DNA from: Tannerella sp.
GTDB taxonomy: Bacteria > Bacteroidota > Bacteroidia > Bacteroidales > Tannerellaceae
Length of the DNA: 64,000 nucleotides
Assembly (NCBI GenBank): GCA_031276675.1
Contig: JAISMO010000114.1
Span: forward strand, 301-64,300
Direction: 5' to 3'
In this document: positions 1 to 64,000 of the stretch, one piece after another
Layout of the letters: each line of letters opens with the position of its first letter
Numbering within the stretch: position 1 is the stretch's first letter
Notes under the pieces: model-generated
Seen by the model: the letters and a program-made list of their open reading frames with translations, nothing else
Told to the model about the DNA's origin: nothing
Databases searched by the model: none
Made by a program: the position numbers and the translations under genes

Positions 1-57
1 AACTTTCCGGAACCCGGAAGGACAATATACCATCCCCGACGGTATTTTTATCGGACT

Positions 58-93
58 GCGCCATGCACAAAACCATGCCGCGCGAAGTATAAA
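58..93. repeat. REP-like element family 2, partial copy (full hairpin copy at 55489..55532)
   Basis: GCGCCATGCACAAAACCATGCCGCGCGAAGTATAAA matches 55499..55534 with 2 substitutions. Only the right hairpin arm CGCGCGAAGTATA is intact here. Confidence 0.6.
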
Positions 94-268
94 GCGGTAA
101 AGGCACGGACAGATGATCGCTTTTCCTGATAGGTTCACCTTTTTCTTACGTCGAACTCACATTGAATAATATTGCTGTAGATGGAGGCTGTTTCCATTCC
201 GCTAAAATGAAAAAACTGAAAAAAGCGCAAAAATCCAAATCTTTCTTTACTGAAACAAAAAAACATTG

Positions 269-276
269 TAGTTTTG
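269..276 (+). promoter_or_regulatory. Bacteroidetes -7 promoter box (TAnnTTTG)
   Basis: TAGTTTTG lies 22 nt upstream of the ATG at 298. The TTG start used by the ORF track (274) falls inside this box. Confidence 0.5.
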
Positions 277-297
277 CAGGGTGAGAAAAAGGAACAA

Positions 298-2295
298 ATG
301 AAGATGTTGATTCAAAAAATCAGACAGGTATACTTTTTTTACCTCTTCATGTTTACACTGATTTTTGGGGTAATTCTGTATGATGTAACGGGCTTTAAAA
401 GTATGGACGAAGTTGCAAGCGTCCTGTTGCTGATACTGTATATCCTTTTCATCTGCCATGAAAGGAAACGGTTCACGGTGGAAATCCCGCTTATCGTGTG
501 CATTTTTCTGTTCTATCTCTGCTATTCTTTTTACCTGGCATATAATTCCCCAGGCGCTGTGGTCATGGATTTTCTGGTGCAAATCAGACCCTTCCTGACC
601 TTCTTCATGGTGTTGCAGATAGCTCCTTTCTTTTCCGCTTCACAAAAAAAGCTACTGAAACGGATTTGTCTTTACATCTGGCCGCTTTTTATCCCTGTCG
701 GCATTTACGGATTTGTGAATCCGTCTTTTTTCAAATCCATCCTGGAGCAGGAGGCCAATTATGTGTCGGGCATCGTTTGCCTGTCGCTCGTTTACCTGTA
801 TTGCAGTAATTTTACTGTAAAGGAAGGGTTTACCTTCCTTTACATGCTGACCACCGGCATGATGGCCATGCACTCCGAGTTTCAAGGATTTTACTTTTTA
901 ACGATCGGGATACTCCTGTATTTTCAGGACGTACGTGTACTTAAGTCTCGCTGGAAGACAGGTTTCGCCCTGCTGATCGTGTTTGTTTTGATCGTTTATA
1001 TTTTGAAATCACAGGTTGCCGGCTATCTTTTTCCACCCGATGCGGGAAACGGCGGTCCCGATTTTACGGCACGTTCCATTCTCTACTGTTCGGCCATTGA
1101 GGTACTGAAAGACTTCATTCCCTTCGGCAGTGGTCTTGCCAGTTTTGCAACCGAACTTTCGGGAAAGTATTATTCCCAGATTTATGTAGCTTACGGGCTT
1201 AATGCCATGGAGGGATTCTCGCCCCGGAACTGGCTTTCCGTATCCGGTTCCTATTACCCGTCGCTGGTTCAGTTTGGTATGTCCGGCATACTGCTTTACC
1301 TGTTCTTCTGGCTTCACAGTGCGAGCAAAATGCTGGTCTGTTTCAAACGTGCGGAAGACCTCCAGTGGTTTGTCATCACGTTGACAACAATCTGCTTTAT
1401 TTTTATCGCGAACATATCGGATGCGTTTTTTTCAAGCAACAAAGGTTTTTTCATAATGATGTTTTTGGGGCTTCTTGCCGGAAAATACAGAAAAAGCGTC
1501 GGCAAGGCGGTTGTGAACACAGGCGAAGAATCGGTTGAGACAGAGGAATACAGGTTTGTCGAAAAGACAGTTGTTCCGCCGGAAATACCTGATCTGTTTC
1601 GGAAGATACCGGATATTCCGCCGGTCGGAAAAATCGAACCGGTTGCTGTCGTAAACCAACCTGAATATGAAGAGGAGGAGGACGAATATGACGGAGACGA
1701 AGACGGGGAGTATGATGAAGACGAAGCATACGGCGACGGAGAAACGGATATTCCGCCGGTTTCGCCGGTCGGAAAAGTCGAACCGGTTGCTGTCGTAAAC
1801 CAACCTGAATATGAAGAGGAGGACGACGAATATGATGGAGACGAAGACGGAGAATATGATGAAGACGAGGCATACGGCGACGGAGAAACGGAAACATCCT
1901 GTCCGGACGAAGCCACAGAAGCATCTGCATTAGCTATATCCGATATGCAGCAGCAGGAAGAAACGGAGATTATTCCGGAAACAATCGGAGGAAATGAGGA
2001 TGGGGAAAATGAACCGGTTAAAAAAGAGGAGAGCGACATGGCCGTATCGGAATCGAATGAAGAAATGTTGGAAATCCCCTTGAAAGATGAGGATTTTAAA
2101 GCTGATTTTCCTACCTTTGAGCCGCTGTTGGACGGAGCGGATGTTGAATCGGCGCAGGAAACAACTGAAAACAGGGATATTCGGAAACATTCGGAACCGG
2201 AAAAGCGAAACGAAGAAGACTACATCCGCGAAAAACCGGCAGCCACAGACGAAGAAACAAATGAAGACGATGTCCCCATTGACTATATAATATAA
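298..2295 (+). CDS. Wzy / O-antigen-ligase-like polytopic membrane protein with long acidic repeat-containing C-terminal tail
   Basis: Track ORF 274..2295; I prefer the first ATG (MKMLIQK) downstream of the promoter box. The first ~400 aa contain many hydrophobic segments. The stretch FGSGLASF...SYYPSLVQFGMSGILLYLFFW resembles the Wzy_C/O-antigen ligase loop region. The last ~260 aa are D/E-rich. Confidence 0.7.
   Translation: MKMLIQKIRQVYFFYLFMFTLIFGVILYDVTGFKSMDEVASVLLLILYILFICHERKRFTVEIPLIVCIFLFYLCYSFYLAYNSPGAVVMDFLVQIRPFLTFFMVLQIAPFFSASQKKLLKRICLYIWPLFIPVGIYGFVNPSFFKSILEQEANYVSGIVCLSLVYLYCSNFTVKEGFTFLYMLTTGMMAMHSEFQGFYFLTIGILLYFQDVRVLKSRWKTGFALLIVFVLIVYILKSQVAGYLFPPDAGNGGPDFTARSILYCSAIEVLKDFIPFGSGLASFATELSGKYYSQIYVAYGLNAMEGFSPRNWLSVSGSYYPSLVQFGMSGILLYLFFWLHSASKMLVCFKRAEDLQWFVITLTTICFIFIANISDAFFSSNKGFFIMMFLGLLAGKYRKSVGKAVVNTGEESVETEEYRFVEKTVVPPEIPDLFRKIPDIPPVGKIEPVAVVNQPEYEEEEDEYDGDEDGEYDEDEAYGDGETDIPPVSPVGKVEPVAVVNQPEYEEEDDEYDGDEDGEYDEDEAYGDGETETSCPDEATEASALAISDMQQQEETEIIPETIGGNEDGENEPVKKEESDMAVSESNEEMLEIPLKDEDFKADFPTFEPLLDGADVESAQETTENRDIRKHSEPEKRNEEDYIREKPAATDEETNEDDVPIDYII
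1612..1890 (+). repeat. In-frame tandem duplication (135 nt + 144 nt) encoding the acidic module DIPPVGK(I/V)EPVAVVNQPEYEEE.DEYDGDEDGEYDEDEAYGDGET
   Basis: Copy 1 is 1612..1746 and copy 2 is 1747..1890. By eye they differ by about 6 substitutions plus a 9-nt insertion (GTTTCGCCG) in copy 2. Confidence 0.9.
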
Positions 2296-2332
2296 AGAGA
2301 CGGGGTTTGCGTCTTGGAAGTAAAAAAACAGA

Positions 2333-2656
2333 ATGGAATTTATTGAAGATTGTCATTTGACCGGTTTGGTCATCGGAGCAGGTACTTTTTTCATCATCGG
2401 ACTTTTTCATCCCCTGGTGATTAAAGGCGAGTATTATTTTGGTGTAAAATGCTGGTGGGTGTTTTTACTTTTCAGTATAGCGGGAATTGTTCTGGCGCTG
2501 ACCATACGGAATGTTATTTTTTCGTCGCTATGCGGCGTTTTCGCTTTTTCTGCATTGTGGGGCATTGGCGAACTGTTTTGCCAGCGGAAACGAGTAGAAA
2601 AGGGCTGGTTCCCCAAACGGGAGGAAAAGCCGCGAACAGAAAAAAACAGAAACTGA
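2333..2656 (+). CDS. DUF4491 family small membrane protein
   Basis: 107 aa with three hydrophobic segments. The motifs FHPLVIKGEYYFGVKCWW and GELFCQRKRVEKGWFPKR are typical of Bacteroidales DUF4491 proteins. Confidence 0.75.
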   Translation: MEFIEDCHLTGLVIGAGTFFIIGLFHPLVIKGEYYFGVKCWWVFLLFSIAGIVLALTIRNVIFSSLCGVFAFSALWGIGELFCQRKRVEKGWFPKREEKPRTEKNRN

Positions 2657-2690
2657 AACACAACCAACCAGGACGCAAGAATGCAGAATT

Positions 2691-3323
2691 TCAATACTTT
2701 CCGGCCTGTATTCTTTTTTCTGCGAAAACTTTCATAAAAGCCGCCGTATCCTCAATACCCAGTACCGAGGCATCGATAGACAGATGATATGACGAGGCTT
2801 TACCCCATGTTTTATTCGTAAAATAATCGTAATAGGCAGCACGGGATTTATCGGTTTTGAGAATAAACTCCTTCGCCTGTTCCACACTCATCTGCTGACG
2901 TTCGACAACCCGCTGAATGCGGCTTTCCAAAGTACTGTGAATAAAAAAACTGATACAGTTCGGATGGTCGCGCAGGATGTAATCGGCGCAACGGCCGACA
3001 ATGACGCACGATTCCGTTTCAGCCAGTTTGCGGATAGCATCGCTTTGAATTTTGAACAGTCCTTCGCAGGAAAGAATGTCCAGTTGAGGGGTATACATCC
3101 CCATCCAGGAAAGTCCGCGTGAAAAGACATGCTCTAAACAGTCGGCTGCTTTTTCATCGACTTTCTCGAACACGTCGTGGCAAAGTCCGCTTTCCCTGGC
3201 CGCCAGCAGAAAAAGTTCCTTGTCATAATACGCAATGCCAAAAGCCTCAGCCAGTTTCTTTCCGATGATGCGACCACCGCTACCAAATTGGCGGCCAATG
3301 GTCAATATCATTGTTTGGTTCAT
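2691..3323 (-). CDS. cytidylate kinase-like family protein
   Basis: The N-terminus ILTIGRQFGSGGRIIGKKLAEAFGIAYYDKEL is the hallmark of the AAA/cytidylate-kinase-like family common in Bacteroidales. Confidence 0.85.
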   Translation of the reverse strand: MNQTMILTIGRQFGSGGRIIGKKLAEAFGIAYYDKELFLLAARESGLCHDVFEKVDEKAADCLEHVFSRGLSWMGMYTPQLDILSCEGLFKIQSDAIRKLAETESCVIVGRCADYILRDHPNCISFFIHSTLESRIQRVVERQQMSVEQAKEFILKTDKSRAAYYDYFTNKTWGKASSYHLSIDASVLGIEDTAAFMKVFAEKRIQAGKY

Positions 3324-3350
3324 GAATTGGTTATTTCAAGTTTTCGGTTG

Positions 3351-3358
3351 CAAAGATA
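3351..3358 (-). promoter_or_regulatory. -7 promoter box (TATCTTTG on minus strand)
   Basis: Plus-strand CAAAGATA, 28 nt upstream of the ATG at 3323. Confidence 0.6.
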
Positions 3359-3521
3359 TGAAAAATCAAACGAAATCTCTTGTTGTGACATTTTGTCGCA
3401 TATAACGGCTGTTTATATGGATATTGATTCTGTTTATGTGACTATTTGTCATGTTTATTGTTAAAACAAGGCCGAAATCGGTCGAAATTGTGATTTGGCA
3501 TCATTTTTGCAAATCACTTTG

Positions 3522-3606
3522 CGCATACACAACATAAAAACCTTTTTCATGGTTGTAATGACCGATTAGATGGTCCTCCTGTTATGAATGGGAGGCCTCT
3601 TTTTTT
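3522..3606 (+). ncRNA. candidate small transcript B (weak promoter, good intrinsic terminator)
   Basis: An imperfect box TCACTTTG sits at 3514..3521. It is followed ~50 nt later by the hairpin GGTCCTCC-loop-GGAGGCC (3572..3597) and CTCTTTTTTT. No plus-strand gene upstream could own this terminator. Confidence 0.2.
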
Positions 3607-3805
3607 ATAGCAGAATCCTTTTCTATCAGTTTACCTGCGTTATCTTTGTAGCTGATTAAAAATCAGCGTTATGAAAACAAGGACAGAAAAGAGATAAGGA
3701 AGTATACAACAAAAAAGACCGGAGAAAAGTTTAACATCTAAGATTTATTATAACAAATGAAGGCTTATTTAACGAACAGCCTATTGATTATCCATAAAAT
3801 ACCTC

Positions 3806-3813
3806 TATCTTTG
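3806..3813 (+). promoter_or_regulatory. orphan -7 promoter box TATCTTTG
   Basis: Perfect TAnnTTTG with no plus-strand CDS downstream; the next gene (4097..4516) is on the minus strand. Confidence 0.5.
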
Positions 3814-3817
3814 CGAT

Positions 3818-3895
3818 GTGGTTTTTCATAATAGTATTAGATTTAAGGTTAACAAATTGATTAAGGGATGTCGAGAGACATCCCTTAATATTTTC
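3818..3895 (+). ncRNA. candidate ~75-nt sRNA A (orphan promoter plus intrinsic terminator)
   Basis: It starts a few nt after the box at 3806..3813. It ends at the perfect hairpin TTAAGGGATGTC-GAGA-GACATCCCTTAA (3861..3888) followed by TATTTT. The only ORF is 14 codons long (ATG 3816) and probably overlaps the TSS. Confidence 0.3.
3861..3894 (+). terminator. intrinsic terminator-like hairpin
   Basis: 12-bp perfect stem, GAGA loop, T-rich tail. Confidence 0.55.
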
Positions 3896-4096
3896 AGACC
3901 TTTCCTGCCCTGAAAACTCCCTTTTTATAACTATCAATGAAAAGACTGGCGATCATTGTTTCTGAATGATACTTTTCATTTGGAGACACTTTTTTTATCT
4001 GATTCTTTGGGCAGGCAAACCTGAAACAGAGAGAAAAAACAAAGTTTGCTTCTCCACGCTGTATACTTTCAACGAATAGCCTGCAGGACTGCCTTT

Positions 4097-4516
4097 TCAG
4101 AACCGAATAAATTCGTATGTTTTATTATCGCTGTACAATACAAGTCGTTTGCTGCTGATTTTTTCAACGGTAAACGTGCGTGAGCGATCTTCCCAGTCGG
4201 TTAGCGGCAGAAATTCGCTTACCGGACGCGGATAAGAAGTCAGTTCCAGATGAATCTTGTTTTCTTCCGGTTGGCTTTTGTAACCGTACATATGCGAAAA
4301 CGAGTCTTTATCGGTATGATAAATCTGGTACATAAACAATGCTTTGGACTGGAAATTATACCAGACCGTGTCTACGTTTGACACATGACCCGACTGTTCG
4401 ATGGTTTTCAATTGCCATTTGCCTTGCAGTTGCCAGCTCAGTTCCTTTTGACAAGCCGTTAATGTCGACAGAATGCAAACGCAGACGACAATAATCCAAA
4501 ATCCTTTTGTTTTCAT
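4097..4516 (-). CDS. lipocalin-like domain lipoprotein
   Basis: Internal start MKTKGFWIIVVCVCILSTLTAC gives a lipoprotein signal peptide with a lipobox Cys. The mature part (WQLQGKWQLKTIEQ..., ...KRLVLYSDNKTYEFIRF) resembles Bacteroidales lipocalin-like proteins. The track ORF extends to 4606. Confidence 0.8.
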   Translation of the reverse strand: MKTKGFWIIVVCVCILSTLTACQKELSWQLQGKWQLKTIEQSGHVSNVDTVWYNFQSKALFMYQIYHTDKDSFSHMYGYKSQPEENKIHLELTSYPRPVSEFLPLTDWEDRSRTFTVEKISSKRLVLYSDNKTYEFIRF

Positions 4517-4781
4517 ACCATATAAACGCAGATGCTGCCGGATTATTTTGTTTTGCTGTGTGTGAGACGGTTTGCGCATTGACACAGGATGTGTTCCTGC
4601 CGGCAATTCTTGAATTTTTAAATGTAACGGTTTTTACGACAAAAAGGTTTATTGCACCAAGTGCAACAAACCCTTTTTGTTTTCTGTAACCGCTCAGGCA
4701 GGTTCATATGTAATATCTTTATGTCAGCAAGATTTTTCACGACGGACGAGCCGAGCAGTTGCCATCTTCTTTTATTCCGGT

Positions 4782-5567
4782 CTATATTTCGGAATAGGAC
4801 ATCGGAGAGAGGAAGATACTTTGATTGTTCGTTGCCGTATACGCATACTCCGGTAACGACTTGATGCGTATCCAGTCCGGATTTTCGCCGAAGTGTTGCC
4901 AGGCTGTGTTGCGGGCATCTTCATTCTTGTACCACGTGAGATACATCAGTGCGGGCATGCGCGGTCCGGCCAAAATCTCGCCGTACAGCACCGAATTGAT
5001 TCCGACCTGGTCGAAAACGGCAATTTCATCCACATTGAACATCTTCACCTTTCGTTGATTCGCTTCCTCGTTAGGGCTCTGGTAGATGCGGATTTCCAGC
5101 AAAGTAGCTTCATTGCCGGGTTTCCGGTGGATGGGTATCCTGTCGAAAGCCTCGCTCAGGTAAGTATCAAAATGAGAATATACCGGAGACGGTGCTGTCG
5201 TATCAAAATAAGGCTGGGCTGCTTCACGAAAGATATTGTCGTTCCACAGATCTTGTTTTACTTTGTGACAGGTAGCGATGTCCGGATAGATGAACAGGAC
5301 ATGACGCTGATCCTTATCGCCTTCTTTCAGGCGATAAGGCTTGAATGCGCCGGTGATGATCTTTTTCCGGTGGTAGGCAGGAAAGAGGACTTTCCCGAAA
5401 AAGGAATCCAGCGGAGCGCCCGTACCTGCAAGCGTGTAGATGCGCCATTCATAGATTTCTTTCTTCAACACGGCTGAAGCCAGCGGTGACAACGCTTCAG
5501 ATGCTGAAGCCAACGACGGAGTGGCGGCTAACGCGCCGGCCACTTTTATAAAATTTCGTCTTTGCAT
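4782..5567 (-). CDS. NIPSNAP family protein with Tat-type signal
   Basis: The N-terminus MQRRNFIKVAGALAATPSLASA is a twin-arginine leader. The body has repeated YEWRIY / EIRIYQ NIPSNAP-like motifs. Confidence 0.8.
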   Translation of the reverse strand: MQRRNFIKVAGALAATPSLASASEALSPLASAVLKKEIYEWRIYTLAGTGAPLDSFFGKVLFPAYHRKKIITGAFKPYRLKEGDKDQRHVLFIYPDIATCHKVKQDLWNDNIFREAAQPYFDTTAPSPVYSHFDTYLSEAFDRIPIHRKPGNEATLLEIRIYQSPNEEANQRKVKMFNVDEIAVFDQVGINSVLYGEILAGPRMPALMYLTWYKNEDARNTAWQHFGENPDWIRIKSLPEYAYTATNNQSIFLSPMSYSEI

Positions 5568-5600
5568 GGGACAATAATTTAGTTTGTTATATATAAGTTG

Positions 5601-6695
5601 TTATAAATAATTCTGCATGAACTCATCCATTTCCGCCTGATGCATTTCGAGGCTTTGCAACAGTTTGAACTGTGCTTTAGTACGGATCAGGTTATGTTTT
5701 GGTTTGTGTATCTTGTAATACGTGTCCCCGTTGATGTAGTCGGTCAGGAAACGAACGGTCTGCATGTAGGTAAGCAGACGTCCGCCATAGGGCAGCATGG
5801 TGATTTCCAGTGGTGTGAGGAATGACCGGGCTGTTTCCATATATCCCTTCGCGTATGCTTTGAAAATCTCCAGATTCACGTTTATCCGTTCCAGATTTTC
5901 ATCATCTTCAGCGCCGGTATTGGCTCCCGTACGGATAAAGTCGCCGATGTCGGACAGGACAAAACCCGGCATCACAGTATCCAGATCAATGACACATAAC
6001 ACCTTGCCATTTTCATCAAACAGGATGTTATTGACTTTCGTGTCGCAGTGATTCGTCCGTTTTTTCAGTTTCCCTTCGCGATACAACCGTTCCTGGATAC
6101 ACATGGCTTCGGCACGTTTTTCGATTTCTTCCATCAACTCCGCAACTTCATCCAGATGTCCTGCCGGATTGGCTTCTACCGCCTCGCGGAATTGCTGCAA
6201 ACGAAATTCCATGTTGTGAAAATTCGAAATCGTCTCGCCCAACACGCCTTCCGGGAGGTCCGAAAGCATTGACTGAAAGTCGCCGAATGCTCGCCCGGCT
6301 TCGTAAGAAAAGGCGGTGTTAACTTCTTCAAAACTTTGGCTGCGGGAAATCATCAGGCTGACTCGCCAGTAATTTTCCCCGTCAAAATAATAGTATTTTC
6401 CGTCCCGGGTCGGAAGGAACGTCAACACTTTGCGATCGATATCCCGTTCTCCACGCATTTCCAACTTTTTGCGGATGTGCGAAGTCACCACGCGAATGTT
6501 GTTTTGCAGCACTTCCACATCGGTAAATATCTGATGATTGATTCGCTGGAGTATATACTTGTCCTCCCCCTTGACCGTCGTTACTTTCAAGGTATCATTG
6601 ATATGTCCGTTACCGAATGGTACTACTTCCAACGGTTGTTCGGTGAGGTCGAACCTGCCGAGTATTCGCAGGTAAACATCATTGGCCGCTTGCAT
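5601..6695 (-). CDS. N-acetylhexosamine 1-kinase-like phosphotransferase (APH family)
   Basis: PFGNGHINDTLKV, HCDTKVNNILFD, IDLDTVMPG and the C-terminal NLIRTKAQFKLLQ line up with NahK-type kinases as I recall them. Confidence 0.85.
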   Translation of the reverse strand: MQAANDVYLRILGRFDLTEQPLEVVPFGNGHINDTLKVTTVKGEDKYILQRINHQIFTDVEVLQNNIRVVTSHIRKKLEMRGERDIDRKVLTFLPTRDGKYYYFDGENYWRVSLMISRSQSFEEVNTAFSYEAGRAFGDFQSMLSDLPEGVLGETISNFHNMEFRLQQFREAVEANPAGHLDEVAELMEEIEKRAEAMCIQERLYREGKLKKRTNHCDTKVNNILFDENGKVLCVIDLDTVMPGFVLSDIGDFIRTGANTGAEDDENLERINVNLEIFKAYAKGYMETARSFLTPLEITMLPYGGRLLTYMQTVRFLTDYINGDTYYKIHKPKHNLIRTKAQFKLLQSLEMHQAEMDEFMQNYL

Positions 6696-6811
6696 ACTTC
6701 TCTTTTTGTTTCTTACTATGCTGCAAATATCCGTTTTTTCTTATGAGTGTGCAAATGAAGAATAAAAAAAGTCATCCTCAGGATGACTTTTTGTTTATCA
6801 TGTATATAAAA

Positions 6812-7807
6812 TCATAATTTACCGGCCGATCCGAGCACATCATTGATTTTGTGTACATAAAGTTTTCTCGCATTTTCACGTGCCGGGCCTAAATATTTGC
6901 GCGGGTCAAATTCGGTCGGGCTTTCCGCAAAAACCTTGCGTATGGCGGCTGTCATGGCCAGACGGCTGTCCGAGTCTATGTTGATTTTACAAACGGCAGA
7001 TTTGGCGGCTCTGCGCAACTGTTCTTCTGGTATACCGATGGCGTCTTTCAACGCTCCGCCGTATTTGTTGATGGTAGCCACTTCCTCCTGCGGAACCGAT
7101 GATGCGCCGTGCAGCACAATCGGGAAACCGGGAAGTTCTTTTTCAACGGCTTCGAGGATGTCGAAGGCCAGGGGAGGCGGCACCAGTACGCCGTCGGCAT
7201 TGCGCGTACACTGTGCGGGCTTGAACTTGTTGGCGCCGTGCGAAGTTCCGATGGATATAGCCAGTGAGTCACAACCGGTCTTGGTCACAAAATCAACCAC
7301 TTCCTCCGGTCGGGTATACGTGTGATGTTCTGCAACCACGTCATCTTCCACGCCGGCCAATACGCCCAGTTCGCCTTCTACGGTGACATCAAACGAATGT
7401 GCATATTCTACCACTTTCTTTGTCAACACGACATTTTCCTCATAAGGAAGGTGTGAACCGTCAATCATTACTGAAGAAAAGCCCAGGTCGATGCAACTTT
7501 TACACAGTTCGAATGTATCTCCGTGATCCAGGTGAAGAACTATTTGCGGATTCGGATTGCCCAATTCCTTCGCATACGCTACGGCGCCTTCGGCCATGTA
7601 GCGCAGCAACGTCTGATTGGCATACTTGCGAGCGCCGCTTGATACTTGCAGAATGACCGGTGATTTGGTTTCGACGGTCGCTTGAATAATCGCCTGCAAT
7701 TGCTCCATGTTGTTAAAATTAAAAGCCGGAATCGCATATCCGCCTTTCATGGCCCTGGCAAACATCTCCCGTGTATTGACAAGGCCCAAGTCTTTATAAC
7801 TTACCAT
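6812..7807 (-). CDS. fbaA: class II fructose-1,6-bisphosphate aldolase
   Basis: GYAIPAFNFNNMEQ, LHLDHG and SHGANKF are classic class II FBA motifs. Confidence 0.95.
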   Translation of the reverse strand: MVSYKDLGLVNTREMFARAMKGGYAIPAFNFNNMEQLQAIIQATVETKSPVILQVSSGARKYANQTLLRYMAEGAVAYAKELGNPNPQIVLHLDHGDTFELCKSCIDLGFSSVMIDGSHLPYEENVVLTKKVVEYAHSFDVTVEGELGVLAGVEDDVVAEHHTYTRPEEVVDFVTKTGCDSLAISIGTSHGANKFKPAQCTRNADGVLVPPPLAFDILEAVEKELPGFPIVLHGASSVPQEEVATINKYGGALKDAIGIPEEQLRRAAKSAVCKINIDSDSRLAMTAAIRKVFAESPTEFDPRKYLGPARENARKLYVHKINDVLGSAGKL

Positions 7808-7846
7808 ATCTGTTTATTTAAATTGGTTATAAATGAAATTCATGTG

Positions 7847-7854
7847 CAAAGATA
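7847..7854 (-). promoter_or_regulatory. -7 promoter box (TATCTTTG on minus strand)
   Basis: Plus-strand CAAAGATA, 40 nt upstream of the fbaA ATG at 7807. Confidence 0.55.
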
Positions 7855-8150
7855 CGAAATTTATCCGGGAATACGGTGCTGGAAAACATAATTGCCAAGG
7901 CCAACGCATCTTCACTTAATCTTTCTACTGATATGACGTCGTGACGGGGCTTTTTTATCGGTATAAAAATCCCGTCACCTTAAAATCCCGGTAGAAAGGA
8001 AAAGAGAGGCCGGTCAGCGTCTCCTGACGGCTTTAGGTTTGCCCTGCATAATCACTGTTTCGTACCTTATGGCGATGGCCCTTTCCGGGAAAATGGTGTG
8101 GAAAGCTTACACTGTGTGCCTTGTCTCCGGGAAAGCAGATTCAGGAGAGT

Positions 8151-8675
8151 CTAAAAACTCTCCCTGACTATCACTTCGTTTGCCGGTTTGCGTATTTTCG
8201 GCGTATGCTCAAACAAATCCGGTTCGGACGGATAACCTGCGGGAATCAGCGCCACCGGCTCAACGCCCTCGGGCAAACGGAACAGGCGAGCACAACGCTG
8301 AACGTCGAAATGGCATACCCAGCATGTACCCAGGTCCTGTTCGGCTGCCGCCATACAGAGATGTTCCGTCGCGATGGCCACGTCAATGTCAGCATGATCT
8401 TTTCCGTCAAATGACCGTTTCCACGAATGACGGTGATCGCAACAGGCCACGATGTACAGCGGCGCTGTTCTAAACCAGTCGCGTTCATAGCAGGTCCGTA
8501 TCTTTTCTTTACCTTCGGGCGACTCAACCACGATAAACCGCCAGGGTTGCAGGTTACAGGCCGAGGGCGCCAGCCGGGCAGCCTCCAGCATGTACTCTAT
8601 TTTTTCTTTTTCTACCGCACGGGAAGCATAGCTCCGGATAGAGCATCGTTTCCGAATGATATCTATCAGTTCCAT
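8151..8675 (-). CDS. nitroreductase family protein
   Basis: IRKRCSIRSY, APSACNLQPWRF and the 174-aa length fit the nitroreductase fold family. Confidence 0.9.
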   Translation of the reverse strand: MELIDIIRKRCSIRSYASRAVEKEKIEYMLEAARLAPSACNLQPWRFIVVESPEGKEKIRTCYERDWFRTAPLYIVACCDHRHSWKRSFDGKDHADIDVAIATEHLCMAAAEQDLGTCWVCHFDVQRCARLFRLPEGVEPVALIPAGYPSEPDLFEHTPKIRKPANEVIVRESF

Positions 8676-8686
8676 ATCAAATGATT

Positions 8687-9634
8687 TTACAGTTCTTTCT
8701 CGATTTTGTATTTGTTGCGTTGCGGCGAATTGCGCGAAATCAGTTCACCAAGAAATCCGGCCAAAAACATTTGTGTTCCCATGACCATTGCCGTCAACGA
8801 AATATAGAAATAGGGCGAAAGGGTCACTAACGGCCGCAAGTCGCCGGCCATCAGGGAAAGCAGTTTCATGACAAGTACGTAAACCAGCGCCACAAAACCG
8901 ATCAGAAACATCGCGCTGCCCCACAGTCCGAAAAAGTGCATCGGTTTCTTTCCGAACTTGGAAGTGAACCACAGGGTGATCAGGTCCAGATAGCCGTTCA
9001 CGAAACGGTTCATTCCGAATTTTGTCTTTCCGTATTTCCGCGCCTGATGCTGTACGACCCTTTCTCCGATTTTGCCGAAACCTGCAATCTTGGCCAGATA
9101 GGGGATGTAGCGGTGCATATCATTATATATTTCAATGTTTTTGACCACTTCGTTGCGGTAGGATTTCAATCCGCAGTTGAAATCGTGCAGGGATACGCCG
9201 GAAAACTTCCGGGCCGTTGCATTGAACAATCGCGTCGGAATGGTTTTCGACAGCGGATCATATCGCTTTTTCTTCCATCCGGATATCATGTCATACCCGT
9301 CTTCTTTGATCATTCGGTACAGTTCGGGTATCTCGTCCGGGCTGTCCTGCAAATCGGCGTCCATCGTAATCACCACATCGCCTTTGGCGCGCTCGAAACC
9401 GCAATGCAAGGCCGGTGATTTTCCGTAATTCCGGCGGAATTTGACGCCTTTTACGTGCGGTGACTGCATGGCCAACTGTTCGATGATTTCCCATGAATCA
9501 TCCGTACTTCCGTCATTTACATATAAAATCTCATAACTGAAATGATTTGCTTCCATCACCCGTTCGATCCAGGCCTGTAATTCGGGGAGCGATTCCGCTT
9601 CATTGTACAAAGGTATTACTACAGAAATATCCAT
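8687..9634 (-). CDS. family 2 glycosyltransferase, GtrB/polyprenol-phosphate hexosyltransferase-like
   Basis: Internal start MDISVVIPLYNEAESL, then YVNDGSTD, DADLQD, and two C-terminal TM segments. The upstream part of the track ORF (to 9811) lies beyond the promoter box at 9656. Confidence 0.9.
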   Translation of the reverse strand: MDISVVIPLYNEAESLPELQAWIERVMEANHFSYEILYVNDGSTDDSWEIIEQLAMQSPHVKGVKFRRNYGKSPALHCGFERAKGDVVITMDADLQDSPDEIPELYRMIKEDGYDMISGWKKKRYDPLSKTIPTRLFNATARKFSGVSLHDFNCGLKSYRNEVVKNIEIYNDMHRYIPYLAKIAGFGKIGERVVQHQARKYGKTKFGMNRFVNGYLDLITLWFTSKFGKKPMHFFGLWGSAMFLIGFVALVYVLVMKLLSLMAGDLRPLVTLSPYFYISLTAMVMGTQMFLAGFLGELISRNSPQRNKYKIEKEL

Positions 9635-9655
9635 CGGTTGTAATGTTTTAATGCA

Positions 9656-9663
9656 CAAAGATA
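9656..9663 (-). promoter_or_regulatory. -7 promoter box (TATCTTTG on minus strand)
   Basis: Plus-strand CAAAGATA, 22 nt upstream of the ATG at 9634. Confidence 0.6.
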
Positions 9664-9737
9664 GAAAAGAATAAGGAATATGAATGCCTTTACCGCCGGT
9701 TTTTGATGTTTGGACCGTATTACCTGAAAACAGATTT

Positions 9738-10026
9738 ATGAGAAAGAGCGTATTATTTTCAGTGTTTCTGGCGACAGTCTGTTCAGCGGCTGTGAGCGCC
9801 CAAAACAACACCTTGACGAACAGGGAAAAGGAGGAAGGATGGAGCTTGCTGTTCTGGCGCCGAACCTCTTCCTGCCGCAGGTTGACCGGCGGTTATGAAA
9901 ATGGCGCCTTTCAGGGCAACAACTGTCGGGCAGCATGGTTTTCTTCACAGAAAGTCCCGGTTCGCCGATGGCGCTTTCATAGTCTGAGCGGGATTTCATG
10001 TGCACCGGCACATCCATCAAAAAACA
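9738..10026 (+). pseudogene. N-terminal remnant of a DUF1080 (3-keto-disaccharide hydrolase-like) secreted protein
   Basis: MRKSVLFSVFLATVCSAAVSAQNNTLTNREKEEGWSLLF is a signal peptide followed by the typical DUF1080 opening (L(T/S)..EK.EGW..LF). After that the reading frame loses all family resemblance and runs into the 21-bp array. Homology is judged from memory of the family. Confidence 0.35.
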
Positions 10027-10250
10027 CGCCGCTCCGGGTTAACTCTGCGCCGCTCCGAGTTAACTCTGCGTGGCTCCGAGTTAACTCTGCGCCGCAAAAA
10101 CTTAACTCTGCGCGACGCAGACTTAACTCTGCGTCGCAAAAACTTAACTCTGCGTCGCTCCGAGTTAACTCGGAGTCACGCAGAGTTAACTCGGAGCGGC
10201 GCAGAGTTAACCCGGAACGATAAAAACTTAAGTCGGAATGGCGCAGGTTG
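10027..10250. repeat. tandem array A: ~10.5 x 21-bp units centred on GTTAAC/CTTAAC
   Basis: Units read in exact 21-nt register. There are six GTTAAC, three CTTAAC and one CTTAAG. It contains a perfect 40-bp inverted repeat (10033..10072 / 10177..10216) and an 18-bp perfect palindrome CTCCGAGTTAACTCGGAG (10158..10175). Confidence 0.95.
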
Positions 10251-10297
10251 AAAAATATTGCGCTCACAGTTAGCCACATACAGTTTCAACAGAAAAA

Positions 10298-10591
10298 TCA
10301 GATGGCTTTTTCTATGTCCCACATAAAGGCGTGCAGTCCCTGCGCCTGGTTTTCCAGGTCCAGGGTACGAAGCTGGGCAAGCAGGTCGTTGGCCCGATCG
10401 TCGGGGACAACGGTCAGCAGGGCTGAGTTCAGCGTTGGCCAGGCGTGGTTGCCGTAGTGCGGTTCGCCCGTGTGGTTGCCGCGTCCCTGCACTTCGTCCC
10501 ACAGGGTGAAGCCGCGGACATTCATCCGGTCGAGCAGGTCAATCAGGCGTTCCTTGAGCGCCTGATTGAAGGGTATGAAGATCGCTTTCAT
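10298..10591 (-). CDS. PG0541-family transporter-associated protein (small PII-like partner of RND pumps)
   Basis: A 97-aa product starting MKAIFIPFNQALKERL. Its start overlaps the RND stop by 4 nt. The track ORF extends spuriously to 11119. Confidence 0.8.
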   Translation of the reverse strand: MKAIFIPFNQALKERLIDLLDRMNVRGFTLWDEVQGRGNHTGEPHYGNHAWPTLNSALLTVVPDDRANDLLAQLRTLDLENQAQGLHAFMWDIEKAI

Positions 10592-13500
10592 TGTTTGGCG
10601 GATTTTTTCAGTTTGCCTTGTTTGAAGAGTTTGCGAATTTTTTTCCGGCGGCGTCGGACGCCGTTGGCGCCGAAGATGGAATACAGCGCCGGGACGTAGA
10701 ACAGGGTCAGCAGCGTGGAGAACGACAGTCCGGCAACGACGGCGATACCCATCGGCTGCCACATTTCCGAACCCGCTCCGCGCGGGATGGCCATCGGGAT
10801 CATGCCCAGTACCGTTGTGGCCGTCGTCATCAGGATCGGACGCAGACGCGAACGTCCTGCCGCAATGATGGCCTTGTCGATGGACATGCCCCGCTCTCGG
10901 TTCAGGTTGGCATAGTCGATAAAGACGATGCCGTTCTTCACCACGATGCCGATGAGCATCACGATACCGATCATGCTCATCAGGCTGACGGGCTTGCCGG
11001 TGAGCATCATGCCCAGCAGTACGCCGGCCAGTCCGAAGGTCAGCGAGAGCACGATGATGAACGGGTAGGTGAGCGATTCGAACTGCGCCGCCATGACGAT
11101 GTACACCAGGATGACGCACAGGATCATCAGCAGTCCCAGGTCGCTGTTACTTTCCTGCTGGTCTTCGTAGGATCCGCCGATGCGGATGCCGATTTCCGCC
11201 GGGAGACGTCCCTCGGCGCGCATGTCGGCAATGGCGCTTTCCGTATCCGCGACCACGTCGCTCAGGGCGGCGTTGTAGAGCGAGCCCTGCACCTTGTTCA
11301 CGCGCTGGCGGTTCTGACGGTCGATCTGGGGGAGCGTATTCCGTTCCACCACCTTGCCCAGCTCGCGGATGCGAATCGGTACGCCCTGTGAGTTGTAGAC
11401 CTGAATGTTCTCGATTTCTTCGATCGACTGGCGGTAGCGCTCGTCGTAGCGCACGACGATGTCATACTCGTCACCGTCTTCGCGGTATTTCGAGGTGTAG
11501 GAGCCGTTGATGCGGTTGCGTACATAGGTCGCAGCCGTGGCGGAGTTCAGTCCGTTCTCGGCCAGTTTCTCGCGGTCGAAGTCCACCTGATATTCGGTGC
11601 GGTAGTCCTGGCGGCTGATGACCAGGTCGCGCAGTCCCCGGACAGCGCCCAGGCGCGTTTTCAGTTCCGCTGCAATGGCGTCGGTCTGCGCCAGGTCGTG
11701 GCCGTAGATTTCCACCTCCATGTCGCTGGCGCCTGCGCCCATCATACCGCCGCTGCCGCCGGGGGTGATGGTGTACTTGTAGAGTTCGGGCATGTGCTCG
11801 AAGTCCTGTCGCAGGCCGTCGGCGATGTCGTAGATGCTGCGGTCGCGCTCGTCGGGTTCGGTGCAGCGCAGGCGGTAGGAAATGAGGTTGGTGGCATTGG
11901 CCTGCATGGCGGCAAAGGTGTTGTCGTCATCCGCCTGTCCCACGTCGAAGGAGCGCGTTTTGACTTCGGGATACTTGGCGCGAATCAGGCTGTCGATGTG
12001 CAGCGCCATGTCGCGCGCCACTTCCATCCGCGTGCCGGTAGGCATGTAGACCTCGGCCGTAATCATGCTGTTGTCGGAGGCGGGCATGAAGTCGAACTTG
12101 AGCAGCCCGACGGCCGGCGCCATGATGAGGAAGAAGGTGGAGAAGCAGACGAGCACCGTTTTCCAGCGGTTCCGGACGCAGCGGTTGACCACGCGGCCGT
12201 AAAAGGCGTCCAGGTTGTCCAGTCCTCTTTTCACCGGCTGATAGAGCCGGTCGAACATCCGCCCCTGCGTGGGGGTGAGCCGCAGCATCTGCGAGCAGAG
12301 CATGGGTGTGAGCGAAAGGGCGACGATGACCGAGACGGTCACCATGATGGTCACCATCCATCCCAGTACGCCGAACATGACGCCGGCCAGTCCGGTGGTC
12401 ATGGTCAGGGTGAAGAAGACGGCGATGATGGTCAGCGTCGAGGCAATCACGGCCACGCCCACTTCGTTGGTTGCGTAGATGGCTGCCTGGCGGGGCGAAC
12501 TGCCGCGTTCGATGTGCCGGGTGACGTTCTCGAGTACGACGATGGCGTCGTCGACCACCAGCCCGATGGCGATGGTCAGGGACGAGAGCGAGATGATGTT
12601 CAGGCTTCCTCCGGTAGCCATCAGGTAGATGAAGGAAGCGATCAGCGAAATCGGGATGGCCAGCACGATGATAATCGTTGCCCGCCAGCGTCCGAGAAAG
12701 AAGAGCACGACGAGCACGACGAAGATGATGGCCAGCAGGATGGTCTCGGTCAGTGAGTCGATGGATTCGCGGATGAAGTCGGACGAGTCCATCAGCAGGG
12801 TCAGCTGCACGTCGGGCGGGAGCGTCTGCTGCAGGCCGGGTATCAGCCGGTTGACCTTGTCGGCAATGGACACGGTATTGGCGCCCGACTGTTTCTGTAC
12901 GATGACGATAGCGCCCTTGACTTCGTTGGTATAGGCTTCCTGGATGCGGCTCTCGATGGTGTCGCTCACGGCAGCTACATCGCGCAGGTAGACGTTGCGC
13001 CCGCCGCGGCTGCCGACGACCACGTTCAGCAACTGTTCGCTGGCCTTGAACTCGCCTTCGATGCGCAGGGCGTAGGTTTCGGTGCCGATGTCGAAGCTGC
13101 CGGCCGGGACGTTCAGGTTTTCGGCCTGGATGATGGAGGCGATTTGTTCGACGGTCAACTGATAAGCCTCGAGTTTTTCGGGGGCGACGTTGACCTGTAT
13201 CTGCCGCTGCGGCGCGCCGGTCACGGTGACGGCGCCCACGCCCTCGACGCGGTTCAGCGGGTTGGCCACCTTCTCGTCCAGGATCTTGTAGAGCGCGTTG
13301 ACGTTCTCGCGCGCCGTGGCCGAATAGATGACCACGGGTATCATGTCCATGCTGAACTTGAAGATAAGCGGGTTGTTGATGGCGTCGGGCAGCGAGGAGC
13401 GTACCATGTCGATTTTGTCGCGCACGTCGTTGGTGGCGGCGTCGATGTCGGTGCCGTAGTTGAACTCGATGGTGACGAGCGACATGTTGTCCTTCGACTG

Positions 13501-13746
13501 CGAGGTGATCTCCTTGAGGTCTTCGACGGTGTTGAGCACGTCTTCCAGCGGCCGCGTGACGTTGGTCTCGATATCCGAGGCGCTGGCGCCGGGGTAGGCC
13601 GTGATGACGGTCAGCATGTTGGACTCGATGTCGGGAAAGAGGTCTATCGGCAGACGGGTAAAGGAGAAGAGGCCGATGATGGCCACGCCGATAAATATCA
13701 GCGCGGTCGTGACGGGTTTCTTGACTGCGGATGCATATAAGCTCAT
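10588..13746 (-). CDS. efflux RND transporter permease subunit (AcrB/HAE family)
   Basis: 1052 aa with 12-TM architecture and typical AcrB blocks (ALIFIGVAIIG, VVDDAIVVLEN, MLIGIVVKNGI). Confidence 0.97.
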   Translation of the reverse strand: MSLYASAVKKPVTTALIFIGVAIIGLFSFTRLPIDLFPDIESNMLTVITAYPGASASDIETNVTRPLEDVLNTVEDLKEITSQSKDNMSLVTIEFNYGTDIDAATNDVRDKIDMVRSSLPDAINNPLIFKFSMDMIPVVIYSATARENVNALYKILDEKVANPLNRVEGVGAVTVTGAPQRQIQVNVAPEKLEAYQLTVEQIASIIQAENLNVPAGSFDIGTETYALRIEGEFKASEQLLNVVVGSRGGRNVYLRDVAAVSDTIESRIQEAYTNEVKGAIVIVQKQSGANTVSIADKVNRLIPGLQQTLPPDVQLTLLMDSSDFIRESIDSLTETILLAIIFVVLVVLFFLGRWRATIIIVLAIPISLIASFIYLMATGGSLNIISLSSLTIAIGLVVDDAIVVLENVTRHIERGSSPRQAAIYATNEVGVAVIASTLTIIAVFFTLTMTTGLAGVMFGVLGWMVTIMVTVSVIVALSLTPMLCSQMLRLTPTQGRMFDRLYQPVKRGLDNLDAFYGRVVNRCVRNRWKTVLVCFSTFFLIMAPAVGLLKFDFMPASDNSMITAEVYMPTGTRMEVARDMALHIDSLIRAKYPEVKTRSFDVGQADDDNTFAAMQANATNLISYRLRCTEPDERDRSIYDIADGLRQDFEHMPELYKYTITPGGSGGMMGAGASDMEVEIYGHDLAQTDAIAAELKTRLGAVRGLRDLVISRQDYRTEYQVDFDREKLAENGLNSATAATYVRNRINGSYTSKYREDGDEYDIVVRYDERYRQSIEEIENIQVYNSQGVPIRIRELGKVVERNTLPQIDRQNRQRVNKVQGSLYNAALSDVVADTESAIADMRAEGRLPAEIGIRIGGSYEDQQESNSDLGLLMILCVILVYIVMAAQFESLTYPFIIVLSLTFGLAGVLLGMMLTGKPVSLMSMIGIVMLIGIVVKNGIVFIDYANLNRERGMSIDKAIIAAGRSRLRPILMTTATTVLGMIPMAIPRGAGSEMWQPMGIAVVAGLSFSTLLTLFYVPALYSIFGANGVRRRRKKIRKLFKQGKLKKSAKQ

Positions 13747-13764
13747 GATGTCTGTCGTTATGAA

Positions 13765-14793
13765 TTATTGAATGACCTGGACAGGGGTGCCGTCAATCAG
13801 GCGGGCATGTCCGGCAGTGACGATTTCATCGCCCGGTTCGATGCCCGAAAGGATTTCAAAGGATTCACCCAGCCGCTGTCCCGGTTCGACACGGCGGTAG
13901 CGGGCCATGCCGTTCTGCACGATGTAGACGTACTTGTCGTTGGCGCCGGCCTGTTTCTGCACGGCGACGTCGGGCACGACGACGCTCTCGCCCGCGCCGA
14001 AGTTGAGCGTCAGACGGGCATACATTCCCGGTCTCACTTTCATGTCGCGGTTGTGGATGGCCACCTCGACGCCGAACGTATGGCTGGCCGCGTCAACGGT
14101 CGGGTAGATGAGGCTGACCTTGCCGGTGAAGACTTCGCTGCCGTAGACGTCGAGCCGGATGTCGACCGGCATCCCGACGCGCACCTTGGTGAAATACGAT
14201 TCCGAGACGTTGATAATCACCTTCAGCAGGTTCAGCTGCTGGACGGTGAGGATGGGTTGCTGGGCAAAGACGTTGCCGTTGTCATAATTGCGTGCCGTGA
14301 CTACGCCGCCAATCGGGCTGCGCAGTTGCGTATTCTCCTCCAGGTTGCGGATGACCGCTTTGAGGACGTCGATTTGCGTCTTGATCTGGTCGACCTGCTG
14401 CTGGGCAATGCCGCCGACTTCGAGCAGCGCGCTGTAGCGTTCGTAGTCGCGTTCGAGATTGGCCAGCTGCGTCGTCTGCTGTTGCAGGTTCGACGATTCC
14501 ATCCGGACGAGCAGCTGGTCTTTTGCAACGCGGTCGCCGATTTCGACGTATATCTTCTCGATACGCCCGGGCATGGTGGGTGTGATGTGATTGATCACGT
14601 CGGCCTGTACGTTGCCGGTGTAGGTCACAACGTCGTTGACGGTCTGCAACTGGGCGACGGTCGTATGCACCTTCACACGCGTATCCGCCGTTGCCGTTTC
14701 GTTTGCCGCCTGCTCCCTGTTGCCGCCGCAGGCGGTCAGCGCGCCGGTGGCCAGGAGGAGTGCGATTCCTTTGAATACATTCTTTCGCTTCAT
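13765..14793 (-). CDS. efflux RND transporter periplasmic adaptor subunit
   Basis: Internal start MKRKNVFKGIALLLATGALTAC (lipoprotein signal), a coiled-coil hairpin region and beta-barrel domains. The track ORF extends to 15180 into tolC. Confidence 0.93.
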   Translation of the reverse strand: MKRKNVFKGIALLLATGALTACGGNREQAANETATADTRVKVHTTVAQLQTVNDVVTYTGNVQADVINHITPTMPGRIEKIYVEIGDRVAKDQLLVRMESSNLQQQTTQLANLERDYERYSALLEVGGIAQQQVDQIKTQIDVLKAVIRNLEENTQLRSPIGGVVTARNYDNGNVFAQQPILTVQQLNLLKVIINVSESYFTKVRVGMPVDIRLDVYGSEVFTGKVSLIYPTVDAASHTFGVEVAIHNRDMKVRPGMYARLTLNFGAGESVVVPDVAVQKQAGANDKYVYIVQNGMARYRRVEPGQRLGESFEILSGIEPGDEIVTAGHARLIDGTPVQVIQ

Positions 14794-14953
14794 GCTTGTA
14801 TAATTATTAATTGTCAGTGATGGATGGAGAAAAACCGTACCCTCCCGAAGTGTGCGGGGCTTCCCCGGCTCCCTGCCGGAGAAAAGCGCTGCTTCGGCGC
14901 AGCGGATTTTCTTCATCGATAGAAATTTATCATTTACCATAATCATTATATCC

Positions 14954-16450
14954 TCATTTTTCGTTCCAGTCTTCGAAGCCGAGCGTTTTATCAAGGTCGG
15001 CTTTGGAGGTGAGGAAGTTGTAGATGGCCTGGTTGAAGGCGAGGCTGGCCTGTGTGAGGCCAAGCTGCGCGTTGTTGAGGTCAAGCAGGGTTCCCATGCC
15101 GGTGTCGTAGAGTTTGCGCGAGATTTCGTAACCTTTCTGCGCCTGCGCCACGACGTCGCGGGTCGAGAGTACCTGTTCAACGTAGTTGGTCATGTTGTTG
15201 ATATTGTTGTTGATCGCCAGGCGAAGGTTGCGCACGACGTCTTCGCGCTGCCACTTCATCTGCTCGAGCGAGACGCGCGTCTGGCGTACGTCGTTGCGTT
15301 TCCTGAAGCCGTCGAAAAGCGGGATGGAGATGCTCAGTCCGATGGTCGAATAGGGGTTCCATCGGTAGTCGCCAAAGCGGAAATCATTGTTCATGGACAT
15401 GTACATGTAATTGCCCGTCAGCGCGATGGTCGGGTAGTACTGAGCCTTGTAGAGTTCGAGCGTTTTGCGGAGCTGCTCGTGCTGAAGGTCGAACTGCCGG
15501 AGGTCGGAGTTGTAAGCCAGCGAAGGGTCAACGGCGAGAATTTCGGCATACAGCCCCTCCTCGTAGTCGAGCAGGCTGCCCTTGACGGCAATGGCCTGAT
15601 CGATGTCGATGCCCATCAGCGCCTTGAGCGAAAGCATGGCGAGGTTGCAGGCATTCTCGGTCTGGATAAGGTCGGGCTTGATGTTTTTGACGTTGACGTC
15701 GGCGCGGATGAGGTCGAACTCGGAGACAAGTCCCTGCTGAAACTTGTCGCGGATGTTGTTATAGCTCAGGATCGCGTTGTTGTAGCTTTCCTGCAGCACG
15801 GCGCGGGCGTCCAGGGCCAGCAGCACGCCGTACCAGGCTTTGCGGACGGCGTTCACCATGTTGATTTTCGACGACCGGGCGCTCTCGACGGCCAGTTCGA
15901 CCTCAAGCCCGGAGATTTCGAGACTCTTCCAGAGCGCCGGCGCCACCACCGGCCAGTTGATGTTCACGCCGCCCGTCCAGTTGTTGTCGCGTCCGACGGC
16001 AATGCCCTCGTCGCCGGACGAAACCGGAGCCGGCGGCGTATTGGCGGCGATGTTCCGGGCAAGCGTGCCGGGAACGTAGCCGGGCGCCGTCTCGGCAAAC
16101 GTCTGTTCGGCTCCCCCCACAAGCGGCGCCATGATGGGGCTGAGCATCTCCTCCATGTTGAACGCGTTGTCCATGTACATGACCTGCTTTTTGAGCGTGC
16201 GGCTGTATTGCCCCACGGCATCAATCTGCGGGTAGAGGGAGGATTCACTCGACTTGCGTGCATACTTTTTCTTCTGTACCTCCAGATCGGCCACTCTGAC
16301 CGACGGGTTTTCGCTCAGCGCGATTTCAATGGCCTGCCCCAGGCGGAGCGCCAGCGTGTCCTGCACGCCTCCGACCGCCTGAAGCGGGACAAAAAGAAAC
16401 AGCCACATGAAGGCTGTCCCTGCCGTTTTCCTGTTTACTAACCGTATCAT
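14954..16450 (-). CDS. TolC family outer membrane efflux protein
   Basis: 498 aa with a signal peptide and two OEP repeats (LSLEQ..., LLDLNNAQL...). First structural gene after tetR. Confidence 0.92.
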   Translation of the reverse strand: MIRLVNRKTAGTAFMWLFLFVPLQAVGGVQDTLALRLGQAIEIALSENPSVRVADLEVQKKKYARKSSESSLYPQIDAVGQYSRTLKKQVMYMDNAFNMEEMLSPIMAPLVGGAEQTFAETAPGYVPGTLARNIAANTPPAPVSSGDEGIAVGRDNNWTGGVNINWPVVAPALWKSLEISGLEVELAVESARSSKINMVNAVRKAWYGVLLALDARAVLQESYNNAILSYNNIRDKFQQGLVSEFDLIRADVNVKNIKPDLIQTENACNLAMLSLKALMGIDIDQAIAVKGSLLDYEEGLYAEILAVDPSLAYNSDLRQFDLQHEQLRKTLELYKAQYYPTIALTGNYMYMSMNNDFRFGDYRWNPYSTIGLSISIPLFDGFRKRNDVRQTRVSLEQMKWQREDVVRNLRLAINNNINNMTNYVEQVLSTRDVVAQAQKGYEISRKLYDTGMGTLLDLNNAQLGLTQASLAFNQAIYNFLTSKADLDKTLGFEDWNEK

Positions 16451-16660
16451 TTCAATCTTACATTAAATTACAGCGGGTTCGCAGACCCGCATTATCCGTT
16501 TATCCCTTTTTGTTTTTTTCCTTTCTTTCTTTCAAAAACCGGTCGCTTCAGGCCGTCTTACACGTTCTTTTTTTACACCCTGTCCATGCGGACAACTGCA
16601 TGCGAAAAACAGTTTATACCTGACGGCGCATCACTCGGCACATCTCGCAGGACACGACGC

Positions 16661-17263
16661 CTACGGCCTGAACTGCTTTTTCACGCTGTAGCGTTCCAGC
16701 AGCTTCCGTCCGGCGTCGGTGCATATTCCGCGGATAAAAACAAGGAAGAGCGTATTGTGCACATCCGTGCGATTATACTTGCAGAACATTCCCGAAGGCT
16801 GTAGCATGTCCATTTGTTCGTGCGCCAGCAGGGCGATGATGTCGAAGTTGATATCGGGGCAGAAAACGCCTTCTCCTACACCCTTTTTCAACAGGCGCAT
16901 CGACATGTCCAGAAAATGCTGCCTGTTGCGCATTATGCATTCGCAGGCTTCCGGATAGCGCCGGATGTCCTGATAGAACTCCTCGCAGAACCGGACAGGC
17001 TGGCTCATCAGCTTCTCGTTGAAAAGAAGGAATATTTCCAGCGCCGTATACGTTTCCTTCGTCAGACGGGAGAGACACTCGCCGGCGCGGATGAAAAAAG
17101 TGTCGAGCATCTGCATGAGCAGCATTTCCTTGTCGTCGAAAAAACCATAGAGGGTACGTTTCGACACACCGGCCTTGCGGGCGATGTCGTCCATACTGAC
17201 CTTCCTGATGCCGCTACGGGCAAAGAGTTCGATCGTTATAGCGATGATATGTTCCTTCAACAT
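16661..17263 (-). CDS. TetR/AcrR family transcriptional regulator
   Basis: Internal start MLKEHIIAITIELFARSGIRKVSMDDIARKAGVSKRTLYGFF is a TetR HTH. The upstream extension of the track ORF crosses the promoter box. Confidence 0.9.
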   Translation of the reverse strand: MLKEHIIAITIELFARSGIRKVSMDDIARKAGVSKRTLYGFFDDKEMLLMQMLDTFFIRAGECLSRLTKETYTALEIFLLFNEKLMSQPVRFCEEFYQDIRRYPEACECIMRNRQHFLDMSMRLLKKGVGEGVFCPDINFDIIALLAHEQMDMLQPSGMFCKYNRTDVHNTLFLVFIRGICTDAGRKLLERYSVKKQFRP

Positions 17264-17268
17264 GCAAT

Positions 17269-17284
17269 CCGTTTCGAAATACGG
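17269..17284. promoter_or_regulatory. candidate TetR operator (near-perfect palindrome)
   Basis: CCGTTTCGAAATACGG equals CCGT-TTCGAA-ACGG with one extra base. It lies between the -7 box and the tetR ATG. Confidence 0.35.
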
Positions 17285-17287
17285 CGG

Positions 17288-17295
17288 CAAAGGTA
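17288..17295 (-). promoter_or_regulatory. -7 promoter box (TACCTTTG on minus strand)
   Basis: Plus-strand CAAAGGTA, 25 nt upstream of the tetR ATG at 17263. Confidence 0.55.
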
Positions 17296-17537
17296 GCGGT
17301 ATAAAGTAAACCGGAAAGGTGTAATCTGTTACATAATTAGTCAAAATCAATTCGGAAACATATTGTAGAGCATCTCTGTCTCCGGCAGGAAGAGGCCAAA
17401 CGGGTACCTTTCAGAGGTTCGCATCCTGACGTCGAAACGCCGTGCAGGAGATGGAAATCAGGAAAAAAACGTCTAACGCCTATATTTGCGCCCAATGACA
17501 TTTCGGCCTCCATGAAGCCTGGACAAATGGTAAATTT

Positions 17538-17588
17538 CCGGCGGTCGCCGACCGCCGGCATGGTAGGGGCGAAAAATTTTTCGCCCCT
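17538..17588. repeat. REP-like element family 1 (double hairpin)
   Basis: CCGGCGGTCG-C-CGACCGCCGG (17538..17558) plus the 24-bp perfect palindrome AGGGGCGAAAAATTTTTCGCCCCT (17565..17588). The palindrome and the neighbouring 12-mer GGTCGCCGACCG recur in inverted orientation at 28684..28733. Confidence 0.8.
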
Positions 17589-17642
17589 GCTCCGCATTTT
17601 TTTCATCACTTAACTGTATGGAGGAAAGTATGAATTATTTCG

Positions 17643-17650
17643 TACCTTTG
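17643..17650 (+). promoter_or_regulatory. -7 promoter box TACCTTTG
   Basis: 76 nt upstream of the hisH ATG at 17727. Confidence 0.5.
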
Positions 17651-17726
17651 TCCGCCTGAAAGTCTTCTGTTTTGTACAGTCCGGTACGGGAAAACAGGGA
17701 CGGAAGCATAAAACTTAATGTAACAA

Positions 17727-18320
17727 ATGAATGTGGTGATTATCAAATACAATGCCGGTAATATCCGTTCGGTGGATTACGGTCTTCAGCGACTGGGCAT
17801 CACGCCGGAGATTACCGACGATCCCGAACGGATTCAAAAAGCGGACAGGGTCGTTTTTCCCGGCCAGGGAGAGGCCGGCACAACCGTCCGGTATTTGCGC
17901 AAACATAAACTGGATCAGGTAATCAAAGACCTGAAACAGCCGGTGCTGGGCATTTGTATCGGGATGCAGCTGATGTGTCGCCGTTCGGAAGAAGGCCATG
18001 TTGACTGTCTCGGCATTTTTGACGCGGAGGTGAAACGCTTTGTTCCCCGACAACATGCCGACAAGATTCCGCACATGGGCTGGAACACGCTGCACAGCGT
18101 GCGGGGCGAGTTGTTTACAGCAGCGTTGAACGAGCGTTTTGTGTATTTTGTCCACAGCTATTATGTGCCGGTGACGGACGAGACGGTGGCCGAAACCGAC
18201 TATATCCACCCTTTCAGCGCCGCCATGCGGAAAGCCAATTTCTATGCGGTGCAGTTCCATCCCGAAAAAAGCGGCCGCACAGGTGAACTGATCTTGACGA
18301 ATTTCCTGAATCTTTCGTAG
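17727..18320 (+). CDS. hisH: imidazole glycerol phosphate synthase, glutamine amidotransferase subunit
   Basis: VIIKYNAGNIRSV, GICIGMQL and the GATase triad context; first gene of the hisHAF-IE run. Confidence 0.95.
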   Translation: MNVVIIKYNAGNIRSVDYGLQRLGITPEITDDPERIQKADRVVFPGQGEAGTTVRYLRKHKLDQVIKDLKQPVLGICIGMQLMCRRSEEGHVDCLGIFDAEVKRFVPRQHADKIPHMGWNTLHSVRGELFTAALNERFVYFVHSYYVPVTDETVAETDYIHPFSAAMRKANFYAVQFHPEKSGRTGELILTNFLNLS

Positions 18321-18324
18321 CATA

Positions 18325-19059
18325 ATGATGGAACTGATTCCTGCAATTGATTTGATGGACGGCCAGTGCGTCCGGCTGACGCAAGGGGACTACGGATCGA
18401 AGAAGGTCTACAGCCGGGACCCGCTCGAGGTGGCCAAAGCAATGGAAGATCACGGTTTGCGCCGGCTTCACGTGGTGGACCTGGACGGCGCGCGCGAAGG
18501 ACGCATCGTTAATTACCGTGTATTGGAACGGCTGGCCGCGCGCACGGCGCTGGTGATTGATTTCGGCGGCGGATTGAAACGCGACGGCGATCTGGAAATT
18601 GCCTTCGAGTGCGGGGCGCAGATGATTACAGGCGGCAGCATCGCTGTCAGCGATCCGGAGACGTTTGTTTCGTGGCTGAACCGCTTCGGAAGCCGGAAGG
18701 TCATACTCGGCGCCGACGCGAAGGAGCGACGGATTGCCGTCAACGGCTGGCAGGACACGACCGACTGCGAATTGCTGCCCTTCCTGGAAGCCTGGCACGG
18801 CCGGGGAATTACCCAAACCGTCTGTACCGACATCGGCCGCGACGGGATGCTGCAAGGCCCGGCAACGGCGCTCTACCGCGAAATCCGCGAAGCCCTTCCG
18901 GAAATGTACCTGATTGCCAGTGGCGGCGTCAGTTCGGTCGAAGATCTGGAACAGTTGGAAGCGGCGGGTATTCCTGCCGTGATTTTCGGAAAAGCCCTTT
19001 ACGAAGGACGCATTACCTGGAATGACCTGCTCCGTTTTACGGACAGGCTAAAAGATTGA
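18325..19059 (+). CDS. hisA: ProFAR isomerase
   Basis: [22 protein letters not shown] and SGGVSS motifs. Confidence 0.95.
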
Positions 19060-19064
19060 CAAAC

Positions 19065-19850
19065 ATGCTGGCAAAAAGAATTATTCCCTGTCTGGACGTA
19101 AAAGACGGCACAACCGTTAAAGGCGTCCGTTTCGTCAACTTCCGCGACGCCGGCGATCCGGTGGAATTGGGCGCCGGATACAGCCGCATGGGGGCGGACG
19201 AACTTGTGTATCTTGATATTGTGGCTTCGCACGAAGGACGGAAGACCTTTACGGAACTGGTCAAGCGCGTGGCAGCCAACCTCAACATCCCGTTTACGGT
19301 AGGCGGCGGCATTCATGAATTGTCGGACGTCGAACGGCTGTTGAACGCCGGCGCCGACAAGGTGTCCGTCAATTCCGCCGCGCTTCGCCGGCCGGAACTG
19401 ATCGACGAAATTGCGCGCAACTTCGGCAGCCAGGTGTGCGTCGTTGCCATCGACGCCAATCGGGAACAGGACGGCGACTGGATTTGCTATCTGAACGGAG
19501 GACGCATTGCCACGGAGCGACGCCTGTTTCCGTGGGCGGAAGAAGCGGAAGCCCGCGGCGCCGGCGAGATTCTGTTTACCAGCATGACGCACGACGGCGT
19601 GAAGAACGGTTATGCCAACGACGCGCTGGCCACGCTGGCCGAACGCCTCCACATCCCCGTCATCGCGTCGGGTGGCGCCGGTCAAACCGCTCATTTTTAT
19701 GACGCTTTTACCCTCGGAAAGGCCGATGCCGCTTTGGCCGCCAGCGTGTTTCATTTTGGGGAAATCGACATTCGCCAGCTCAAACGCGAACTCCGGTCCC
19801 GGGGCATTAACGTCAGGCTCGAAGACGACGGCGAACGGTTATCGGATTGA
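19065..19850 (+). CDS. hisF: imidazole glycerol phosphate synthase, cyclase subunit
   Basis: [25 protein letters not shown] and GGGI motifs. The track start at 19056 is a TTG, so the ATG at 19065 is preferred. Confidence 0.95.
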
Positions 19851-19860
19851 ATTTTGAATA

Positions 19861-20466
19861 ATGTATATTATGGAACTGGACTTTACTAAATCGGGCGGCC
19901 TGATCCCCGCCATTATTCAGGATGCGCAAACCCGGCAGGTGTTGATGCTGGGCTTCATGAACGAAGAAGCATACCGGAAAACGCTTAAAACAAACAAAGT
20001 GACTTTTTTCAGCCGGACACGGCAATGCCTCTGGACGAAAGGCGAGACAAGCGGACATTTCCTGCACACAGTGCAAATCCTGACGGACTGCGATCAGGAT
20101 ACGCTCCTGATCAAGGTGCGTCCCGACGGCCCGGTATGTCACACTGGTACGGATACCTGTTTTGGCGAAGACAATGCGGCAGGTTTCTTTTTCCTGAACT
20201 ATTTACAGGACTTTATCGACCGCCGGCACAGGGAAATGCCGGAAGGCTCGTATACGACTTCGCTGTTCCGGAAAGGCGTCAACCGCATGGCGCAGAAAGT
20301 CGGCGAGGAAGCGGTGGAGACCGTTATCGAAGCCGTCAACGGCACGGAGGAAGGTTTTCTGTACGAAGCCTCCGATCTGATTTACCACCTGATCGTGTTA
20401 CTCACAAGCAAGGGTTTGCGGTTGGAAGACCTGGCGCGCGAACTGCAAAAGCGACATAAGGAGTAG
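19861..20466 (+). CDS. hisIE: bifunctional phosphoribosyl-AMP cyclohydrolase / phosphoribosyl-ATP pyrophosphatase
   Basis: An N-terminal HisI block (GLIPAIIQD, CHTG..SCF-like CHTGTDTCF) followed by a C-terminal HisE block (EEAVETVIEA, ASDLIYHLIVLL). Confidence 0.93.
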   Translation: MYIMELDFTKSGGLIPAIIQDAQTRQVLMLGFMNEEAYRKTLKTNKVTFFSRTRQCLWTKGETSGHFLHTVQILTDCDQDTLLIKVRPDGPVCHTGTDTCFGEDNAAGFFFLNYLQDFIDRRHREMPEGSYTTSLFRKGVNRMAQKVGEEAVETVIEAVNGTEEGFLYEASDLIYHLIVLLTSKGLRLEDLARELQKRHKE

Positions 20467-20470
20467 CGCT

Positions 20471-21145
20471 GTGGAAAAAGGTTTGTTGCTTCATCTGGAA
20501 AATATCACACTGTGTCAGGACGAGAACATCGTCCTGCAAAACGCTTCGCTGAAGTTGCACAACAATGAATTTGTGTACCTCATCGGGCGTGTGGGTGCGG
20601 GAAAAAGCAGTCTGCTCAAGAGCCTGTACTGCGAAATACCTTTTCGGGAAGGTGCGGCATACCTCATGGGCTACAACCTGCGCAAGATGAAGAACCGGGA
20701 AATACCGTACCTGCGCCGGCAACTGGGCATCGTCTTTCAGGATTTCCAGCTGCTGACCGACCGGACGGTAGTGCGGAATCTGGAATTTGTATTGAAAGCC
20801 ACCGGCTGGAAAAAGCGCAGCCATATTCAGACGCGCATCCGGGAGGTGCTGACTCAGGTCGGGATGCAGAACAAGAGCTACAAAATGCCGCACGAACTGT
20901 CGGGCGGCGAACAGCAGCGCGTAGCCATCGCCCGCGCGCTGCTGAACGATCCCAAACTCATCCTGGCCGACGAGCCGACTGGGAACCTGGACCCCGAAAC
21001 GGGAATGCAAATCGTTCAACTGCTGCACGCCATCTGCAAAAACGGGAAATCCGTCATCATGACTACGCATAACTATACGCTTGTGGGCAACCTTCCGGCG
21101 CGAATCATCCGCTGCGAAAAAGGCGGTTTATATGAATTAAAATGA
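20471..21145 (+). CDS. ftsE: FtsE-like ABC transporter ATP-binding protein
   Basis: GTG start, Walker [10 protein letters not shown], signature LSGGEQQR and Walker B LILADEPT. Confidence 0.8.
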
Positions 21146-21180
21146 TTATTGACAGGCTAAAATAACAAAGTAACAGGAAT

Positions 21181-22506
21181 ATGAAAGTTTTAAAGTTTGG
21201 CGGAACTTCCGTCGGGTCGGCGCAGCGCATGAAAGAAGTGGCCCGGTTGATTTGCGACGGTACGCCTAAAATCGTGGTATTGTCGGCCATGTCGGGAACT
21301 ACCAATACACTGGTCGAAATCTCGGACTATCTCTACAGAAAGAATCCCGACGGAGCCAATGAAGTAACCAATAAATTATTACTGAAGTATCTGAAATTGA
21401 TCGACGAACTGTATTGCACGGGAGAATACCGGCAGTCAGCCGGGAAACTGATTTTCGAGCATTTCGATTTCCTCCGTTCGTTCACGAAACAGCTGTTTAC
21501 CGTGTCCGAAGAGAAAATCGTTCTGGCGCAGGGTGAACTGCTTTCGACCGGGCTGATGAACCTGTACTTGCAGGAAACGGGCGTCCGTTCCGTACTGCTT
21601 CCGGCGCTGGACTTCATGCGGATAGACGGGAACGCCGAACCGGAACCGTTTTTTATCAAGGAAAAACTGACGGCGCAGTTGGAAATGTATCCGGATGCAG
21701 AGTTATACCTCACCCAGGGATTTATCTGCCGCAATGCCGGCGGGGCCATCGACAACCTGCAACGCGGCGGCAGCGACTACACCGCTTCGCTCATCGGCGC
21801 TGCCATCCATGCCGAAGAAATTCAAATCTGGACAGACATCGACGGGATGCACAACAACGATCCGCGTTATGTGGAAAAAACACTGCCCGTGCGACAACTG
21901 CACTTTGACGAAGCGGCCGAACTGGCCTATTTCGGCGCCAAAATCCTGCATCCCACCTGCATCCTGCCCGCCAAACTGAACAACATACCCGTCCGCCTGC
22001 TCAACACCATGCAGCCGGACGCCATCGGCACAACCATCTCCAACGAAACCGAGAAAGGGAAAATCAAGGCCGTTGCCGCCAAGGACAACATCACCTCCAT
22101 CAAGATCAAAAGCGGACGAATGTTGCTGGCTACCGGTTTTCTGCGCAAGGTGTTCGAGATTTTCGAAAACTACCGGGTTCCGGTCGACGTCGTCGCCACT
22201 TCGGAAGTCGGCGTGTCGGTGACCATCGACAATTGCAGGCATCTGGACGAAATCGTCAATGACCTCAAAAAATACGGCACGGTAACGGTCGACCGGGAGT
22301 TAACGATCATCTGCGTCGTTGGCGATCTGGAATGGGACAATGTGGGATTTGAATCGCGCATTGTCTATGCGCTGAAAGACATTCCTCTGCGCATGATTTC
22401 CTACGGAGGCAGCAACTACAACGTCTCGCTGCTGGTCAAGGCCTCCGACAAGCAGCAGGCATTACAGGCACTGAGCGACCACCTGTTCAACGGACGGGAT
22501 CATTAA
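21181..22506 (+). CDS. lysC: aspartate kinase
   Basis: MKVLKFGGTSVGS, the kinase core and two C-terminal ACT-like regions. Confidence 0.93.
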   Translation: MKVLKFGGTSVGSAQRMKEVARLICDGTPKIVVLSAMSGTTNTLVEISDYLYRKNPDGANEVTNKLLLKYLKLIDELYCTGEYRQSAGKLIFEHFDFLRSFTKQLFTVSEEKIVLAQGELLSTGLMNLYLQETGVRSVLLPALDFMRIDGNAEPEPFFIKEKLTAQLEMYPDAELYLTQGFICRNAGGAIDNLQRGGSDYTASLIGAAIHAEEIQIWTDIDGMHNNDPRYVEKTLPVRQLHFDEAAELAYFGAKILHPTCILPAKLNNIPVRLLNTMQPDAIGTTISNETEKGKIKAVAAKDNITSIKIKSGRMLLATGFLRKVFEIFENYRVPVDVVATSEVGVSVTIDNCRHLDEIVNDLKKYGTVTVDRELTIICVVGDLEWDNVGFESRIVYALKDIPLRMISYGGSNYNVSLLVKASDKQQALQALSDHLFNGRDH

Positions 22507-22525
22507 TCATTCACACATTACATTC

Positions 22526-23683
22526 ATGACGAAAGGTATTTTTCCCACAGACAGATTCAATGGCCTCCGGACGCCATTCTATTATTACGATATTGAACTG
22601 CTCCGGCAAACGCTGAACGTCGTCGTTGACCGGACGGCCCGCTACGGCTATCATGAACATTACGCCGTCAAGGCCAACGCCAACCCGCGCATTCTTTCCC
22701 TGATTGCCCGGCAGGGGCTGGGCGCGGACTGCGTCAGCGGCGGCGAGGTGCAGGCGGCAGTGGATGCCGGCTTTCCGCCGGACAGGATTTTCTTTGCCGG
22801 CGTGGGCAAAGCCGACTGGGAAATCCTGCTGGGACTGGAACATGACATTGCCTGCTTCAACGTCGAGTCGCTGGCCGAACTGCACGTGATCAACGATCTG
22901 GCCGCCGCACAGGGTAAAACGGCTTCCGTCGCCCTCCGCATCAATCCGAACATCGATGCCCATACCCATGCCAAAATCACTACCGGACTGCAGGAAAACA
23001 AATTCGGCATCACCGCCGGTATGCTCCCCGGCGTGCTGAACGCCATGACGGGAATGAAGCATGTACGCTTTTTCGGCATCCATTTCCATATCGGTTCGCA
23101 AATCACGGACATGTCTGTCTTCCGCGACCTTTGCATTCGTGCCGGCGAATGGCAGGACGAACTGGAAGCGCGCGGGCTGACCGTCGAAAACCTTAACTTC
23201 GGCGGAGGACTGGGCATTGACTATCATCACCCCAATCAGGCGCCCGTCCCCGACTTTGAGAATTTCTTCTCCGTCTTCCATCAGTTAATCCGGCAGCGAC
23301 CGGGACAGCAAATTCACTTCGAACTCGGACGCGCCGTCGTCGGGCAATGCGGTACGCTGATTGCGAAAACACTGTATGTTAAGGAAGGCGAAGCCAAAAA
23401 ATTCGCCATTCTCGACGCCGGTTTCACCGAACTGATTCGTCCGGCCATGTACGACGCCTATCACCGGATCGAAAACCTCACGAGCGACGAAGCCGTGGAA
23501 ACCTATGACGTCGCAGGCCCGATCTGCGAATCGTCCGATGTCTTCGCCAAAGCGCGCGAACTGAACCGCGTGCACCGCAACGATTTGATCGCCATTCGTT
23601 CCGCCGGCGCCTACGGCGAAGTGATGGCCTCGCAATACAACTGTCGCCGCCTGCCGGACGCCTGTTTCTCGGACCTTCTTTAA
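22526..23683 (+). CDS. lysA: diaminopimelate decarboxylase
   Basis: TPFYYYD, YAVKAN (PLP lysine), GGGLGI and GPICES motifs. Confidence 0.95.
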   Translation: MTKGIFPTDRFNGLRTPFYYYDIELLRQTLNVVVDRTARYGYHEHYAVKANANPRILSLIARQGLGADCVSGGEVQAAVDAGFPPDRIFFAGVGKADWEILLGLEHDIACFNVESLAELHVINDLAAAQGKTASVALRINPNIDAHTHAKITTGLQENKFGITAGMLPGVLNAMTGMKHVRFFGIHFHIGSQITDMSVFRDLCIRAGEWQDELEARGLTVENLNFGGGLGIDYHHPNQAPVPDFENFFSVFHQLIRQRPGQQIHFELGRAVVGQCGTLIAKTLYVKEGEAKKFAILDAGFTELIRPAMYDAYHRIENLTSDEAVETYDVAGPICESSDVFAKARELNRVHRNDLIAIRSAGAYGEVMASQYNCRRLPDACFSDLL

Positions 23684-23692
23684 AGCATCCTC

Positions 23693-24259
23693 ATGATACG
23701 GAATGAAAGAAATACCCGTCAGGCATACTTGACGGACGCCGTCCGGCAGATGATGACGGCCGCGCGTACCGCCCCCAAAGGCAAGGGGTTGGATGTGATT
23801 GAAATTGCAACCGTGAGCGGGGATGATATTTCTCTTTTGTCGGCAAAAATAAAGGAACTGGGTGAACAGAACGGCTTGAAATTTTTCCTGCGTGACGCCG
23901 AAAACATTCTTTCGGCCGGCGCGGTCGTACTGATAGGCACTCATCAGCAGACGCACGGGTTGAACTGCGCGCACTGCGGCTTTCCGACCTGCGGAGAAAA
24001 ACCGGAAACGACGCCCTGCGCATTGAACACGGTGGACGTGGGGATTGCCGTCGGTTCGGCCTGTGCAACAGCCGCCGACCTGCGTCTGGACACGCGCGTC
24101 ATGTTTTCCGCCGGCCTGGCTGCACAGCAACTGAACTGGTTAAACGGTTGCCGGACCGTATTTGCGATTCCCGTATCCATCTCATCCAAGAACCCTTTCT
24201 TCGACCGCAAACCGAAAGAACCGGAACAGGCGGCCGCTCCTTCCCCGGCGGAAAGATGA
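23693..24259 (+). CDS. DUF2148 domain-containing (ferredoxin-like) protein
   Basis: TAARTAPKGKG and the LNCAHCGFPTCGEK cysteine motif. Confidence 0.75.
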   Translation: MIRNERNTRQAYLTDAVRQMMTAARTAPKGKGLDVIEIATVSGDDISLLSAKIKELGEQNGLKFFLRDAENILSAGAVVLIGTHQQTHGLNCAHCGFPTCGEKPETTPCALNTVDVGIAVGSACATAADLRLDTRVMFSAGLAAQQLNWLNGCRTVFAIPVSISSKNPFFDRKPKEPEQAAAPSPAER

Positions 24260-24411
24260 AAGCTCCGCATACGGTGCCGTAGCTGCCCATCGGGTACGGT
24301 ACGGATCGGGATTTAAAGCCGTAAAGCGATGAACAGCCTGTCGCCTGTCCTGCTGCTTTTGCCTTTTCCTGTTGACGCTAACGCCTCCCGAAAGAATTAC
24401 CCGATTTTTCA

Positions 24412-24419
24412 TACTTTTG
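24412..24419 (+). promoter_or_regulatory. -7 promoter box TACTTTTG
   Basis: 19 nt upstream of the ATG at 24439. Confidence 0.55.
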
Positions 24420-24438
24420 CACGAAAAGAGAACGGGAT

Positions 24439-24981
24439 ATGAACCCACTGGAATTAATTCACAGATATTATCCGGTTGAATCGCTGCGATACCGGATTTT
24501 GACGGACCACAGCAGGCGTGTAGCCGACAAGGCGCTGTCCATTGCGCGGGCGCATCCGGAGATGCAACTGGACGTCGCGTTTGTCGAAGAGGCGGCCATG
24601 CTGCACGACATAGGGATTTTCCTGTGTCATGCGCCGGAAATCGGATGCCACGGCACGGCCGAATATATCTGCCACGGCTACCTGGGCGCCGAACTGGTAC
24701 GGGCGGCCGGTTATCCGCGTCATGCACGGGTATGCGAACGCCATACCGGTACCGGTCTTTCGTTGGAGATGATCGAACGTCAAAACCTGCCCCTTCCCCG
24801 CCGCGACATGCAGCCACAGTCGCCGGAGGAACAGCTTGTCTGCTTTGCCGATAAGTTTTTCAGCAAAACGAAAGAAGACAGCGAAAAACCGATAGCGCAT
24901 ATCAGAAAGGGACTTGCACGGTACGGCGAAGAAAACGTGACCCGCTTCGACCGCTGGTGTAAACTCTTTTTAGGAGAATAA
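24439..24981 (+). CDS. HD domain-containing phosphohydrolase
   Basis: The LHDIG (HD) motif and ERHTGTG in a 180-aa protein. Confidence 0.85.
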   Translation: MNPLELIHRYYPVESLRYRILTDHSRRVADKALSIARAHPEMQLDVAFVEEAAMLHDIGIFLCHAPEIGCHGTAEYICHGYLGAELVRAAGYPRHARVCERHTGTGLSLEMIERQNLPLPRRDMQPQSPEEQLVCFADKFFSKTKEDSEKPIAHIRKGLARYGEENVTRFDRWCKLFLGE

Positions 24982-25007
24982 AGGCCGTGCAGCTTATTAA
25001 CTTGTGC

Positions 25008-25015
25008 TATTTTTG
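25008..25015 (+). promoter_or_regulatory. -7 promoter box TATTTTTG
   Basis: 24 nt upstream of the ATG at 25040. Confidence 0.55.
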
Positions 25016-25039
25016 CAAACCAATGATACGGAATAAAGC

Positions 25040-27802
25040 ATGTTTTTGAAGCAAAGGGTACTGTGGGCGATCTGCCTGTCTGTCCTGGCGGTAACGGGAG
25101 GCATACAGGCTCAGGAAAATCTCCTGTCCGCAGATACGGCAAACGTTTCGGCAGCCGACGCAGGGCCGGAACGTTTGACGCATACCCGGCCGGATACGCT
25201 GGCAACCGGCCTCCCGGCGGTTCCGGATACGGCCGCCCGCAAGAAGGGAATGCTGGAAGCGCCGGTCGTTTATCAGGCCGGCGATTCCATTGTGATGACC
25301 TCCGACAACAAGGTCTACCTGTATGGACAGGGCGACGTGAAGTATCAGCAGATTCAGTTGCAGTCCGAAATCATTGAGATGAATGTAGACAGCAGCGTGG
25401 TATATGCCACTTATGCGGTGGATTCCACCGGCGCGGAGTTCGGCTATCCGCTTTTTGTGGATGGCGAGCAGCAGATTGAGGCCAAAACAATGCGCTACGG
25501 CTTCAAGTCCCGGAAGGCCTATGCCCGGGAAGTGCTGACCCAGCAGGGGGAAGGGTTCCTGATTGCCGGACAGACGAAAAAAATGCCGGACAATGCCATG
25601 AACATGCTCGACGGAAAATATACCACATGCGACGATCACGACCATCCGCATTTCTACATCCGGATGACCCGGGCCAAGGCGCATCCGGGGAAAAACATCG
25701 TCACAGGGCCGGCTTACCTGGTGATAGAAGACGTGCCGCTCTATCTGCTGGGATTGCCGTTTGCCTTCTTTCCCTTTACCAGCACCTATTCTTCCGGTAT
25801 CATTATGCCGACCTACGGCGACGAGATGCGGCAGGGCTTCTTTCTGCGCGACGGCGGCTATTATTTTGCCCTGAGCGATTATGTCGACCTCTCGGTCACC
25901 GGCGAAATCTATACAAAAGGCTCATGGGGGCTTTCCGCACGTTCCACCTACCGGAAGCGCTACAAGTATTCGGGAAACTTCAACGCCTCCTACCAGGTGA
26001 CCAAGTGGGGCGACAAGGGCATGGACGATTATTCGCTCTCCAAAGCCTTCAAAGTCAACTGGACGCACACCCAGGACGCCAAGGCCAATCCTTACCGCAC
26101 CTTCTCGGCCAACGTGAACTTCTCCACCAGCCAGTACGACCACAACAACATCAGGCAGCAGGCTTCGCTCGACGCCACGCAGAACAACAAGGGATCAAGC
26201 GTAAGCATCAGCCAGCGTTTTCCCGACAACCCGCTCTCCCTCTCGGCCACGATGAACATCAACCAGCGTTCACAGGACTCGTCCCTGTCGGTCACGCTGC
26301 CGGACGTGACGCTGACCATGAGCCGCATCTACCCCCTGAAACGCAAAAATGCCGTCGGACAGGACCGCTGGTACGAAAAGATTTCCATGAGTTATTCCGG
26401 TTACCTGCGCAACAGTCTTACGGCCAAGGAAAACGAGTTCTTCGGGAAAAGCCTTGTCAAGGACTGGAAAAATGCCATGCAGCATACGATTCCCATCAGC
26501 GCCACCTACACGGCATTCGGATACCTGAACATTTCGCCCTCCGTGCAGTATCAGGAACGGTGGTATACAAACCGGATTCACCAGGCCTACGACACGACGC
26601 TTCACCGGCTGGCGCCGACAGATACCTCCTACGGTTTCTATCGCGTATATAACTACAACGCATCGCTGTCGGCCTCGACCACCCTCTACGGGATGTACGA
26701 GTTCTGGCCCGTCTTCCGAAAGTGGATACGGACGGTACGTCACCGGATGGAGCCGTCCGTCAGTTTCAGCGCCACACCCGATTTCGGCGATCCGCGCTAC
26801 GGCTATCACCTGCCCTATACCTATACCGACGCGCAGGGCCGCCCGGTCGAAGGCGTTTACTCGCCCTACCAGCATCAGCTGTTCGGCGTACCCGGACGGG
26901 GAAAACAGGGTAATATCTCCTTCGGCCTGGAAAACAATATCGAAGCCAAGGTGGCCTCGAAAAGAGATTCGTCGGGACTGGCCAAAATCAGCCTGATCGA
27001 CAACCTGTCGCTCCGCATGAGCTATAACCTGGCCGCCGATTCGTTTCAGTGGAGCGACCTCTCGGCCGGGATCCGCCTGAAGCTGAGCAAAAGCTATACC
27101 CTGAACCTCTCCGGCGCGTTTGATACCTATACCTACGCATACGACGAAACCACCGGCGCCGTCCGGCGGGTCAACCTCCCGCGATGGAAAGCCGGCAAGG
27201 GCATCGGACGGCTGAGGGGAACCAGTTCCAGCTTTTCCTACACCTTCAACAATGCCACCTTCACCCAGTGGTTCGGTTCAAAAGACGGTCGGGAGGGAAG
27301 CGAGCCGGACGCCGATCGCCCGGAAGAAGAAGAGGACGAAAGCAATGCCGCCGGACCCGAAGCGCCGGCAGCGGGCACGCGCCTGCGACAGGAAAAAAAA
27401 ACGCAGACGGGCGAATATGACGACGACGGATATTATAACGCGAATGTGCCGTGGAGCCTGTCCTTCAGCTACAACCTGGGCATGGCCTACGGCGCCTTCA
27501 ACCCCAAAAAGCTGGAATACGACTACCGCTTCACGCACGCCCTGAGCTTCAACGGAAATATCCAGCCTACCAAATACTGGCGCATCACCTTCAATGCAAG
27601 CTACGATTTCGAGATGAAAAAGATTTCTTACATGACCTGCAACGTCTCCCGCGATCTGCACTGTTTCCAGATGTCGGCCAGCATCATCCCCGTCGGCTAC
27701 CGGAAATCCTATTCCTTCTCGATCGCTGTCAACTCTTCGCTGCTGAAAGACCTGAAATACCGGCAGAGCAGCAGCTTCCAGAGCGGTCAGACATGGTATT
27801 GA
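25040..27802 (+). CDS. lptD: LptD/OstA-like outer membrane LPS assembly protein
   Basis: 920 aa with a signal peptide, an OstA-like N-terminal region, a long beta-rich aromatic-terminated body and a C-terminal ...SGQTWY. Confidence 0.8.
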   Translation: MFLKQRVLWAICLSVLAVTGGIQAQENLLSADTANVSAADAGPERLTHTRPDTLATGLPAVPDTAARKKGMLEAPVVYQAGDSIVMTSDNKVYLYGQGDVKYQQIQLQSEIIEMNVDSSVVYATYAVDSTGAEFGYPLFVDGEQQIEAKTMRYGFKSRKAYAREVLTQQGEGFLIAGQTKKMPDNAMNMLDGKYTTCDDHDHPHFYIRMTRAKAHPGKNIVTGPAYLVIEDVPLYLLGLPFAFFPFTSTYSSGIIMPTYGDEMRQGFFLRDGGYYFALSDYVDLSVTGEIYTKGSWGLSARSTYRKRYKYSGNFNASYQVTKWGDKGMDDYSLSKAFKVNWTHTQDAKANPYRTFSANVNFSTSQYDHNNIRQQASLDATQNNKGSSVSISQRFPDNPLSLSATMNINQRSQDSSLSVTLPDVTLTMSRIYPLKRKNAVGQDRWYEKISMSYSGYLRNSLTAKENEFFGKSLVKDWKNAMQHTIPISATYTAFGYLNISPSVQYQERWYTNRIHQAYDTTLHRLAPTDTSYGFYRVYNYNASLSASTTLYGMYEFWPVFRKWIRTVRHRMEPSVSFSATPDFGDPRYGYHLPYTYTDAQGRPVEGVYSPYQHQLFGVPGRGKQGNISFGLENNIEAKVASKRDSSGLAKISLIDNLSLRMSYNLAADSFQWSDLSAGIRLKLSKSYTLNLSGAFDTYTYAYDETTGAVRRVNLPRWKAGKGIGRLRGTSSSFSYTFNNATFTQWFGSKDGREGSEPDADRPEEEEDESNAAGPEAPAAGTRLRQEKKTQTGEYDDDGYYNANVPWSLSFSYNLGMAYGAFNPKKLEYDYRFTHALSFNGNIQPTKYWRITFNASYDFEMKKISYMTCNVSRDLHCFQMSASIIPVGYRKSYSFSIAVNSSLLKDLKYRQSSSFQSGQTWY

Positions 27803-27849
27803 TGCATCTCTCCGTTGGTTAAAACCAGTGGCAATGAAATAGAATGGGG

Positions 27850-27898
27850 CTAAAGCCCGTGCGGAACGGTCTGCAATGGCGGCTCGCACGGGCTTTAG
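27850..27898. repeat. 14-bp-stem hairpin downstream of lptD
   Basis: CTAAAGCCCGTGCG (27850..27863) pairs with CGCACGGGCTTTAG (27885..27898) across a 21-nt loop. There is no T-tract. Confidence 0.7.
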
Positions 27899-28100
27899 TC
27901 TGATCGGGTGTGTGCCGTCTTCGGGCTACGGAGGTTGTTTTGCAGGGAAAATAAGGTGAAAATGAGGTTTTATCGTTGCCTGTCCAACAGGAGGGGCTGT
28001 GATATGCTATTGATTTTTCATCCCTCAAAATCAAAATCCCAGTCTTCACAGTTGTTTATTTTTAAATTGAATACATCCGTATGAAGCGGCTTGGTCGGTA

Positions 28101-28215
28101 CAGACAAAGGGTCTTTGACCGAGCGGACAAAGGGTCTTTGACCGGACGGACAAAAGGTCTTTGTCCGGGCGGACAAAAGGGCTTTGTCTGAACGGACAGG
28201 GTGTTGGGCGAAAGG
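28101..28215. repeat. tandem array B: ~5 x 23-bp units (CGGACAAAGGGTCTTTGACCGAG-type)
   Basis: The units are 28101-28123, 28124-28146, 28147-28169 and 28170-28192, plus a degenerate fifth. Unit 3 holds 8-bp inverted arms CGGACAAA / TTTGTCCG. Confidence 0.9.
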
Positions 28216-28380
28216 TGCGTGGCGGGTACGCGGACGATTGGTCGCAATCTCTTTGGCTTCCAGTCGATGGATGATGTCCTCTTCGTGAAGCGTACCCTTG
28301 ATTTCGGGCAACAGGTAATAATCGTTCGCTGTTTCTTCGGTCAGCTTATTCAGGTGAGCAATTGTTTTTAATACAGTCAT
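28216..28380 (-). pseudogene. N-terminal remnant of an HU-like / DUF4469 DNA-binding protein
   Basis: MTVLKTIAHLNKLTEETANDYYLLPEIKGTLHEEDIIHRLEAKEIATNR resembles the opening ~50 aa of Bacteroidales DUF4469 / histone-like proteins (as recalled). The rest of track ORF 28018..28380 is translated array B. Confidence 0.35.
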
Positions 28381-28669
28381 AAGGCTTTAATTTTAGAGTG
28401 AATATTATGGAATAAACAGAATCATCAACAAGGGGGAAAGCGAGGGTTCGCCCCTGCAGTAAGGGGCAGCTTGCCTCCGGATGGGCAGGCTAATGACTGT
28501 TGAAAATCAGGAATGTGTAATCGACTGTTGTTTATGGGAACTGCCATTTTTACTGTTGTTTTACAGGAACCGATGCAAATGTAATGCATTTACTCAGTTA
28601 TCCAAAATTTAAGGAACGATAAAAGGATGCCGACAGGCTGCAAGTCCTGCCCTTCGGGGCAGCCGTGGT

Positions 28670-28733
<64 letters not shown>

Positions 28734-28873
28734 TTGAAAGGCAGGACACCGACAGGCTGCAAGTCTGCCTCCCGCGCGGTCAACCGATTGAATTTCACGA
28801 TTCCGGTATAGATTTCGTTGATCGTTTGCGCTTTTTTTTGTTTTTCCCGACTTCCGTTTGATGAAGTTATGCC

Positions 28874-28881
28874 TACCTTTG
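28874..28881 (+). promoter_or_regulatory. -7 promoter box TACCTTTG
   Basis: 66 nt upstream of the aconitase ATG at 28948. The track ORF start (28858) lies upstream of this box. Confidence 0.55.
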
Positions 28882-28884
28882 TCT

Positions 28885-28906
28885 ACGCCGTTTCATCAAA
28901 CGGCGT
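28885..28906. promoter_or_regulatory. perfect 9-4-9 palindrome at predicted TSS of the TCA operon
   Basis: ACGCCGTTT-CATC-AAACGGCGT starts 4 nt after the -7 box. It is followed by GCTTTTCGAACTTTTTTCGAAG, which contains two TTCGAA. Confidence 0.35.
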
Positions 28907-28947
28907 GCTTTTCGAACTTTTTTCGAAGAACCATTGTTTTATATAAA

Positions 28948-31215
28948 ATGAAAAGGATGAACAGTTATTTTGATGTGATTGCCCGGTTTTATGACTCGCT
29001 GACGCACTCGGTGAAGCATACGCGGGGTTTGCTGGGGCGCCCGCTGACTCTTGCGGAGAAAATACTTTATGCGCATCTTTTCCGTCAGCCGGCGGAGCGC
29101 GTCTACGGGCGGGGAGTGGATTATGCCGGTTTCCGTCCCGACCGGGTGGCCATGCAGGACGCGACGGCGCAAATGGCGCTCCTGCAGTTTATGAATGCCG
29201 GACGCAGGGAATCGGCCGTGCCGGCCACGGTGCATTGCGACCATCTGATTCGGGCGGAACGGGGCGCGGCGCAGGACCTGGAAACGGCCAACCTGACGAA
29301 CCGGGAGGTATATGACTTCCTGCAGAGCGTATGCAGCAAATATGGCATCGGGTTCTGGAAACCCGGCGCCGGTATCATTCACCAGGTGGTGCTGGAGAAC
29401 TACGCTTTCCCCGGCGGGATGATGGTGGGAACCGATTCGCATACGCCCAATGCCGGCGGACTGGGAATGCTGGCCGTGGGCGTGGGCGGAGCGGATGCGG
29501 TCGACGTCATGACGGGGATGGAGTGGGAACTGAAAATGCCGCGACTGACAGGCGTGAAGCTGACTGGCGAGCTGTCCGGCTGGGCTTCGCCGAAGGATGT
29601 GATCCTCAAACTGGTTGGCCTGCTGACGGTGAAGGGCGCTACCAATGCCATCATTGAATATTTCGGTCCGGGCGCCGCCACGCTCACGGCCACCGGCAAG
29701 GCCACCATCTGCAACATGGGCGCCGAAGCCGGCGCCACGACTTCCGTCTTTCCCTGTGATGAGGCAATGAAGCGCTATCTGGAGGCCACCGGACGCGAAA
29801 GAGTGGCTGCGCTGGCCGACGCAGTGCAGGCTGACCTGCAGGCTGATCCGGAAGTGTGGCAACAGCCCGAACGGTATTACGACCGTGTTATCGAAATCAA
29901 TCTCTCCGAACTGGAACCTTACGTGAACGGCCCGTTCACACCCGACGAGGCCACGCCGCTTTCGGCCTTTGCCGCCAAGGTGAAGCAGAACGGCTATCCG
30001 CGCCGGATGGAGGTGGGACTGATCGGCTCGTGTACGAACTCGTCCTATCTGGATCTGTGCCGTGCCGCTTCGCTGGCGCGTCAGGCGCTGAACAGGAATC
30101 TGAAGGTGGCCGGGCGGCTGATTGTCAATCCCGGTTCCGAACAGGTCCGCTACACGGCGGAACGCGACGGCCTGCTCTATATCTTCGAGTCTGTCGGCGG
30201 CGTTGTCATGGCCAACGCCTGCGGCCCCTGCATCGGTCAGTGGAAGCGCGAGACCGATGACCCCGAGCGTCCCAATTCCATCGTCACCTCCTTCAATCGC
30301 AATTTTGCCAAGCGCGCCGACGGCAATCCGAATACTCATGCGTTTGTGGCCTCGCCCGAAGTGACGCTGGCGCTCACCATCGCCGGAGATCTGTGTTTTA
30401 ATCCGATGACCGATACCTTGACGAATGCCAACGGCTACGAAGTGAAACTGGAGCCGCCGACCGGCGAGATGTTTCCGCGCAGGGGCTTTGCCGTCGAAGA
30501 CCGCGGCTATGTTGAACCCGGCTACAGCGAGGAGGAGATTTATATCGCACCGGATTCCAAACGCCTCCAGCGGCTTGTGCCCTTTGCCCCCTGGGACGGC
30601 AGGGACCTGCTCGACATGCCGCTCCTGATCAAGGTGCAGGGCAAATGTACCACCGATCATATCTCCATGGCAGGCCCCTGGCTGCGCTACCGCGGGCATC
30701 TGGAGCATATTTCGGGCAATCTGCTGATGGGCGCCGTCAACGCTTTCAGCGGAGCAGCCAATGAGGTGAAAAATCAGCTCTCCGGCGCCTGCGGCAGCGT
30801 GTCGGCCGTGGCCGGGGAATACAAGGCTGCGGGCATCGCCTCCATTGTCGTAGCCGAAGACAATTACGGCGAAGGATCATCGCGTGAACATGCCGCAATG
30901 GAACCGCGTTTCCTGAATGTCCGCGTCGTGCTGGCCAAGTCGTTTGCACGCATACACGAAACCAATCTGAAGAAACAGGGTATGCTGGCGCTGACCTTTG
31001 CCCGCCCGGCAGACTATGACCTGATCCGCGAAGACGACCGCCTGAGCGTGAAAGGGCTGACCGCGTTTGCACCCGGCTGTCCCCTGACGGTGGAACTGAA
31101 ACACCGCGACGGCACGGTGGAGGCATTTCCGGCGAATCATACCTATAATGCAGTACAGATCGAATGGTTCCGCGCCGGTTCGGCCCTGAACTATCATGCA
31201 CCCAAATCGGAATAA
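28948..31215 (+). CDS. acnA: aconitate hydratase
   Basis: [35 protein letters not shown], the Fe-S cysteines ([17 protein letters not shown]) and the swivel-domain [10 protein letters not shown]. The alternative ATG at 28957 is possible. Confidence 0.95.
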
Positions 31216-31218
31216 ACA

Positions 31219-32415
31219 ATGAGTAAACTGAAAATTCACAAGGGCGAATTGCTTGTGCCCGACTGTGTAACCGTCCCGTTTATTACGGGCGATGGGGTAG
31301 GGGCGGAAATTATGCCGGTCTGCCGGCGCACCGTAGATGCGGCCCTGCAAAAAGCATACGGCGGCAGGAAGCAGATTGACTGGCAGGAGGTGATGGCGGG
31401 AGAGCGTTCATTCAACCTGAACGGCTCGTGGCTGCCTGATGAAACGCTGAATGCCTTCCGCGACTGCCTGATTGGTATCAAAGGCCCCCTGACCACGCCC
31501 GTGGGCGGCGGCATCCGTTCGCTGAACGTCGCGCTGCGGCAAACGCTTGACCTGTATGCCTGCGTGCGTCCCGTGCGCTGGTTCAGGGGGGTGGAGTCGC
31601 CTCTGAAAGAGCCGTGGAAGGTGAACATGACCGTCTTTCGCGAAAATACGGAAGATATTTATGCCGGTATCGAATGGAATCAGGGTACACCCGAAGCAGC
31701 CAGGTTTGGCCGCTTCCTGAAGGAGGAGATGGGCGTGAGGAATATCCGTTTTCCGGAGACTTCGTCGTATGGCGTGAAGCCAGTATCGATCGAAGGCACC
31801 GAACGGCTGGTGCGTGCCGCCATCAGGTATGCCCTGCAGCACCGCCTGTCCGGTGTGACGCTGGTGCACAAGGGCAACATCATGAAGTATACCGAAGGAG
31901 GCTTCCGGCAGTGGGGCTATGAACTGGCCCGGCGGGAGTTTGCCGGCAGCGGTATTGAGGTCAGCGATGTGATTGCCGACGCCTTCCTGCAGAATACCCT
32001 GCTGAAACCGGAGGCCTATTCCGTGATTGCCACGCTGAACCTCAACGGCGACTACATCTCCGACCAGCTGGCCGCCATGGTGGGCGGCATCGGCATCGCA
32101 CCCGGCGCCAACATCAACTACGATACGGGACACGCCGTCTTTGAAGCTACTCACGGTACGGCGCCCGACATTGCCGGCTCCGGCAAGGCTAATCCCTCGT
32201 CGCTGCTGCTCTCGGCTGTGATGATGCTGGAATATCTCGGCTGGAAAGAAGCCGCCCGACTGATTACCGGCGCAATGGAGAACTGCTTCTCCAGCAGCCG
32301 GGCTACCGCCGACCTGGCACGCTTCATGCCGCAGGGACAGGCGCTGACTACCTCCGCTTTCGGAGACGAAATCATCCGGCTGATGACGGATGAAGATTTA
32401 ATGTGTAATATCTAA
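31219..32415 (+). CDS. icd: NADP-dependent isocitrate dehydrogenase
   Basis: [30 protein letters not shown] and HGTAPDIAG motifs. Confidence 0.95.
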
Positions 32416-32427
32416 CGTTTAGAAATC

Positions 32428-33774
32428 ATGATCAAGAAGTTTTTAACCTACAAACTGGCCGATACAATCAAGCAGTCGTCAAAGATTGACAATTTGCTGT
32501 TTAAACAGTACGGCGTTAAACGCGGTTTGCGTAACGAAGACGGTTCCGGCGTACTTGTCGGACTGACGAGAATAGGAAACGTCGTGGGCTATGAACGTAC
32601 GGAAGAGGGGAAACTGAAACCCATCCCGGGCAAACTGTTTTATCGCGGATATGACCTCGAAGACCTCGTCCATGCCGCCATGCAGGAAAAACGGTACGGT
32701 TTTGAAGAAGTGGCCTTCCTGCTGCTTTCCGGCAACCTGCCCGACGGAGACGAACTGAAGGAGTTTCGCGAACTGCTGTACGAGAACATGCCCTTGCAGC
32801 ATGAAACAACCATGAGCATCATGTCGCTCCGCGGCAGCAACATTATGAATATCCTGGCGCGCAGCGTGCTCGAGATGTACACGTTTGACGGGAATCCCGA
32901 TGACCTGTCGCGCGAGAACATCATGCAGCAGTCCATCGAACTGATTTCACGCTTCCCGACCATCATTGCCTATGCCTACAATGTCCTGCGTCACCATGAC
33001 AAGGGGCGTTCGCTGCATATCCGCCATCCGAATCCCGAACTGGCTTTCGCGGAAAATTTCCTCTACATGCTGAAAAGGGATTATACGGAACTCGAAGCCC
33101 GTACACTTGACCTGCTGCTGATTTTGCAGGCCGAACATGGCGGCGGCAACAACTCTACCTTTACCGTGCGCGTGACTTCGTCCACCCAGACGGATATTTA
33201 TTCCTCCATCGCCGCCGGTATCGGCTCGCTCAAGGGGCCGCTCCACGGCGGAGCGAACATTCAGGTTGTCGACATGTTCAATTACCTGAAGGAAACCGTT
33301 GAAGACTGGAAAAACGTGAAGGAAATCGATGCCTGTCTGACCCGTATTCTGAACAGGGAGGCCTATAACCGGACGGGGCTGATATACGGTATCGGCCATG
33401 CGGTATATACCATTTCCGACCCGCGCGCTTTGCTGCTGCGCGAGCTGGCGCGGGATCTGGCGCAGGAAAAAGGCCGTCTGGCCGAGTTTGAGTTTCTTGA
33501 ACTGCTGGAGGAGCGTGCCGTTGACGTTTTTGCCCGTGTCAAGAACAACGGGAAACAGGTGTCCAGCAACGTCGATTTTTATTCCGGCTTTGTATACGAA
33601 CTGATCGGTCTGCCCGTCGAGATATACACGCCGCTGTTTGCCATGGCGCGCATCGTCGGCTGGACGGCTCACCGCAACGAGGAACTGAACTTTGCCGGTC
33701 GGCGCATCATCCGCCCGGCCTACAAGAACATCATTCCGGAAGCCTTCCCCTATGTGCCGCTGGCAGAAAGGTAA
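32428..33774 (+). CDS. gltA: citrate synthase
   Basis: LILQAEHGGGNNSTF, GPLHGGAN, GHAVY and the NVDFYSG catalytic blocks. Confidence 0.95.
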   Translation: MIKKFLTYKLADTIKQSSKIDNLLFKQYGVKRGLRNEDGSGVLVGLTRIGNVVGYERTEEGKLKPIPGKLFYRGYDLEDLVHAAMQEKRYGFEEVAFLLLSGNLPDGDELKEFRELLYENMPLQHETTMSIMSLRGSNIMNILARSVLEMYTFDGNPDDLSRENIMQQSIELISRFPTIIAYAYNVLRHHDKGRSLHIRHPNPELAFAENFLYMLKRDYTELEARTLDLLLILQAEHGGGNNSTFTVRVTSSTQTDIYSSIAAGIGSLKGPLHGGANIQVVDMFNYLKETVEDWKNVKEIDACLTRILNREAYNRTGLIYGIGHAVYTISDPRALLLRELARDLAQEKGRLAEFEFLELLEERAVDVFARVKNNGKQVSSNVDFYSGFVYELIGLPVEIYTPLFAMARIVGWTAHRNEELNFAGRRIIRPAYKNIIPEAFPYVPLAER

Positions 33775-33819
33775 CGGAGATTCGGAAAAACAGGATTCGA
33801 TCTTTCGGCATGTGAAGCA

Positions 33820-33868
33820 AAGGCACGGAACGACGGGCGGAACCAAGCCCGTTTCCGTGCCTTGTTTC
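33820..33868 (+). terminator. intrinsic terminator after gltA
   Basis: AAGGCACGGAA...TTCCGTGCCTT is an 11-bp outer stem with an inner ACGGGC/GCCCGT stem, followed by GTTTC. Confidence 0.6.
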
Positions 33869-33957
33869 AAACGGTTCGGCGAAAGGATACGGGGAAAAAA
33901 CGTTGCGCACTTGAAAATCCAGGCATTTCCTTGCAATGAGGTTGAAAAGCGGAAAAT

Positions 33958-34683
33958 ATGTTGAGTAAAACACGTGGAATCGTACTGCATACCTTGCCTT
34001 ACAGCGACAGGTATTCCATTGTTCATATCTATACGGAATCTTTCGGGCGCGTCGCCTATCTGGTCGCACGCAGGCGGAGAGGGAAAACGGCGGTTGCCCG
34101 TGCGCTTTTCCTGCCGCTGTCGGCGCTTGAGATGGATGTGGAACATCTGAATACGCGGGAAATCCAGCGCATTCGGGAGATGAAGGCCTGTTATCCGCTG
34201 ATTGCCATTCCGGCACATCCGGTGAAAAATATCATCGTGCTTTTTCTGGCCGAAATTCTTTACCGTACCGTGCACACGAAAGAACCGGACGCCCGGCTGT
34301 TCGAATACCTGTATGAATCCGTTCGCTGGCTGGAACTCTCGGACGAGGGCGTCGCCAACTTCCACCTGGTGTTTCTGATTCACCTGGTGCGTTACCTCGG
34401 CGTCTATCCGAATGCGGAATCCTACCGGCCGGGATGTTATTTCGACATGGTGAACGGTATATTTACCGGCAATCCTCCGGAACATCGCCATTATCTGGAC
34501 GAGTCGGAAAGCACCGTTTTCTACCGGCTGCTTCGGATGAATTACGCCAACATGACCGTATATGCCTTTTCGCGTCGCGAACGGTCGCGTATCATTTGCC
34601 GCATCCTGGAATATTACCGGCTGCACCTGCCCGATTTTTCTGAAATCAAGTCGTTTGCTGTTTTGCAAAGCCTTTTTGACTGA
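33958..34683 (+). CDS. recO: DNA repair protein RecO
   Basis: MLSKTRGIVLHTLPYSDRYSIVHIYTE is an OB-fold N-terminus; the 241-aa length fits. Confidence 0.9.
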   Translation: MLSKTRGIVLHTLPYSDRYSIVHIYTESFGRVAYLVARRRRGKTAVARALFLPLSALEMDVEHLNTREIQRIREMKACYPLIAIPAHPVKNIIVLFLAEILYRTVHTKEPDARLFEYLYESVRWLELSDEGVANFHLVFLIHLVRYLGVYPNAESYRPGCYFDMVNGIFTGNPPEHRHYLDESESTVFYRLLRMNYANMTVYAFSRRERSRIICRILEYYRLHLPDFSEIKSFAVLQSLFD

Positions 34684-34714
34684 GAAGCGGTTTGTCCGTT
34701 TGCAGAAAAGATAC

Positions 34715-34722
34715 TATTTTTG
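34715..34722 (+). promoter_or_regulatory. -7 promoter box TATTTTTG
   Basis: 18 nt upstream of the tRNA-Arg 5' end. Confidence 0.5.
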
Positions 34723-34740
34723 TGCACTTCAAAAAAAAGA

Positions 34741-34812
34741 GGTCTTGTAGTTCAATGGATAGAATGGAAGTTTCCTAAACTTTAGATCCGGGTTCGATTC
34801 CCGGCGAGACTA
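34741..34812 (+). tRNA. tRNA-Arg (anticodon CCT)
   Basis: Hand-folded cloverleaf. The acceptor is GGTCTTG/CGAGACT (with G-U pairs), the D arm GTTC/GAAT, the anticodon stem GAAGT/ACTTT with loop TTCCTAA, and the T arm CCGGG-TTCGATT-CCCGG. CCA is not encoded. Confidence 0.85.
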
Positions 34813-34816
34813 CGGT

Positions 34817-34841
34817 AAAACCCGCTAAAGCAGCGGGTTTT
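34817..34841 (+). terminator. intrinsic terminator after tRNA-Arg
   Basis: AAAACCCGC-TAAAGCA-GCGGGTTTT. Confidence 0.7.
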
Positions 34842-35012
34842 ATTCATTTATACTGCTTTACGTGTGTTTTCTTGCTGCCTTTGGGCCATTAAACGATACG
34901 AAAATGGAAATAATCCGGAAAACAAAAAAGGCGGGAAACAGCATCCCGGCACATAAAAAGCCTTAAGTCAAGACCCATCATCTCAAATGGTCCATTAGAG
35001 TTATCCGGGTAT

Positions 35013-35408
35013 TCATTTGTTAGCGACTTCCGATGAACAACTCAGGTTAACCAGTATGGTCTTCAACAGTTCCGAAAGTGCGGAATCCTGCTCCCGGACG
35101 GCAGCAAGCTGTTCCTTTCCCTTTTCCGTGAGTTCAAAGTACATCCGTCGTTTATCGTGATCGCCTAATGTCCGTTGTATCAGTTCCTTTTTTTCGGCAG
35201 ACGCGATTACTTTTGATGTATTGGAGCAGGTCAGGCCCAAGAGGGACGCGATCTCACCGGAGGTGCAGGGGCCTGATTTCAACAGGCTACAGAGTAACAT
35301 GCCTTCATTCAGCCCCAGCCCGTAACGGCGTTGAAACATGCTTTCAAACTCGACTATCGAGCGGTAAATATCCCGTATTCGACACAATGTTTCCATCATT
35401 CCATGCAT
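35013..35408 (-). CDS. MarR family transcriptional regulator
   Basis: Start MHGMMETL, a winged-helix block SGEIASLLGLTCSNTSKVIASAEKKELIQR and DKRRMYFELTEKG. The upstream part of the track ORF is in a different gene (mini-ferredoxin, other frame). Confidence 0.85.
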   Translation of the reverse strand: MHGMMETLCRIRDIYRSIVEFESMFQRRYGLGLNEGMLLCSLLKSGPCTSGEIASLLGLTCSNTSKVIASAEKKELIQRTLGDHDKRRMYFELTEKGKEQLAAVREQDSALSELLKTILVNLSCSSEVANK

Positions 35409-35413
35409 TTTAT

Positions 35414-35593
35414 TTATAGACCGACAGCCTGTTTCCCGCAATGTTTGACGCATTTGCCACATTCGATGCATTTTTCCGGGTCGATCTGAGGCAAAGCGTT
35501 TCCTGTTTGCGTGATGGCGCCTGCGGGACAAACTTGCAACAGCGGACACCGGTGATTTTGCGGACAAAGCCTTTTATTTACGGTAAGTGCCAT
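35414..35593 (-). CDS. 59-aa cysteine-rich 4Fe-4S ferredoxin-like protein (absent from ORF track, below 60-aa cutoff)
   Basis: My translation is MALTVNKRLCPQNHRCPLLQVCPAGAITQTGNALPQIDPEKCIECGKCVKHCGKQAVGL. It has CxxCxxCxxxC plus a Cx5Cx5CP motif. It fills the gap exactly, leaving 5 nt to the thioredoxin stop and 5 nt to the MarR start. Confidence 0.6.
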   Translation of the reverse strand: MALTVNKRLCPQNHRCPLLQVCPAGAITQTGNALPQIDPEKCIECGKCVKHCGKQAVGL

Positions 35594-35598
35594 AACGG

Positions 35599-36069
35599 TT
35601 AATGATTGAGCAATACACTTTTAATTGCATCCTCCAACTGAGTTTTGCTCATCGCTCCGCGTGTCATCTGAGGCGAACCTTGCATTGGAATAAACAGCAA
35701 CGTCGGGATACTGCGGATATTGAACGCAGCTGCCAATTCCTGCTCCTGTTCCGTATCTATCTTATAGATATGGATTTTTCCTTCATACTGCGCAGCCAGT
35801 TCTTCCAGAACGGGTGCAATCATTTTACACGGTCCACACCATGAGGCGTAAAAATCGACAATGGCCGGCCGGTCACCCAAATACTTCCATTCCGTCGAAT
35901 TTTCCTCGTAATTCACTACTTTCGACAGAAATTCCGCCTTGTTTAAATGTACTGTTTTCATCTTTTCTTCTGTTTTATTATTTTCTTCCGAATTTTTATC
36001 TGCCTGTTTGCAAGCATTTACCGTAAACAGCAGGATACTCCATAAAGCAACTGAACGTATCTTCTTCAT
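35599..36069 (-). CDS. exported (lipoprotein-type) thioredoxin
   Basis: The signal MKKIRSVALWSILLFTVNAC and the active site WCGPC. Confidence 0.9.
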   Translation of the reverse strand: MKKIRSVALWSILLFTVNACKQADKNSEENNKTEEKMKTVHLNKAEFLSKVVNYEENSTEWKYLGDRPAIVDFYASWCGPCKMIAPVLEELAAQYEGKIHIYKIDTEQEQELAAAFNIRSIPTLLFIPMQGSPQMTRGAMSKTQLEDAIKSVLLNH

Positions 36070-36302
36070 GGCTGATATTCTTTTATTTCTCCTTTATACA
36101 ACTCCTGCCTGTCCGGTTTCATATCCTGTGGCGAGCAGGCTGTGCCGCAACAGGATATGTTCAAGATGCCTTGCAGTAAAAGCCACGCTGCCAACAACAG
36201 CAAAAAGTATTCGCCGTTTAAAACGGCAAAAATCCCGATTCCCAAACCTGCAACGAAACGCACTGTACGCGCCGTATTCCATGGTTTCAACAACTTCTTC
36301 AC
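36066..36302 (-). CDS. DUF2892 (YgaP-like) small membrane protein
   Basis: GTG start (VKKLLKPWNTARTVRFVAGLGIGIF...), two TM segments and a terminal CCGTAC. It has a GTGA overlap with the upstream gene and an ATGA overlap with the thioredoxin start. Confidence 0.6.
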   Translation of the reverse strand: MKKLLKPWNTARTVRFVAGLGIGIFAVLNGEYFLLLLAAWLLLQGILNISCCGTACSPQDMKPDRQELYKGEIKEYQP

Positions 36303-36511
36303 TGTTTCCCTCCTTTCTTTTGAAACATGCCGAATATCAGTCCTCCCAGTATCGCACCCCAAATGACGCTCATTATCGGGGAAGATGTAACGGGACACGT
36401 GCCGGAAGTGCATCCGATTCGGAGCCAGTACAGGTAACCGCCTGCGGCTCCAAATGTACCGCCGGTTAACATTAGCCGGTGGTTTTTCAATAATTCGCTC
36501 AATTTATTCAT
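36299..36511 (-). CDS. DUF6132 family small membrane protein
   Basis: Internal start MNKLSELLKNHRLMLTGGTFGAAGGYLYWLRIGCTSGTCPVTSSP...; the GC.SGTCP motif is typical of DUF6132. Confidence 0.6.
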   Translation of the reverse strand: MNKLSELLKNHRLMLTGGTFGAAGGYLYWLRIGCTSGTCPVTSSPIMSVIWGAILGGLIFGMFQKKGGKQ

Positions 36512-36560
36512 ACCATATCTGTTTTGTTCTTCCGAAAATAAATTCCGGCGAAAATTTTTG

Positions 36561-36568
36561 CAAAGATA
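36561..36568 (-). promoter_or_regulatory. -7 promoter box (TATCTTTG on minus strand)
   Basis: Plus-strand CAAAGATA, 50 nt upstream of the ATG at 36511. Confidence 0.55.
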
Positions 36569-36686
36569 AGAGCTGTTTTCTGATTGAACAAATTTCCAAA
36601 GGAAAATATTTTGCGATATTTTCTCTTCCACAAAAATTGAATCGTATATTGACAGTGAAATGAGTGGATTTGCTTCGATTCGGGAG

Positions 36687-36755
36687 GCTTGGACGCCTCG
36701 GCCCAACATGCTTGGACGTCCCGACCCAACGGGTTTGGGCGCCTCGGTTCAAAAA
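36687..36755. repeat. tandem array D: 3 x 23-bp units
   Basis: GCTTGGACGCCTCGGCCCAACAT / GCTTGGACGTCCCGACCCAACGG / GTTTGGGCGCCTCGGTTCAAAAA. Short inverted arms are present (GAGGC..GCCTC, CCCAA..TTGGG). Confidence 0.8.
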
Positions 36756-36885
36756 GCCTTCGCCGGAGCAAGGCGCTTCCGCTTCTACCCTGTTCCGACC
36801 GTCGGCGATCCGAGGGTTATGAAAATAGCGTCCCGCAGGGAATTTGCGGCAGGCAAACCACTCTATTATAGGCTGCGAAGCATAC

Positions 36886-38232
36886 TTATATTTGCGGGGT
36901 GCCGAAAAGCGTTGCGGAAGTGGCGCTTTCGATTTTCACGCGCACATACTGTCCGATTTTGAAATTCCGTTTGTCGAAAATAACCACCTTGTTTTGTTCG
37001 GTACGACCGAACAACTGTTCGCGCGAGCGTTTGGAAAATCCCTCTACCAGCACCTCAAACACCTTGCCGGTGTCGCGACGGTTACCGGCTTCCGAAAGCC
37101 GGTTCTGCAACCGAATCAGTCCCTGCAGGCGACGGATTTTTACCTCTTCCGGCACATCATCCGGCAGGTGTGCGGCGGCATAGGTACCCGGTCGCTCGGA
37201 ATACTTGAACAGAAAAGCCGTGTCGAAACCGGCTTCGCGCATCAGCGAAAGTGTCGCCTCGTAATCCTCTTCCGTTTCGGAATGATAGCCGCAGAAAAGG
37301 TCAGTCGAAATACCGCAGTCCGGCAAAATACGACGGATGGCGGCGATACGTTCCAGATACCATTCGCGGGTATATCTGCGGTTCATCACGTTCAGCATCC
37401 GCGAACTGCCCGACTGGGCCGGCAGGTGGATATGTTTGCAGATGTTCCGGTGCGCCGCCATGACATGCAGGGTCTCGTCGCTCATGTCCTTCGGATGCGA
37501 GGTTGTGAAACGAATACGCATGTCCGGCACGGCTTCGGCTACACATGCCAGTAATTGCGGAAATCCGACACATCGGCCGTCCGTCTCAAAACGGTATGAA
37601 TTGACGTTCTGTCCCAGCAGGGTGACTTCGCGGTATCCCTGCGCTTGCATATCGCGCGCTTCATTCAGGATACTGCCCGGGTCGCGGCTTCGTTCGCGAC
37701 CGCGCGTGTAGGGAACAATGCAGTAGGTACAGAAATTATTGCATCCGCGCATGATGGAAATAAATCCGGAGATACGGATACCGCCCAGTTTCAGCGGAAT
37801 CAAATCCTTGTAGGTCTCCTGCGTCGACAGTTCCACGTTGATGGCCTTCTCGCCGCGTTCGACGGCGCCGGCCAGGTTCGGCAAATCCATATAGGCGTCC
37901 GGCCCTGCAACCAGGTCCACCCCATGTTCCCGAATCAATTCGTCCCGGACGCGCTCGGCCATGCAGCCCAGCACGCCGATAATCAACCCTCTCTTTTTCT
38001 TGCGGAACGATTGGAAATAGTGCAGACGTCTCAGCACACGCTGTTCGGCATTGTCACGTACCGAACAGGTATTTATAAAAATAGCGTCGGCCTCCTCCGG
38101 GTGTTCCGTCACGGCGTAGCCGTCCGTCTGCATGACGGATGCTACGACTTCACTGTCGGCAACATTCATCTGGCAACCATAAGTCTCAATGTATAATTTG
38201 CGCGTTGCGTGCGGGGTGTCAGGATCGTCCAT
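36886..38232 (-). CDS. miaB: tRNA-i6A37 methylthiotransferase
   Basis: Start MDDPDTPHATRKLYIETYGCQMN, a radical SAM CNNFCTYCIVP motif and a C-terminal TRAM domain. The track ORF's upstream extension crosses the promoter box. Confidence 0.95.
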   Translation of the reverse strand: MDDPDTPHATRKLYIETYGCQMNVADSEVVASVMQTDGYAVTEHPEEADAIFINTCSVRDNAEQRVLRRLHYFQSFRKKKRGLIIGVLGCMAERVRDELIREHGVDLVAGPDAYMDLPNLAGAVERGEKAINVELSTQETYKDLIPLKLGGIRISGFISIMRGCNNFCTYCIVPYTRGRERSRDPGSILNEARDMQAQGYREVTLLGQNVNSYRFETDGRCVGFPQLLACVAEAVPDMRIRFTTSHPKDMSDETLHVMAAHRNICKHIHLPAQSGSSRMLNVMNRRYTREWYLERIAAIRRILPDCGISTDLFCGYHSETEEDYEATLSLMREAGFDTAFLFKYSERPGTYAAAHLPDDVPEEVKIRRLQGLIRLQNRLSEAGNRRDTGKVFEVLVEGFSKRSREQLFGRTEQNKVVIFDKRNFKIGQYVRVKIESATSATLFGTPQI

Positions 38233-38276
38233 ACTCTTTTTTTTGTCGAAAATTTCCCGATTCCAAAAGAAACGGC

Positions 38277-38284
38277 TATTTTTG
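38277..38284 (+). promoter_or_regulatory. -7 promoter box TATTTTTG
   Basis: 26 nt upstream of the ATG at 38311. Confidence 0.5.
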
Positions 38285-38288
38285 GGCG

Positions 38289-38296
38289 CAAATGTA
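38289..38296 (-). promoter_or_regulatory. -7 promoter box (TACATTTG on minus strand)
   Basis: Plus-strand CAAATGTA, 57 nt upstream of the miaB ATG at 38232. It sits back-to-back with the plus-strand box. Confidence 0.45.
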
Positions 38297-38310
38297 AAGA
38301 AATTAATGGT

Positions 38311-38700
38311 ATGGACAATCATCCCGGAGACTGGTTATATTATATTGTGATTTTGGTGGTAGCCATAGTCAGTTTCATTAGCAACCTGAACAAGAAGAAG
38401 TCTCAGGAACAAACGCTGCCGCCCGCGCCCGCGCCGTCCATGGAGGAAATGCTGCCCCCGCCCCCGCCGCCGGTAGGGACGCAGAGAAAGAAAAATCCTT
38501 CGCCCGTGCCGAAATCCATCCGGCCCTTAGCCGTTTCGTCGCTGCGGGGAGTGGAAGAAGGTCGGCGCATGTTGACCGGAGAGGCACATGCCTCTGTAGA
38601 GGAAAAGGAAACGGCATGGATGAATGAACTGGATTTAACGGACGCGGACGCTTTCCGTAAAGCCTTCATTGCAGCAGAGGTATTGAACCGGAAGTATTGA
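38311..38700 (+). CDS. hypothetical single-TM proline-rich protein
   Basis: MDNHPGDWLYYIVILVVAIVSFISNL is a TM segment. It is followed by a PPAPAP/PPPPPP linker and a conserved-looking C-terminus FRKAFIAAEVLNRKY. The gene has its own promoter box. Confidence 0.55.
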   Translation: MDNHPGDWLYYIVILVVAIVSFISNLNKKKSQEQTLPPAPAPSMEEMLPPPPPPVGTQRKKNPSPVPKSIRPLAVSSLRGVEEGRRMLTGEAHASVEEKETAWMNELDLTDADAFRKAFIAAEVLNRKY

Positions 38701-38749
38701 ATGCCGGAAAAAATACCCCCGTTGTTTTTGACGGTTGTTATTACGTTGC

Positions 38750-38757
38750 TATCTTTG
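38750..38757 (+). promoter_or_regulatory. -7 promoter box TATCTTTG
   Basis: 36 nt upstream of the ATG at 38794. Confidence 0.6.
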
Positions 38758-38793
38758 CAGTGCGAAATTAGTATGTAATAATCTGAACTAAGT

Positions 38794-40284
38794 ATGGCTC
38801 TACAATTCATTACTGCCGAAGAGGCAGCAACTTTTGTCAATCACGGCGACCGTGTCGGATTCAGCGGGTTTACGCCGTCAGGCTGTCCCAAAATCATTCC
38901 TTCGGCAATCGCCAAGCGTGCGGAAGAAGCTCACGCAAAAGGGAACCCCTTTCAAATCGGAATTTTCACAGGCGCTTCTACGGGCGACCGTATAGATGGC
39001 GCTCTGGCGCGTGCGAACGCCGTGAAATTCCGCAGCCCCTACCAGTCAAACAAAGACTTGCGGGCGTTGTTGAATGCGCGCGAGGCGCAGTATTTCGACC
39101 TTCACCTTTCCTCGCTGGCGCAAGAGTTGCGTTACGGCTTCTTCGGCAAGCTCAACGTCGCGATCATCGAAGCGGCCGACGTGACCGAAGACGGGGAAAT
39201 CCTCCTTACGGACGCCGCAGGCAATTCGCCGACATTCTGCCGGATGGCGGACCTCATTCTGATCGAACTGAATCATTTTCATCCGAAGGCTATTCGTGGA
39301 ATGCACGATCTGTATGAACCGAACGATCCTCCATATCGTCGCGAAATCCCCATCTACACCCCCTCCGACCGGATCGGTTCGCCGGTGTTGAAAGTCGATC
39401 CGAAGAAAATCGCCGGCGTGGTAAGCACGACAACGCCTCCGGACGGCAGCACCTTCACGCCGCTTGACGAGGTCACGGTCGACATCGGACGCAATGTAGC
39501 CGCTTTTCTGGTAAACGAAATGAAAGCCGGACGTATCCCGAACACGTTCCTGCCGCTCCAGAGCGGCGTGGGCAACATCGCCAACGCTGTACTGGGATGT
39601 ATGGGCGAAAATGAAGGCATCCCCCCTTTCAGCATCTATACCGAAGTGATTCAGGATGCCGTCATCAAACTGATGAAACAGGGACGGGTCAAGTTTGCCA
39701 GCGGCTGTTCGCTCACGCTCAGCAAGGAGGCGTTGAATGAGGTGTATTCAAATCTGGACTTCTACAAGGACAAACTCCTGCTCCGGCCGCAGGAAATATC
39801 CAACAATCCCGAAGTCGTCCGCCGGTTGGGCCTGATCACCATCAATACGGCTCTTGAAGTCGATATTTTCGGAAACATCAATTCGACGCACGTATCGGGT
39901 ACCCGGATGATGAATGGGATCGGCGGTTCGGGCGACTTTACTCGCGGAGCCTACCTGTCCGTCTTCACCACGCCTTCGACGGCCAAAAACGGTAAAATCA
40001 GCGCTTTTGTGCCGATGGTCTCGCACGCAGACCACAGTGAACATTCCGTCAAAATCCTCGTTTCCGAATACGGCGTAGCCGACTTGCGCGGCACTTCGCC
40101 TGTGCAACGGGCGCGTCTCATCATCGACAACTGTGTGCATCCCGACTATCGTCCACTCCTGAACGACTATCTGAACAGAGGCATTGCCGGACATACGCCG
40201 CAAGACCTCAAAGCCTGTTTTGCCTTCCATCATGCGCTGGCGGACAGGGGTGACATGCATCTGGTTGACTGGAGCGGCCGCTGA
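38794..40284 (+). CDS. acetyl-CoA hydrolase/transferase family protein (succinate/acetate CoA-transferase-like)
   Basis: 496 aa. FSGFTPSGCPK and the GIGGSGDF catalytic region are typical of the Cat1/ASCT family. Confidence 0.92.
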   Translation: MALQFITAEEAATFVNHGDRVGFSGFTPSGCPKIIPSAIAKRAEEAHAKGNPFQIGIFTGASTGDRIDGALARANAVKFRSPYQSNKDLRALLNAREAQYFDLHLSSLAQELRYGFFGKLNVAIIEAADVTEDGEILLTDAAGNSPTFCRMADLILIELNHFHPKAIRGMHDLYEPNDPPYRREIPIYTPSDRIGSPVLKVDPKKIAGVVSTTTPPDGSTFTPLDEVTVDIGRNVAAFLVNEMKAGRIPNTFLPLQSGVGNIANAVLGCMGENEGIPPFSIYTEVIQDAVIKLMKQGRVKFASGCSLTLSKEALNEVYSNLDFYKDKLLLRPQEISNNPEVVRRLGLITINTALEVDIFGNINSTHVSGTRMMNGIGGSGDFTRGAYLSVFTTPSTAKNGKISAFVPMVSHADHSEHSVKILVSEYGVADLRGTSPVQRARLIIDNCVHPDYRPLLNDYLNRGIAGHTPQDLKACFAFHHALADRGDMHLVDWSGR

Positions 40285-40300
40285 CCGGACGCCGGATAAA

Positions 40301-40345
40301 GGAGAGAGGTTGCCCGGACAGACAGTCTCTCTCCCAACCTGTTTT
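40301..40345 (+). terminator. terminator-like hairpin after CoA-transferase
   Basis: GGAGAGAG...CTCTCTCC (40301..40334) followed by CAACCTGTTTTC. It ends 3 nt before the methyltransferase ATG. Confidence 0.55.
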
Positions 40346-40347
40346 CA

Positions 40348-41226
40348 ATGAAAATAACAGCAAACATATTACTTGGAGATTGCAGGGTGCTTTTAAAAGA
40401 ACTTCCCGACAATTCGGTTGATTTGATTTTTACCTCGCCACCGTATGCCGATCAGCGAAAAAATACGTATGGGGGAATCAGTCCGGATAAATACGTTCAA
40501 TGGTTCCTGCCTGTCTCCAAAGAGCTTTTGAGGGTGCTGAAACCGGCAGGTACTTTTGTTTTGAATATAAAGGAAAAAGTAGTTGACGGCGAGCGCAGTA
40601 CCTATGTGATGGAGCTTGTTCTCGAAATGCGGAAACAGGGGTGGCTTTGGACGGAAGAATTTATCTGGCACAAAAAAAACTGTTACCCCGGAAAGTGGCC
40701 CAACCGCTTTCGGGATGCCTGGGAAAGGCTGCTTCAGTTCAACAGGCAAAAAACCTTTGCCATGTATCAGGACGAAGTAATGGTTCCGAAGGGAGACTGG
40801 GCAAGGGGGCGGTTGAAAAACTTGAGCGAAACGGACCAAATCAGAGATCACTCCAAAGTCGGGAGCGGCTTTGGGAAAAACATTTCCAACTGGCTTGACC
40901 GGGAAAAAGTGTATCCGACAAACGTGCTGCACCTGGCAACCGAATGCGGCAATAAAAACCACAGCGCAGCATTTCCCCAAGGGCTGCCCGAATGGTTTAT
41001 CCGGCTTTTTACCAAAGAAGGCGACACGGTACTTGACCCTTTTATGGGATCCGGAACAACCAATATTGTGGCTCAGCGCATGAATCGCAATTCAATAGGC
41101 ATAGATATTTCGCCCGAATATTGCAGCATGGTGAAAAAACAGATCGAGTCCGCAAAACTTATATTATTTGCAAATACAGGAAAATATGACACAGTTGAAA
41201 ATACCGGACATTGCGCAGTACATTGA
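40348..41226 (+). CDS. solitary beta-class DNA methyltransferase (N4-cytosine or N6-adenine)
   Basis: Motif IV FTSPPY lies near the N-terminus and motif I DPFMGSGTT near the C-terminus, which is the beta permutation. No restriction endonuclease gene is adjacent. Confidence 0.9.
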   Translation: MKITANILLGDCRVLLKELPDNSVDLIFTSPPYADQRKNTYGGISPDKYVQWFLPVSKELLRVLKPAGTFVLNIKEKVVDGERSTYVMELVLEMRKQGWLWTEEFIWHKKNCYPGKWPNRFRDAWERLLQFNRQKTFAMYQDEVMVPKGDWARGRLKNLSETDQIRDHSKVGSGFGKNISNWLDREKVYPTNVLHLATECGNKNHSAAFPQGLPEWFIRLFTKEGDTVLDPFMGSGTTNIVAQRMNRNSIGIDISPEYCSMVKKQIESAKLILFANTGKYDTVENTGHCAVH

Positions 41227-41286
41227 AGGGAATACAGGCGTTTTTCATCACAAAAGAATAGAGACAGCCAATAAAAGCATCCCGCT

Positions 41287-42486
41287 ATGTTAGACCTGTC
41301 ATCCCTCCGTTCGGATTTTCCGATCTTGCAGAACAAAGTATACGGCAAACCGCTGGTCTATCTCGACAATGCGGCTACGACGCAGAAACCGCGTTGCGTA
41401 GTTGAGAAGCTGACCGACGGGTATTACCGTGTCAATGCGAACATCCACCGCGGTGTACACTTCCTCAGTCAGCAGGCTACCGAAGCTCATGAAGAGGCGC
41501 GACGGACGGTACAGCAATTCCTGAACGCCCGCTCGCCGACGGAAATCATCTTTACCCGCGGCACGACCGAAGCGATCAACATGCTGGCTTCGAGCTATGG
41601 TAAAGCGTTCATGCGACCGGGCGACGAGGTGATTGTCTCGGCGATGGAACATCATTCGAACATTGTCCCCTGGCAGTTGCAGGGGATGAGGCTGAAGGTG
41701 ATCCCGGTGAACGAACGGGGCGAGTTGGAGATGGATGTTTACGAGCGGCTGTTTACCGAACGGACGCGCCTGGTGGCCGTTACGCATGTATCCAACGTGC
41801 TGGGGACGGTCAATCCCGTGGCCGACATCATCCGTATCGCCCGCCGGCACAACATCCCCGTACTGATTGACGGCGCGCAGGCCGTGGCACACATGCCCGT
41901 GGACGTGCAGGCGCTGGATGTCGACTTCTATGCCTTCTCCGGACATAAAATCTACGCTCCCACGGGCATCGGCGTGCTTTACGGCAAAGCATGCCGGCTC
42001 GAATGCATCCCTCCCTACCAGGGTGGAGGAGAGATGATCGCTTCCGTATCATTCGAGAAAACGAGTTTCAATGAACTGCCGTACAAGTTTGAAGCCGGTA
42101 CGCCGGACTTCATCGGGAGTACGGCGCTGGCAGAAGCGTTGCGTTACCTGTCATCCTTCGGGTGGGACGCCATTGCCGCCCATGAGGAAGCCCTGCTGAC
42201 CCGTGCCGAGCAACGGCTGACCGATGCCGGAGCACGCATCTTCGGGCGGGCGGGCGCCAAAAGCAGCGTCCTGTCATTTGCCCTGGGACCGATTCATCAT
42301 TATGACGCGGGGATGCTGCTGGACCGGCTGGGGATTGCCGTGCGCACGGGGCATCACTGTGCCGAACCGCTGATGCGGATACTGGGCGTGGACGGGACGG
42401 TGCGCGCCTCGTTTGCCCTCTACAACACGATGGAAGAAATCGACGTACTGACAGCCGGTATCGAACGGATTAAAGGCATGTTTTAA
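41287..42486 (+). CDS. sufS: cysteine desulfurase, SufS-type
   Basis: YLDNAATTQKP, the FSGHKIY PLP lysine and the RTGHHCAEP active-site Cys loop. Confidence 0.93.
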   Translation: MLDLSSLRSDFPILQNKVYGKPLVYLDNAATTQKPRCVVEKLTDGYYRVNANIHRGVHFLSQQATEAHEEARRTVQQFLNARSPTEIIFTRGTTEAINMLASSYGKAFMRPGDEVIVSAMEHHSNIVPWQLQGMRLKVIPVNERGELEMDVYERLFTERTRLVAVTHVSNVLGTVNPVADIIRIARRHNIPVLIDGAQAVAHMPVDVQALDVDFYAFSGHKIYAPTGIGVLYGKACRLECIPPYQGGGEMIASVSFEKTSFNELPYKFEAGTPDFIGSTALAEALRYLSSFGWDAIAAHEEALLTRAEQRLTDAGARIFGRAGAKSSVLSFALGPIHHYDAGMLLDRLGIAVRTGHHCAEPLMRILGVDGTVRASFALYNTMEEIDVLTAGIERIKGMF

Positions 42487-43137
42487 ATGGCGCTGCTGCC
42501 CTGTCTGAAAACCGGCCGCATGGAAGCCGGCTGCGACGAAGCCGGACGGGGATGTCTGGCGGGGGCAGTATACGCCGCAGCCGTGATTCTGCCGCCGGAC
42601 TTTCACCATGCCGACCTGAATGACAGCAAGCGCTTAAGTGTGAAGAAACGCTATGAACTGCGGACGGTCATCGAACGGGAAGCCGTTGCCTGGGCAACCG
42701 GCTCAGTCGCGCCGGAAGAAATCGACCGTATCAATATCCTGAATGCGTCTTTTCTGGCAATGCACCGAGCCATCGAGCAGTTGAAAACGGTTCCCCAACA
42801 CCTGCTGATTGACGGCAACCGTTTTACTCCCTATCCGGGTATCCCCCATACGACGGTGGTTGGGGGCGACGGCAAATACCGGAGTATCGCGGCAGCGTCG
42901 ATATTGGCAAAAACCTGTCGCGATGATTACATGAACAGCCTGGCCGAAGTATGGCCGACTTATCAATGGGAAAAAAACAAAGGCTATCCCACACGGGCGC
43001 ACCGCGAGGCCATCCGCACATACGGATTCACACCCCTGCACCGAAGAAGTTTCACGCTCCTCCCGTCCCGACAGTTATCGCTTGCATTTTCCGGGGACCT
43101 CCGGCGCCCGGATGAAATGTCTCACGGGCATAGCTGA
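42487..43137 (+). CDS. rnhB: ribonuclease HII
   Basis: [26 protein letters not shown] and KGYPT motifs. Confidence 0.93.
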
Positions 43138-43239
43138 GATACCGTGTGGTTCGCCTGTTTATCTGTCAGGACAGTCGCCGACGGAGGAAAATCTCTTTTT
43201 TTCTTTTGCAAACGAAGGGCGCCCCTGAGGTGACCGGGT

Positions 43240-45048
43240 TCATCTCCGGACGGTTTGCAGGACGCGCAGGAGGTTTCCGCCCCGGATTTTGCGTATGTCT
43301 TCATCCGAATAGCCTTCGGCGAGCAGGCGGACAGTGATCTGTATCAGTTCGTTGGCGGCGCGGCAGCCAATCAGTTCGCCGCCGCCGTCGAAGTCGGAAC
43401 CGATGCCGACGTGGTCGATACCCGCTATGCGGACGGCGTGGTTGATGTGACGGACGGCATCGCTCAGCGTGGCTTCGGGACATCCCGTTTCGCCGCTGTT
43501 TTCGCGGATGAAACCGGTGTAGAGGCAGATGTGTATGACGCCTCCCTTGGCCGCAAGTGCTCCGATCTGACGGTCCGTCAGGTTGCGAGGATGATTGCAA
43601 AGGGCGCGGACGGAGGAATGGGAGGCGATGACAGGCATACGGCTTTCGTTCAGCACGTCGTAGAAGGTCGTTTCGGCGGCGTGGGAGAGGTCAATCAGGA
43701 GGCCCAGGCGGTTCATTTCATGCACCGCTTCCCGTCCGAAGGGGCTTAGCCCGCCCCATTCGGGTTCGCCGGCGGCCGAGTCGCAGAGGTCGTTTGCGCC
43801 GTTGTGACACAGTGTGATGCTGGAGACGCCCCATTGCTTCAGGGTCTTCAGGCGGCCGAGGTTTTTGCCGATGGCGTAGCCGTTTTCCAGGCCCAGCAGA
43901 ATAGCTTTTTTCCTTTCCCGTTTCAGGCGCAGCAGGTCGTCCGGCGTGCGGGCAATCCCCACGCGTGCGGGATGCAGCCGCTCCTGCCGGATGAGTTGCG
44001 CAAGCCGCTCCAGGGCATATTCCCATGCCTGCCGACAGGCCTCTTCCGTGCGCGGGCCTTGCGGGACGTAGGCCACCATGCAGGCGGCGTCCAGCCGTCC
44101 CAGTTCCATCAGGGGCAGGTTGACCTTGCCTTCTGTATAGGGTGGGTTGAAGATGCCTCCAGTGCGCCGACCCAGGTCAAAGTCGCCAGTATAGACCATC
44201 GGCGCATCCGTATGCGCATCAATGGTCAGGATGCGGTCGTGGAGCCGTTTGGCTTCGGCAAAAAGAGCTGCCTTCCGGATGTGGAAGCGGAAAAGAGATT
44301 GCATGGTTTCGTCGCCGTGGACGGCCATCTGTTCCGGATGCCACTGCACGCCGAACAGGGGGTATTCGGGGAGTTCGATGCCTTCGTTGATGCCGTCCGC
44401 GGCGGTGGCGGTGGCGACGAATCCCGGAGCGAGGTCTTTGACCGCCTGATGATGCAGCGAATTGACGGCCCATTCGTTTTTTTCCGGCGCGATGGCGCGC
44501 AGGATGGAGGGACGGTTGGCCAGGGTGACGGTATGCGTGGCGCAGTGACGCGGTTCGGTCTGGCTGTGGGGCAGGGCTGTGGCGGCATATTGCGTGGGAA
44601 TGTCCTGATAAAGGGTGCCTCCGAAGGCTGCGTTGATTACCTGATGCCCGCGGCAAATCCCCAGTATGGGTATCTGACGGACGAAGGCCAGCCGCAGGAG
44701 CAGGAAATCAAAGGCGTCGCGAAAGGCGTTGACGCCATCGACTTCGGGTATGGGCGCCTCGACAAGAAACAGGGGGTCTATGTCTCCGCCGCCGGAAAGA
44801 ATCAGCCCGTCCAGACTGTCCACAATGGCTGCCAGGGCGCTGACTTCCGTCATCACCGGTATGATTACCGGCGCGCCGCCGGCCTGCAAGACAGCTTGAT
44901 AATAGGGATCGGAAATGCAGGAGAGGTCTTCTTTTTTATTGGCGGAAATGCCAATGCGGGGTAACGGCGTCGCTTCGGCGGCAGGCAGGTATTCATCTGC
45001 CTCCTTCCGGAGCGTTTCCAAATCGGGGAGACGGAGTGAATGTTCCAT
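43240..45048 (-). CDS. fusion protein: class-I glutamine amidotransferase-like peptidase C26 (PuuD-like) + M19 membrane dipeptidase
   Basis: The N-terminal ~250 aa contain GICRGHQVIN, NSLHHQA and WHPE. The C-terminal ~350 aa contain IDAHTD, ITLCHNG and LIDLSH...SHSS, the M19 zinc-ligand blocks. Confidence 0.9.
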   Translation of the reverse strand: MEHSLRLPDLETLRKEADEYLPAAEATPLPRIGISANKKEDLSCISDPYYQAVLQAGGAPVIIPVMTEVSALAAIVDSLDGLILSGGGDIDPLFLVEAPIPEVDGVNAFRDAFDFLLLRLAFVRQIPILGICRGHQVINAAFGGTLYQDIPTQYAATALPHSQTEPRHCATHTVTLANRPSILRAIAPEKNEWAVNSLHHQAVKDLAPGFVATATAADGINEGIELPEYPLFGVQWHPEQMAVHGDETMQSLFRFHIRKAALFAEAKRLHDRILTIDAHTDAPMVYTGDFDLGRRTGGIFNPPYTEGKVNLPLMELGRLDAACMVAYVPQGPRTEEACRQAWEYALERLAQLIRQERLHPARVGIARTPDDLLRLKRERKKAILLGLENGYAIGKNLGRLKTLKQWGVSSITLCHNGANDLCDSAAGEPEWGGLSPFGREAVHEMNRLGLLIDLSHAAETTFYDVLNESRMPVIASHSSVRALCNHPRNLTDRQIGALAAKGGVIHICLYTGFIRENSGETGCPEATLSDAVRHINHAVRIAGIDHVGIGSDFDGGGELIGCRAANELIQITVRLLAEGYSDEDIRKIRGGNLLRVLQTVRR

Positions 45049-45069
45049 GCAGGCAGGTATCCGGGTTTT

Positions 45070-47085
<2,016 letters not shown>

Positions 47086-47291
47086 TTATTCTCAAAAAGC
47101 GAACAAATATAGTAATTATTTTTAGATCGGGAAAATCTCCTGAAGGAAAGGGGCAGAGGCAGATTCAGGTAGCGAATGCAATTTTTCTAAAGAATCTGTC
47201 TTGAGGGGGAATCAACACCAGGCAATTTTCCCGGTTTTCGATTCATTTTGTTTTAACGGTTTGTTATAAGCCCAAAATGTCCATTAGGAAC

Positions 47292-47400
47292 ATTAATTCA
47301 CTCATGCTACGCAGTATCCGGACTTATCCCTCGCAGACAAAGCCGCCCGATTGCCTGTGCATTGAGGCTGCCCGACGGATGCCGCGTAACATGAGTTAAT
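47292..47400 (-). other. ~109-nt imperfect long hairpin immediately 3' of the T9SS esterase gene (structured RNA, complex terminator or REP)
   Basis: The outer arms are ATTAACTCATG / CATGAG(TGA)ATTAAT. The 14-bp inner arms are UUACGCGGCAUCCG / CGGAUACUGCGUAG. Read on the minus strand they give 2 G-U pairs and 1 mismatch; on the plus strand, 1 G-U and 2 mismatches. Confidence 0.3.
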
Positions 47401-47414
47401 AACAAAGAAATCCG

Positions 47415-48638
47415 CTATCGTTTAATCAATTTCGCTGTCCGGACAGTCCCGTTCGACCGGATGCAAATAATGTACGTTCCCGGTTTCAGAGACGAGATAT
47501 CCAATTGTCCGGCGCTGAACGGAGCAGATAGCATTTCCTTTCCCGTGAAGTCATAAATCGAAACAAGTCCATTCATCACTCCAAAATAAATCCGGCTGTA
47601 AGCAGGATTGGGATATACGGCAAGGTATTGTTCCGGAAGCAACTTAATTCCCTCCGAACGCGGCGAAGCGTGCGAGGTGATGAATTTCGTGATTTCCTCC
47701 AGGTAATCCATGCAGTCGCCTGCTTCTTTCCGGAAGAAATAGTTGTGATTCGAGCCGTTTATCTGATAGTGTATGACCTCATATTCCGGATGCGGATAGC
47801 TGATTTTTTCGACCGTAATACCATTTGTTGAAGGATAATAACTGATGTTTTCCGTCACCGGTGCACCCGCGCCGTTGGTTTGCACCCAATAGCGGAGCAC
47901 ATCCTGTTTGGGCTGAGCCAGGTGAACCGTGATTCCGGGCTGTTCGGTCGAACCGGTATAGGGAACGACTTCATCCGTCAGGCTGTGAAAATCGCAGACC
48001 GGCACTTTCATTCCGTTTCCCATTCCCTGAATGTTCAATCCCATCGAACCGACAATGGAAACCATGCCAGCCAGCTTCACAGGCTGTTTCAGCGCAAACT
48101 GATAGGCCATGTAACCTCCCATCGAAGTACCGACCATGAAGATGTTTTCGGATTTCAACGCAAATTCTTCCAGTGTCTGCCGGATAATTAAACGGATAAA
48201 TTCCATATCATCCACCTGTCTGTTCAATTCATCATCCAGCAACAGAATATTTCCCAGGTTCATAACGGCTTTGACTTTCAATCCGCAACTCCAGACTGCA
48301 CGGAGGAAAAGCTTGTTTCCGGTGATGAAACTGATCATCGCCGCCTTGTCAATCAGGCTCTGACTTTGTTCGGGTAAAGCCTGTGGCGCAACAATCAAGT
48401 AGTTAAGTGAATCTGCTATTTTGTAAATGGGATAGCCGTCGAAAAAATCCTCCATGGTACTGTTAAGTCCATGCAGACAGACAATCAAACCCTCCGGACG
48501 GGAACGGGAATTTTCAGGCGTATAAACCAGATATTCCCGTTCGAACTCCCCTGACCGAACCTGCTTTTTTACCGGATTTGCAGCCATCACACCGGCAGCA
48601 GCCAGACAGAACACTGTTATTATTAAGATTCTCTTCAT
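47415..48638 (-). CDS. secreted alpha/beta-hydrolase (esterase/PHB-depolymerase-like) with T9SS C-terminal sorting domain
   Basis: Start MKRILIITVFCLAAAGVMA (signal) and the nucleophile elbow GTSMGG. The C-terminal ~70 aa (VYPNPAYSRIYF...LKPGTYIICIRSNGTVRTAKLIKR) is a Por/T9SS CTD. Confidence 0.85.
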   Translation of the reverse strand: MKRILIITVFCLAAAGVMAANPVKKQVRSGEFEREYLVYTPENSRSRPEGLIVCLHGLNSTMEDFFDGYPIYKIADSLNYLIVAPQALPEQSQSLIDKAAMISFITGNKLFLRAVWSCGLKVKAVMNLGNILLLDDELNRQVDDMEFIRLIIRQTLEEFALKSENIFMVGTSMGGYMAYQFALKQPVKLAGMVSIVGSMGLNIQGMGNGMKVPVCDFHSLTDEVVPYTGSTEQPGITVHLAQPKQDVLRYWVQTNGAGAPVTENISYYPSTNGITVEKISYPHPEYEVIHYQINGSNHNYFFRKEAGDCMDYLEEITKFITSHASPRSEGIKLLPEQYLAVYPNPAYSRIYFGVMNGLVSIYDFTGKEMLSAPFSAGQLDISSLKPGTYIICIRSNGTVRTAKLIKR

Positions 48639-48770
48639 TTTATATCTATAACGGTTTAACATAAAGCGACTTTGAAAAGGCAATCTTCCGGTACTGTGAA
48701 ACTCGCCCGGTCAAATCGAATGCTGTTGCTCTTTTCCATACATCACTGTTTCCATGCCTGTGAAACCCTG

Positions 48771-48778
48771 CAAAGATA
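48771..48778 (-). promoter_or_regulatory. -7 promoter box (TATCTTTG on minus strand)
   Basis: Plus-strand CAAAGATA, 133 nt upstream of the esterase ATG at 48638 (long leader). Confidence 0.4.
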
Positions 48779-48908
48779 ATATTATATAGCGCTTTGCACA
48801 AAAAAATGCCTGTTTTATATCTGAATGATTGTCGATCATTGATGCAAGTTGTGTTTCCCTATCAATCAAAAAAGGACTTACGGTAAAAAGTATGTCCTTT
48901 TTTGGGTG

Positions 48909-48983
48909 TGGGCGTTGACGGATTCGAACCGCCGACCCTCTGCTTGTAAGGCAGATGCTCTGAACCAGCTGAGCTAAACGCCC
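48909..48983 (-). tRNA. tRNA-Val (anticodon TAC)
   Basis: Hand-folded from the reverse complement: GGGCGTT-TA-GCTC..GAGC-A-TCTGC-CTTACAA-GCAGA-GGGTC-GGCGG-TTCGAAT-CCGTC-AACGCCC-A. Confidence 0.9.
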
Positions 48984-49014
48984 TTTGTGATTGCTTTCTT
49001 TGTGAAAAGCAGCG

Positions 49015-49022
49015 CAAAGATA
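49015..49022 (-). promoter_or_regulatory. -7 promoter box (TATCTTTG on minus strand)
   Basis: Plus-strand CAAAGATA, 32 nt upstream of the tRNA-Val 5' end. Confidence 0.5.
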
Positions 49023-49132
49023 ATGCTTATTTTTGAATATGCAATGCTGATGCCGAAAAAACCGTTTCCTCGGAGAATTATTCTTTGCACCCGTCAGAAA
49101 AAAATGAACGCCATGTCGGCAGAAGTCACCTT

Positions 49133-50425
49133 TCATTTGATTTGTTTTCCTGTGAGTAACCATTTCAGTTCTGTAAAATCTTCCCTTGAAGGAAGCAATT
49201 CATGCAGGGAGGTGTGCGTCCGGCGGACAAAAACGATCAGCGAAAACAGCAGCATGACCGAGAAAGCAATACTGGTCGACACGGCCGAACCAAGTACGCC
49301 ATGCACCGGCACCAGCAAACTGCCGGAAATCAGCAGCGCCACCAACCCCACACACGAACAGGCCGTACTGTATTTCACTTTCCCTGTTCCGATAAAATAA
49401 TGGCTCAGGATGTTGTTGGCGCCAAACATGACGACCCCGACCGAAAGTCCCCCGATCACCTTCCGGATGCCCCGAAACTCAGTCGTAAACAGGTAATCGG
49501 TAAAGATCCGCTCGGGGATCAGCAGGATCACACCCGTCACTGCCAGGAGGGCGCAATAGGTCCATTTGAAGAAACGGAGCGTTTGTTGCCGTTGCATTTC
49601 CGGGTCGGATGTCCTGGCCACCTGGCTGTAGGAGATGGCGCTAACACTCCGGTTGATGTGCCAGACGCTTTCGGAGATGCGTGCGCCGGCATCGAATAAC
49701 CCTACCTGTCCGTAACCGCTCAAGCGCTGTAACAGAAAGTAATTCAGCCGTGCCGTCAGGCCTTCCGTCAAGTTGTCCGCGCTGCTCCACAGGCCGTAGA
49801 CAAACATTTTGCTCCACAGGCGGAAGGGAGGCGGCAGGGCGGCGGGCAGCGGTTTTTTTTCGCGCCGGATGCATGCCACCGGATATAAAAACAGCAGACT
49901 CACAAACCAGGCAAGGGCTGTCGAGAGGTACACTCCCCACAGGTAACCTTCCACATCCTGCTTTCCCGCAATGTAATACACATACGGTAAAATAACGAAC
50001 AGGCTTCCTCCCTGAATCATAAACGTTGCATTGAATGCCTTGACACGGTCTTTACCCAGCAGAACGCGCGAATGAATCCCCACCAGCGACAACAGCGTTG
50101 CCAGCCCGTATACTTCCGCGCCGAAGCCCGCCGGCAACATGCCCGTCAGCGCCATTGCGCCGCAGGCAATCGCCGAGCCGGCAAAGGCCCATACATACGC
50201 AGGAAGGAAGACATAACGCAGGGGATAACGGTTCAGGTGATAGACAATGGTGTTTCCGCAAAACACACCGTTAAACAGGAAAACAATGTTTGCCGAGGCA
50301 TAGATCACACCGGCCACTCCCATGCCGTGAATGCCCAGCGCTTTGCCGTTGATGAAAATCAGCATCAGATTCAATGCCGCCACCACATAGCGCGTGGCAA
50401 TCGTTTCCAGTACTTTTTTTAACAT
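49133..50425 (-). CDS. MOP/Wzx-like polysaccharide flippase
   Basis: Start MLKKVLETIATRYVV...; about 12-14 hydrophobic segments in a ~430-aa protein. The track ORF extends to 50539. Confidence 0.75.
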   Translation of the reverse strand: MLKKVLETIATRYVVAALNLMLIFINGKALGIHGMGVAGVIYASANIVFLFNGVFCGNTIVYHLNRYPLRYVFLPAYVWAFAGSAIACGAMALTGMLPAGFGAEVYGLATLLSLVGIHSRVLLGKDRVKAFNATFMIQGGSLFVILPYVYYIAGKQDVEGYLWGVYLSTALAWFVSLLFLYPVACIRREKKPLPAALPPPFRLWSKMFVYGLWSSADNLTEGLTARLNYFLLQRLSGYGQVGLFDAGARISESVWHINRSVSAISYSQVARTSDPEMQRQQTLRFFKWTYCALLAVTGVILLIPERIFTDYLFTTEFRGIRKVIGGLSVGVVMFGANNILSHYFIGTGKVKYSTACSCVGLVALLISGSLLVPVHGVLGSAVSTSIAFSVMLLFSLIVFVRRTHTSLHELLPSREDFTELKWLLTGKQIK

Positions 50426-50438
50426 CCCCCTGCTCCGT

Positions 50439-51674
50439 TCAGTCGCGATGCTGCATCTGCACATCCTCCTCGCTATAGTCCTGATAGAGGAAGTCATTGT
50501 AAGGAAAACGCCGGACGTGAATCTCCCGTACCCGCTCATAAAGCAGCGATTTCAGCCCGTCAATGTTTACCCGCTCCCTTGCCGAGAGAAAGATGCACTG
50601 CTCCGGCAGTTTCGCCATCCAGGTTTCCTGCAGTTCGTTCAGCGGGATATTTTCCCGCACGCGCGGCGTAAGGTCATCTTCTTCTTTGGGAATAAACGTG
50701 AAAGCGTCTATCTTGTTGAATACGATGAGTACCGGCTTTTCCTTGCAGTCAATTTCGACCAGCGTCCTGTGGACCACTTCGATCTGTTCTTCAAACGAAG
50801 GATGCGAGATGTCGACGACATGCAGCAGCAGGTCGGCTTCGCGCACTTCGTCCAGCGTGGACTTGAAGGACTCTACCAGTTCGGTTGGCAGTTTGCGGAT
50901 AAATCCGACCGTGTCGGAGAGCAGGAAAGGCAGGTTGTCGACAATCACCTTACGCACCGTCGTGTCCAGCGTGGCAAACAGCTTGTTTTCGGCAAAGACT
51001 TCGCTTTTGCTCAGCAGCGTCATCAGCGTCGATTTCCCGGCGTTCGTATAGCCGACCAAGGCCACGCGCACCAGTTTGCCGCGGTTCCTGCGCTGAGCCG
51101 ATTTCTGGCGGTCGATCTCGACCAGTTCGCGTTTCAGCCGGGCAATCCGCTCCAGGATGATGCGCCGGTCGGTTTCCAGCTGCGTCTCGCCCGGTCCGCG
51201 CATGTGGATACCGCCACGCTGCCGCTCGAGGTGCGTCCAGAGCCGCGTCAGCCGGGGCAGCATATACCGGTATTGAGCCAGTTCGACCTGCGTTTTGGCA
51301 TGTGCCGTCTGCGCCCGGCGGGCAAAGATGTCGAGAATCAGGTGGGTACGGTCCAGAATCCGTACCTGCAGCACCTTTTCAATGTTGCGCAGCTGTTTGG
51401 CCGACAGTTCATCGTCAAAAATCACGGTTCCAATATCGTTTTCCGTCACATATTCATGGATCTGCTGCAGTTTGCCCGTCCCGACAAAGGTGGCCGCGCA
51501 GGGCATGTCCAGCCGCTGGTAAAACTGCCTGACCGGTTCCAGGCCGGCCGTCTCGGCCAGAAAAGCCAGTTCGCCCACATATTCCCTGGCCTGCCTCTCG
51601 TTTTGTCCGGGCATGATCAGCCCTATCAGCACGGCCTTTTCCGTACGTTCTTCCGTAATAATAAATTCTTTCAT
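50439..51674 (-). CDS. hflX: GTPase HflX
   Basis: The HflX N-domain (ELAFLAETAG), G1 GYTNAGKST, G3 DTVGF and G4 NKID. Confidence 0.95.
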   Translation of the reverse strand: MKEFIITEERTEKAVLIGLIMPGQNERQAREYVGELAFLAETAGLEPVRQFYQRLDMPCAATFVGTGKLQQIHEYVTENDIGTVIFDDELSAKQLRNIEKVLQVRILDRTHLILDIFARRAQTAHAKTQVELAQYRYMLPRLTRLWTHLERQRGGIHMRGPGETQLETDRRIILERIARLKRELVEIDRQKSAQRRNRGKLVRVALVGYTNAGKSTLMTLLSKSEVFAENKLFATLDTTVRKVIVDNLPFLLSDTVGFIRKLPTELVESFKSTLDEVREADLLLHVVDISHPSFEEQIEVVHRTLVEIDCKEKPVLIVFNKIDAFTFIPKEEDDLTPRVRENIPLNELQETWMAKLPEQCIFLSARERVNIDGLKSLLYERVREIHVRRFPYNDFLYQDYSEEDVQMQHRD

Positions 51675-51693
51675 GCGCTACCTGTTTGCAGCG

Positions 51694-51701
51694 CAAAAGT
51701 A
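51694..51701 (-). promoter_or_regulatory. -7 promoter box (TACTTTTG on minus strand)
   Basis: Plus-strand CAAAAGTA, 20 nt upstream of the hflX ATG at 51674. Confidence 0.55.
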
Positions 51702-51938
51702 AGCAATATTCGGCGATTTCCCGGCAGGCCTCAGCAGGAGGGTACATTTCAAAGGTCGCAGCCCGGACACGGATGAAGTGCGGTGCGCCTTTACAGTTCA
51801 TCCGCCCCGGAGGTGCGGGATGGCGGGGTGAGACCCGGAACAGCCTCCCTCCGTGCGGCAGCAGACAGCGTCTGTTTTGGCATCACTCCCTGTTTTCCGG
51901 AACAGGATCCGGACAAAACCGGGGAGAAAAACGGAAAA

Positions 51939-52148
51939 ATGCTTCTTCCTGTCGGCAGAACCGCAAAAACGGACGGATTCATGCTTCTGCCGAGCGGCAG
52001 AACCGCAAAAATGGGCAAAATCATACTTCGTACCAGCGGCAGAAGCATAAAAACGACGATTTTCATGCTTCGTACCAGCGGCAGAACCGCAAAAAAACGC
52101 GGAAACACGATTCTGCCGCAAGTATGAAGCATAAAAACAAAAATAAAC
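51939..52148. repeat. tandem array C: ~5 x 42-bp units
   Basis: The units are 51939-51980, 51981-52022, 52023-52064 and 52065-52106, plus a degenerate fifth. The conserved core is CGGCAGAACCGCAAAAA. Unit 2 carries the inverted arms TTCTGCCG-AG-CGGCAGAA. Confidence 0.9.
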
Positions 52149-52364
52149 CCGTTTTCGCCTGTCCGAAGCGTGAAGCGACGGGAGTGAAGCGTCAGGCGAA
52201 GCGACGGAAGGGCGCCCAAAACAAAAACAGGACTGCAACCGCTTGAAATGCGCCTCAGCAGGAAGGGACGGCTCCCGGGACGGCGCTGCATCGGCGCGGC
52301 CGGCTGCGGTGCACGATCCCGGAAGAATCATTCGGCGATGTGCGGCCAATACGTTTTTTTTGAA

Positions 52365-52372
52365 TACATTTG
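52365..52372 (+). promoter_or_regulatory. -7 promoter box TACATTTG
   Basis: 31 nt upstream of the ATG at 52404. Confidence 0.55.
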
Positions 52373-52403
52373 CGCCCGAACTTTTTAAAAAAAACAGAAA
52401 CAG

Positions 52404-53942
52404 ATGAAGAAGATATTATTACTCTGCGCTATGGGGATGGCGTTTGTGACCGCGCCGGCACAGGATGCGACCGTCCGGAAACTGATTGAACTCGGAAAGA
52501 CGGACAATCAGGTGATGAATCACCTGGATGTGCTTACCAACCGTTTCGGCGGCCGTCCGATCGGTTCGGACGCCTATGACCATGCCGTCGAATGGGTGGC
52601 GTCCAAATTCGCCGAATGGGGACTGGAAGTAGAACTGAACGAAGGCGGCACCGTGCCGGTTGGCTACAATCGCGGCCCGTGGTTCGGACGGATGCTGGGC
52701 GGCGACCGGGCCATGACGCTGCATTTCGTCACGCCTTCCTACTCGTCCGGCACGAAAGGGTTGCAGCGAGGCCACGTCCTGCTTGAGCCAAAGACGCGTG
52801 AAGAACTGAACAGCATGAAAAACGCACTGAAAGGCGCATGGGTGCTGGTGACGGGAAAAAACGTCGGATGGGCGATTCCGCACGGCGCGGCTGCCGATTC
52901 CGCCCGCGCGTCCATCCTTGCCCGGAACGTGGAAATACGTAAACGCAATCAGGCCATTGCTGAAAACAACCGCTTGAAAAACAGGAATGACACCCTGCTG
53001 ACGCTGCTCGACGAGCCGGCGCTGTTCTATCGCGAAATGTGCGAAGCGGGCATTCTGGGCATCATTCAGTCGGCGCCGGTGCCCCTGGTGGCGCTGTATG
53101 ACCGGAGCGTGGTCAAGGATTCGACCATGACGTTTGACCGCCTGCCCGAAATCCCCGACATCAAGCTCGACGAACATCAGTATGAAATCATCCGGCAGAT
53201 GGTGCGCGAGCGGCGCGTGTTTGAACTGGAATTTGACATCCGCAATCATTTCAGGATGGGGCCGGTAAAATACTATAGCGTAGCCGGTAAAATCCGGGGA
53301 AGCGATTATCCGGACGAATACGTCATCCTGAGCGGCCACCTGGATTCGCACGACGCGGCCACCGGCGGCGTAGACTGCGGGGCGGGCGTCACATCCGTCA
53401 TCGAAGCCGCCCGTCTGGTCGCCAAATCAGGCGCGCGGCCCAGGCGCAGCATGCTTTTCATCGCCTTTGCCGGCGAGGAATACGGACTGCTGGGCGCGCA
53501 GGCCTGGGCGGCTTCGCATCCCGAACAGTGGGACAAAATCTCCAACATCTTCAACCGCGACGGCGGCCCGCTGCCTCCGGTCAGCATCAGCGTGCCGAAA
53601 GCCATGTATTCCGATTTCGTTCAAATCTGCGCGCCGCTCTCCTCCATTCATCCCGAAATACCCTTCGAGGTGAAGGAAACCGCTCCGAGACCAAAGCCCG
53701 CACGCCTCAGCGGAACGGATGCCTCCGTTTTCGCCATCAAGGGCATACCGGCCATTTCGCTGGACGAGGAAGACGTCAAAGGCTACAACTTCAATTACCG
53801 CGAAATCTGGCATACGGAACGGGACCTGTACACGAAAAGCATCCCCGAATACCAGCAACATGCGGCCACGGTGATGGCGATTGTCGGGCTGGGCGTGGCG
53901 AATCTCGATCACCTGCTGTCGCGTGAAGGTCTTTACCGGTAA
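52404..53942 (+). CDS. M28 family metallopeptidase (aminopeptidase) with signal peptide
   Basis: MKKILLLCAMGMAFVTAPAQ is a signal peptide. SGHLDSHD, FAGEEYGLLG and WHTERD are zinc-ligand blocks of the M28 family. Confidence 0.9.
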   Translation: MKKILLLCAMGMAFVTAPAQDATVRKLIELGKTDNQVMNHLDVLTNRFGGRPIGSDAYDHAVEWVASKFAEWGLEVELNEGGTVPVGYNRGPWFGRMLGGDRAMTLHFVTPSYSSGTKGLQRGHVLLEPKTREELNSMKNALKGAWVLVTGKNVGWAIPHGAAADSARASILARNVEIRKRNQAIAENNRLKNRNDTLLTLLDEPALFYREMCEAGILGIIQSAPVPLVALYDRSVVKDSTMTFDRLPEIPDIKLDEHQYEIIRQMVRERRVFELEFDIRNHFRMGPVKYYSVAGKIRGSDYPDEYVILSGHLDSHDAATGGVDCGAGVTSVIEAARLVAKSGARPRRSMLFIAFAGEEYGLLGAQAWAASHPEQWDKISNIFNRDGGPLPPVSISVPKAMYSDFVQICAPLSSIHPEIPFEVKETAPRPKPARLSGTDASVFAIKGIPAISLDEEDVKGYNFNYREIWHTERDLYTKSIPEYQQHAATVMAIVGLGVANLDHLLSREGLYR

Positions 53943-54013
53943 CATTCCGGGATGATTATGAAACAGAATGATTCGAACGCCGTCCGGCGGGAGCCGACCG
54001 AAAATAAACGGGC

Positions 54014-55279
54014 ATGTCGCAGCGATACAAAATACTGATAACAGCCAATCACTGTGCGCCGGATCAGGGATCGGAACATGGCGTGGGATGGAATTTCCTG
54101 ACGGGTATTTCAGCGCATCACGATGTCCTGCTGGTATGCAACAGGCACGATTATATCCGCGGCGTCATTGATTTTGTCCAGTCGGAAGAAGGGAGGAAGC
54201 GGAACATCCGGCTGTTCCTGATTGAGCAGAAGGTGAAATACACCCGGGGCATCCGCCTGTTTCCGTTCCTCTATTACGTGGATTACAGGCGCTGGCAGAA
54301 AAAGGTATACCGTCTGGTGTCGGAACTGCTGAAGACCGAACGGATCGACATCATTCATCACATCACCAATTCCACGTTCCGGGAACCGGGCTATCTCTGG
54401 AAACTGGACCGGCCTTTCGTCTGGGGACCTGTCAGCGTGCTGGGCGACGGGCCGGTGCGGTTTCTGTCGCTGTACACCTGGAAGGAGCGATTCAAAACAG
54501 TTGCGCGGCGGGTGACCTGCATGTATCAGCTGCGCTTTTCGAGAAGGCTGAAAAAGGCCACCGGCAGCGCCGCGGCCTGTATCTGCGACTGCCGCCACAC
54601 GGCTGAAGTGATGCACCGCCGGCTGGGCCTGCGCCGGTGGGATGTGATGCCGGAAACCTGCGCCATCCTCAGAGACATCCCCGTCCCCCCGCCGCGCGAG
54701 GCAGCCTCTCCCATCCGGCTGTTATGGGCGGCGGGATTTGATTCCAGGAAAGGCGCCATCCTGCTGGTCGAAGCCTTGCGGATCATTCAGGAGGCGGGCG
54801 ACATCCCCTACCGGCTGACGGTTGCGGGCGACGGGATTTGCCGGAAAAAAATCATCAGGCTCTGCGGAAAATATTCCCTCGCCTACGACTACATGGGACG
54901 GGTTCCCCACGGCGAAATGCCGTCGCTCTATGCCCATTCCCATCTTTTTTTCCTGCCCAGCCTGATGGATGCAACAACCAATGTCGTTTTTGAATCGCTG
55001 GCGAATTACTGTCCGGTGATTGCTCTGAATCATTTATCCTTTAGCGAGGTCGTGGATGAAACCTGCGGACGGAAAGTCGACCTTGTGTCTCCCCGGCAGA
55101 TTGCACGCGACATCGCCGAATACATTCGCTACTTCTACCATCATGAGGAAGAACGTTATCAACTGAGCCTCGGCGCACGCAAACGGGCGGAAAGCTATTC
55201 CCTGGAAAACAGAGCCTGCAGGCTCAATGCGATCTATCGCCGCGTGATGGAAGAACGGGCCGGAGCCGGTACTGCCTGA
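54014..55279 (+). CDS. family 4 (GT-B) glycosyltransferase
   Basis: A C-terminal GT1/GT4 block (LFFLPSLMDATTNVVFESLANYCPVIAL) in a 421-aa protein. Confidence 0.8.
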   Translation: MSQRYKILITANHCAPDQGSEHGVGWNFLTGISAHHDVLLVCNRHDYIRGVIDFVQSEEGRKRNIRLFLIEQKVKYTRGIRLFPFLYYVDYRRWQKKVYRLVSELLKTERIDIIHHITNSTFREPGYLWKLDRPFVWGPVSVLGDGPVRFLSLYTWKERFKTVARRVTCMYQLRFSRRLKKATGSAAACICDCRHTAEVMHRRLGLRRWDVMPETCAILRDIPVPPPREAASPIRLLWAAGFDSRKGAILLVEALRIIQEAGDIPYRLTVAGDGICRKKIIRLCGKYSLAYDYMGRVPHGEMPSLYAHSHLFFLPSLMDATTNVVFESLANYCPVIALNHLSFSEVVDETCGRKVDLVSPRQIARDIAEYIRYFYHHEEERYQLSLGARKRAESYSLENRACRLNAIYRRVMEERAGAGTA

Positions 55280-55488
55280 CACGGCGCCGTTTTCATTTTC
55301 GGATAAAATAAGAGGTGAAAAAATGGGCTTGCGGATATGGCGCCCGTACACAGCCAAAGTCCCCGCAGGGCTTTTTGCCTGTCCATTCCTCCGCTTTTCC
55401 TCCTCCTTTTCCTTCGTCAGCTAAAGCACAGTGTCATCGAGTTAAAAAAAAACCGAAGGATTCTCCCGTTTATAGAAAAGAAGAGGTT

Positions 55489-55532
55489 TATACTTCGCGC
55501 GCCATGCACAAAACCGTACCGCGCGAAGTATA
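55489..55532. repeat. REP-like element family 2, full hairpin copy
   Basis: TATACTTCGCGCG-(18-nt loop)-CGCGCGAAGTATA, a 13-bp perfect stem. The loop plus right arm match 58..93. Confidence 0.8.
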
Positions 55533-55683
55533 AAAGGATATACGACCGCATGTGATTGATAGACCGGAAGCGTAAGTAAGTCCGCAGACGGCGTAAGTGG
55601 ACGGATGAACAAAAAAACAGAACGGATAACATGAATTATTTCAGATAAGACAGGATGAGAAAATTTCTGTGCGGTTCATAACG

Positions 55684-55691
55684 CAAAGATA
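55684..55691 (-). promoter_or_regulatory. orphan -7 promoter box (TATCTTTG on minus strand)
   Basis: Plus-strand CAAAGATA sits in a convergent gap between the GT4 (+) and oxidoreductase (-) 3' ends. Only a doubtful 71-aa ORF (55417..55632), which runs through the REP hairpin, lies downstream. Confidence 0.4.
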
Positions 55692-55815
55692 GAACCTCGA
55701 AGTAATGTTTCCCACACAACATTATGGAGCCGAAAATCTACTGCATGACAGACGAATGGAGTCGCAATTTGGACGCGGTAATGCCACAGGAGATAAACCT
55801 GTTTTTCACCACCTG

Positions 55816-56871
55816 TTACCGGTCGTCTCCGGCCGCGCTTTTATTTTTCTTCAACGCGTAAATCCGCTGGATGATGTCAACGACTTTCAATCCCTCCAGG
55901 ACATTGGTCGTGATGGCTTCGGAGGTATTCCCCCGCAACACGTTAACCACATTGCGAATCACGCAGTGATGATTCTGTGCCGAGCCTTTGTAGGCGCCAT
56001 AATCATTGCCGGGATTCGTCGGAGGAAGCGCCGGCATTTCGTAATCCCTGACATGACATGCCAGCACTTCGTTCATGTATTGCCCGCCGATCTTGACGCT
56101 TCCGTTTTCGGCCACAATCAACATGCTGCTTTCCAGATTCCGGTCCCATACGGAGGTGGAATAGTTCAGGCTGCCCATACCTCCGTTCACGAAATGGAAG
56201 TGAAGTATCCCCGAATCTTCAAAGTCGGTCAGTCCGGCGTGATTGAAGTCGGCGAAACGCGCCTGTATGTCGCAGATGTCGCCGAAAAGCCAGTACATGA
56301 TGTCAATGAAATGAGAGAATTGCGTAAACAGCGTACCTCCGTCCAGTGCCGCCTTGCCATGCCAGCTGTCCGGTCTGTAATAGCGTTCGTCACGGTTCCA
56401 GTAACAGTTCAGCTGCACCATGCAGATGTTTCCCAGCCGGCCGGATTCGATGAGTTCCTTTATCCAGACTGAGGGCGGAGAATAACGGTTCTGCATGACG
56501 CAGAAGGCTTGCCTCCGGTATTTCAGGGCGCTGAAAACAATCCGTTCCGCATCGGCAACCGTCAGCGCCATCGGTTTCTCGATCACTGCGTGGCGGCCGG
56601 CCTCAATCGCCTGAACAGCCATGTCCGCATGAAGGCCGTTGGGTGTACAGATATTGATTACGTCAACCTCCCGTTCGCGGTGAAGCAAGTCTGTCAGACT
56701 GCTGAAAAAAGGGACCTGATACGCTTCAAGCCCCAGGGTCTCTTCGGGAAGGATATCGCACAGCGCCGCCAGTTCGGCGCCCTCATCGCGCATAATCATT
56801 TCCGCGTGGCGCTTCCCGATATGTCCGCATCCGACCACGGCAAAGCGTATCTTCTTCTGCTGATCCGCCAT
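55816..56871 (-). CDS. Gfo/Idh/MocA family oxidoreductase (WbpB-like sugar-nucleotide dehydrogenase)
   Basis: Start MADQQKKIRFAVVGCGHIGKRH, a Rossmann N-terminus. It is adjacent to a DegT aminotransferase. Confidence 0.9.
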   Translation of the reverse strand: MADQQKKIRFAVVGCGHIGKRHAEMIMRDEGAELAALCDILPEETLGLEAYQVPFFSSLTDLLHREREVDVINICTPNGLHADMAVQAIEAGRHAVIEKPMALTVADAERIVFSALKYRRQAFCVMQNRYSPPSVWIKELIESGRLGNICMVQLNCYWNRDERYYRPDSWHGKAALDGGTLFTQFSHFIDIMYWLFGDICDIQARFADFNHAGLTDFEDSGILHFHFVNGGMGSLNYSTSVWDRNLESSMLIVAENGSVKIGGQYMNEVLACHVRDYEMPALPPTNPGNDYGAYKGSAQNHHCVIRNVVNVLRGNTSEAITTNVLEGLKVVDIIQRIYALKKNKSAAGDDR

Positions 56872-56881
56872 AACTTCCCCG

Positions 56882-58009
56882 TTATTTCCGAAAGAATTTG
56901 AGAATCTGTTCAATGATCGTCTGCTGCATTTCGTCCGTCAATTCCGCATGAATCGGTAGCGAGAGCGCTTCCCTGCTCAACCGGGTGGATACATCCGCAT
57001 GGCCCGAGACCCGCGCAACCCATTTGTAAGCCGCCTGTTCATGCACCGGAAACGGATAGTAAACCGCCGACGGTATGCCATGCGCTTTCAAGTGCGCCTG
57101 CAATGCGTCGCGCCGCCCGTTTCCAACCTGAAGGGTATATTGATGATAGACATGGGTCGAAAAAGTACTGCGCGCCGGAATCCTGACTTCATCCAGCGAA
57201 CTTAATACCTGGTCATAGCGCAGGGCGATATTCCGGCGGACTGCGGTAAATGCGTCCATGTGTTTGAGTTTCACATCCAGTATGGCGGCCTGAAGGGTAT
57301 CCAGGCGGGAGTTGCAGCCGATGATCTGATGACGGTATTTCTCCTTCTGCCCGTGATTGGCCAGCATCCGGACGTGCTCGGCCAGGGCGCTTTCGGAGGT
57401 GATTACGGCGCCCCCGTCGCCGAAGCAGGCCAGGGGTTTGGAGGGAAAAAACGACAGCGTCCCGGCATGTCCGATGACGCCGGCTTTCCTGACGGATCCG
57501 TCGGAGAAGGTGTATTCCGCGCCCAGAGACTGGGCATTGTCTTCGATGACCTTCATCCTGTATTTCGCGGCGATTTTCATTACAGGCTCCATGTCGCAGG
57601 CCTGTCCGAAAAGATGCACGGCGATGACGGCTTTGGTTTGTCGCGAGATGGCACGTTCAAGCAGGCCGGTATCCATATTGAACGTTTCCGGGTCAACGTC
57701 AATCAGGATGGGGGTAAGTCCCAAAGCGGCGACCGCCTCTACGGCGGCTATGTAGGTGAATGCCGGCAGGATGATTTCATCGCCGGGCTGCATGCCCAGC
57801 GCCTGCAGGGCAAGGCGAATGGCGTCCGTACCGTTTCCGCAGGGAATGACATGCGGCACCTCCAGCCGGGTGGCCAGATGCGAACAGAAAGCATGTACCT
57901 GCGGGCCATTGATGAATGAACCGCCGGTAATGACTTCGCTCACGGCAGCATCGATCTCCTTTTTCAGTCGTCGATACTGCGCCTGCAAATCAAGCATTTG
58001 AATAGTCAT
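56882..58009 (-). CDS. DegT/DnrJ/EryC1/StrS family aminotransferase (WbpE-like)
   Basis: FINGPQV, the PLP-lysine context SFFPSKPL and the 375-aa length. Confidence 0.93.
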   Translation of the reverse strand: MTIQMLDLQAQYRRLKKEIDAAVSEVITGGSFINGPQVHAFCSHLATRLEVPHVIPCGNGTDAIRLALQALGMQPGDEIILPAFTYIAAVEAVAALGLTPILIDVDPETFNMDTGLLERAISRQTKAVIAVHLFGQACDMEPVMKIAAKYRMKVIEDNAQSLGAEYTFSDGSVRKAGVIGHAGTLSFFPSKPLACFGDGGAVITSESALAEHVRMLANHGQKEKYRHQIIGCNSRLDTLQAAILDVKLKHMDAFTAVRRNIALRYDQVLSSLDEVRIPARSTFSTHVYHQYTLQVGNGRRDALQAHLKAHGIPSAVYYPFPVHEQAAYKWVARVSGHADVSTRLSREALSLPIHAELTDEMQQTIIEQILKFFRK

Positions 58010-58011
58010 AG

Positions 58012-60054
58012 CTATTTCACTTCACTGCCCGGACGTACGTTCTCTCCGGTTGTGATGACGACTGTTTTTCCTTCCGCGTCTTCCGCCGAAAGAATCATTC
58101 CTTCGGAAACAATGCCTTTCAGTGGGCGGGGCGCCAGGTTGGCGACGAAACAAACCTGTTTGCCCACCAGCGCTTCCGGGGCATAAGAACCGGCAATACC
58201 GGAGACGATTGTACGTCCGCCCAGTCCGTCGTCAATTTTGAATTGCAGCAACCGGTCCGCTTTGGGGACTTTCGCACATTCCAGCACGGTACCCACGCGG
58301 ATGTCTAATTTTGAGAAATCGTCGAAAGCAACGGTCTCACGAATCGGATGCACCTGGAGGAGTGCGCTTTCATTCTCTTTTTTCGTGTCCAGCAGTTTCC
58401 GTACCTGCTTTTCAACAAGCTCGTCGTCAATCTTCTCAAAGAGCAGTTCCGCCTGTCCGAGCCGGTGGCCAGCTTTCAGCAGGTCGGTTGTTCCCAGGCG
58501 GTTCCATCCCGGAGGTTCGATGTTCAACATGCGGTTCAACCGTTCCATGCCGAAGGGCAGGAAGGGTTCGAAAGCGATGGACAGATTGGCCGTAATTTGC
58601 AGCGCCACATACAGGATGGTCGCAACACGCGGCATATCCGTCCGGGCCAGTTTCCACGGTTCGGTATCCGCCAAGTATTTATTGCCGATACGCGCCAGAT
58701 TCATTGCCTCCTTCTGGGCTTCACGGAAATGATACGTATCCAGCAATTTCTCCAGTCGGGTCTTCACATCCGCAAACTCTTCCAGCGTCCGGAGATCATA
58801 TTCCGTCCATTCGCCGCAGACAGGCACGCTGTTTCCGGCATATTTGGCCGTCAGGACCAGCGTGCGGTTGACGAAATTGCCCAGAATCGCTACCAGTTCA
58901 TGGTTGTTGCGCGCCTGAAAGTCTTTCCATGTGAAATCATTGTCTTTTGTTTCGGGGGCGTTGGCCGTCAGCACGTAACGAAGGGTGTCCTGTTTGCCGG
59001 GAAACGCTTCGAGGTATTCGTGCAGCCACACCGCCCAGTTGCGCGAGGTGGAAATCTTGTCGTTTTCGAGGTTCAGAAATTCATTGGCCGGCACATTCTC
59101 GGGCAGGTTATATGTTCCTTCGGCCTTGAGCATGGCCGGGAAGACAATGCAATGGAAGACGATATTGTCTTTTCCGATAAAATGAACAATCCTGGTTTCA
59201 GGGTCTTTCCACCATGTTTCCCAACTGTCGGGCAACAGTTCCCGCGTGTTGGAGATGTAGCCGATCGGCGCATCGAACCAGACGTACAGTACTTTGCCTT
59301 CGGCGCCTTCGACCGGTACCGGGATGCCCCAGTCCAGATCGCGACTGACGGCGCGCGGCTGCAAACCCATATCCAGCCAGCTTTTGCACTGTCCGTAGAC
59401 GTTTGGTTTCCATTCCGTATGTTCTTCCAGAATCCATTGACGCAAAAACGGCTCATAGTTGTTTAACGGCAAGTACCAGTGTCTGGTTTCGCGCATGACC
59501 GGCGCGCTTCCGCTAATCACGGACCGGGGATTCAGCAGGTCGGTCGGATTCAGGGATGTGCCGCAGGCTTCGCACTGGTCGCCATACGCATGTTCGTTGC
59601 CGCAGTGCGGACACGTTCCCGTGATATAGCGGTCTGCAAGAAACTGTCCGGCTTCCCCGTCGTAATACTGTTCGCTTGTCTTCTCAATGAAAACACCTTT
59701 TTCATAAAGTGTGCGGAAAAAGTCCGATGCGGTCCGGTGATGAATGTCCGAAGTGGTGCGCGAATAAATGTCGAATGTAATTCCGAAGTCTTCAAACGAC
59801 TTTTTAATCATCGCATGAAAGCGGTTTACGATGTCCTGCGGCGCAACGCCTTCCTTTTTGGCCCGCAGGGTGATCGGGACGCCGTGTTCGTCGGAACCGC
59901 CGATCAGCAATACCTCTTCTCCTTTTAGCCGCAGGTAGCGTGCATAAATGTCGGCCGGCACGTAAACCCCTGCCAGATGGCCGATGTGTACCGGTCCATT
60001 GGCATAGGGCAGCGCCGTTGTAATCAGTGTTCTTTTAAAATGCTGCGTTTCCAT
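58012..60054 (-). CDS. metG: methionine--tRNA ligase
   Basis: Start [27 protein letters not shown] (HIGH), the KMSKS-like KISTS, a zinc knuckle CPHCG...CEACG and a C-terminal tRNA-binding (EMAP-like) domain. The ATG at 60054 lies 20 nt downstream of the promoter box. Confidence 0.96.
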
Positions 60055-60073
60055 CTGTTTTATTTTTGAGTGA

Positions 60074-60081
60074 CAAAAGTA
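60074..60081 (-). promoter_or_regulatory. -7 promoter box (TACTTTTG on minus strand)
   Basis: Plus-strand CAAAAGTA, 20 nt upstream of the metG ATG. Confidence 0.55.
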
Positions 60082-60120
60082 CAAAAAAGGACGTTCAGGC
60101 GCCTGTGTAAGACTTTAAAT

Positions 60121-61881
60121 TCAGGTGGAGGCTTTCCTTTTTTTGCGGGCGAAGCGGTCCGAACGGCTGGAGGAAGCCCGCTGCCAGGGTTTCTCGCTGC
60201 CGGCCTCCCAGCTTTTGAACCCTTTGCCCGTTCGGCCCTGGCTCTGCCCTTCCTGCGCCGGCTCGACGGAGATGGAACGTCCGTCGACCTCGTACCTGTT
60301 CATCCGTTCCATCACGCGCTGGGCGGCGCTTTTTTCCACTTCAAAAAAGGAATGTGTGTCGCACAAGTCAATCCGTCCGATTTGCACCTTGCCCGGAACG
60401 CAACGGTTAATCAAATCCATCAACTGGCTCGGATACAGTCCGTCCTTTTTCCCAAAGTTCAGGATAAAACGCCTGTATCCCTCCTCGGCCGTTTTTCCAC
60501 GTGAATGATGGTCGCCGCGTTCTTTTCTGTTTTCCCGTCCCGAAGCCGTTTCGTTTACGATTTCAATTTCGTCCGCATCCCGGTAGTAATCAATCATCCG
60601 GTTGAACTCCAGCGAGATCAGCCGCTTGATAATATCTTCCTTTTCAAGCCATTCCAGCTTGCGGAAAACGGACGGCATCAGCGATGCGATCTCTTCTTCA
60701 TTGACCTTCACCTTCTCGACCTGGTCGATCAGATTGAACAGCTGCTTTTCGCAGATGGCCTTGCCGGTCGGAAGCACACCCTTCTCAAAGGTCTTGTGGA
60801 TAATTTTGGCAATGGTATGCAGTTTGCCTTTTTCCTTGATGTGGCAGATGGCGATGGAAATGCCCGTCTTGCCGGCCCGTGCGGTGCGCCCGCTGCGGTG
60901 CGTATAGGATTCAGTTTCGTCGGGCAGGCCGTAATGAAAGATATGCGTCAGGTTGTCGACGTCCAGTCCGCGTGCCGCCACGTCGGTGGCGACCAGCAGT
61001 TGCAGGTTGCGAATGCGGAACTTCTGCATCACATAGTCGCGTTGCATCTGACTGAGTTCGCCGTGCAGCGAATCGGCGTTATAACCGTCCTGAATCAGTT
61101 TGTCGGCAATCTCCTGCGTCTCCTTGCGTGTACGGCAGAAGACGATGCCGTACACGTTCGGGTAGTAGTCCACGAGCCGCTTAAGGGCAAGGTATTTGTC
61201 GCGTGCATGCACCATATAATAAATGTGGCGGATGTTTTCGTTTCCTTCGTTTTTGTTTCCGATGACGATTTCCTGCGGGTTGTGCATATACTGTTTCGTA
61301 ATGCGGGCGATTTCCTGGGGCATGGTGGCCGAAAAGAGCAGCATGTTGCGCGACGGCGGCACTCCGGCCAGGATGGCGTTGAGGCTCTCGGAGAAGCCCA
61401 TGTTCAACATCTCGTCGGCCTCGTCCAGGATGACGCTTTTGATGGCGCTCAGGTCAACGGTTTTACGGTTCAGCAGGTCGAGCAACCGTCCGGGTGTGGC
61501 CACGATCACGTGCACGCCCCTGCGCAGCATTTTGATTTGGCTCTCGATGCTTGAACCGCCGTAAACGGGCAGGACTTTCACGTCATCCATGTACTTGGAA
61601 TAATCATTCAGGTCGCCGGCGATTTGCAGGCAGAGTTCGCGCGTGGGACAGAGTATCAGCGTCTGCGGATAGCGTTGTGACTGATTGATTTTCTGCAGGA
61701 CGGGCAGTCCGTAGGCCGCCGTTTTACCCGTTCCCGTCTGTGCCAGGGCGATCACGTCGTTGTCGTTTCCCAGTAACAGAGGAATCACTTCCTCCTGTAC
61801 GGGCATGGGGACTTCGTAACCCATTTCACGGATTGCCTGCAGCAAAGGTGCGGCAATTTCCAATTCTTCAAATGTCTTCAA
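60121..61881 (-). CDS. DEAD-box ATP-dependent RNA helicase with DbpA-type RNA-binding C-terminal domain
   Basis: The Q-motif FEELEI...PMPVQ, AQTGTGKT, DEAD, SAT and HRSGRTARAG. The predicted start is the TTG at 61881 (LKTFEELEI), because no ATG lies between the promoter box at 61911 and the Q motif. The start call is uncertain. Confidence 0.85.
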   Translation of the reverse strand: MKTFEELEIAAPLLQAIREMGYEVPMPVQEEVIPLLLGNDNDVIALAQTGTGKTAAYGLPVLQKINQSQRYPQTLILCPTRELCLQIAGDLNDYSKYMDDVKVLPVYGGSSIESQIKMLRRGVHVIVATPGRLLDLLNRKTVDLSAIKSVILDEADEMLNMGFSESLNAILAGVPPSRNMLLFSATMPQEIARITKQYMHNPQEIVIGNKNEGNENIRHIYYMVHARDKYLALKRLVDYYPNVYGIVFCRTRKETQEIADKLIQDGYNADSLHGELSQMQRDYVMQKFRIRNLQLLVATDVAARGLDVDNLTHIFHYGLPDETESYTHRSGRTARAGKTGISIAICHIKEKGKLHTIAKIIHKTFEKGVLPTGKAICEKQLFNLIDQVEKVKVNEEEIASLMPSVFRKLEWLEKEDIIKRLISLEFNRMIDYYRDADEIEIVNETASGRENRKERGDHHSRGKTAEEGYRRFILNFGKKDGLYPSQLMDLINRCVPGKVQIGRIDLCDTHSFFEVEKSAAQRVMERMNRYEVDGRSISVEPAQEGQSQGRTGKGFKSWEAGSEKPWQRASSSRSDRFARKKRKAST

Positions 61882-61910
61882 AATTTGTTTTTTAATAAGA
61901 TAAGCGGCTG

Positions 61911-61918
61911 CAAAGATA
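61911..61918 (-). promoter_or_regulatory. -7 promoter box (TATCTTTG on minus strand)
   Basis: Plus-strand CAAAGATA, 30 nt upstream of the TTG at 61881. The upstream Met codons of track ORF 60121..62142 lie beyond it. Confidence 0.55.
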
Positions 61919-62178
61919 CATAATTGATTTGAGAATACTTGCATTTGCGTGGAATTAGGGTGCATTTCAGAGGGTCGCACGCTATACGCCATCCGGCGTA
62001 CAGGGTACGACCCGTCGAATGTCTTATAAGTTATAAATTTTTCATCATTAAACCGGTGGTTTCTTGCACAGTTCAAAAAAAACAGCTTACTTGCGCCCCC
62101 AAATTTGAATAGAACCCGCTTATGAGGCAATGTTTGAACCATTTTGAGTATGATTTAATTTAAACAGGCAGACAATAT

Positions 62179-64000
<1,822 letters not shown>

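Follow-up and report, generated by a model that had tools for sequence, protein, structure and literature searches.

The window, a 64-kb stretch of DNA, comes from the chromosome of a termite-gut Tannerellaceae bacterium and has ordinary housekeeping content. Among its genes there are none of the cas, rep, transposase, integrase, or AraC/HTCS type, and the only regulators that it encodes are one TetR and one MarR protein. It contains four tandem arrays (A–D; Table 1), whose positions in a preliminary description were confirmed by Tandem Repeats Finder (TRF). None of the arrays overlaps a gene with homologues. No further non-coding arrays of this type were found in the window; repeats of 21 bp and 144 bp at 1619–1892 are coding. 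Within the 64 kb, each unit core is confined to its own array (0–0.3 matches expected), and no unit or flank common to the four arrays was found. The density of four arrays in 64 kb compares with approximately six in 43 kb in the closest relatives, Tannerella sp. MAGs, in which one array fills a 75-bp convergent spacer.

Table 1. Positions of the four arrays and associated features in the window
Feature	Position	Strand	Description
U6 tract, putative terminator	10019–10024	minus	Plus strand shows A6; taken directly from the sequence
Array A	10027–10250		Ten 21-bp units, TTAACTCNGNG-NNNN-(TCCGAG / GCAGAG / AAAAAC)
Left arm, array A quasi-palindrome	10033–10087		2.6 units; 54/55 complementary to 10162–10216
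Right arm, array A quasi-palindrome	10162–10216		Mirror image of left arm
Array B	28101–28215		23-bp units (~4.2 to 5), each GGACAAARGGTCTTTGWCCG + 3-nt linker
Array D	36685–36755		~2.7 to 3 degenerate 23-bp units
hflX promoter −7 box	51694–51701	minus	Conserved, Bacteroidetes-type (TACTTTTG); from alignment with Tannerella sp. MAG loci L161–L163
Array C, direct part	51939–52106		Four 42-bp units: 23-nt core ATGCTTC..GCGGCAGAAC + A-rich 19-nt tail
Array C, terminal inverted core copy	52108–52137		Pairs with the last direct unit, 52060–52089

Array A follows, at a distance of 48 nt, the stop codon of a P-II-like gene (10298–10591, minus strand), the last gene of an OEP-HlyD-AcrB-P-II operon (RND efflux), and is 216 nt upstream of the start of a GT2 gene (9811). 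TRF detected 21 bp × 8.8 at 10027–10231 with 79% matches, and ten units can be followed by eye to about 10250; the variable segment occurs in three forms only. The unit-level hairpin is strong (z = −4.0), but a more accurate description of the array is a 190-bp quasi-palindrome with a 74-bp center, which corrects the preliminary description. The complementarity of the arms takes in the variable 4-mers, and another search returned 95-nt arms with 84% complementarity and 0 nt between them. Whole-array RNA folds were −160.1 kcal/mol (z = −17.8) for the minus strand and −152.1 kcal/mol (z = −17.2) for the plus strand. The U6 tract begins 1 nt past the closing stem when read on the sense (minus) strand (...GGAGCGGCGU-G-UUUUUU).

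The same site is occupied in seven relatives (L003, L008, L009, L011, L012, L013, and L169) by a single GC-rich hairpin plus a T-run, in three (L005, L166, and L168) by long hairpins built of heptamers, and in L170 by a 23/24-bp × 6.4 array with a palindromic core. Array A resembles intrinsic terminators in having a GC-rich stem directly before a U6 tract on the sense strand, 48 nt past the operon's last stop codon, and in that ordinary terminators hold its position in relatives; it differs in its stem of approximately 90 bp made from ten 21-bp repeats, compared with the usual 5–15 bp. From sequence and position, we infer that array A is probably a hypertrophied intrinsic terminator or 3′-end stabilizer of the OEP-HlyD-AcrB-P-II operon.

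Arrays B, C, and D lack the anatomy or the position of a terminator. Array B (TRF: 28103–28198, 23 bp × 4.2, 87% matches) is in a non-coding stretch of approximately 1 kb between LptD (plus strand, ends at 27802) and aconitase (plus strand, starts at about 28858), which also contains other repeats. A 120-amino-acid ORF (28018–28380, minus strand) reads through the array, but it has no Pfam or NCBIfam match and is unsupported. Array D, the weakest of the four (TRF: 36685–36747, 23 bp × 2.7, 72% matches), is 131–139 nt downstream of the MiaB stop codon (36886, minus strand), and a weak hairpin with U5 on the sense strand sits just before it. For array C, TRF detected 42 bp × 3.9 at 51931–52095 with 75% matches, and a repeat search found five copies at 42-bp spacing from 51897 to 52137. 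Its earlier description as 42 bp made of 2 × 21 did not survive, because the unit has no internal 2 × 21 similarity (this is present in other 42-bp arrays of the class, L163 and L165); instead, the four or five direct units of array C are followed by a final inverted unit that is 23/27 to 25/30 complementary to the last direct one, with 30-nt arms at 83%. Array C is located in the divergent spacer between hflX and an M28-peptidase gene, upstream of the conserved hflX promoter by at least 238 bp, and so is neither a terminator nor a leader nor a 3′ end.

The inverted repeats noted previously exist in all four arrays, but unevenly. In contrast to array A, they are perfect in unit 3 only of array B (unit-level z = −0.9) and unit 2 only of array C, and are present in unit 1 only of array D (unit z = 0.0). 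Larger regions fold more stably, with z scores of −6.7 (minus strand) and −3.9 (plus strand) for array B, −7.2 and −7.0 for array C, and −2.1 for the whole array D region.

TRF applied to 2.39 Mb of DNA from Bacteroidales only (the window and 160 further loci) gave a sharp distribution of unit lengths: 7 bp (51 arrays), 21 (6), 22 (17), 23 (14), and 40–42 (3), with almost nothing else at 15 bp or above. Stricter TRF scoring produced the same pattern. An independent detector, a lag-autocorrelation scan, recovered 7, 21–23 (8), and 40–42 (8) and zero at 24–39, and returned no such arrays from shuffled sequence. Over both detectors, Markov-shuffled controls contained 0–1 arrays with a period of at least 19 bp in 2.4 Mb. 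The unit cores did not recur in the 160+ related loci, each being found only in its own array. Because periods of 19 bp or more are almost only 21–23 or 40–42 bp and the units are unrelated, the recurrent class is real and is not one dispersed repeat, as had been proposed. The typical unit combines a conserved core, which is often self-complementary, with a few variable positions. Most arrays are just past stop codons and not at promoters, and the spacers are co-directional (about 12), convergent (2–3), or divergent (4), with no clear bias. The period stays at 22–23 bp while core palindromes span 12 to 21 nt, which indicates that hairpin size is not what sets unit length. Cyanobacterial short tandem heptanucleotide units, which occur in non-coding DNA and are often hairpin-capable, resemble the 7-bp companion class of the related loci and are not a comparison for the 21–23-bp units; a cyanobacterial genome has a few heptamers that its arrays share, whereas those of Bacteroidales differ by locus. 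The term STRR for such units is used in PMC5088731, among other papers.

Hairpin-capable units, ascribed to every array in the preliminary description, were found in eight of 26 class arrays at z of approximately −2 or lower (six strictly below −2) and not in the remainder, including arrays B and D. Self-complementarity in the class more often links a run of direct units to one inverted unit than lies within the unit, and many arrays close with an inverted unit, as in L016 (16/16), L051 (19/19), L072 (24/24), L028 (32/36), and the window (array C, 23/27). The spacer between AcrB and P-II holds one hairpin in Parabacteroides leei (L015; CCGGGAAC-N5-GTTCCCGG) and a 23-bp × 2.8 (TRF) array in P. 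segnis and P. goldsteinii (L026 and L027), where the GGGAAG/CTTCCC hairpin is related to that of P. leei and the flanks are similar; other species have no hairpin or heptamer arrays in inverted pairs. Flanks common to the Parabacteroides arrays and a single-hairpin allele point to in situ growth, not insertion. It is the structure that is conserved: predicted paired columns are less variable than unpaired ones (Wilcoxon p = 0.012), and in L017 and L024 GAAAC/GTTTC stems are kept across species while loops have changed. One Parabacteroides-like species of the human gut, represented by approximately 55 metagenomic loci (L099–L160), shows no variation in the ATGCCCAT core; its SNPs are confined to the variable part, and copy number is nearly constant, with one locus only lacking two units. 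Orthologous sites in related species carry arrays with unrelated units.

The reading that we favor, with moderate confidence, is that the arrays are locally amplified stem-loops and that array A is a hypertrophied terminator. Comparison of the loci suggests an origin by amplification: a pre-existing intergenic stem-loop, or one arm of it, would be amplified in place by replication slippage, and intrastrand template switching (quasi-palindrome correction) would keep or create complementarity of the arms. The outcome would be either direct units in series with an inverted one at the end, as in array C, or a whole mirrored array, as in array A, with a long composite stem-loop as the end product. 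Hairpin-stabilized slippage is a known mechanism, as is quasi-palindrome template-switch mutagenesis. REP/BIME and REPIN sequences of Proteobacteria are likewise intergenic and hairpin-forming, often lie at 3′ ends or between cistrons, and have been proposed as upstream mRNA stabilizers and read-through attenuators; they form one dispersed family per genome with a RAYT transposase and alternating orientation, whereas the units here are locus specific, tandem, and of fixed period. Local amplification leaves the 21–23-bp ruler outside its account, since simple slippage would not predict one. Also counted against it are the position of array C, the lack of a clear bias in spacer type, the scarcity of unit-level hairpins, with none in B or D, and L086, where a perfect 40-bp × 2.8 array of hairpin plus T5 is antisense to both neighbors.

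Neutral minisatellites are a less likely but credible alternative. The arrays would then be by-products of slippage bias tolerated in host-associated genomes, array A would merely have grown on a terminator, and none would have a function at the four loci. Their occurrence in all spacer types, the fast turnover at the same site between related species, the degeneracy of array D, the repeats and unsupported ORF around array B, and the very high array density in the termite-gut lineage are all consistent with this. However, variation is concentrated at certain positions of the unit, with cores and stems retained, copy number is near fixed in the metagenomic loci, L017 and L024 retain both array and stems across species, and array A keeps a well-placed U tract and 54/55 arm complementarity. 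Simple slippage without selection also predicts no 21–23-bp ruler.

Such a ruler is what protein-binding arrays would offer, with each unit a site for a protein spanning two helical turns, its footprint setting the period, and a cooperative filament forming on one DNA face; candidate binders would be a double-HTH domain (AraC-type or HTCS) or a palindrome-bound dimer. Quantization at 21–23 and 40–42 bp, independent of sequence and hairpin length, fits a protein or helical ruler; units combine a conserved core with a variable linker, array C sits between divergent promoters, and plasmid iterons are commonly ~22 bp apart. Bacteroides HTCS regulators bind tandem half-sites ~21–22 bp apart (PMC13292587), a likeness in direct repeats at two helical turns. 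We consider protein binding improbable, although a protein ruler of two helical turns is still a live alternative. The earlier suggestion of iterons or cooperative operators finds no support in the window, which has neither a rep gene nor an AT-rich unwinding element, no AraC/HTCS regulator, and no DnaA boxes close to the arrays, and in which no array core recurs near any promoter, including those of the nearby TetR and MarR genes. The class arrays mostly directly follow stop codons instead of marking origins or promoters, and orthologous sites have unrelated units, a plain terminator, or heptamer hairpins. With a different unit in every array, each would need its own protein.

The preliminary description knew of no such feature class in Bacteroidales, but two had been described in Porphyromonas gingivalis: BrickBuilt, an intergenic 23-nt minisatellite whose units are half conserved and half variable and for which long stem-loops are predicted (Klein et al., 2015, PMC4596501), and PgRS/MITE464, with 41-nt repeats (PMC4596501). 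As recounted in PMC4596501, tandem direct repeats of 22, 23, and 41 nt were listed in the W83 genome paper. The present arrays share with these elements the order Bacteroidales, two unit-length classes, head-to-tail units without spacers, an always intergenic location, conserved and variable unit parts, and long predicted stem-loops. BrickBuilt and PgRS are, however, single sequence families of ~10–20 copies per genome, with a leader, a tail, and IS5-type TIRs (MITEs). It is very improbable that the arrays are mobile elements of this type, that is, minisatellites within IS5-mobilized MITEs: in the DNA compared, each has its own unit and no common flanks, TIRs, or dispersed copies, the window encodes no transposase, and the Parabacteroides flanks match those of a single-hairpin allele. 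The array B core GACAAAGGGTC is loosely like the BrickBuilt_12 TIR GACAAAGGTCTC, but matches to IS5-type TIRs were at chance level and none was at an array edge.

Guide-RNA-type arrays (degenerate CRISPR, TIGR-like, or another repeat with short spacer), in which the 6–8 variable bases per unit would be a mini-spacer, are scarcely credible: the core-plus-variable layout is their sole support, no CRISPR repeat plus spacer is as short as the whole 21–23-bp period, the window has no cas or other effector gene, Rfam returned nothing past chance matches to miRNA hairpin families, the variable part of array A has only three forms, and the arrays show mirroring or a terminal inverted unit.

These data indicate that the four arrays are locus-specific non-coding minisatellites belonging to a class that runs through Bacteroidales. 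If local stem-loop amplification is the correct reading, arrays B, C, and D may be tolerated by-products, with no demonstrable role, of the same process that would have enlarged the terminator of the efflux operon.

A Tandem Repeats Finder (TRF) search over the whole window returned exactly four non-coding arrays of short units, the same four loci that the preliminary description had claimed. They are head-to-tail runs of units in the 10–100 bp range, present beyond chance by TRF and shuffles, as is required of a non-coding minisatellite or VNTR; Markov-shuffled DNA contained essentially zero arrays with a period of at least 19 bp. Within the 64 kb, the unit cores are restricted to their own array (0–0.3 matches are expected by chance), and the spacers that house the four arrays have only chance-level 12–17-nt matches in common, with no leader, tail or flank shared between arrays A–D. 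The inverted repeats quoted for the units in the preliminary description do exist, but in B, C and D they are perfect in some units only. Rfam covariance models placed the arrays in no family at the gathering score or E-value threshold, and array A gave sub-threshold matches to miRNA-precursor hairpin families only.

Positions, unit structure and setting of the four non-coding arrays
Array	Position	Unit and copies	Detection	Setting
A	10027–10231, by eye to ~10250	21 bp x 8.8	TRF	48 nt past the stop of the P-II-like gene (10298–10591, minus strand), last in the efflux operon; 216 nt ahead of a GT2 gene
B	28103–28198	23 bp x 4.2	TRF	~1-kb non-coding stretch, LptD to aconitase
D	36685–36747	23 bp x 2.7; 72% matches, weakest of the four	TRF	~135 nt past the MiaB stop
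C	51931–52095	42 bp x 3.9	TRF; five 42-bp-spaced copies by repeat search	HflX/M28-peptidase divergent spacer

The genes of the window are those of an ordinary housekeeping chromosome. Pfam scans of all large ORFs identified, for example, the OEP-HlyD-AcrB-P-II efflux operon with TetR upstream, his genes, LptD, aconitase/IDH/citrate synthase, RecO, thioredoxin, MiaB, GyrB, HflX, MetRS and a DEAD-box helicase, and found no cas, rep, transposase, integrase or AraC/HTCS gene in the window. The source organism is a termite-gut Tannerellaceae bacterium: HflX has its best match (92%) in "Tannerella sp." MAGs, and AcrB shows 72–80% identity to MAGs of termite-gut Dysgonamonadaceae and "Azobacteroides". 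Protein searches placed the nearest relatives at 92% (HflX) and 84% (P-II), and synteny upstream of hflX is not kept in these relatives. An exact-protein look-up with the AcrB homologue gave no match, and genome and metagenome scans, in which the top AcrB reached 80% and the top P-II 69%, found no close relative. G+C content jumps from 0.41–0.49 to 0.58–0.61 at about 10 kb, exactly at array A; because housekeeping genes lie on both sides, this step is not obviously an island boundary.

Related Bacteroidales loci were collected via the AcrB and P-II neighbors of array A, and TRF was run on the window plus 80 genome and 80 metagenome loci (2.39 Mb), counting non-redundant arrays with at least 2.5 copies. 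The periods clustered sharply at 7 bp (51 arrays), 21 bp (6), 22 bp (17), 23 bp (14) and 40–42 bp (3); other periods were stray singletons, and none fell at 24–39 bp. Outside long ORFs, the first 1.5 Mb yielded three arrays at 21 bp, 13 at 22 bp and seven at 23 bp. Stricter TRF scoring left the picture of periods unchanged, with one array after shuffling, and an independent lag-autocorrelation scan gave eight arrays each at 7, 21–23 and 40–42 bp, zero at 24–39 bp and none in shuffled sequence. Arrays were found in Bacteroides, Parabacteroides, Phocaeicola, Muribaculaceae and termite-gut lineages, among others, with a different unit sequence at every locus. The suggestion that the arrays represent a functional or process class is thus upheld by TRF, the lag scan, the shuffles and the locus-specific units: they are recurrent and are neither a dispersed repeat nor noise. 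The closest relatives (loci L161–L165) are especially rich, with approximately six arrays across 43 kb, including one that occupies an entire 75-bp convergent spacer; the window has four in 64 kb, and density in the termite-gut Tannerellaceae lineage is about 1 per 7–16 kb. Some 42-bp units (L163 and L165) can be seen to consist of two 21-bp subunits that have diverged, whereas those of array C cannot.

The 7-bp arrays form a second sharp period class. They are AT-rich, with a locus-specific heptamer (AAAATTG, AATTATG, AAGAATT, AATCACT and others), are often paired with an inverted array to give long hairpins in intercistronic or 3′ spacers and occupy sites where other species carry 21–23 bp arrays or plain terminators. 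Examples are found in L005 (13473–13613), L054 and L050 (AcrB to P-II spacer), L166 (4525–4608), L085 and L097; the window holds none at a TRF score of at least 50. These arrays are reminiscent of the cyanobacterial STRR heptamers.

In register, most arrays consist of a conserved core of ~14–16 bp and a variable stretch of ~6–8 bp, and in many of them, though not in all, the core is self-complementary. Predicted paired columns are less variable than unpaired ones (Wilcoxon p = 0.012). A unit-level hairpin with a fold-energy score (z) of about −2 or lower was present in only 8 of 26 arrays (A, −4.0; B, −0.9; D, 0.0) and was rejected as the class-defining feature. A more general trait is a single inverted unit that closes a run of direct units, with terminal complementarity of 16/16 in L016, 19/19 in L051, 24/24 in L072, 32/36 in L028 and 23/27 in array C. 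The period stays at 21–23 bp even though the palindromes of the cores vary in length between 12 and 21 nt and a hairpin is missing altogether from some arrays; this ruler is accounted for neither by hairpin size nor by plain slippage, and two helical turns is its obvious reading.

Across ~55 metagenomic loci of one Parabacteroides-like species, the array is near-invariant: it is shorter by exactly two units (46 bp) at one locus and differs at one end in three others, and the ATGCCCAT core is spared by SNPs. An orthologous array is kept across species, together with its stems, in L017 and L024. Arrays of this class do not qualify as hypervariable contingency loci. Several metagenome contigs from close relatives (L166–L168, L171 and L172) stop 50–380 bp past the P-II gene, in or near the repeat-built spacer, which suggests that arrays break short-read assemblies.

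The AcrB to P-II spacer differs among Parabacteroides and Tannerellaceae species, and in several of them it has no hairpin. P. leei (L015) has a single 21-nt hairpin, CCGGGAAC-N5-GTTCCCGG; P. segnis and P. goldsteinii (L026 and L027) have a 23-bp x 2.8 array (TRF) of a related GGGAAG/CTTCCC hairpin, set between similar flanks; and L020, L050 and L054 have heptamer arrays in inverted pairs that form long hairpins. In a human-gut Parabacteroides-like species, a 23-bp array sits within the loop of an older hairpin that is intact in the sister species L045. These comparisons across species indicate that the AcrB to P-II arrays probably arose by in situ amplification of a stem-loop or one of its arms, and not by insertion. 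Hairpin-stabilized slippage and template-switch "quasi-palindrome correction" are established mechanisms, and both would be expected to make and homogenize such structures.

Array A folds as a whole with a predicted energy of −160 kcal/mol (z = −17.8). Its two arms (10033–10087 and 10162–10216) are complementary at 54 of 55 positions, including the "variable" 4-mers, and enclose a 74-bp center. Read on the sense (minus) strand, a U6 tract (plus-strand 10019–10024) begins 1 nt beyond the point at which this giant stem closes, so array A has the anatomy and position of an intrinsic terminator: a GC-rich stem, a U tract within 0–2 nt and the end of an operon. Directly after the P-II stop, L003, L008, L009, L011, L012, L013 and L169 carry an ordinary GC-rich hairpin and T-run, and L005, L166 and L168 carry long hairpins of inverted heptamer arrays. 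L170 has a 580-bp spacer full of 5-, 7-, 8- and 10-mers that also holds a 23/24-bp x 6.4 array with a palindromic core. Given the stem-then-U6 layout and the terminators of relatives at the orthologous position, array A is best read, from its sequence, as a putative hypertrophied, repeat-built intrinsic terminator or 3′ stabilizer of the efflux operon.

None of the other three arrays forms a stem-loop and U tract at a 3′ end, and no stem-plus-U-tract spans B or D; a simple promoter/terminator scanner is blind to long stems. Array B folds moderately (z = −6.7 and −3.9), with no U tract after the whole array, and array D only marginally (z = −2.1). Alignment with relatives showed that a conserved hflX promoter (−7 box TACTTTTG, 51694–51701) adjoins the gene, which places array C at least 238 bp upstream of this promoter, within the divergent spacer; the idea that array C is an hflX leader, suggested by the promoter-like TATTTTTG beside it (~52141), was dropped in favor of the aligned promoter. 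Two short segments beside the hflX promoter (51701–51745), one of 26 nt (73%) and one of 18 nt (89%), recur in swapped order beyond array C (52252–52348) and may be a trace of a rearrangement that made the long divergent spacer. Across the class, co-directional, convergent and divergent spacers are all occupied with no obvious bias. A perfect 40-bp x 2.8 hairpin-plus-T5 array in L086 is antisense to both neighboring genes, and its interpretation as a triplicated terminator was discarded for that reason. With such mixed spacer types and the antisense L086 array, one function common to all arrays is unlikely.

Several other features lie close to the arrays or elsewhere in the window. The start of a 120-amino acid ORF (28018–28380, minus strand) lies 165 nt upstream of array B, and its frame stays open through the array. 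Neither Pfam nor NCBIfam yields a match for this ORF, which is probably a spurious call or the remains of a gene. In a relative, too, an ORF was placed over an array by gene callers (L163, 10149–10454), and we regard both as examples of the false ORF calls that arrays spawn. The 1-kb LptD-aconitase spacer is unusually rich in repeats. It contains a REP-like perfect 28-bp palindrome, GTAGGGGCGAAAAATTTTTCGCCCCTAC (28673–28700), which starts with GTAG and ends with CTAC as in RAYT-associated REPs, is flanked by a direct repeat beginning CCGACAGGCTGCAAGTC (28628–28653 and 28748–28775) and has a near-copy 11 kb away (17551–17588; 50 nt at 86%). This palindrome is a dispersed element, distinct from arrays A–D. 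A 16-nt motif, GGTTATGAAAAT(R)GCG, occurs on the plus strand at 9891–9906 and 36815–36830, the first copy being ~90–120 bp from array A and the second ~60 bp from array D, with a looser CAGGG...GGCAG likeness after it; the pair may have arisen by chance or may be what is left of a shared regulatory sequence or element. The window also encodes a FopS-family Bacteroidetes sRNA (RF04319; 3818–3897, plus strand; 61.9 bits versus a gathering score of 56). Coding repeats at 1619–1892 (144-bp x 1.9 and 21-bp) specify acidic EYEEDED-type stretches within an ORF (274–2295, plus strand) whose 673-amino acid product matches nothing in Pfam or NCBIfam.

The preliminary description regarded such arrays as undescribed in Bacteroidales, which is incorrect because BrickBuilt and PgRS were already known in Porphyromonas gingivalis (PMC4596501). 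BrickBuilt units of 23 nt follow one another in tandem with no spacers between them, always in intergenic DNA, with the non-conserved positions gathered in one half of the unit and long stem-loops predicted; PgRS/MITE464 consists of 41-nt repeats, and the list in the W83 genome paper, as relayed by the BrickBuilt paper, includes tandem direct repeats of 22, 23 and 41 nt (PMC4596501). Both families are dispersed, and each carries leader and tail segments as well as TIRs of the IS5 type (PMC4596501). The window arrays resemble them in their intergenic tandem units of the 23-nt or 41-nt class and long predicted stem-loops but differ in having four unrelated units with no extra copies in the 64 kb or in related loci. 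Matches resembling the IS5-type TIR GAGACCTTTGCA numbered 5 against 5.0 expected, none of them at an array edge. The arrays are of the BrickBuilt/PgRS kind, in a non-MITE variant that is specific to each locus, and no paper describing an order-wide, locus-specific version was found in the literature searched. REP/BIME elements, in which one palindromic family occupies many intergenic sites, differ from the arrays, whose units are specific to each locus.

A CRISPR array, with 23–47 bp repeats, unique spacers of similar length and usually cas genes, can be dismissed, since the 21–23 bp period leaves no room for spacers and no large ORF of the window carries a cas domain. The proposal that the arrays act as iterons or operators is unsupported: there is no adjacent rep gene, AT-rich unwinding region or nearby DnaA box, the two DnaA-box matches in the 64 kb lie away from every array and no array core is located at a regulator promoter in the window. 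An alternative that stays alive is that a DNA-binding protein sets the two-turn spacing of the units. The 21–23 bp period approximates two helical turns and matches the ~21–22 bp separation of the tandem half-sites bound by Bacteroides HTCS/AraC domains (PMC13292587), but the unit sequences are locus-specific, orthologous sites show turnover and matching regulators are absent from the window. In a comparison with AraC/HTCS operators, the ~21 bp spacing fits, but the window has no AraC/HTCS gene and A, B and D lie off promoters.

The best explanation, in which our confidence is evenly divided, is that these are locally amplified stem-loop minisatellites belonging to a quantized Bacteroidales class, with array A acting as a terminator. 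A bolder proposal, which we consider improbable, is that a dedicated process or constraint in Bacteroidales, working to a ruler, converts arbitrary intergenic stem-loops into tandem arrays quantized at 7 bp, 21–24 bp and 40–42 bp, of which the second and third correspond to roughly two and four turns of the helix. The ruler might lie in a slip of fixed length made by the replisome or during repair, or in a protein that recognizes structure independently of sequence and binds the units, or sets their spacing, at two-turn intervals. If true, this process would be a phylum-level feature of genome architecture, comparable in abundance with REPs and made locally, not by transposition.

The arrays may shape the 3′-end formation of operons. 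If the quantization holds, BrickBuilt and PgRS of P. gingivalis would be a mobilized special case of an order-wide phenomenon. If it holds genome-wide, the non-coding tandem repeats of a major gut-bacterial order would follow a strict, sequence-independent length rule, which would imply a mechanistic or structural ruler so far unrecognized.

Follow-up and report, generated by a model that had tools for sequence, protein, structure and literature searches.

A self-complementary 21-bp minisatellite at the 3' end of an efflux operon in a Tannerella genome

Introduction

What is a tandem array of short palindromes doing just past the last gene of an efflux operon? The locus lies in a 64,000-nt stretch of a Tannerella sp. 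contig, which we call the window. The initial annotation of this DNA listed the repeat units, drew attention to a cluster of GTTAAC sites in a 21-bp register, and offered three roles for the array: a set of iterons bound by a protein, a bidirectional terminator made of several hairpins, and a target cluster for a GTTAAC-specific restriction-modification (R-M) or methylation activity. Here we describe the anatomy and predicted folding of the array, the genes that surround it, the corresponding position in related genomes, and the recurrence of its core in other Bacteroidales, and we then weigh what the array may be.

Results

Ten palindromic units form one large palindrome

Reading the array in 21-nt steps from position 10027 gives precisely the eleven strings that had been listed before, ten full units followed by a degenerate eleventh (Table 1). 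Each unit consists of a 3-nt spacer and an 18-bp palindrome, CNCNGAG-TTAA-CTCNGNG, in which arms of 7 nt enclose TTAA on the left and on the right. All ten units share this unchanged TTAA centre and keep exactly to the 21-bp phase; in register, the centres read GTTAAC six times, CTTAAC three times and CTTAAG once. Tandem Repeats Finder reports a period of 21 with 8.8 copies and 79% matches over 10027-10211, together with overlapping higher-order periods of 42, 63 and 84. The left arms are of three kinds (A, CTCCGAG; B, CGCAGAG/C; C, CAAAAAC) and the right arms of two, the reverse complement of B in units 1-6 and that of A in units 7-10. Units 1-3 have the form A-B', and units 8-9 have the form B-A' and are mirror images of units 1-3.

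Half of the 12 GTTAAC sites in the 64-kb window fall in the array (10038, 10059, 10080, 10164, 10185 and 10206), all six within 174 bp and at spacings that are multiples of 21 bp. Outside the array, 6 sites are observed where a Markov model expects 4.8. About 0.014 sites would be expected in 190 bp, and simple Poisson arithmetic puts the chance of six there at about 1e-14. The in-register cluster is thus as real as first reported and far above Poisson expectation, although it exceeds chance trivially, because the units that carry it are tandemly repeated.

The three kinds of left flank that had been described are also real, but the dominant higher order is a global inverted repeat rather than an interleaving of subtypes. 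The whole array forms one inverted repeat, centred in the TTAA of unit 5 at 10124/10125. An inverted-repeat search gave 95-nt arms with 84% complementarity and zero gap, and in a reverse-complement self-alignment the outer arms differed by one mismatch in 54. The longest exact complementary run, 40 bp, lies at the array centre, compared with at most 19 bp at any other centre. Moreover, the odd G in unit 1 (CCGGG) has its counterpart in unit 9, where a C stands (CCCGG), and the variable spacers follow the same mirror symmetry. The large palindrome is therefore more than a by-product of stacking palindromic units. Its symmetry is broken solely by the three CAAAAAC arms.

When folded, either strand of the array gives a stem of about 85 bp, a near-perfect hairpin over about 190 bp. 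The predicted energies were -179.1 kcal/mol for the minus strand (z = -18.05) and -164.4 kcal/mol for the plus strand (z = -17.6), and none of 200 shuffles folded as well in either case. The two strands differ in one respect: the plus strand has every A-run of the array and of its left flank, and U-runs consequently occur solely in minus-strand RNA, which is the sense of the neighboring operon. A search of the array against Rfam 15 returned generic long-hairpin (miRNA precursor) models alone, far under their gathering thresholds.

Table 1. Positions of the array, its parts and the genes discussed in the text
Feature	Position	Strand	Basis or remark
Whole array	10027-10250	.	Ten 21-bp units (10027-10236) and a degenerate eleventh; unit reading, Tandem Repeats Finder
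Left outer arm of the large palindrome (units 1-3, A-B')	10034-10087	.	Reverse-complement self-alignment against 10162-10215
Right outer arm (units 7-9, B-A'), mirrors the left arm	10162-10215	.	Carries the mirrored unit-1 variant, CCGGG / CCCGG
Inner palindrome around unit 5	10111-10138	.	Inverted-repeat search and self-alignment
A5 tract of unit 4 (CAAAAAC arm)	10095-10099	+	One of three; the others at 10137-10141 and 10221-10225
A6 run just left of the array	10019-10024	+	U6 in operon-sense RNA, 8 nt past the base of the giant stem
PG0541-family (P-II-like) transporter-associated protein, 97 aa, last gene of the operon	10298-10591	-	Pfam P-II; NCBIfam PG0541_fam, E = 3e-34, above cut-off
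RND pump	10588-13746	-	Pfam
Membrane-fusion protein (MFP)	13765-14946	-	Pfam
Outer-membrane factor (OMP)	14954-16450	-	Pfam
TetR regulator	16661-17263	-	Pfam
Family-2 glycosyltransferase (GT2), next supported gene	8687-9634	-	Co-directional with the operon; ATG at 9634
Orphan ORF, 161 aa	9738-10223	+	Signal-peptide-like start, then the array as heptads (PLRVNSA...)
Solitary N6_N4 DNA methylase, 292 aa	40348-41226	+	Best solved relative M.PvuII (N4-cytosine enzyme), E = 2e-32

The array lies between an efflux operon and a co-directional gene

The minus-strand operon is ordered TetR-OMP-MFP-RND-PG0541, and the array starts 48 bp past the stop codon of the PG0541-family gene. An exact-protein look-up found no identical copy of this P-II-like protein on record. 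Ahead of GT2, the minus strand carries a TAtcTTTG box (9663->9656), which we take to be a Bacteroidetes-type -7 box (consensus TAnnTTTG) and hence a putative promoter of the gene's own.

Does a gene approach the array from the other side? The orphan ORF that runs into the array on the plus strand had been read as a decayed gene. We found no Pfam match for it, and its sole match in a collection of 5.8 billion proteins is itself, which leaves that reading unsupported; most likely, the ORF is not a gene. One particular candidate, a decayed DUF1080 gene, was suspected from 'EGW..LF' starts that we presumed to be typical of the family, and it was rejected when three frame reconstructions gave no Pfam match (E <= 10) and no homologue. 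Since GT2 is on the minus strand and the plus-strand ORF is unsupported, the gap that holds the array is a co-directional spacer between operon and gene. The array does lie at the 3' end of the RND operon, but the gap is not a convergent one.

Among the approximately 50 window ORFs scanned, none encodes a transposase, recombinase, invertase, integrase, Y1/RAYT, rep or par protein. These ORFs are mainly housekeeping genes (his genes, aconitase, IDH, LptD, gyrB and metG among them), and several have no Pfam match.

Relatives carry different hairpins at the same position

We compared the array with the orthologous position in relatives, using the P-II-like protein as the anchor. The closest homologues, at 71-84% identity, come from JGI metagenome samples, and the named ones belong to metagenome-assembled genomes (MAGs) of Tannerella sp. 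Remoter homologues are labelled Candidatus Symbiothrix, Azobacteroides and Ordinivivax, and we take these lineages to be termite-gut Bacteroidales. None of the six orthologous loci (L120, L121, L123, L244, L245 and L246) carries a GTTAAC array, and each of them has a hairpin device just past the stop codon of the P-II-like gene. In L245, it is a textbook terminator, a 13-bp stem with 9 GC pairs followed by TTTTTC, which begins 8 nt past the stop. A GC-rich hairpin of about 14-18 bp occupies the position in L244, and a hairpin with a stem of about 20 bp does so in L120. In L246, a hairpin and then a T-run can be seen by eye, although the terminator scan raised no flag on the operon strand. The remaining two loci are repetitive. 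In L121 (4520-4615), four TTAGTGG heptamers are followed by four inverted copies, giving a stem of about 34 bp, and in L123 (4651-4800), long inverted repeats built of 5-10-nt repeats precede a 24-bp x 6.4 array with the palindromic core CCCACACGTGTGGG. The architecture at this position is the same while the sequences differ. This pattern suggests that structure is retained there, and not the sequence GTTAAC.

Heptamer repeats directly past stop codons recur in the genomes of these relatives. Contigs of L120, L121, L122 and L244 stop 49-491 bp past the P-II-like gene, which fits repeat- and hairpin-rich DNA that breaks short-read assemblies.

Could the array itself serve as the terminator? On the operon strand, the sole terminator-like match between the operon and GT2 lies inside the array (minus strand, 10121->10107), where TCTGCG-TCG-CGCAGA is followed by GTTAAGTTTT. 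This internal hairpin together with GUUAAGUUUU makes a weak site, with a stem of 6 bp. The array as a whole is no textbook terminator, because its U6 run falls 8 nt past the base of the stem. Rho-independent terminators consist of a stable hairpin with a U-tract 0-2 nt after it in the sense RNA. Like them, the array lies just past the last stop codon, has a GC-containing stem, and has U-runs on the sense strand. It differs in the length of the stem (about 85 bp as opposed to 5-15), in the displacement of its U6 by 8 nt, and in being repetitive. The proposal of a multi-hairpin bidirectional terminator therefore survives in one half only. The hairpins are strongly supported and their position is that of the canonical terminator in the orthologous locus L245, but bidirectionality is not supported, as U-runs are confined to RNA in the sense of the operon and the array has no real gene running towards it on the plus strand.

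The palindromic core recurs in other Bacteroidales

The 10-bp palindromic core of the units, GAGTTAACTC, recurs in other Bacteroidales repeat families, which we found by scanning for phased GTTAACTC. A first scan of a genome collection, for three TTAACTC separated by 12-16-nt gaps, gave 119 matches. Most of these proved to be repeats of the 7-bp heptamer TTAACTC in cyanobacteria and Bacteroidales, and about 15 of the 119 were informative once filtered. A similar array is found in a Tannerella sp. MAG (L080), with 10.9 copies of a 21-bp unit, CTCGGAG-TTAA-CTCCGAG plus CGA, that is identical to the window palindrome at 16 of 18 positions and differs by a symmetric C/G swap. The L080 array has no privileged centre, and its flanks share nothing with those of the window array. 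Two further loci, L066 and L143, have 5-7 cores with unrelated spacers.

The largest group comes from rumen Prevotella, in which at least about 90 loci carry 3-4 GAGTTAACTC cores at precisely 22 bp (L034, L036, L060, L064, L092, L115, L117 and L124-L243; for example, L149 976-1027 and L171 45-96). Their spacers resemble GATnGATCGTTT in either orientation. These triplets are intergenic, are often framed by CCAAAAACCGT...ACGGTTTTTGG (A5...T5), and have an overall dyad symmetry; there are several per genome, and many lie less than 100 bp from a contig end. They have no Rfam match. We found no recurrent neighbor gene, the largest cluster comprising 4 of 93 loci, and by crude ORF calls the surrounding genes are tandem at 27 loci, divergent at 9 and convergent at 3, with 50 loci at a contig edge. 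The triplets behave as a dispersed REP/MITE-like family that is large and apparently undescribed. They resemble the window array in the 10-bp core, the spacing of two helical turns, the intergenic location and the dyad symmetry. Unlike it, they have a 22-bp period, only 3-4 cores, a spacer motif of their own, many loci and unrelated neighbors. Common descent of the triplets and the window array is a candidate explanation on this comparison. As evidence that the core has a function, its recurrence is weak, because the loci were found by searching for that very core.

Elsewhere in the 64-kb window, the core does not occur, nor does it in the TetR promoter region. The operon's own regulator, TetR, was considered as a protein that might bind the array and was rejected, as there is no core-like palindrome near its gene. 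A strict unit-pair pattern gave 0 matches in metagenomes, where the source contig itself was not recovered either. A protein database searched with the array translated in its two open frames returned only the window's own ORF, and searches of plasmids, phages and viral contigs found nothing related to the array. The array has one copy in the 64-kb window, and the public collections searched gave no second copy of its unit pair.

Discussion

What kind of element is this? At about even confidence, we favor a non-coding, lineage-specific structured minisatellite that lies in the 3' untranslated zone of the efflux operon and replaces an ordinary terminator. The array would have grown by replication slippage or unequal exchange among its self-complementary units. 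Template switching on a hairpin template (the quasi-palindrome route, known as a source of mutation) may then have made its arms near-identical, and such switching would explain why the variant of unit 1 is mirrored in unit 9. If the array acts at all, it probably acts by structure and not by its GTTAAC sequence. The operon transcript is predicted to carry a very long stem-loop, with U-runs within it and just after it. This giant stem-loop would end or pause transcription and shield the 3' end from exonucleases, and the downstream GT2, with its putative promoter, would be insulated, as with REP/BIME in enterobacteria. That the array does terminate transcription or stabilise the operon mRNA is a claim that we consider evenly balanced on the sequence evidence. 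Several points weigh against our preferred reading. The displaced U6 run departs from the geometry of an intrinsic terminator, and the internal hairpin-plus-U site is weak; termination requires far less than a perfect inverted repeat of 54 bp, which should moreover be genetically unstable; the data are equally well explained by a neutral by-product; and GAGTTAACTC recurs in other Bacteroidales families, so its sequence could matter.

REP/BIME elements of Enterobacteria are the closest functional analogy. The roles proposed for them are protection of mRNA 3' ends, termination and protein docking. The window array is likewise made of short imperfect extragenic palindromes, located at the 3' end of an operon, with both orientations in one cluster. 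However, REPs occur as hundreds of dispersed copies and are tied to RAYT, whereas the array occupies one site in 64 kb, and its units abut head to tail with a fixed 21-bp period, unlike REPs. No RAYT (Y1_Tnp) gene is present among the approximately 50 ORFs scanned, and the units have no GTAG/CGTC tag of the kind described for tagged REPs (PMC3733652).

Is the array functional at all? It may be a neutral or selfish minisatellite, a by-product of slippage and template switching that persists in dispensable intergenic DNA. We consider this rather unlikely. In its favor, apart from the similar unit of L080 (16/18), no related array turned up in the collections searched, the metagenomes gave no match to the unit pair, the translated array retrieved its own ORF alone, and plasmids and phages gave no match. 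Complete sequence turnover at the orthologous position and the presence of several unrelated arrays in the same 64 kb also fit this reading. Against neutrality stands the strand asymmetry, with A-runs on one strand and U-runs confined to operon-sense RNA, as does the outcome of the terminator scan, in which there is no other candidate 3' of the operon; neither point is decisive.

A sequence-specific alternative is that protein dimers sit on each GAGTTAACTC, spaced by two helical turns so that all face the same side of the DNA, as at a REP/BIME-like or a centromere-like (sopC-like) site. The invariant TTAA in ten of ten units and the exact 21-bp phasing are what such a protein-binding iteron array would look like, and the same core occurs at 21-23-bp spacing in L080, L066, L143 and at least about 90 rumen Prevotella loci. 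The F plasmid sopC, plasmid parC and replication iterons are also tandem palindromic sites in helical phase. Those systems, however, belong to plasmids or phages and neighbor a par or rep gene, while the array is on a housekeeping stretch of chromosome with no such gene. The window likewise has no gene for a candidate binding protein, a transposase or a recombinase. The core is degraded in 4 of the 10 units and occurs nowhere in the window outside the array, the orthologous sites of relatives use quite other sequences, and its recurrence elsewhere is largely a matter of ascertainment, as GTTAACTC was the search string. Overall, we regard protein binding as doubtful.

Similarly doubtful is a broader, joint proposal, in which GAGTTAACTC repeats phased at 21-23 bp would constitute a Bacteroidales-wide superfamily recognised by one protein, either REP/RAYT-like or nucleoid-associated. 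Its members would be the window array, the Tannerella L080 array, the L066 and L143 arrays, and the Prevotella elements with 3-4 cores; the protein would bind the palindrome on DNA or a UUAA-loop hairpin in RNA; and the 190-bp palindrome of the window would be an expanded, possibly invertible member.

Could the palindrome be a switch? In an inverton-like arrangement, the 54-bp arms would flip the asymmetric 74-bp centre, move the U-runs, and so toggle read-through into GT2. Near-perfect inverted repeats do surround an asymmetric centre, and GT2 is a downstream gene of the surface-glycan type. We nevertheless judge a switch very improbable. The window has no invertase or integrase, GT2 has a putative promoter box of its own, the centre is short and mostly self-complementary, and only one orientation was seen.

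Comparably slim is the chance that the array is a minisatellite embedded in a MITE, that is, a non-autonomous transposon with internal repeats. The precedents, which are also the nearest analogues described for the array, are BrickBuilt (23-nt) and PgRS/MITE464 (41-nt) of Porphyromonas gingivalis (Klein et al. 2015, PMC4596501), spacer-less tandem repeats that lie inside MITEs with a leader, a tail and IS5-type terminal inverted repeats (GAGACCTTTGCA-like), and that have ten to twenty dispersed copies per genome (PMC4596501). Both they and the window array are found in Bacteroidales, are built of units of about 20-40 nt repeated directly in tandem with no spacer, and are always intergenic; in both, the copies are imperfect, long stem-loops are predicted, and there is no Rfam match. 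Short A5 runs on either side of the array would also suit a MITE. However, the sequences share no similarity, the unit length differs (21 nt, against 23 or 41), and the near-perfect palindrome of the whole array is a feature of the window that is not described for BrickBuilt. The array flanks (9950-10026 and 10251-10297) have neither a leader or tail nor IS5-type terminal inverted repeats, and for this reason we do not place the array in the BrickBuilt/PgRS family. There is no transposase in the window, and the flanks of the L080 array share nothing with the window flanks.

Finally, six HpaI-type sites in 174 bp and two open frames per strand through the array might suggest a target cluster for GTTAAC-specific R-M or methylation, or a coding heptad-repeat protein, but we judge these readings highly improbable. 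Other palindromes are avoided in the window, but GTTAAC shows no such deficit beyond the array (6 vs 4.8); the sole methylase is nearest M.PvuII; the array ORFs have no family or homologue; and the third frame is filled with TAA stops. The idea of a restriction or methylation target, raised in the initial annotation, is thus not supported. GTTAAC is the mere centre of the 18-bp palindrome and is missing in 4 of the 10 units. Most likely, the array is not a target of any GTTAAC-specific protein or restriction system. Within the window, some palindromes are strongly avoided: GAATTC (1 observed, 16 expected) and GATC (175 observed, 289 expected) are depleted, there are no CTAG-centred hexamers, and GAGCTC and GGGCCC are absent. 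This suggests that R-M pressure falls on these sites and not on GTTAAC. The N6_N4 methylase is the only DNA methylase found in the window. It is flanked by genes for an acetyl-CoA hydrolase and an aminotransferase, with no endonuclease gene evident beside it, and CAGCTG shows no depletion (17 vs 16).

Why does such a locus matter? If the preferred structural reading is right, a self-complementary minisatellite has taken the place of a terminator-position hairpin in these termite-gut Bacteroidales. Arrays of this kind turn over completely between relatives whose P-II-like proteins are about 80% identical. They probably break metagenome assemblies, they yield spurious ORFs, and they would make good strain markers. 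Should the array terminate or stabilise the efflux-operon mRNA, it would offer a REP/BIME-like mechanism in a phylum that has been little studied for such elements. The Prevotella family of GAGTTAACTC triplets is perhaps worthier of follow-up than the window array itself.

Other features of the window

The window holds three further intergenic tandem arrays, whose sequences are unrelated. At 28103-28198, a 23-bp unit (GGACAAAGGGTCTTTGACCGAGC) is repeated 4.2 times and is itself a hairpin (fold z = -3.6). The ACAAAGGGTCTTTG part of this unit resembles the IS5-type terminal repeats TGCAAAGGTCTC / GACAAAGGTCTC that are listed for P. gingivalis BrickBuilt and ISPg elements (PMC4596501), possibly by coincidence. 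A 42 bp x 3.9 array at 51931-52095 contains TTCTGCCGAGCGGCAGAA and A5-7 runs (fold z = -6.8), and a 23 bp x 2.7 array at 36685-36747 has hairpin-prone units. Four such arrays, the efflux-operon array included, in 64 kb is an unusually high density.

Another repeat lies in coding sequence. Within the ORF at 298-2295, a 144-bp x 1.9 repeat (1619-1892, plus strand) with nested 21-bp repeats encodes an acidic stretch of the EYEEDED type in a 665-aa protein that has no Pfam match. The plus strand at 3818-3897 scores 61.9 bits against RF04319, the FopS sRNA family of Bacteroidetes, whose gathering score is 56. This site holds a GTTAAC, yet it is unrelated to the array, and a link between the two was rejected. 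The FopS match supports the assignment of the sequence to Bacteroidales.
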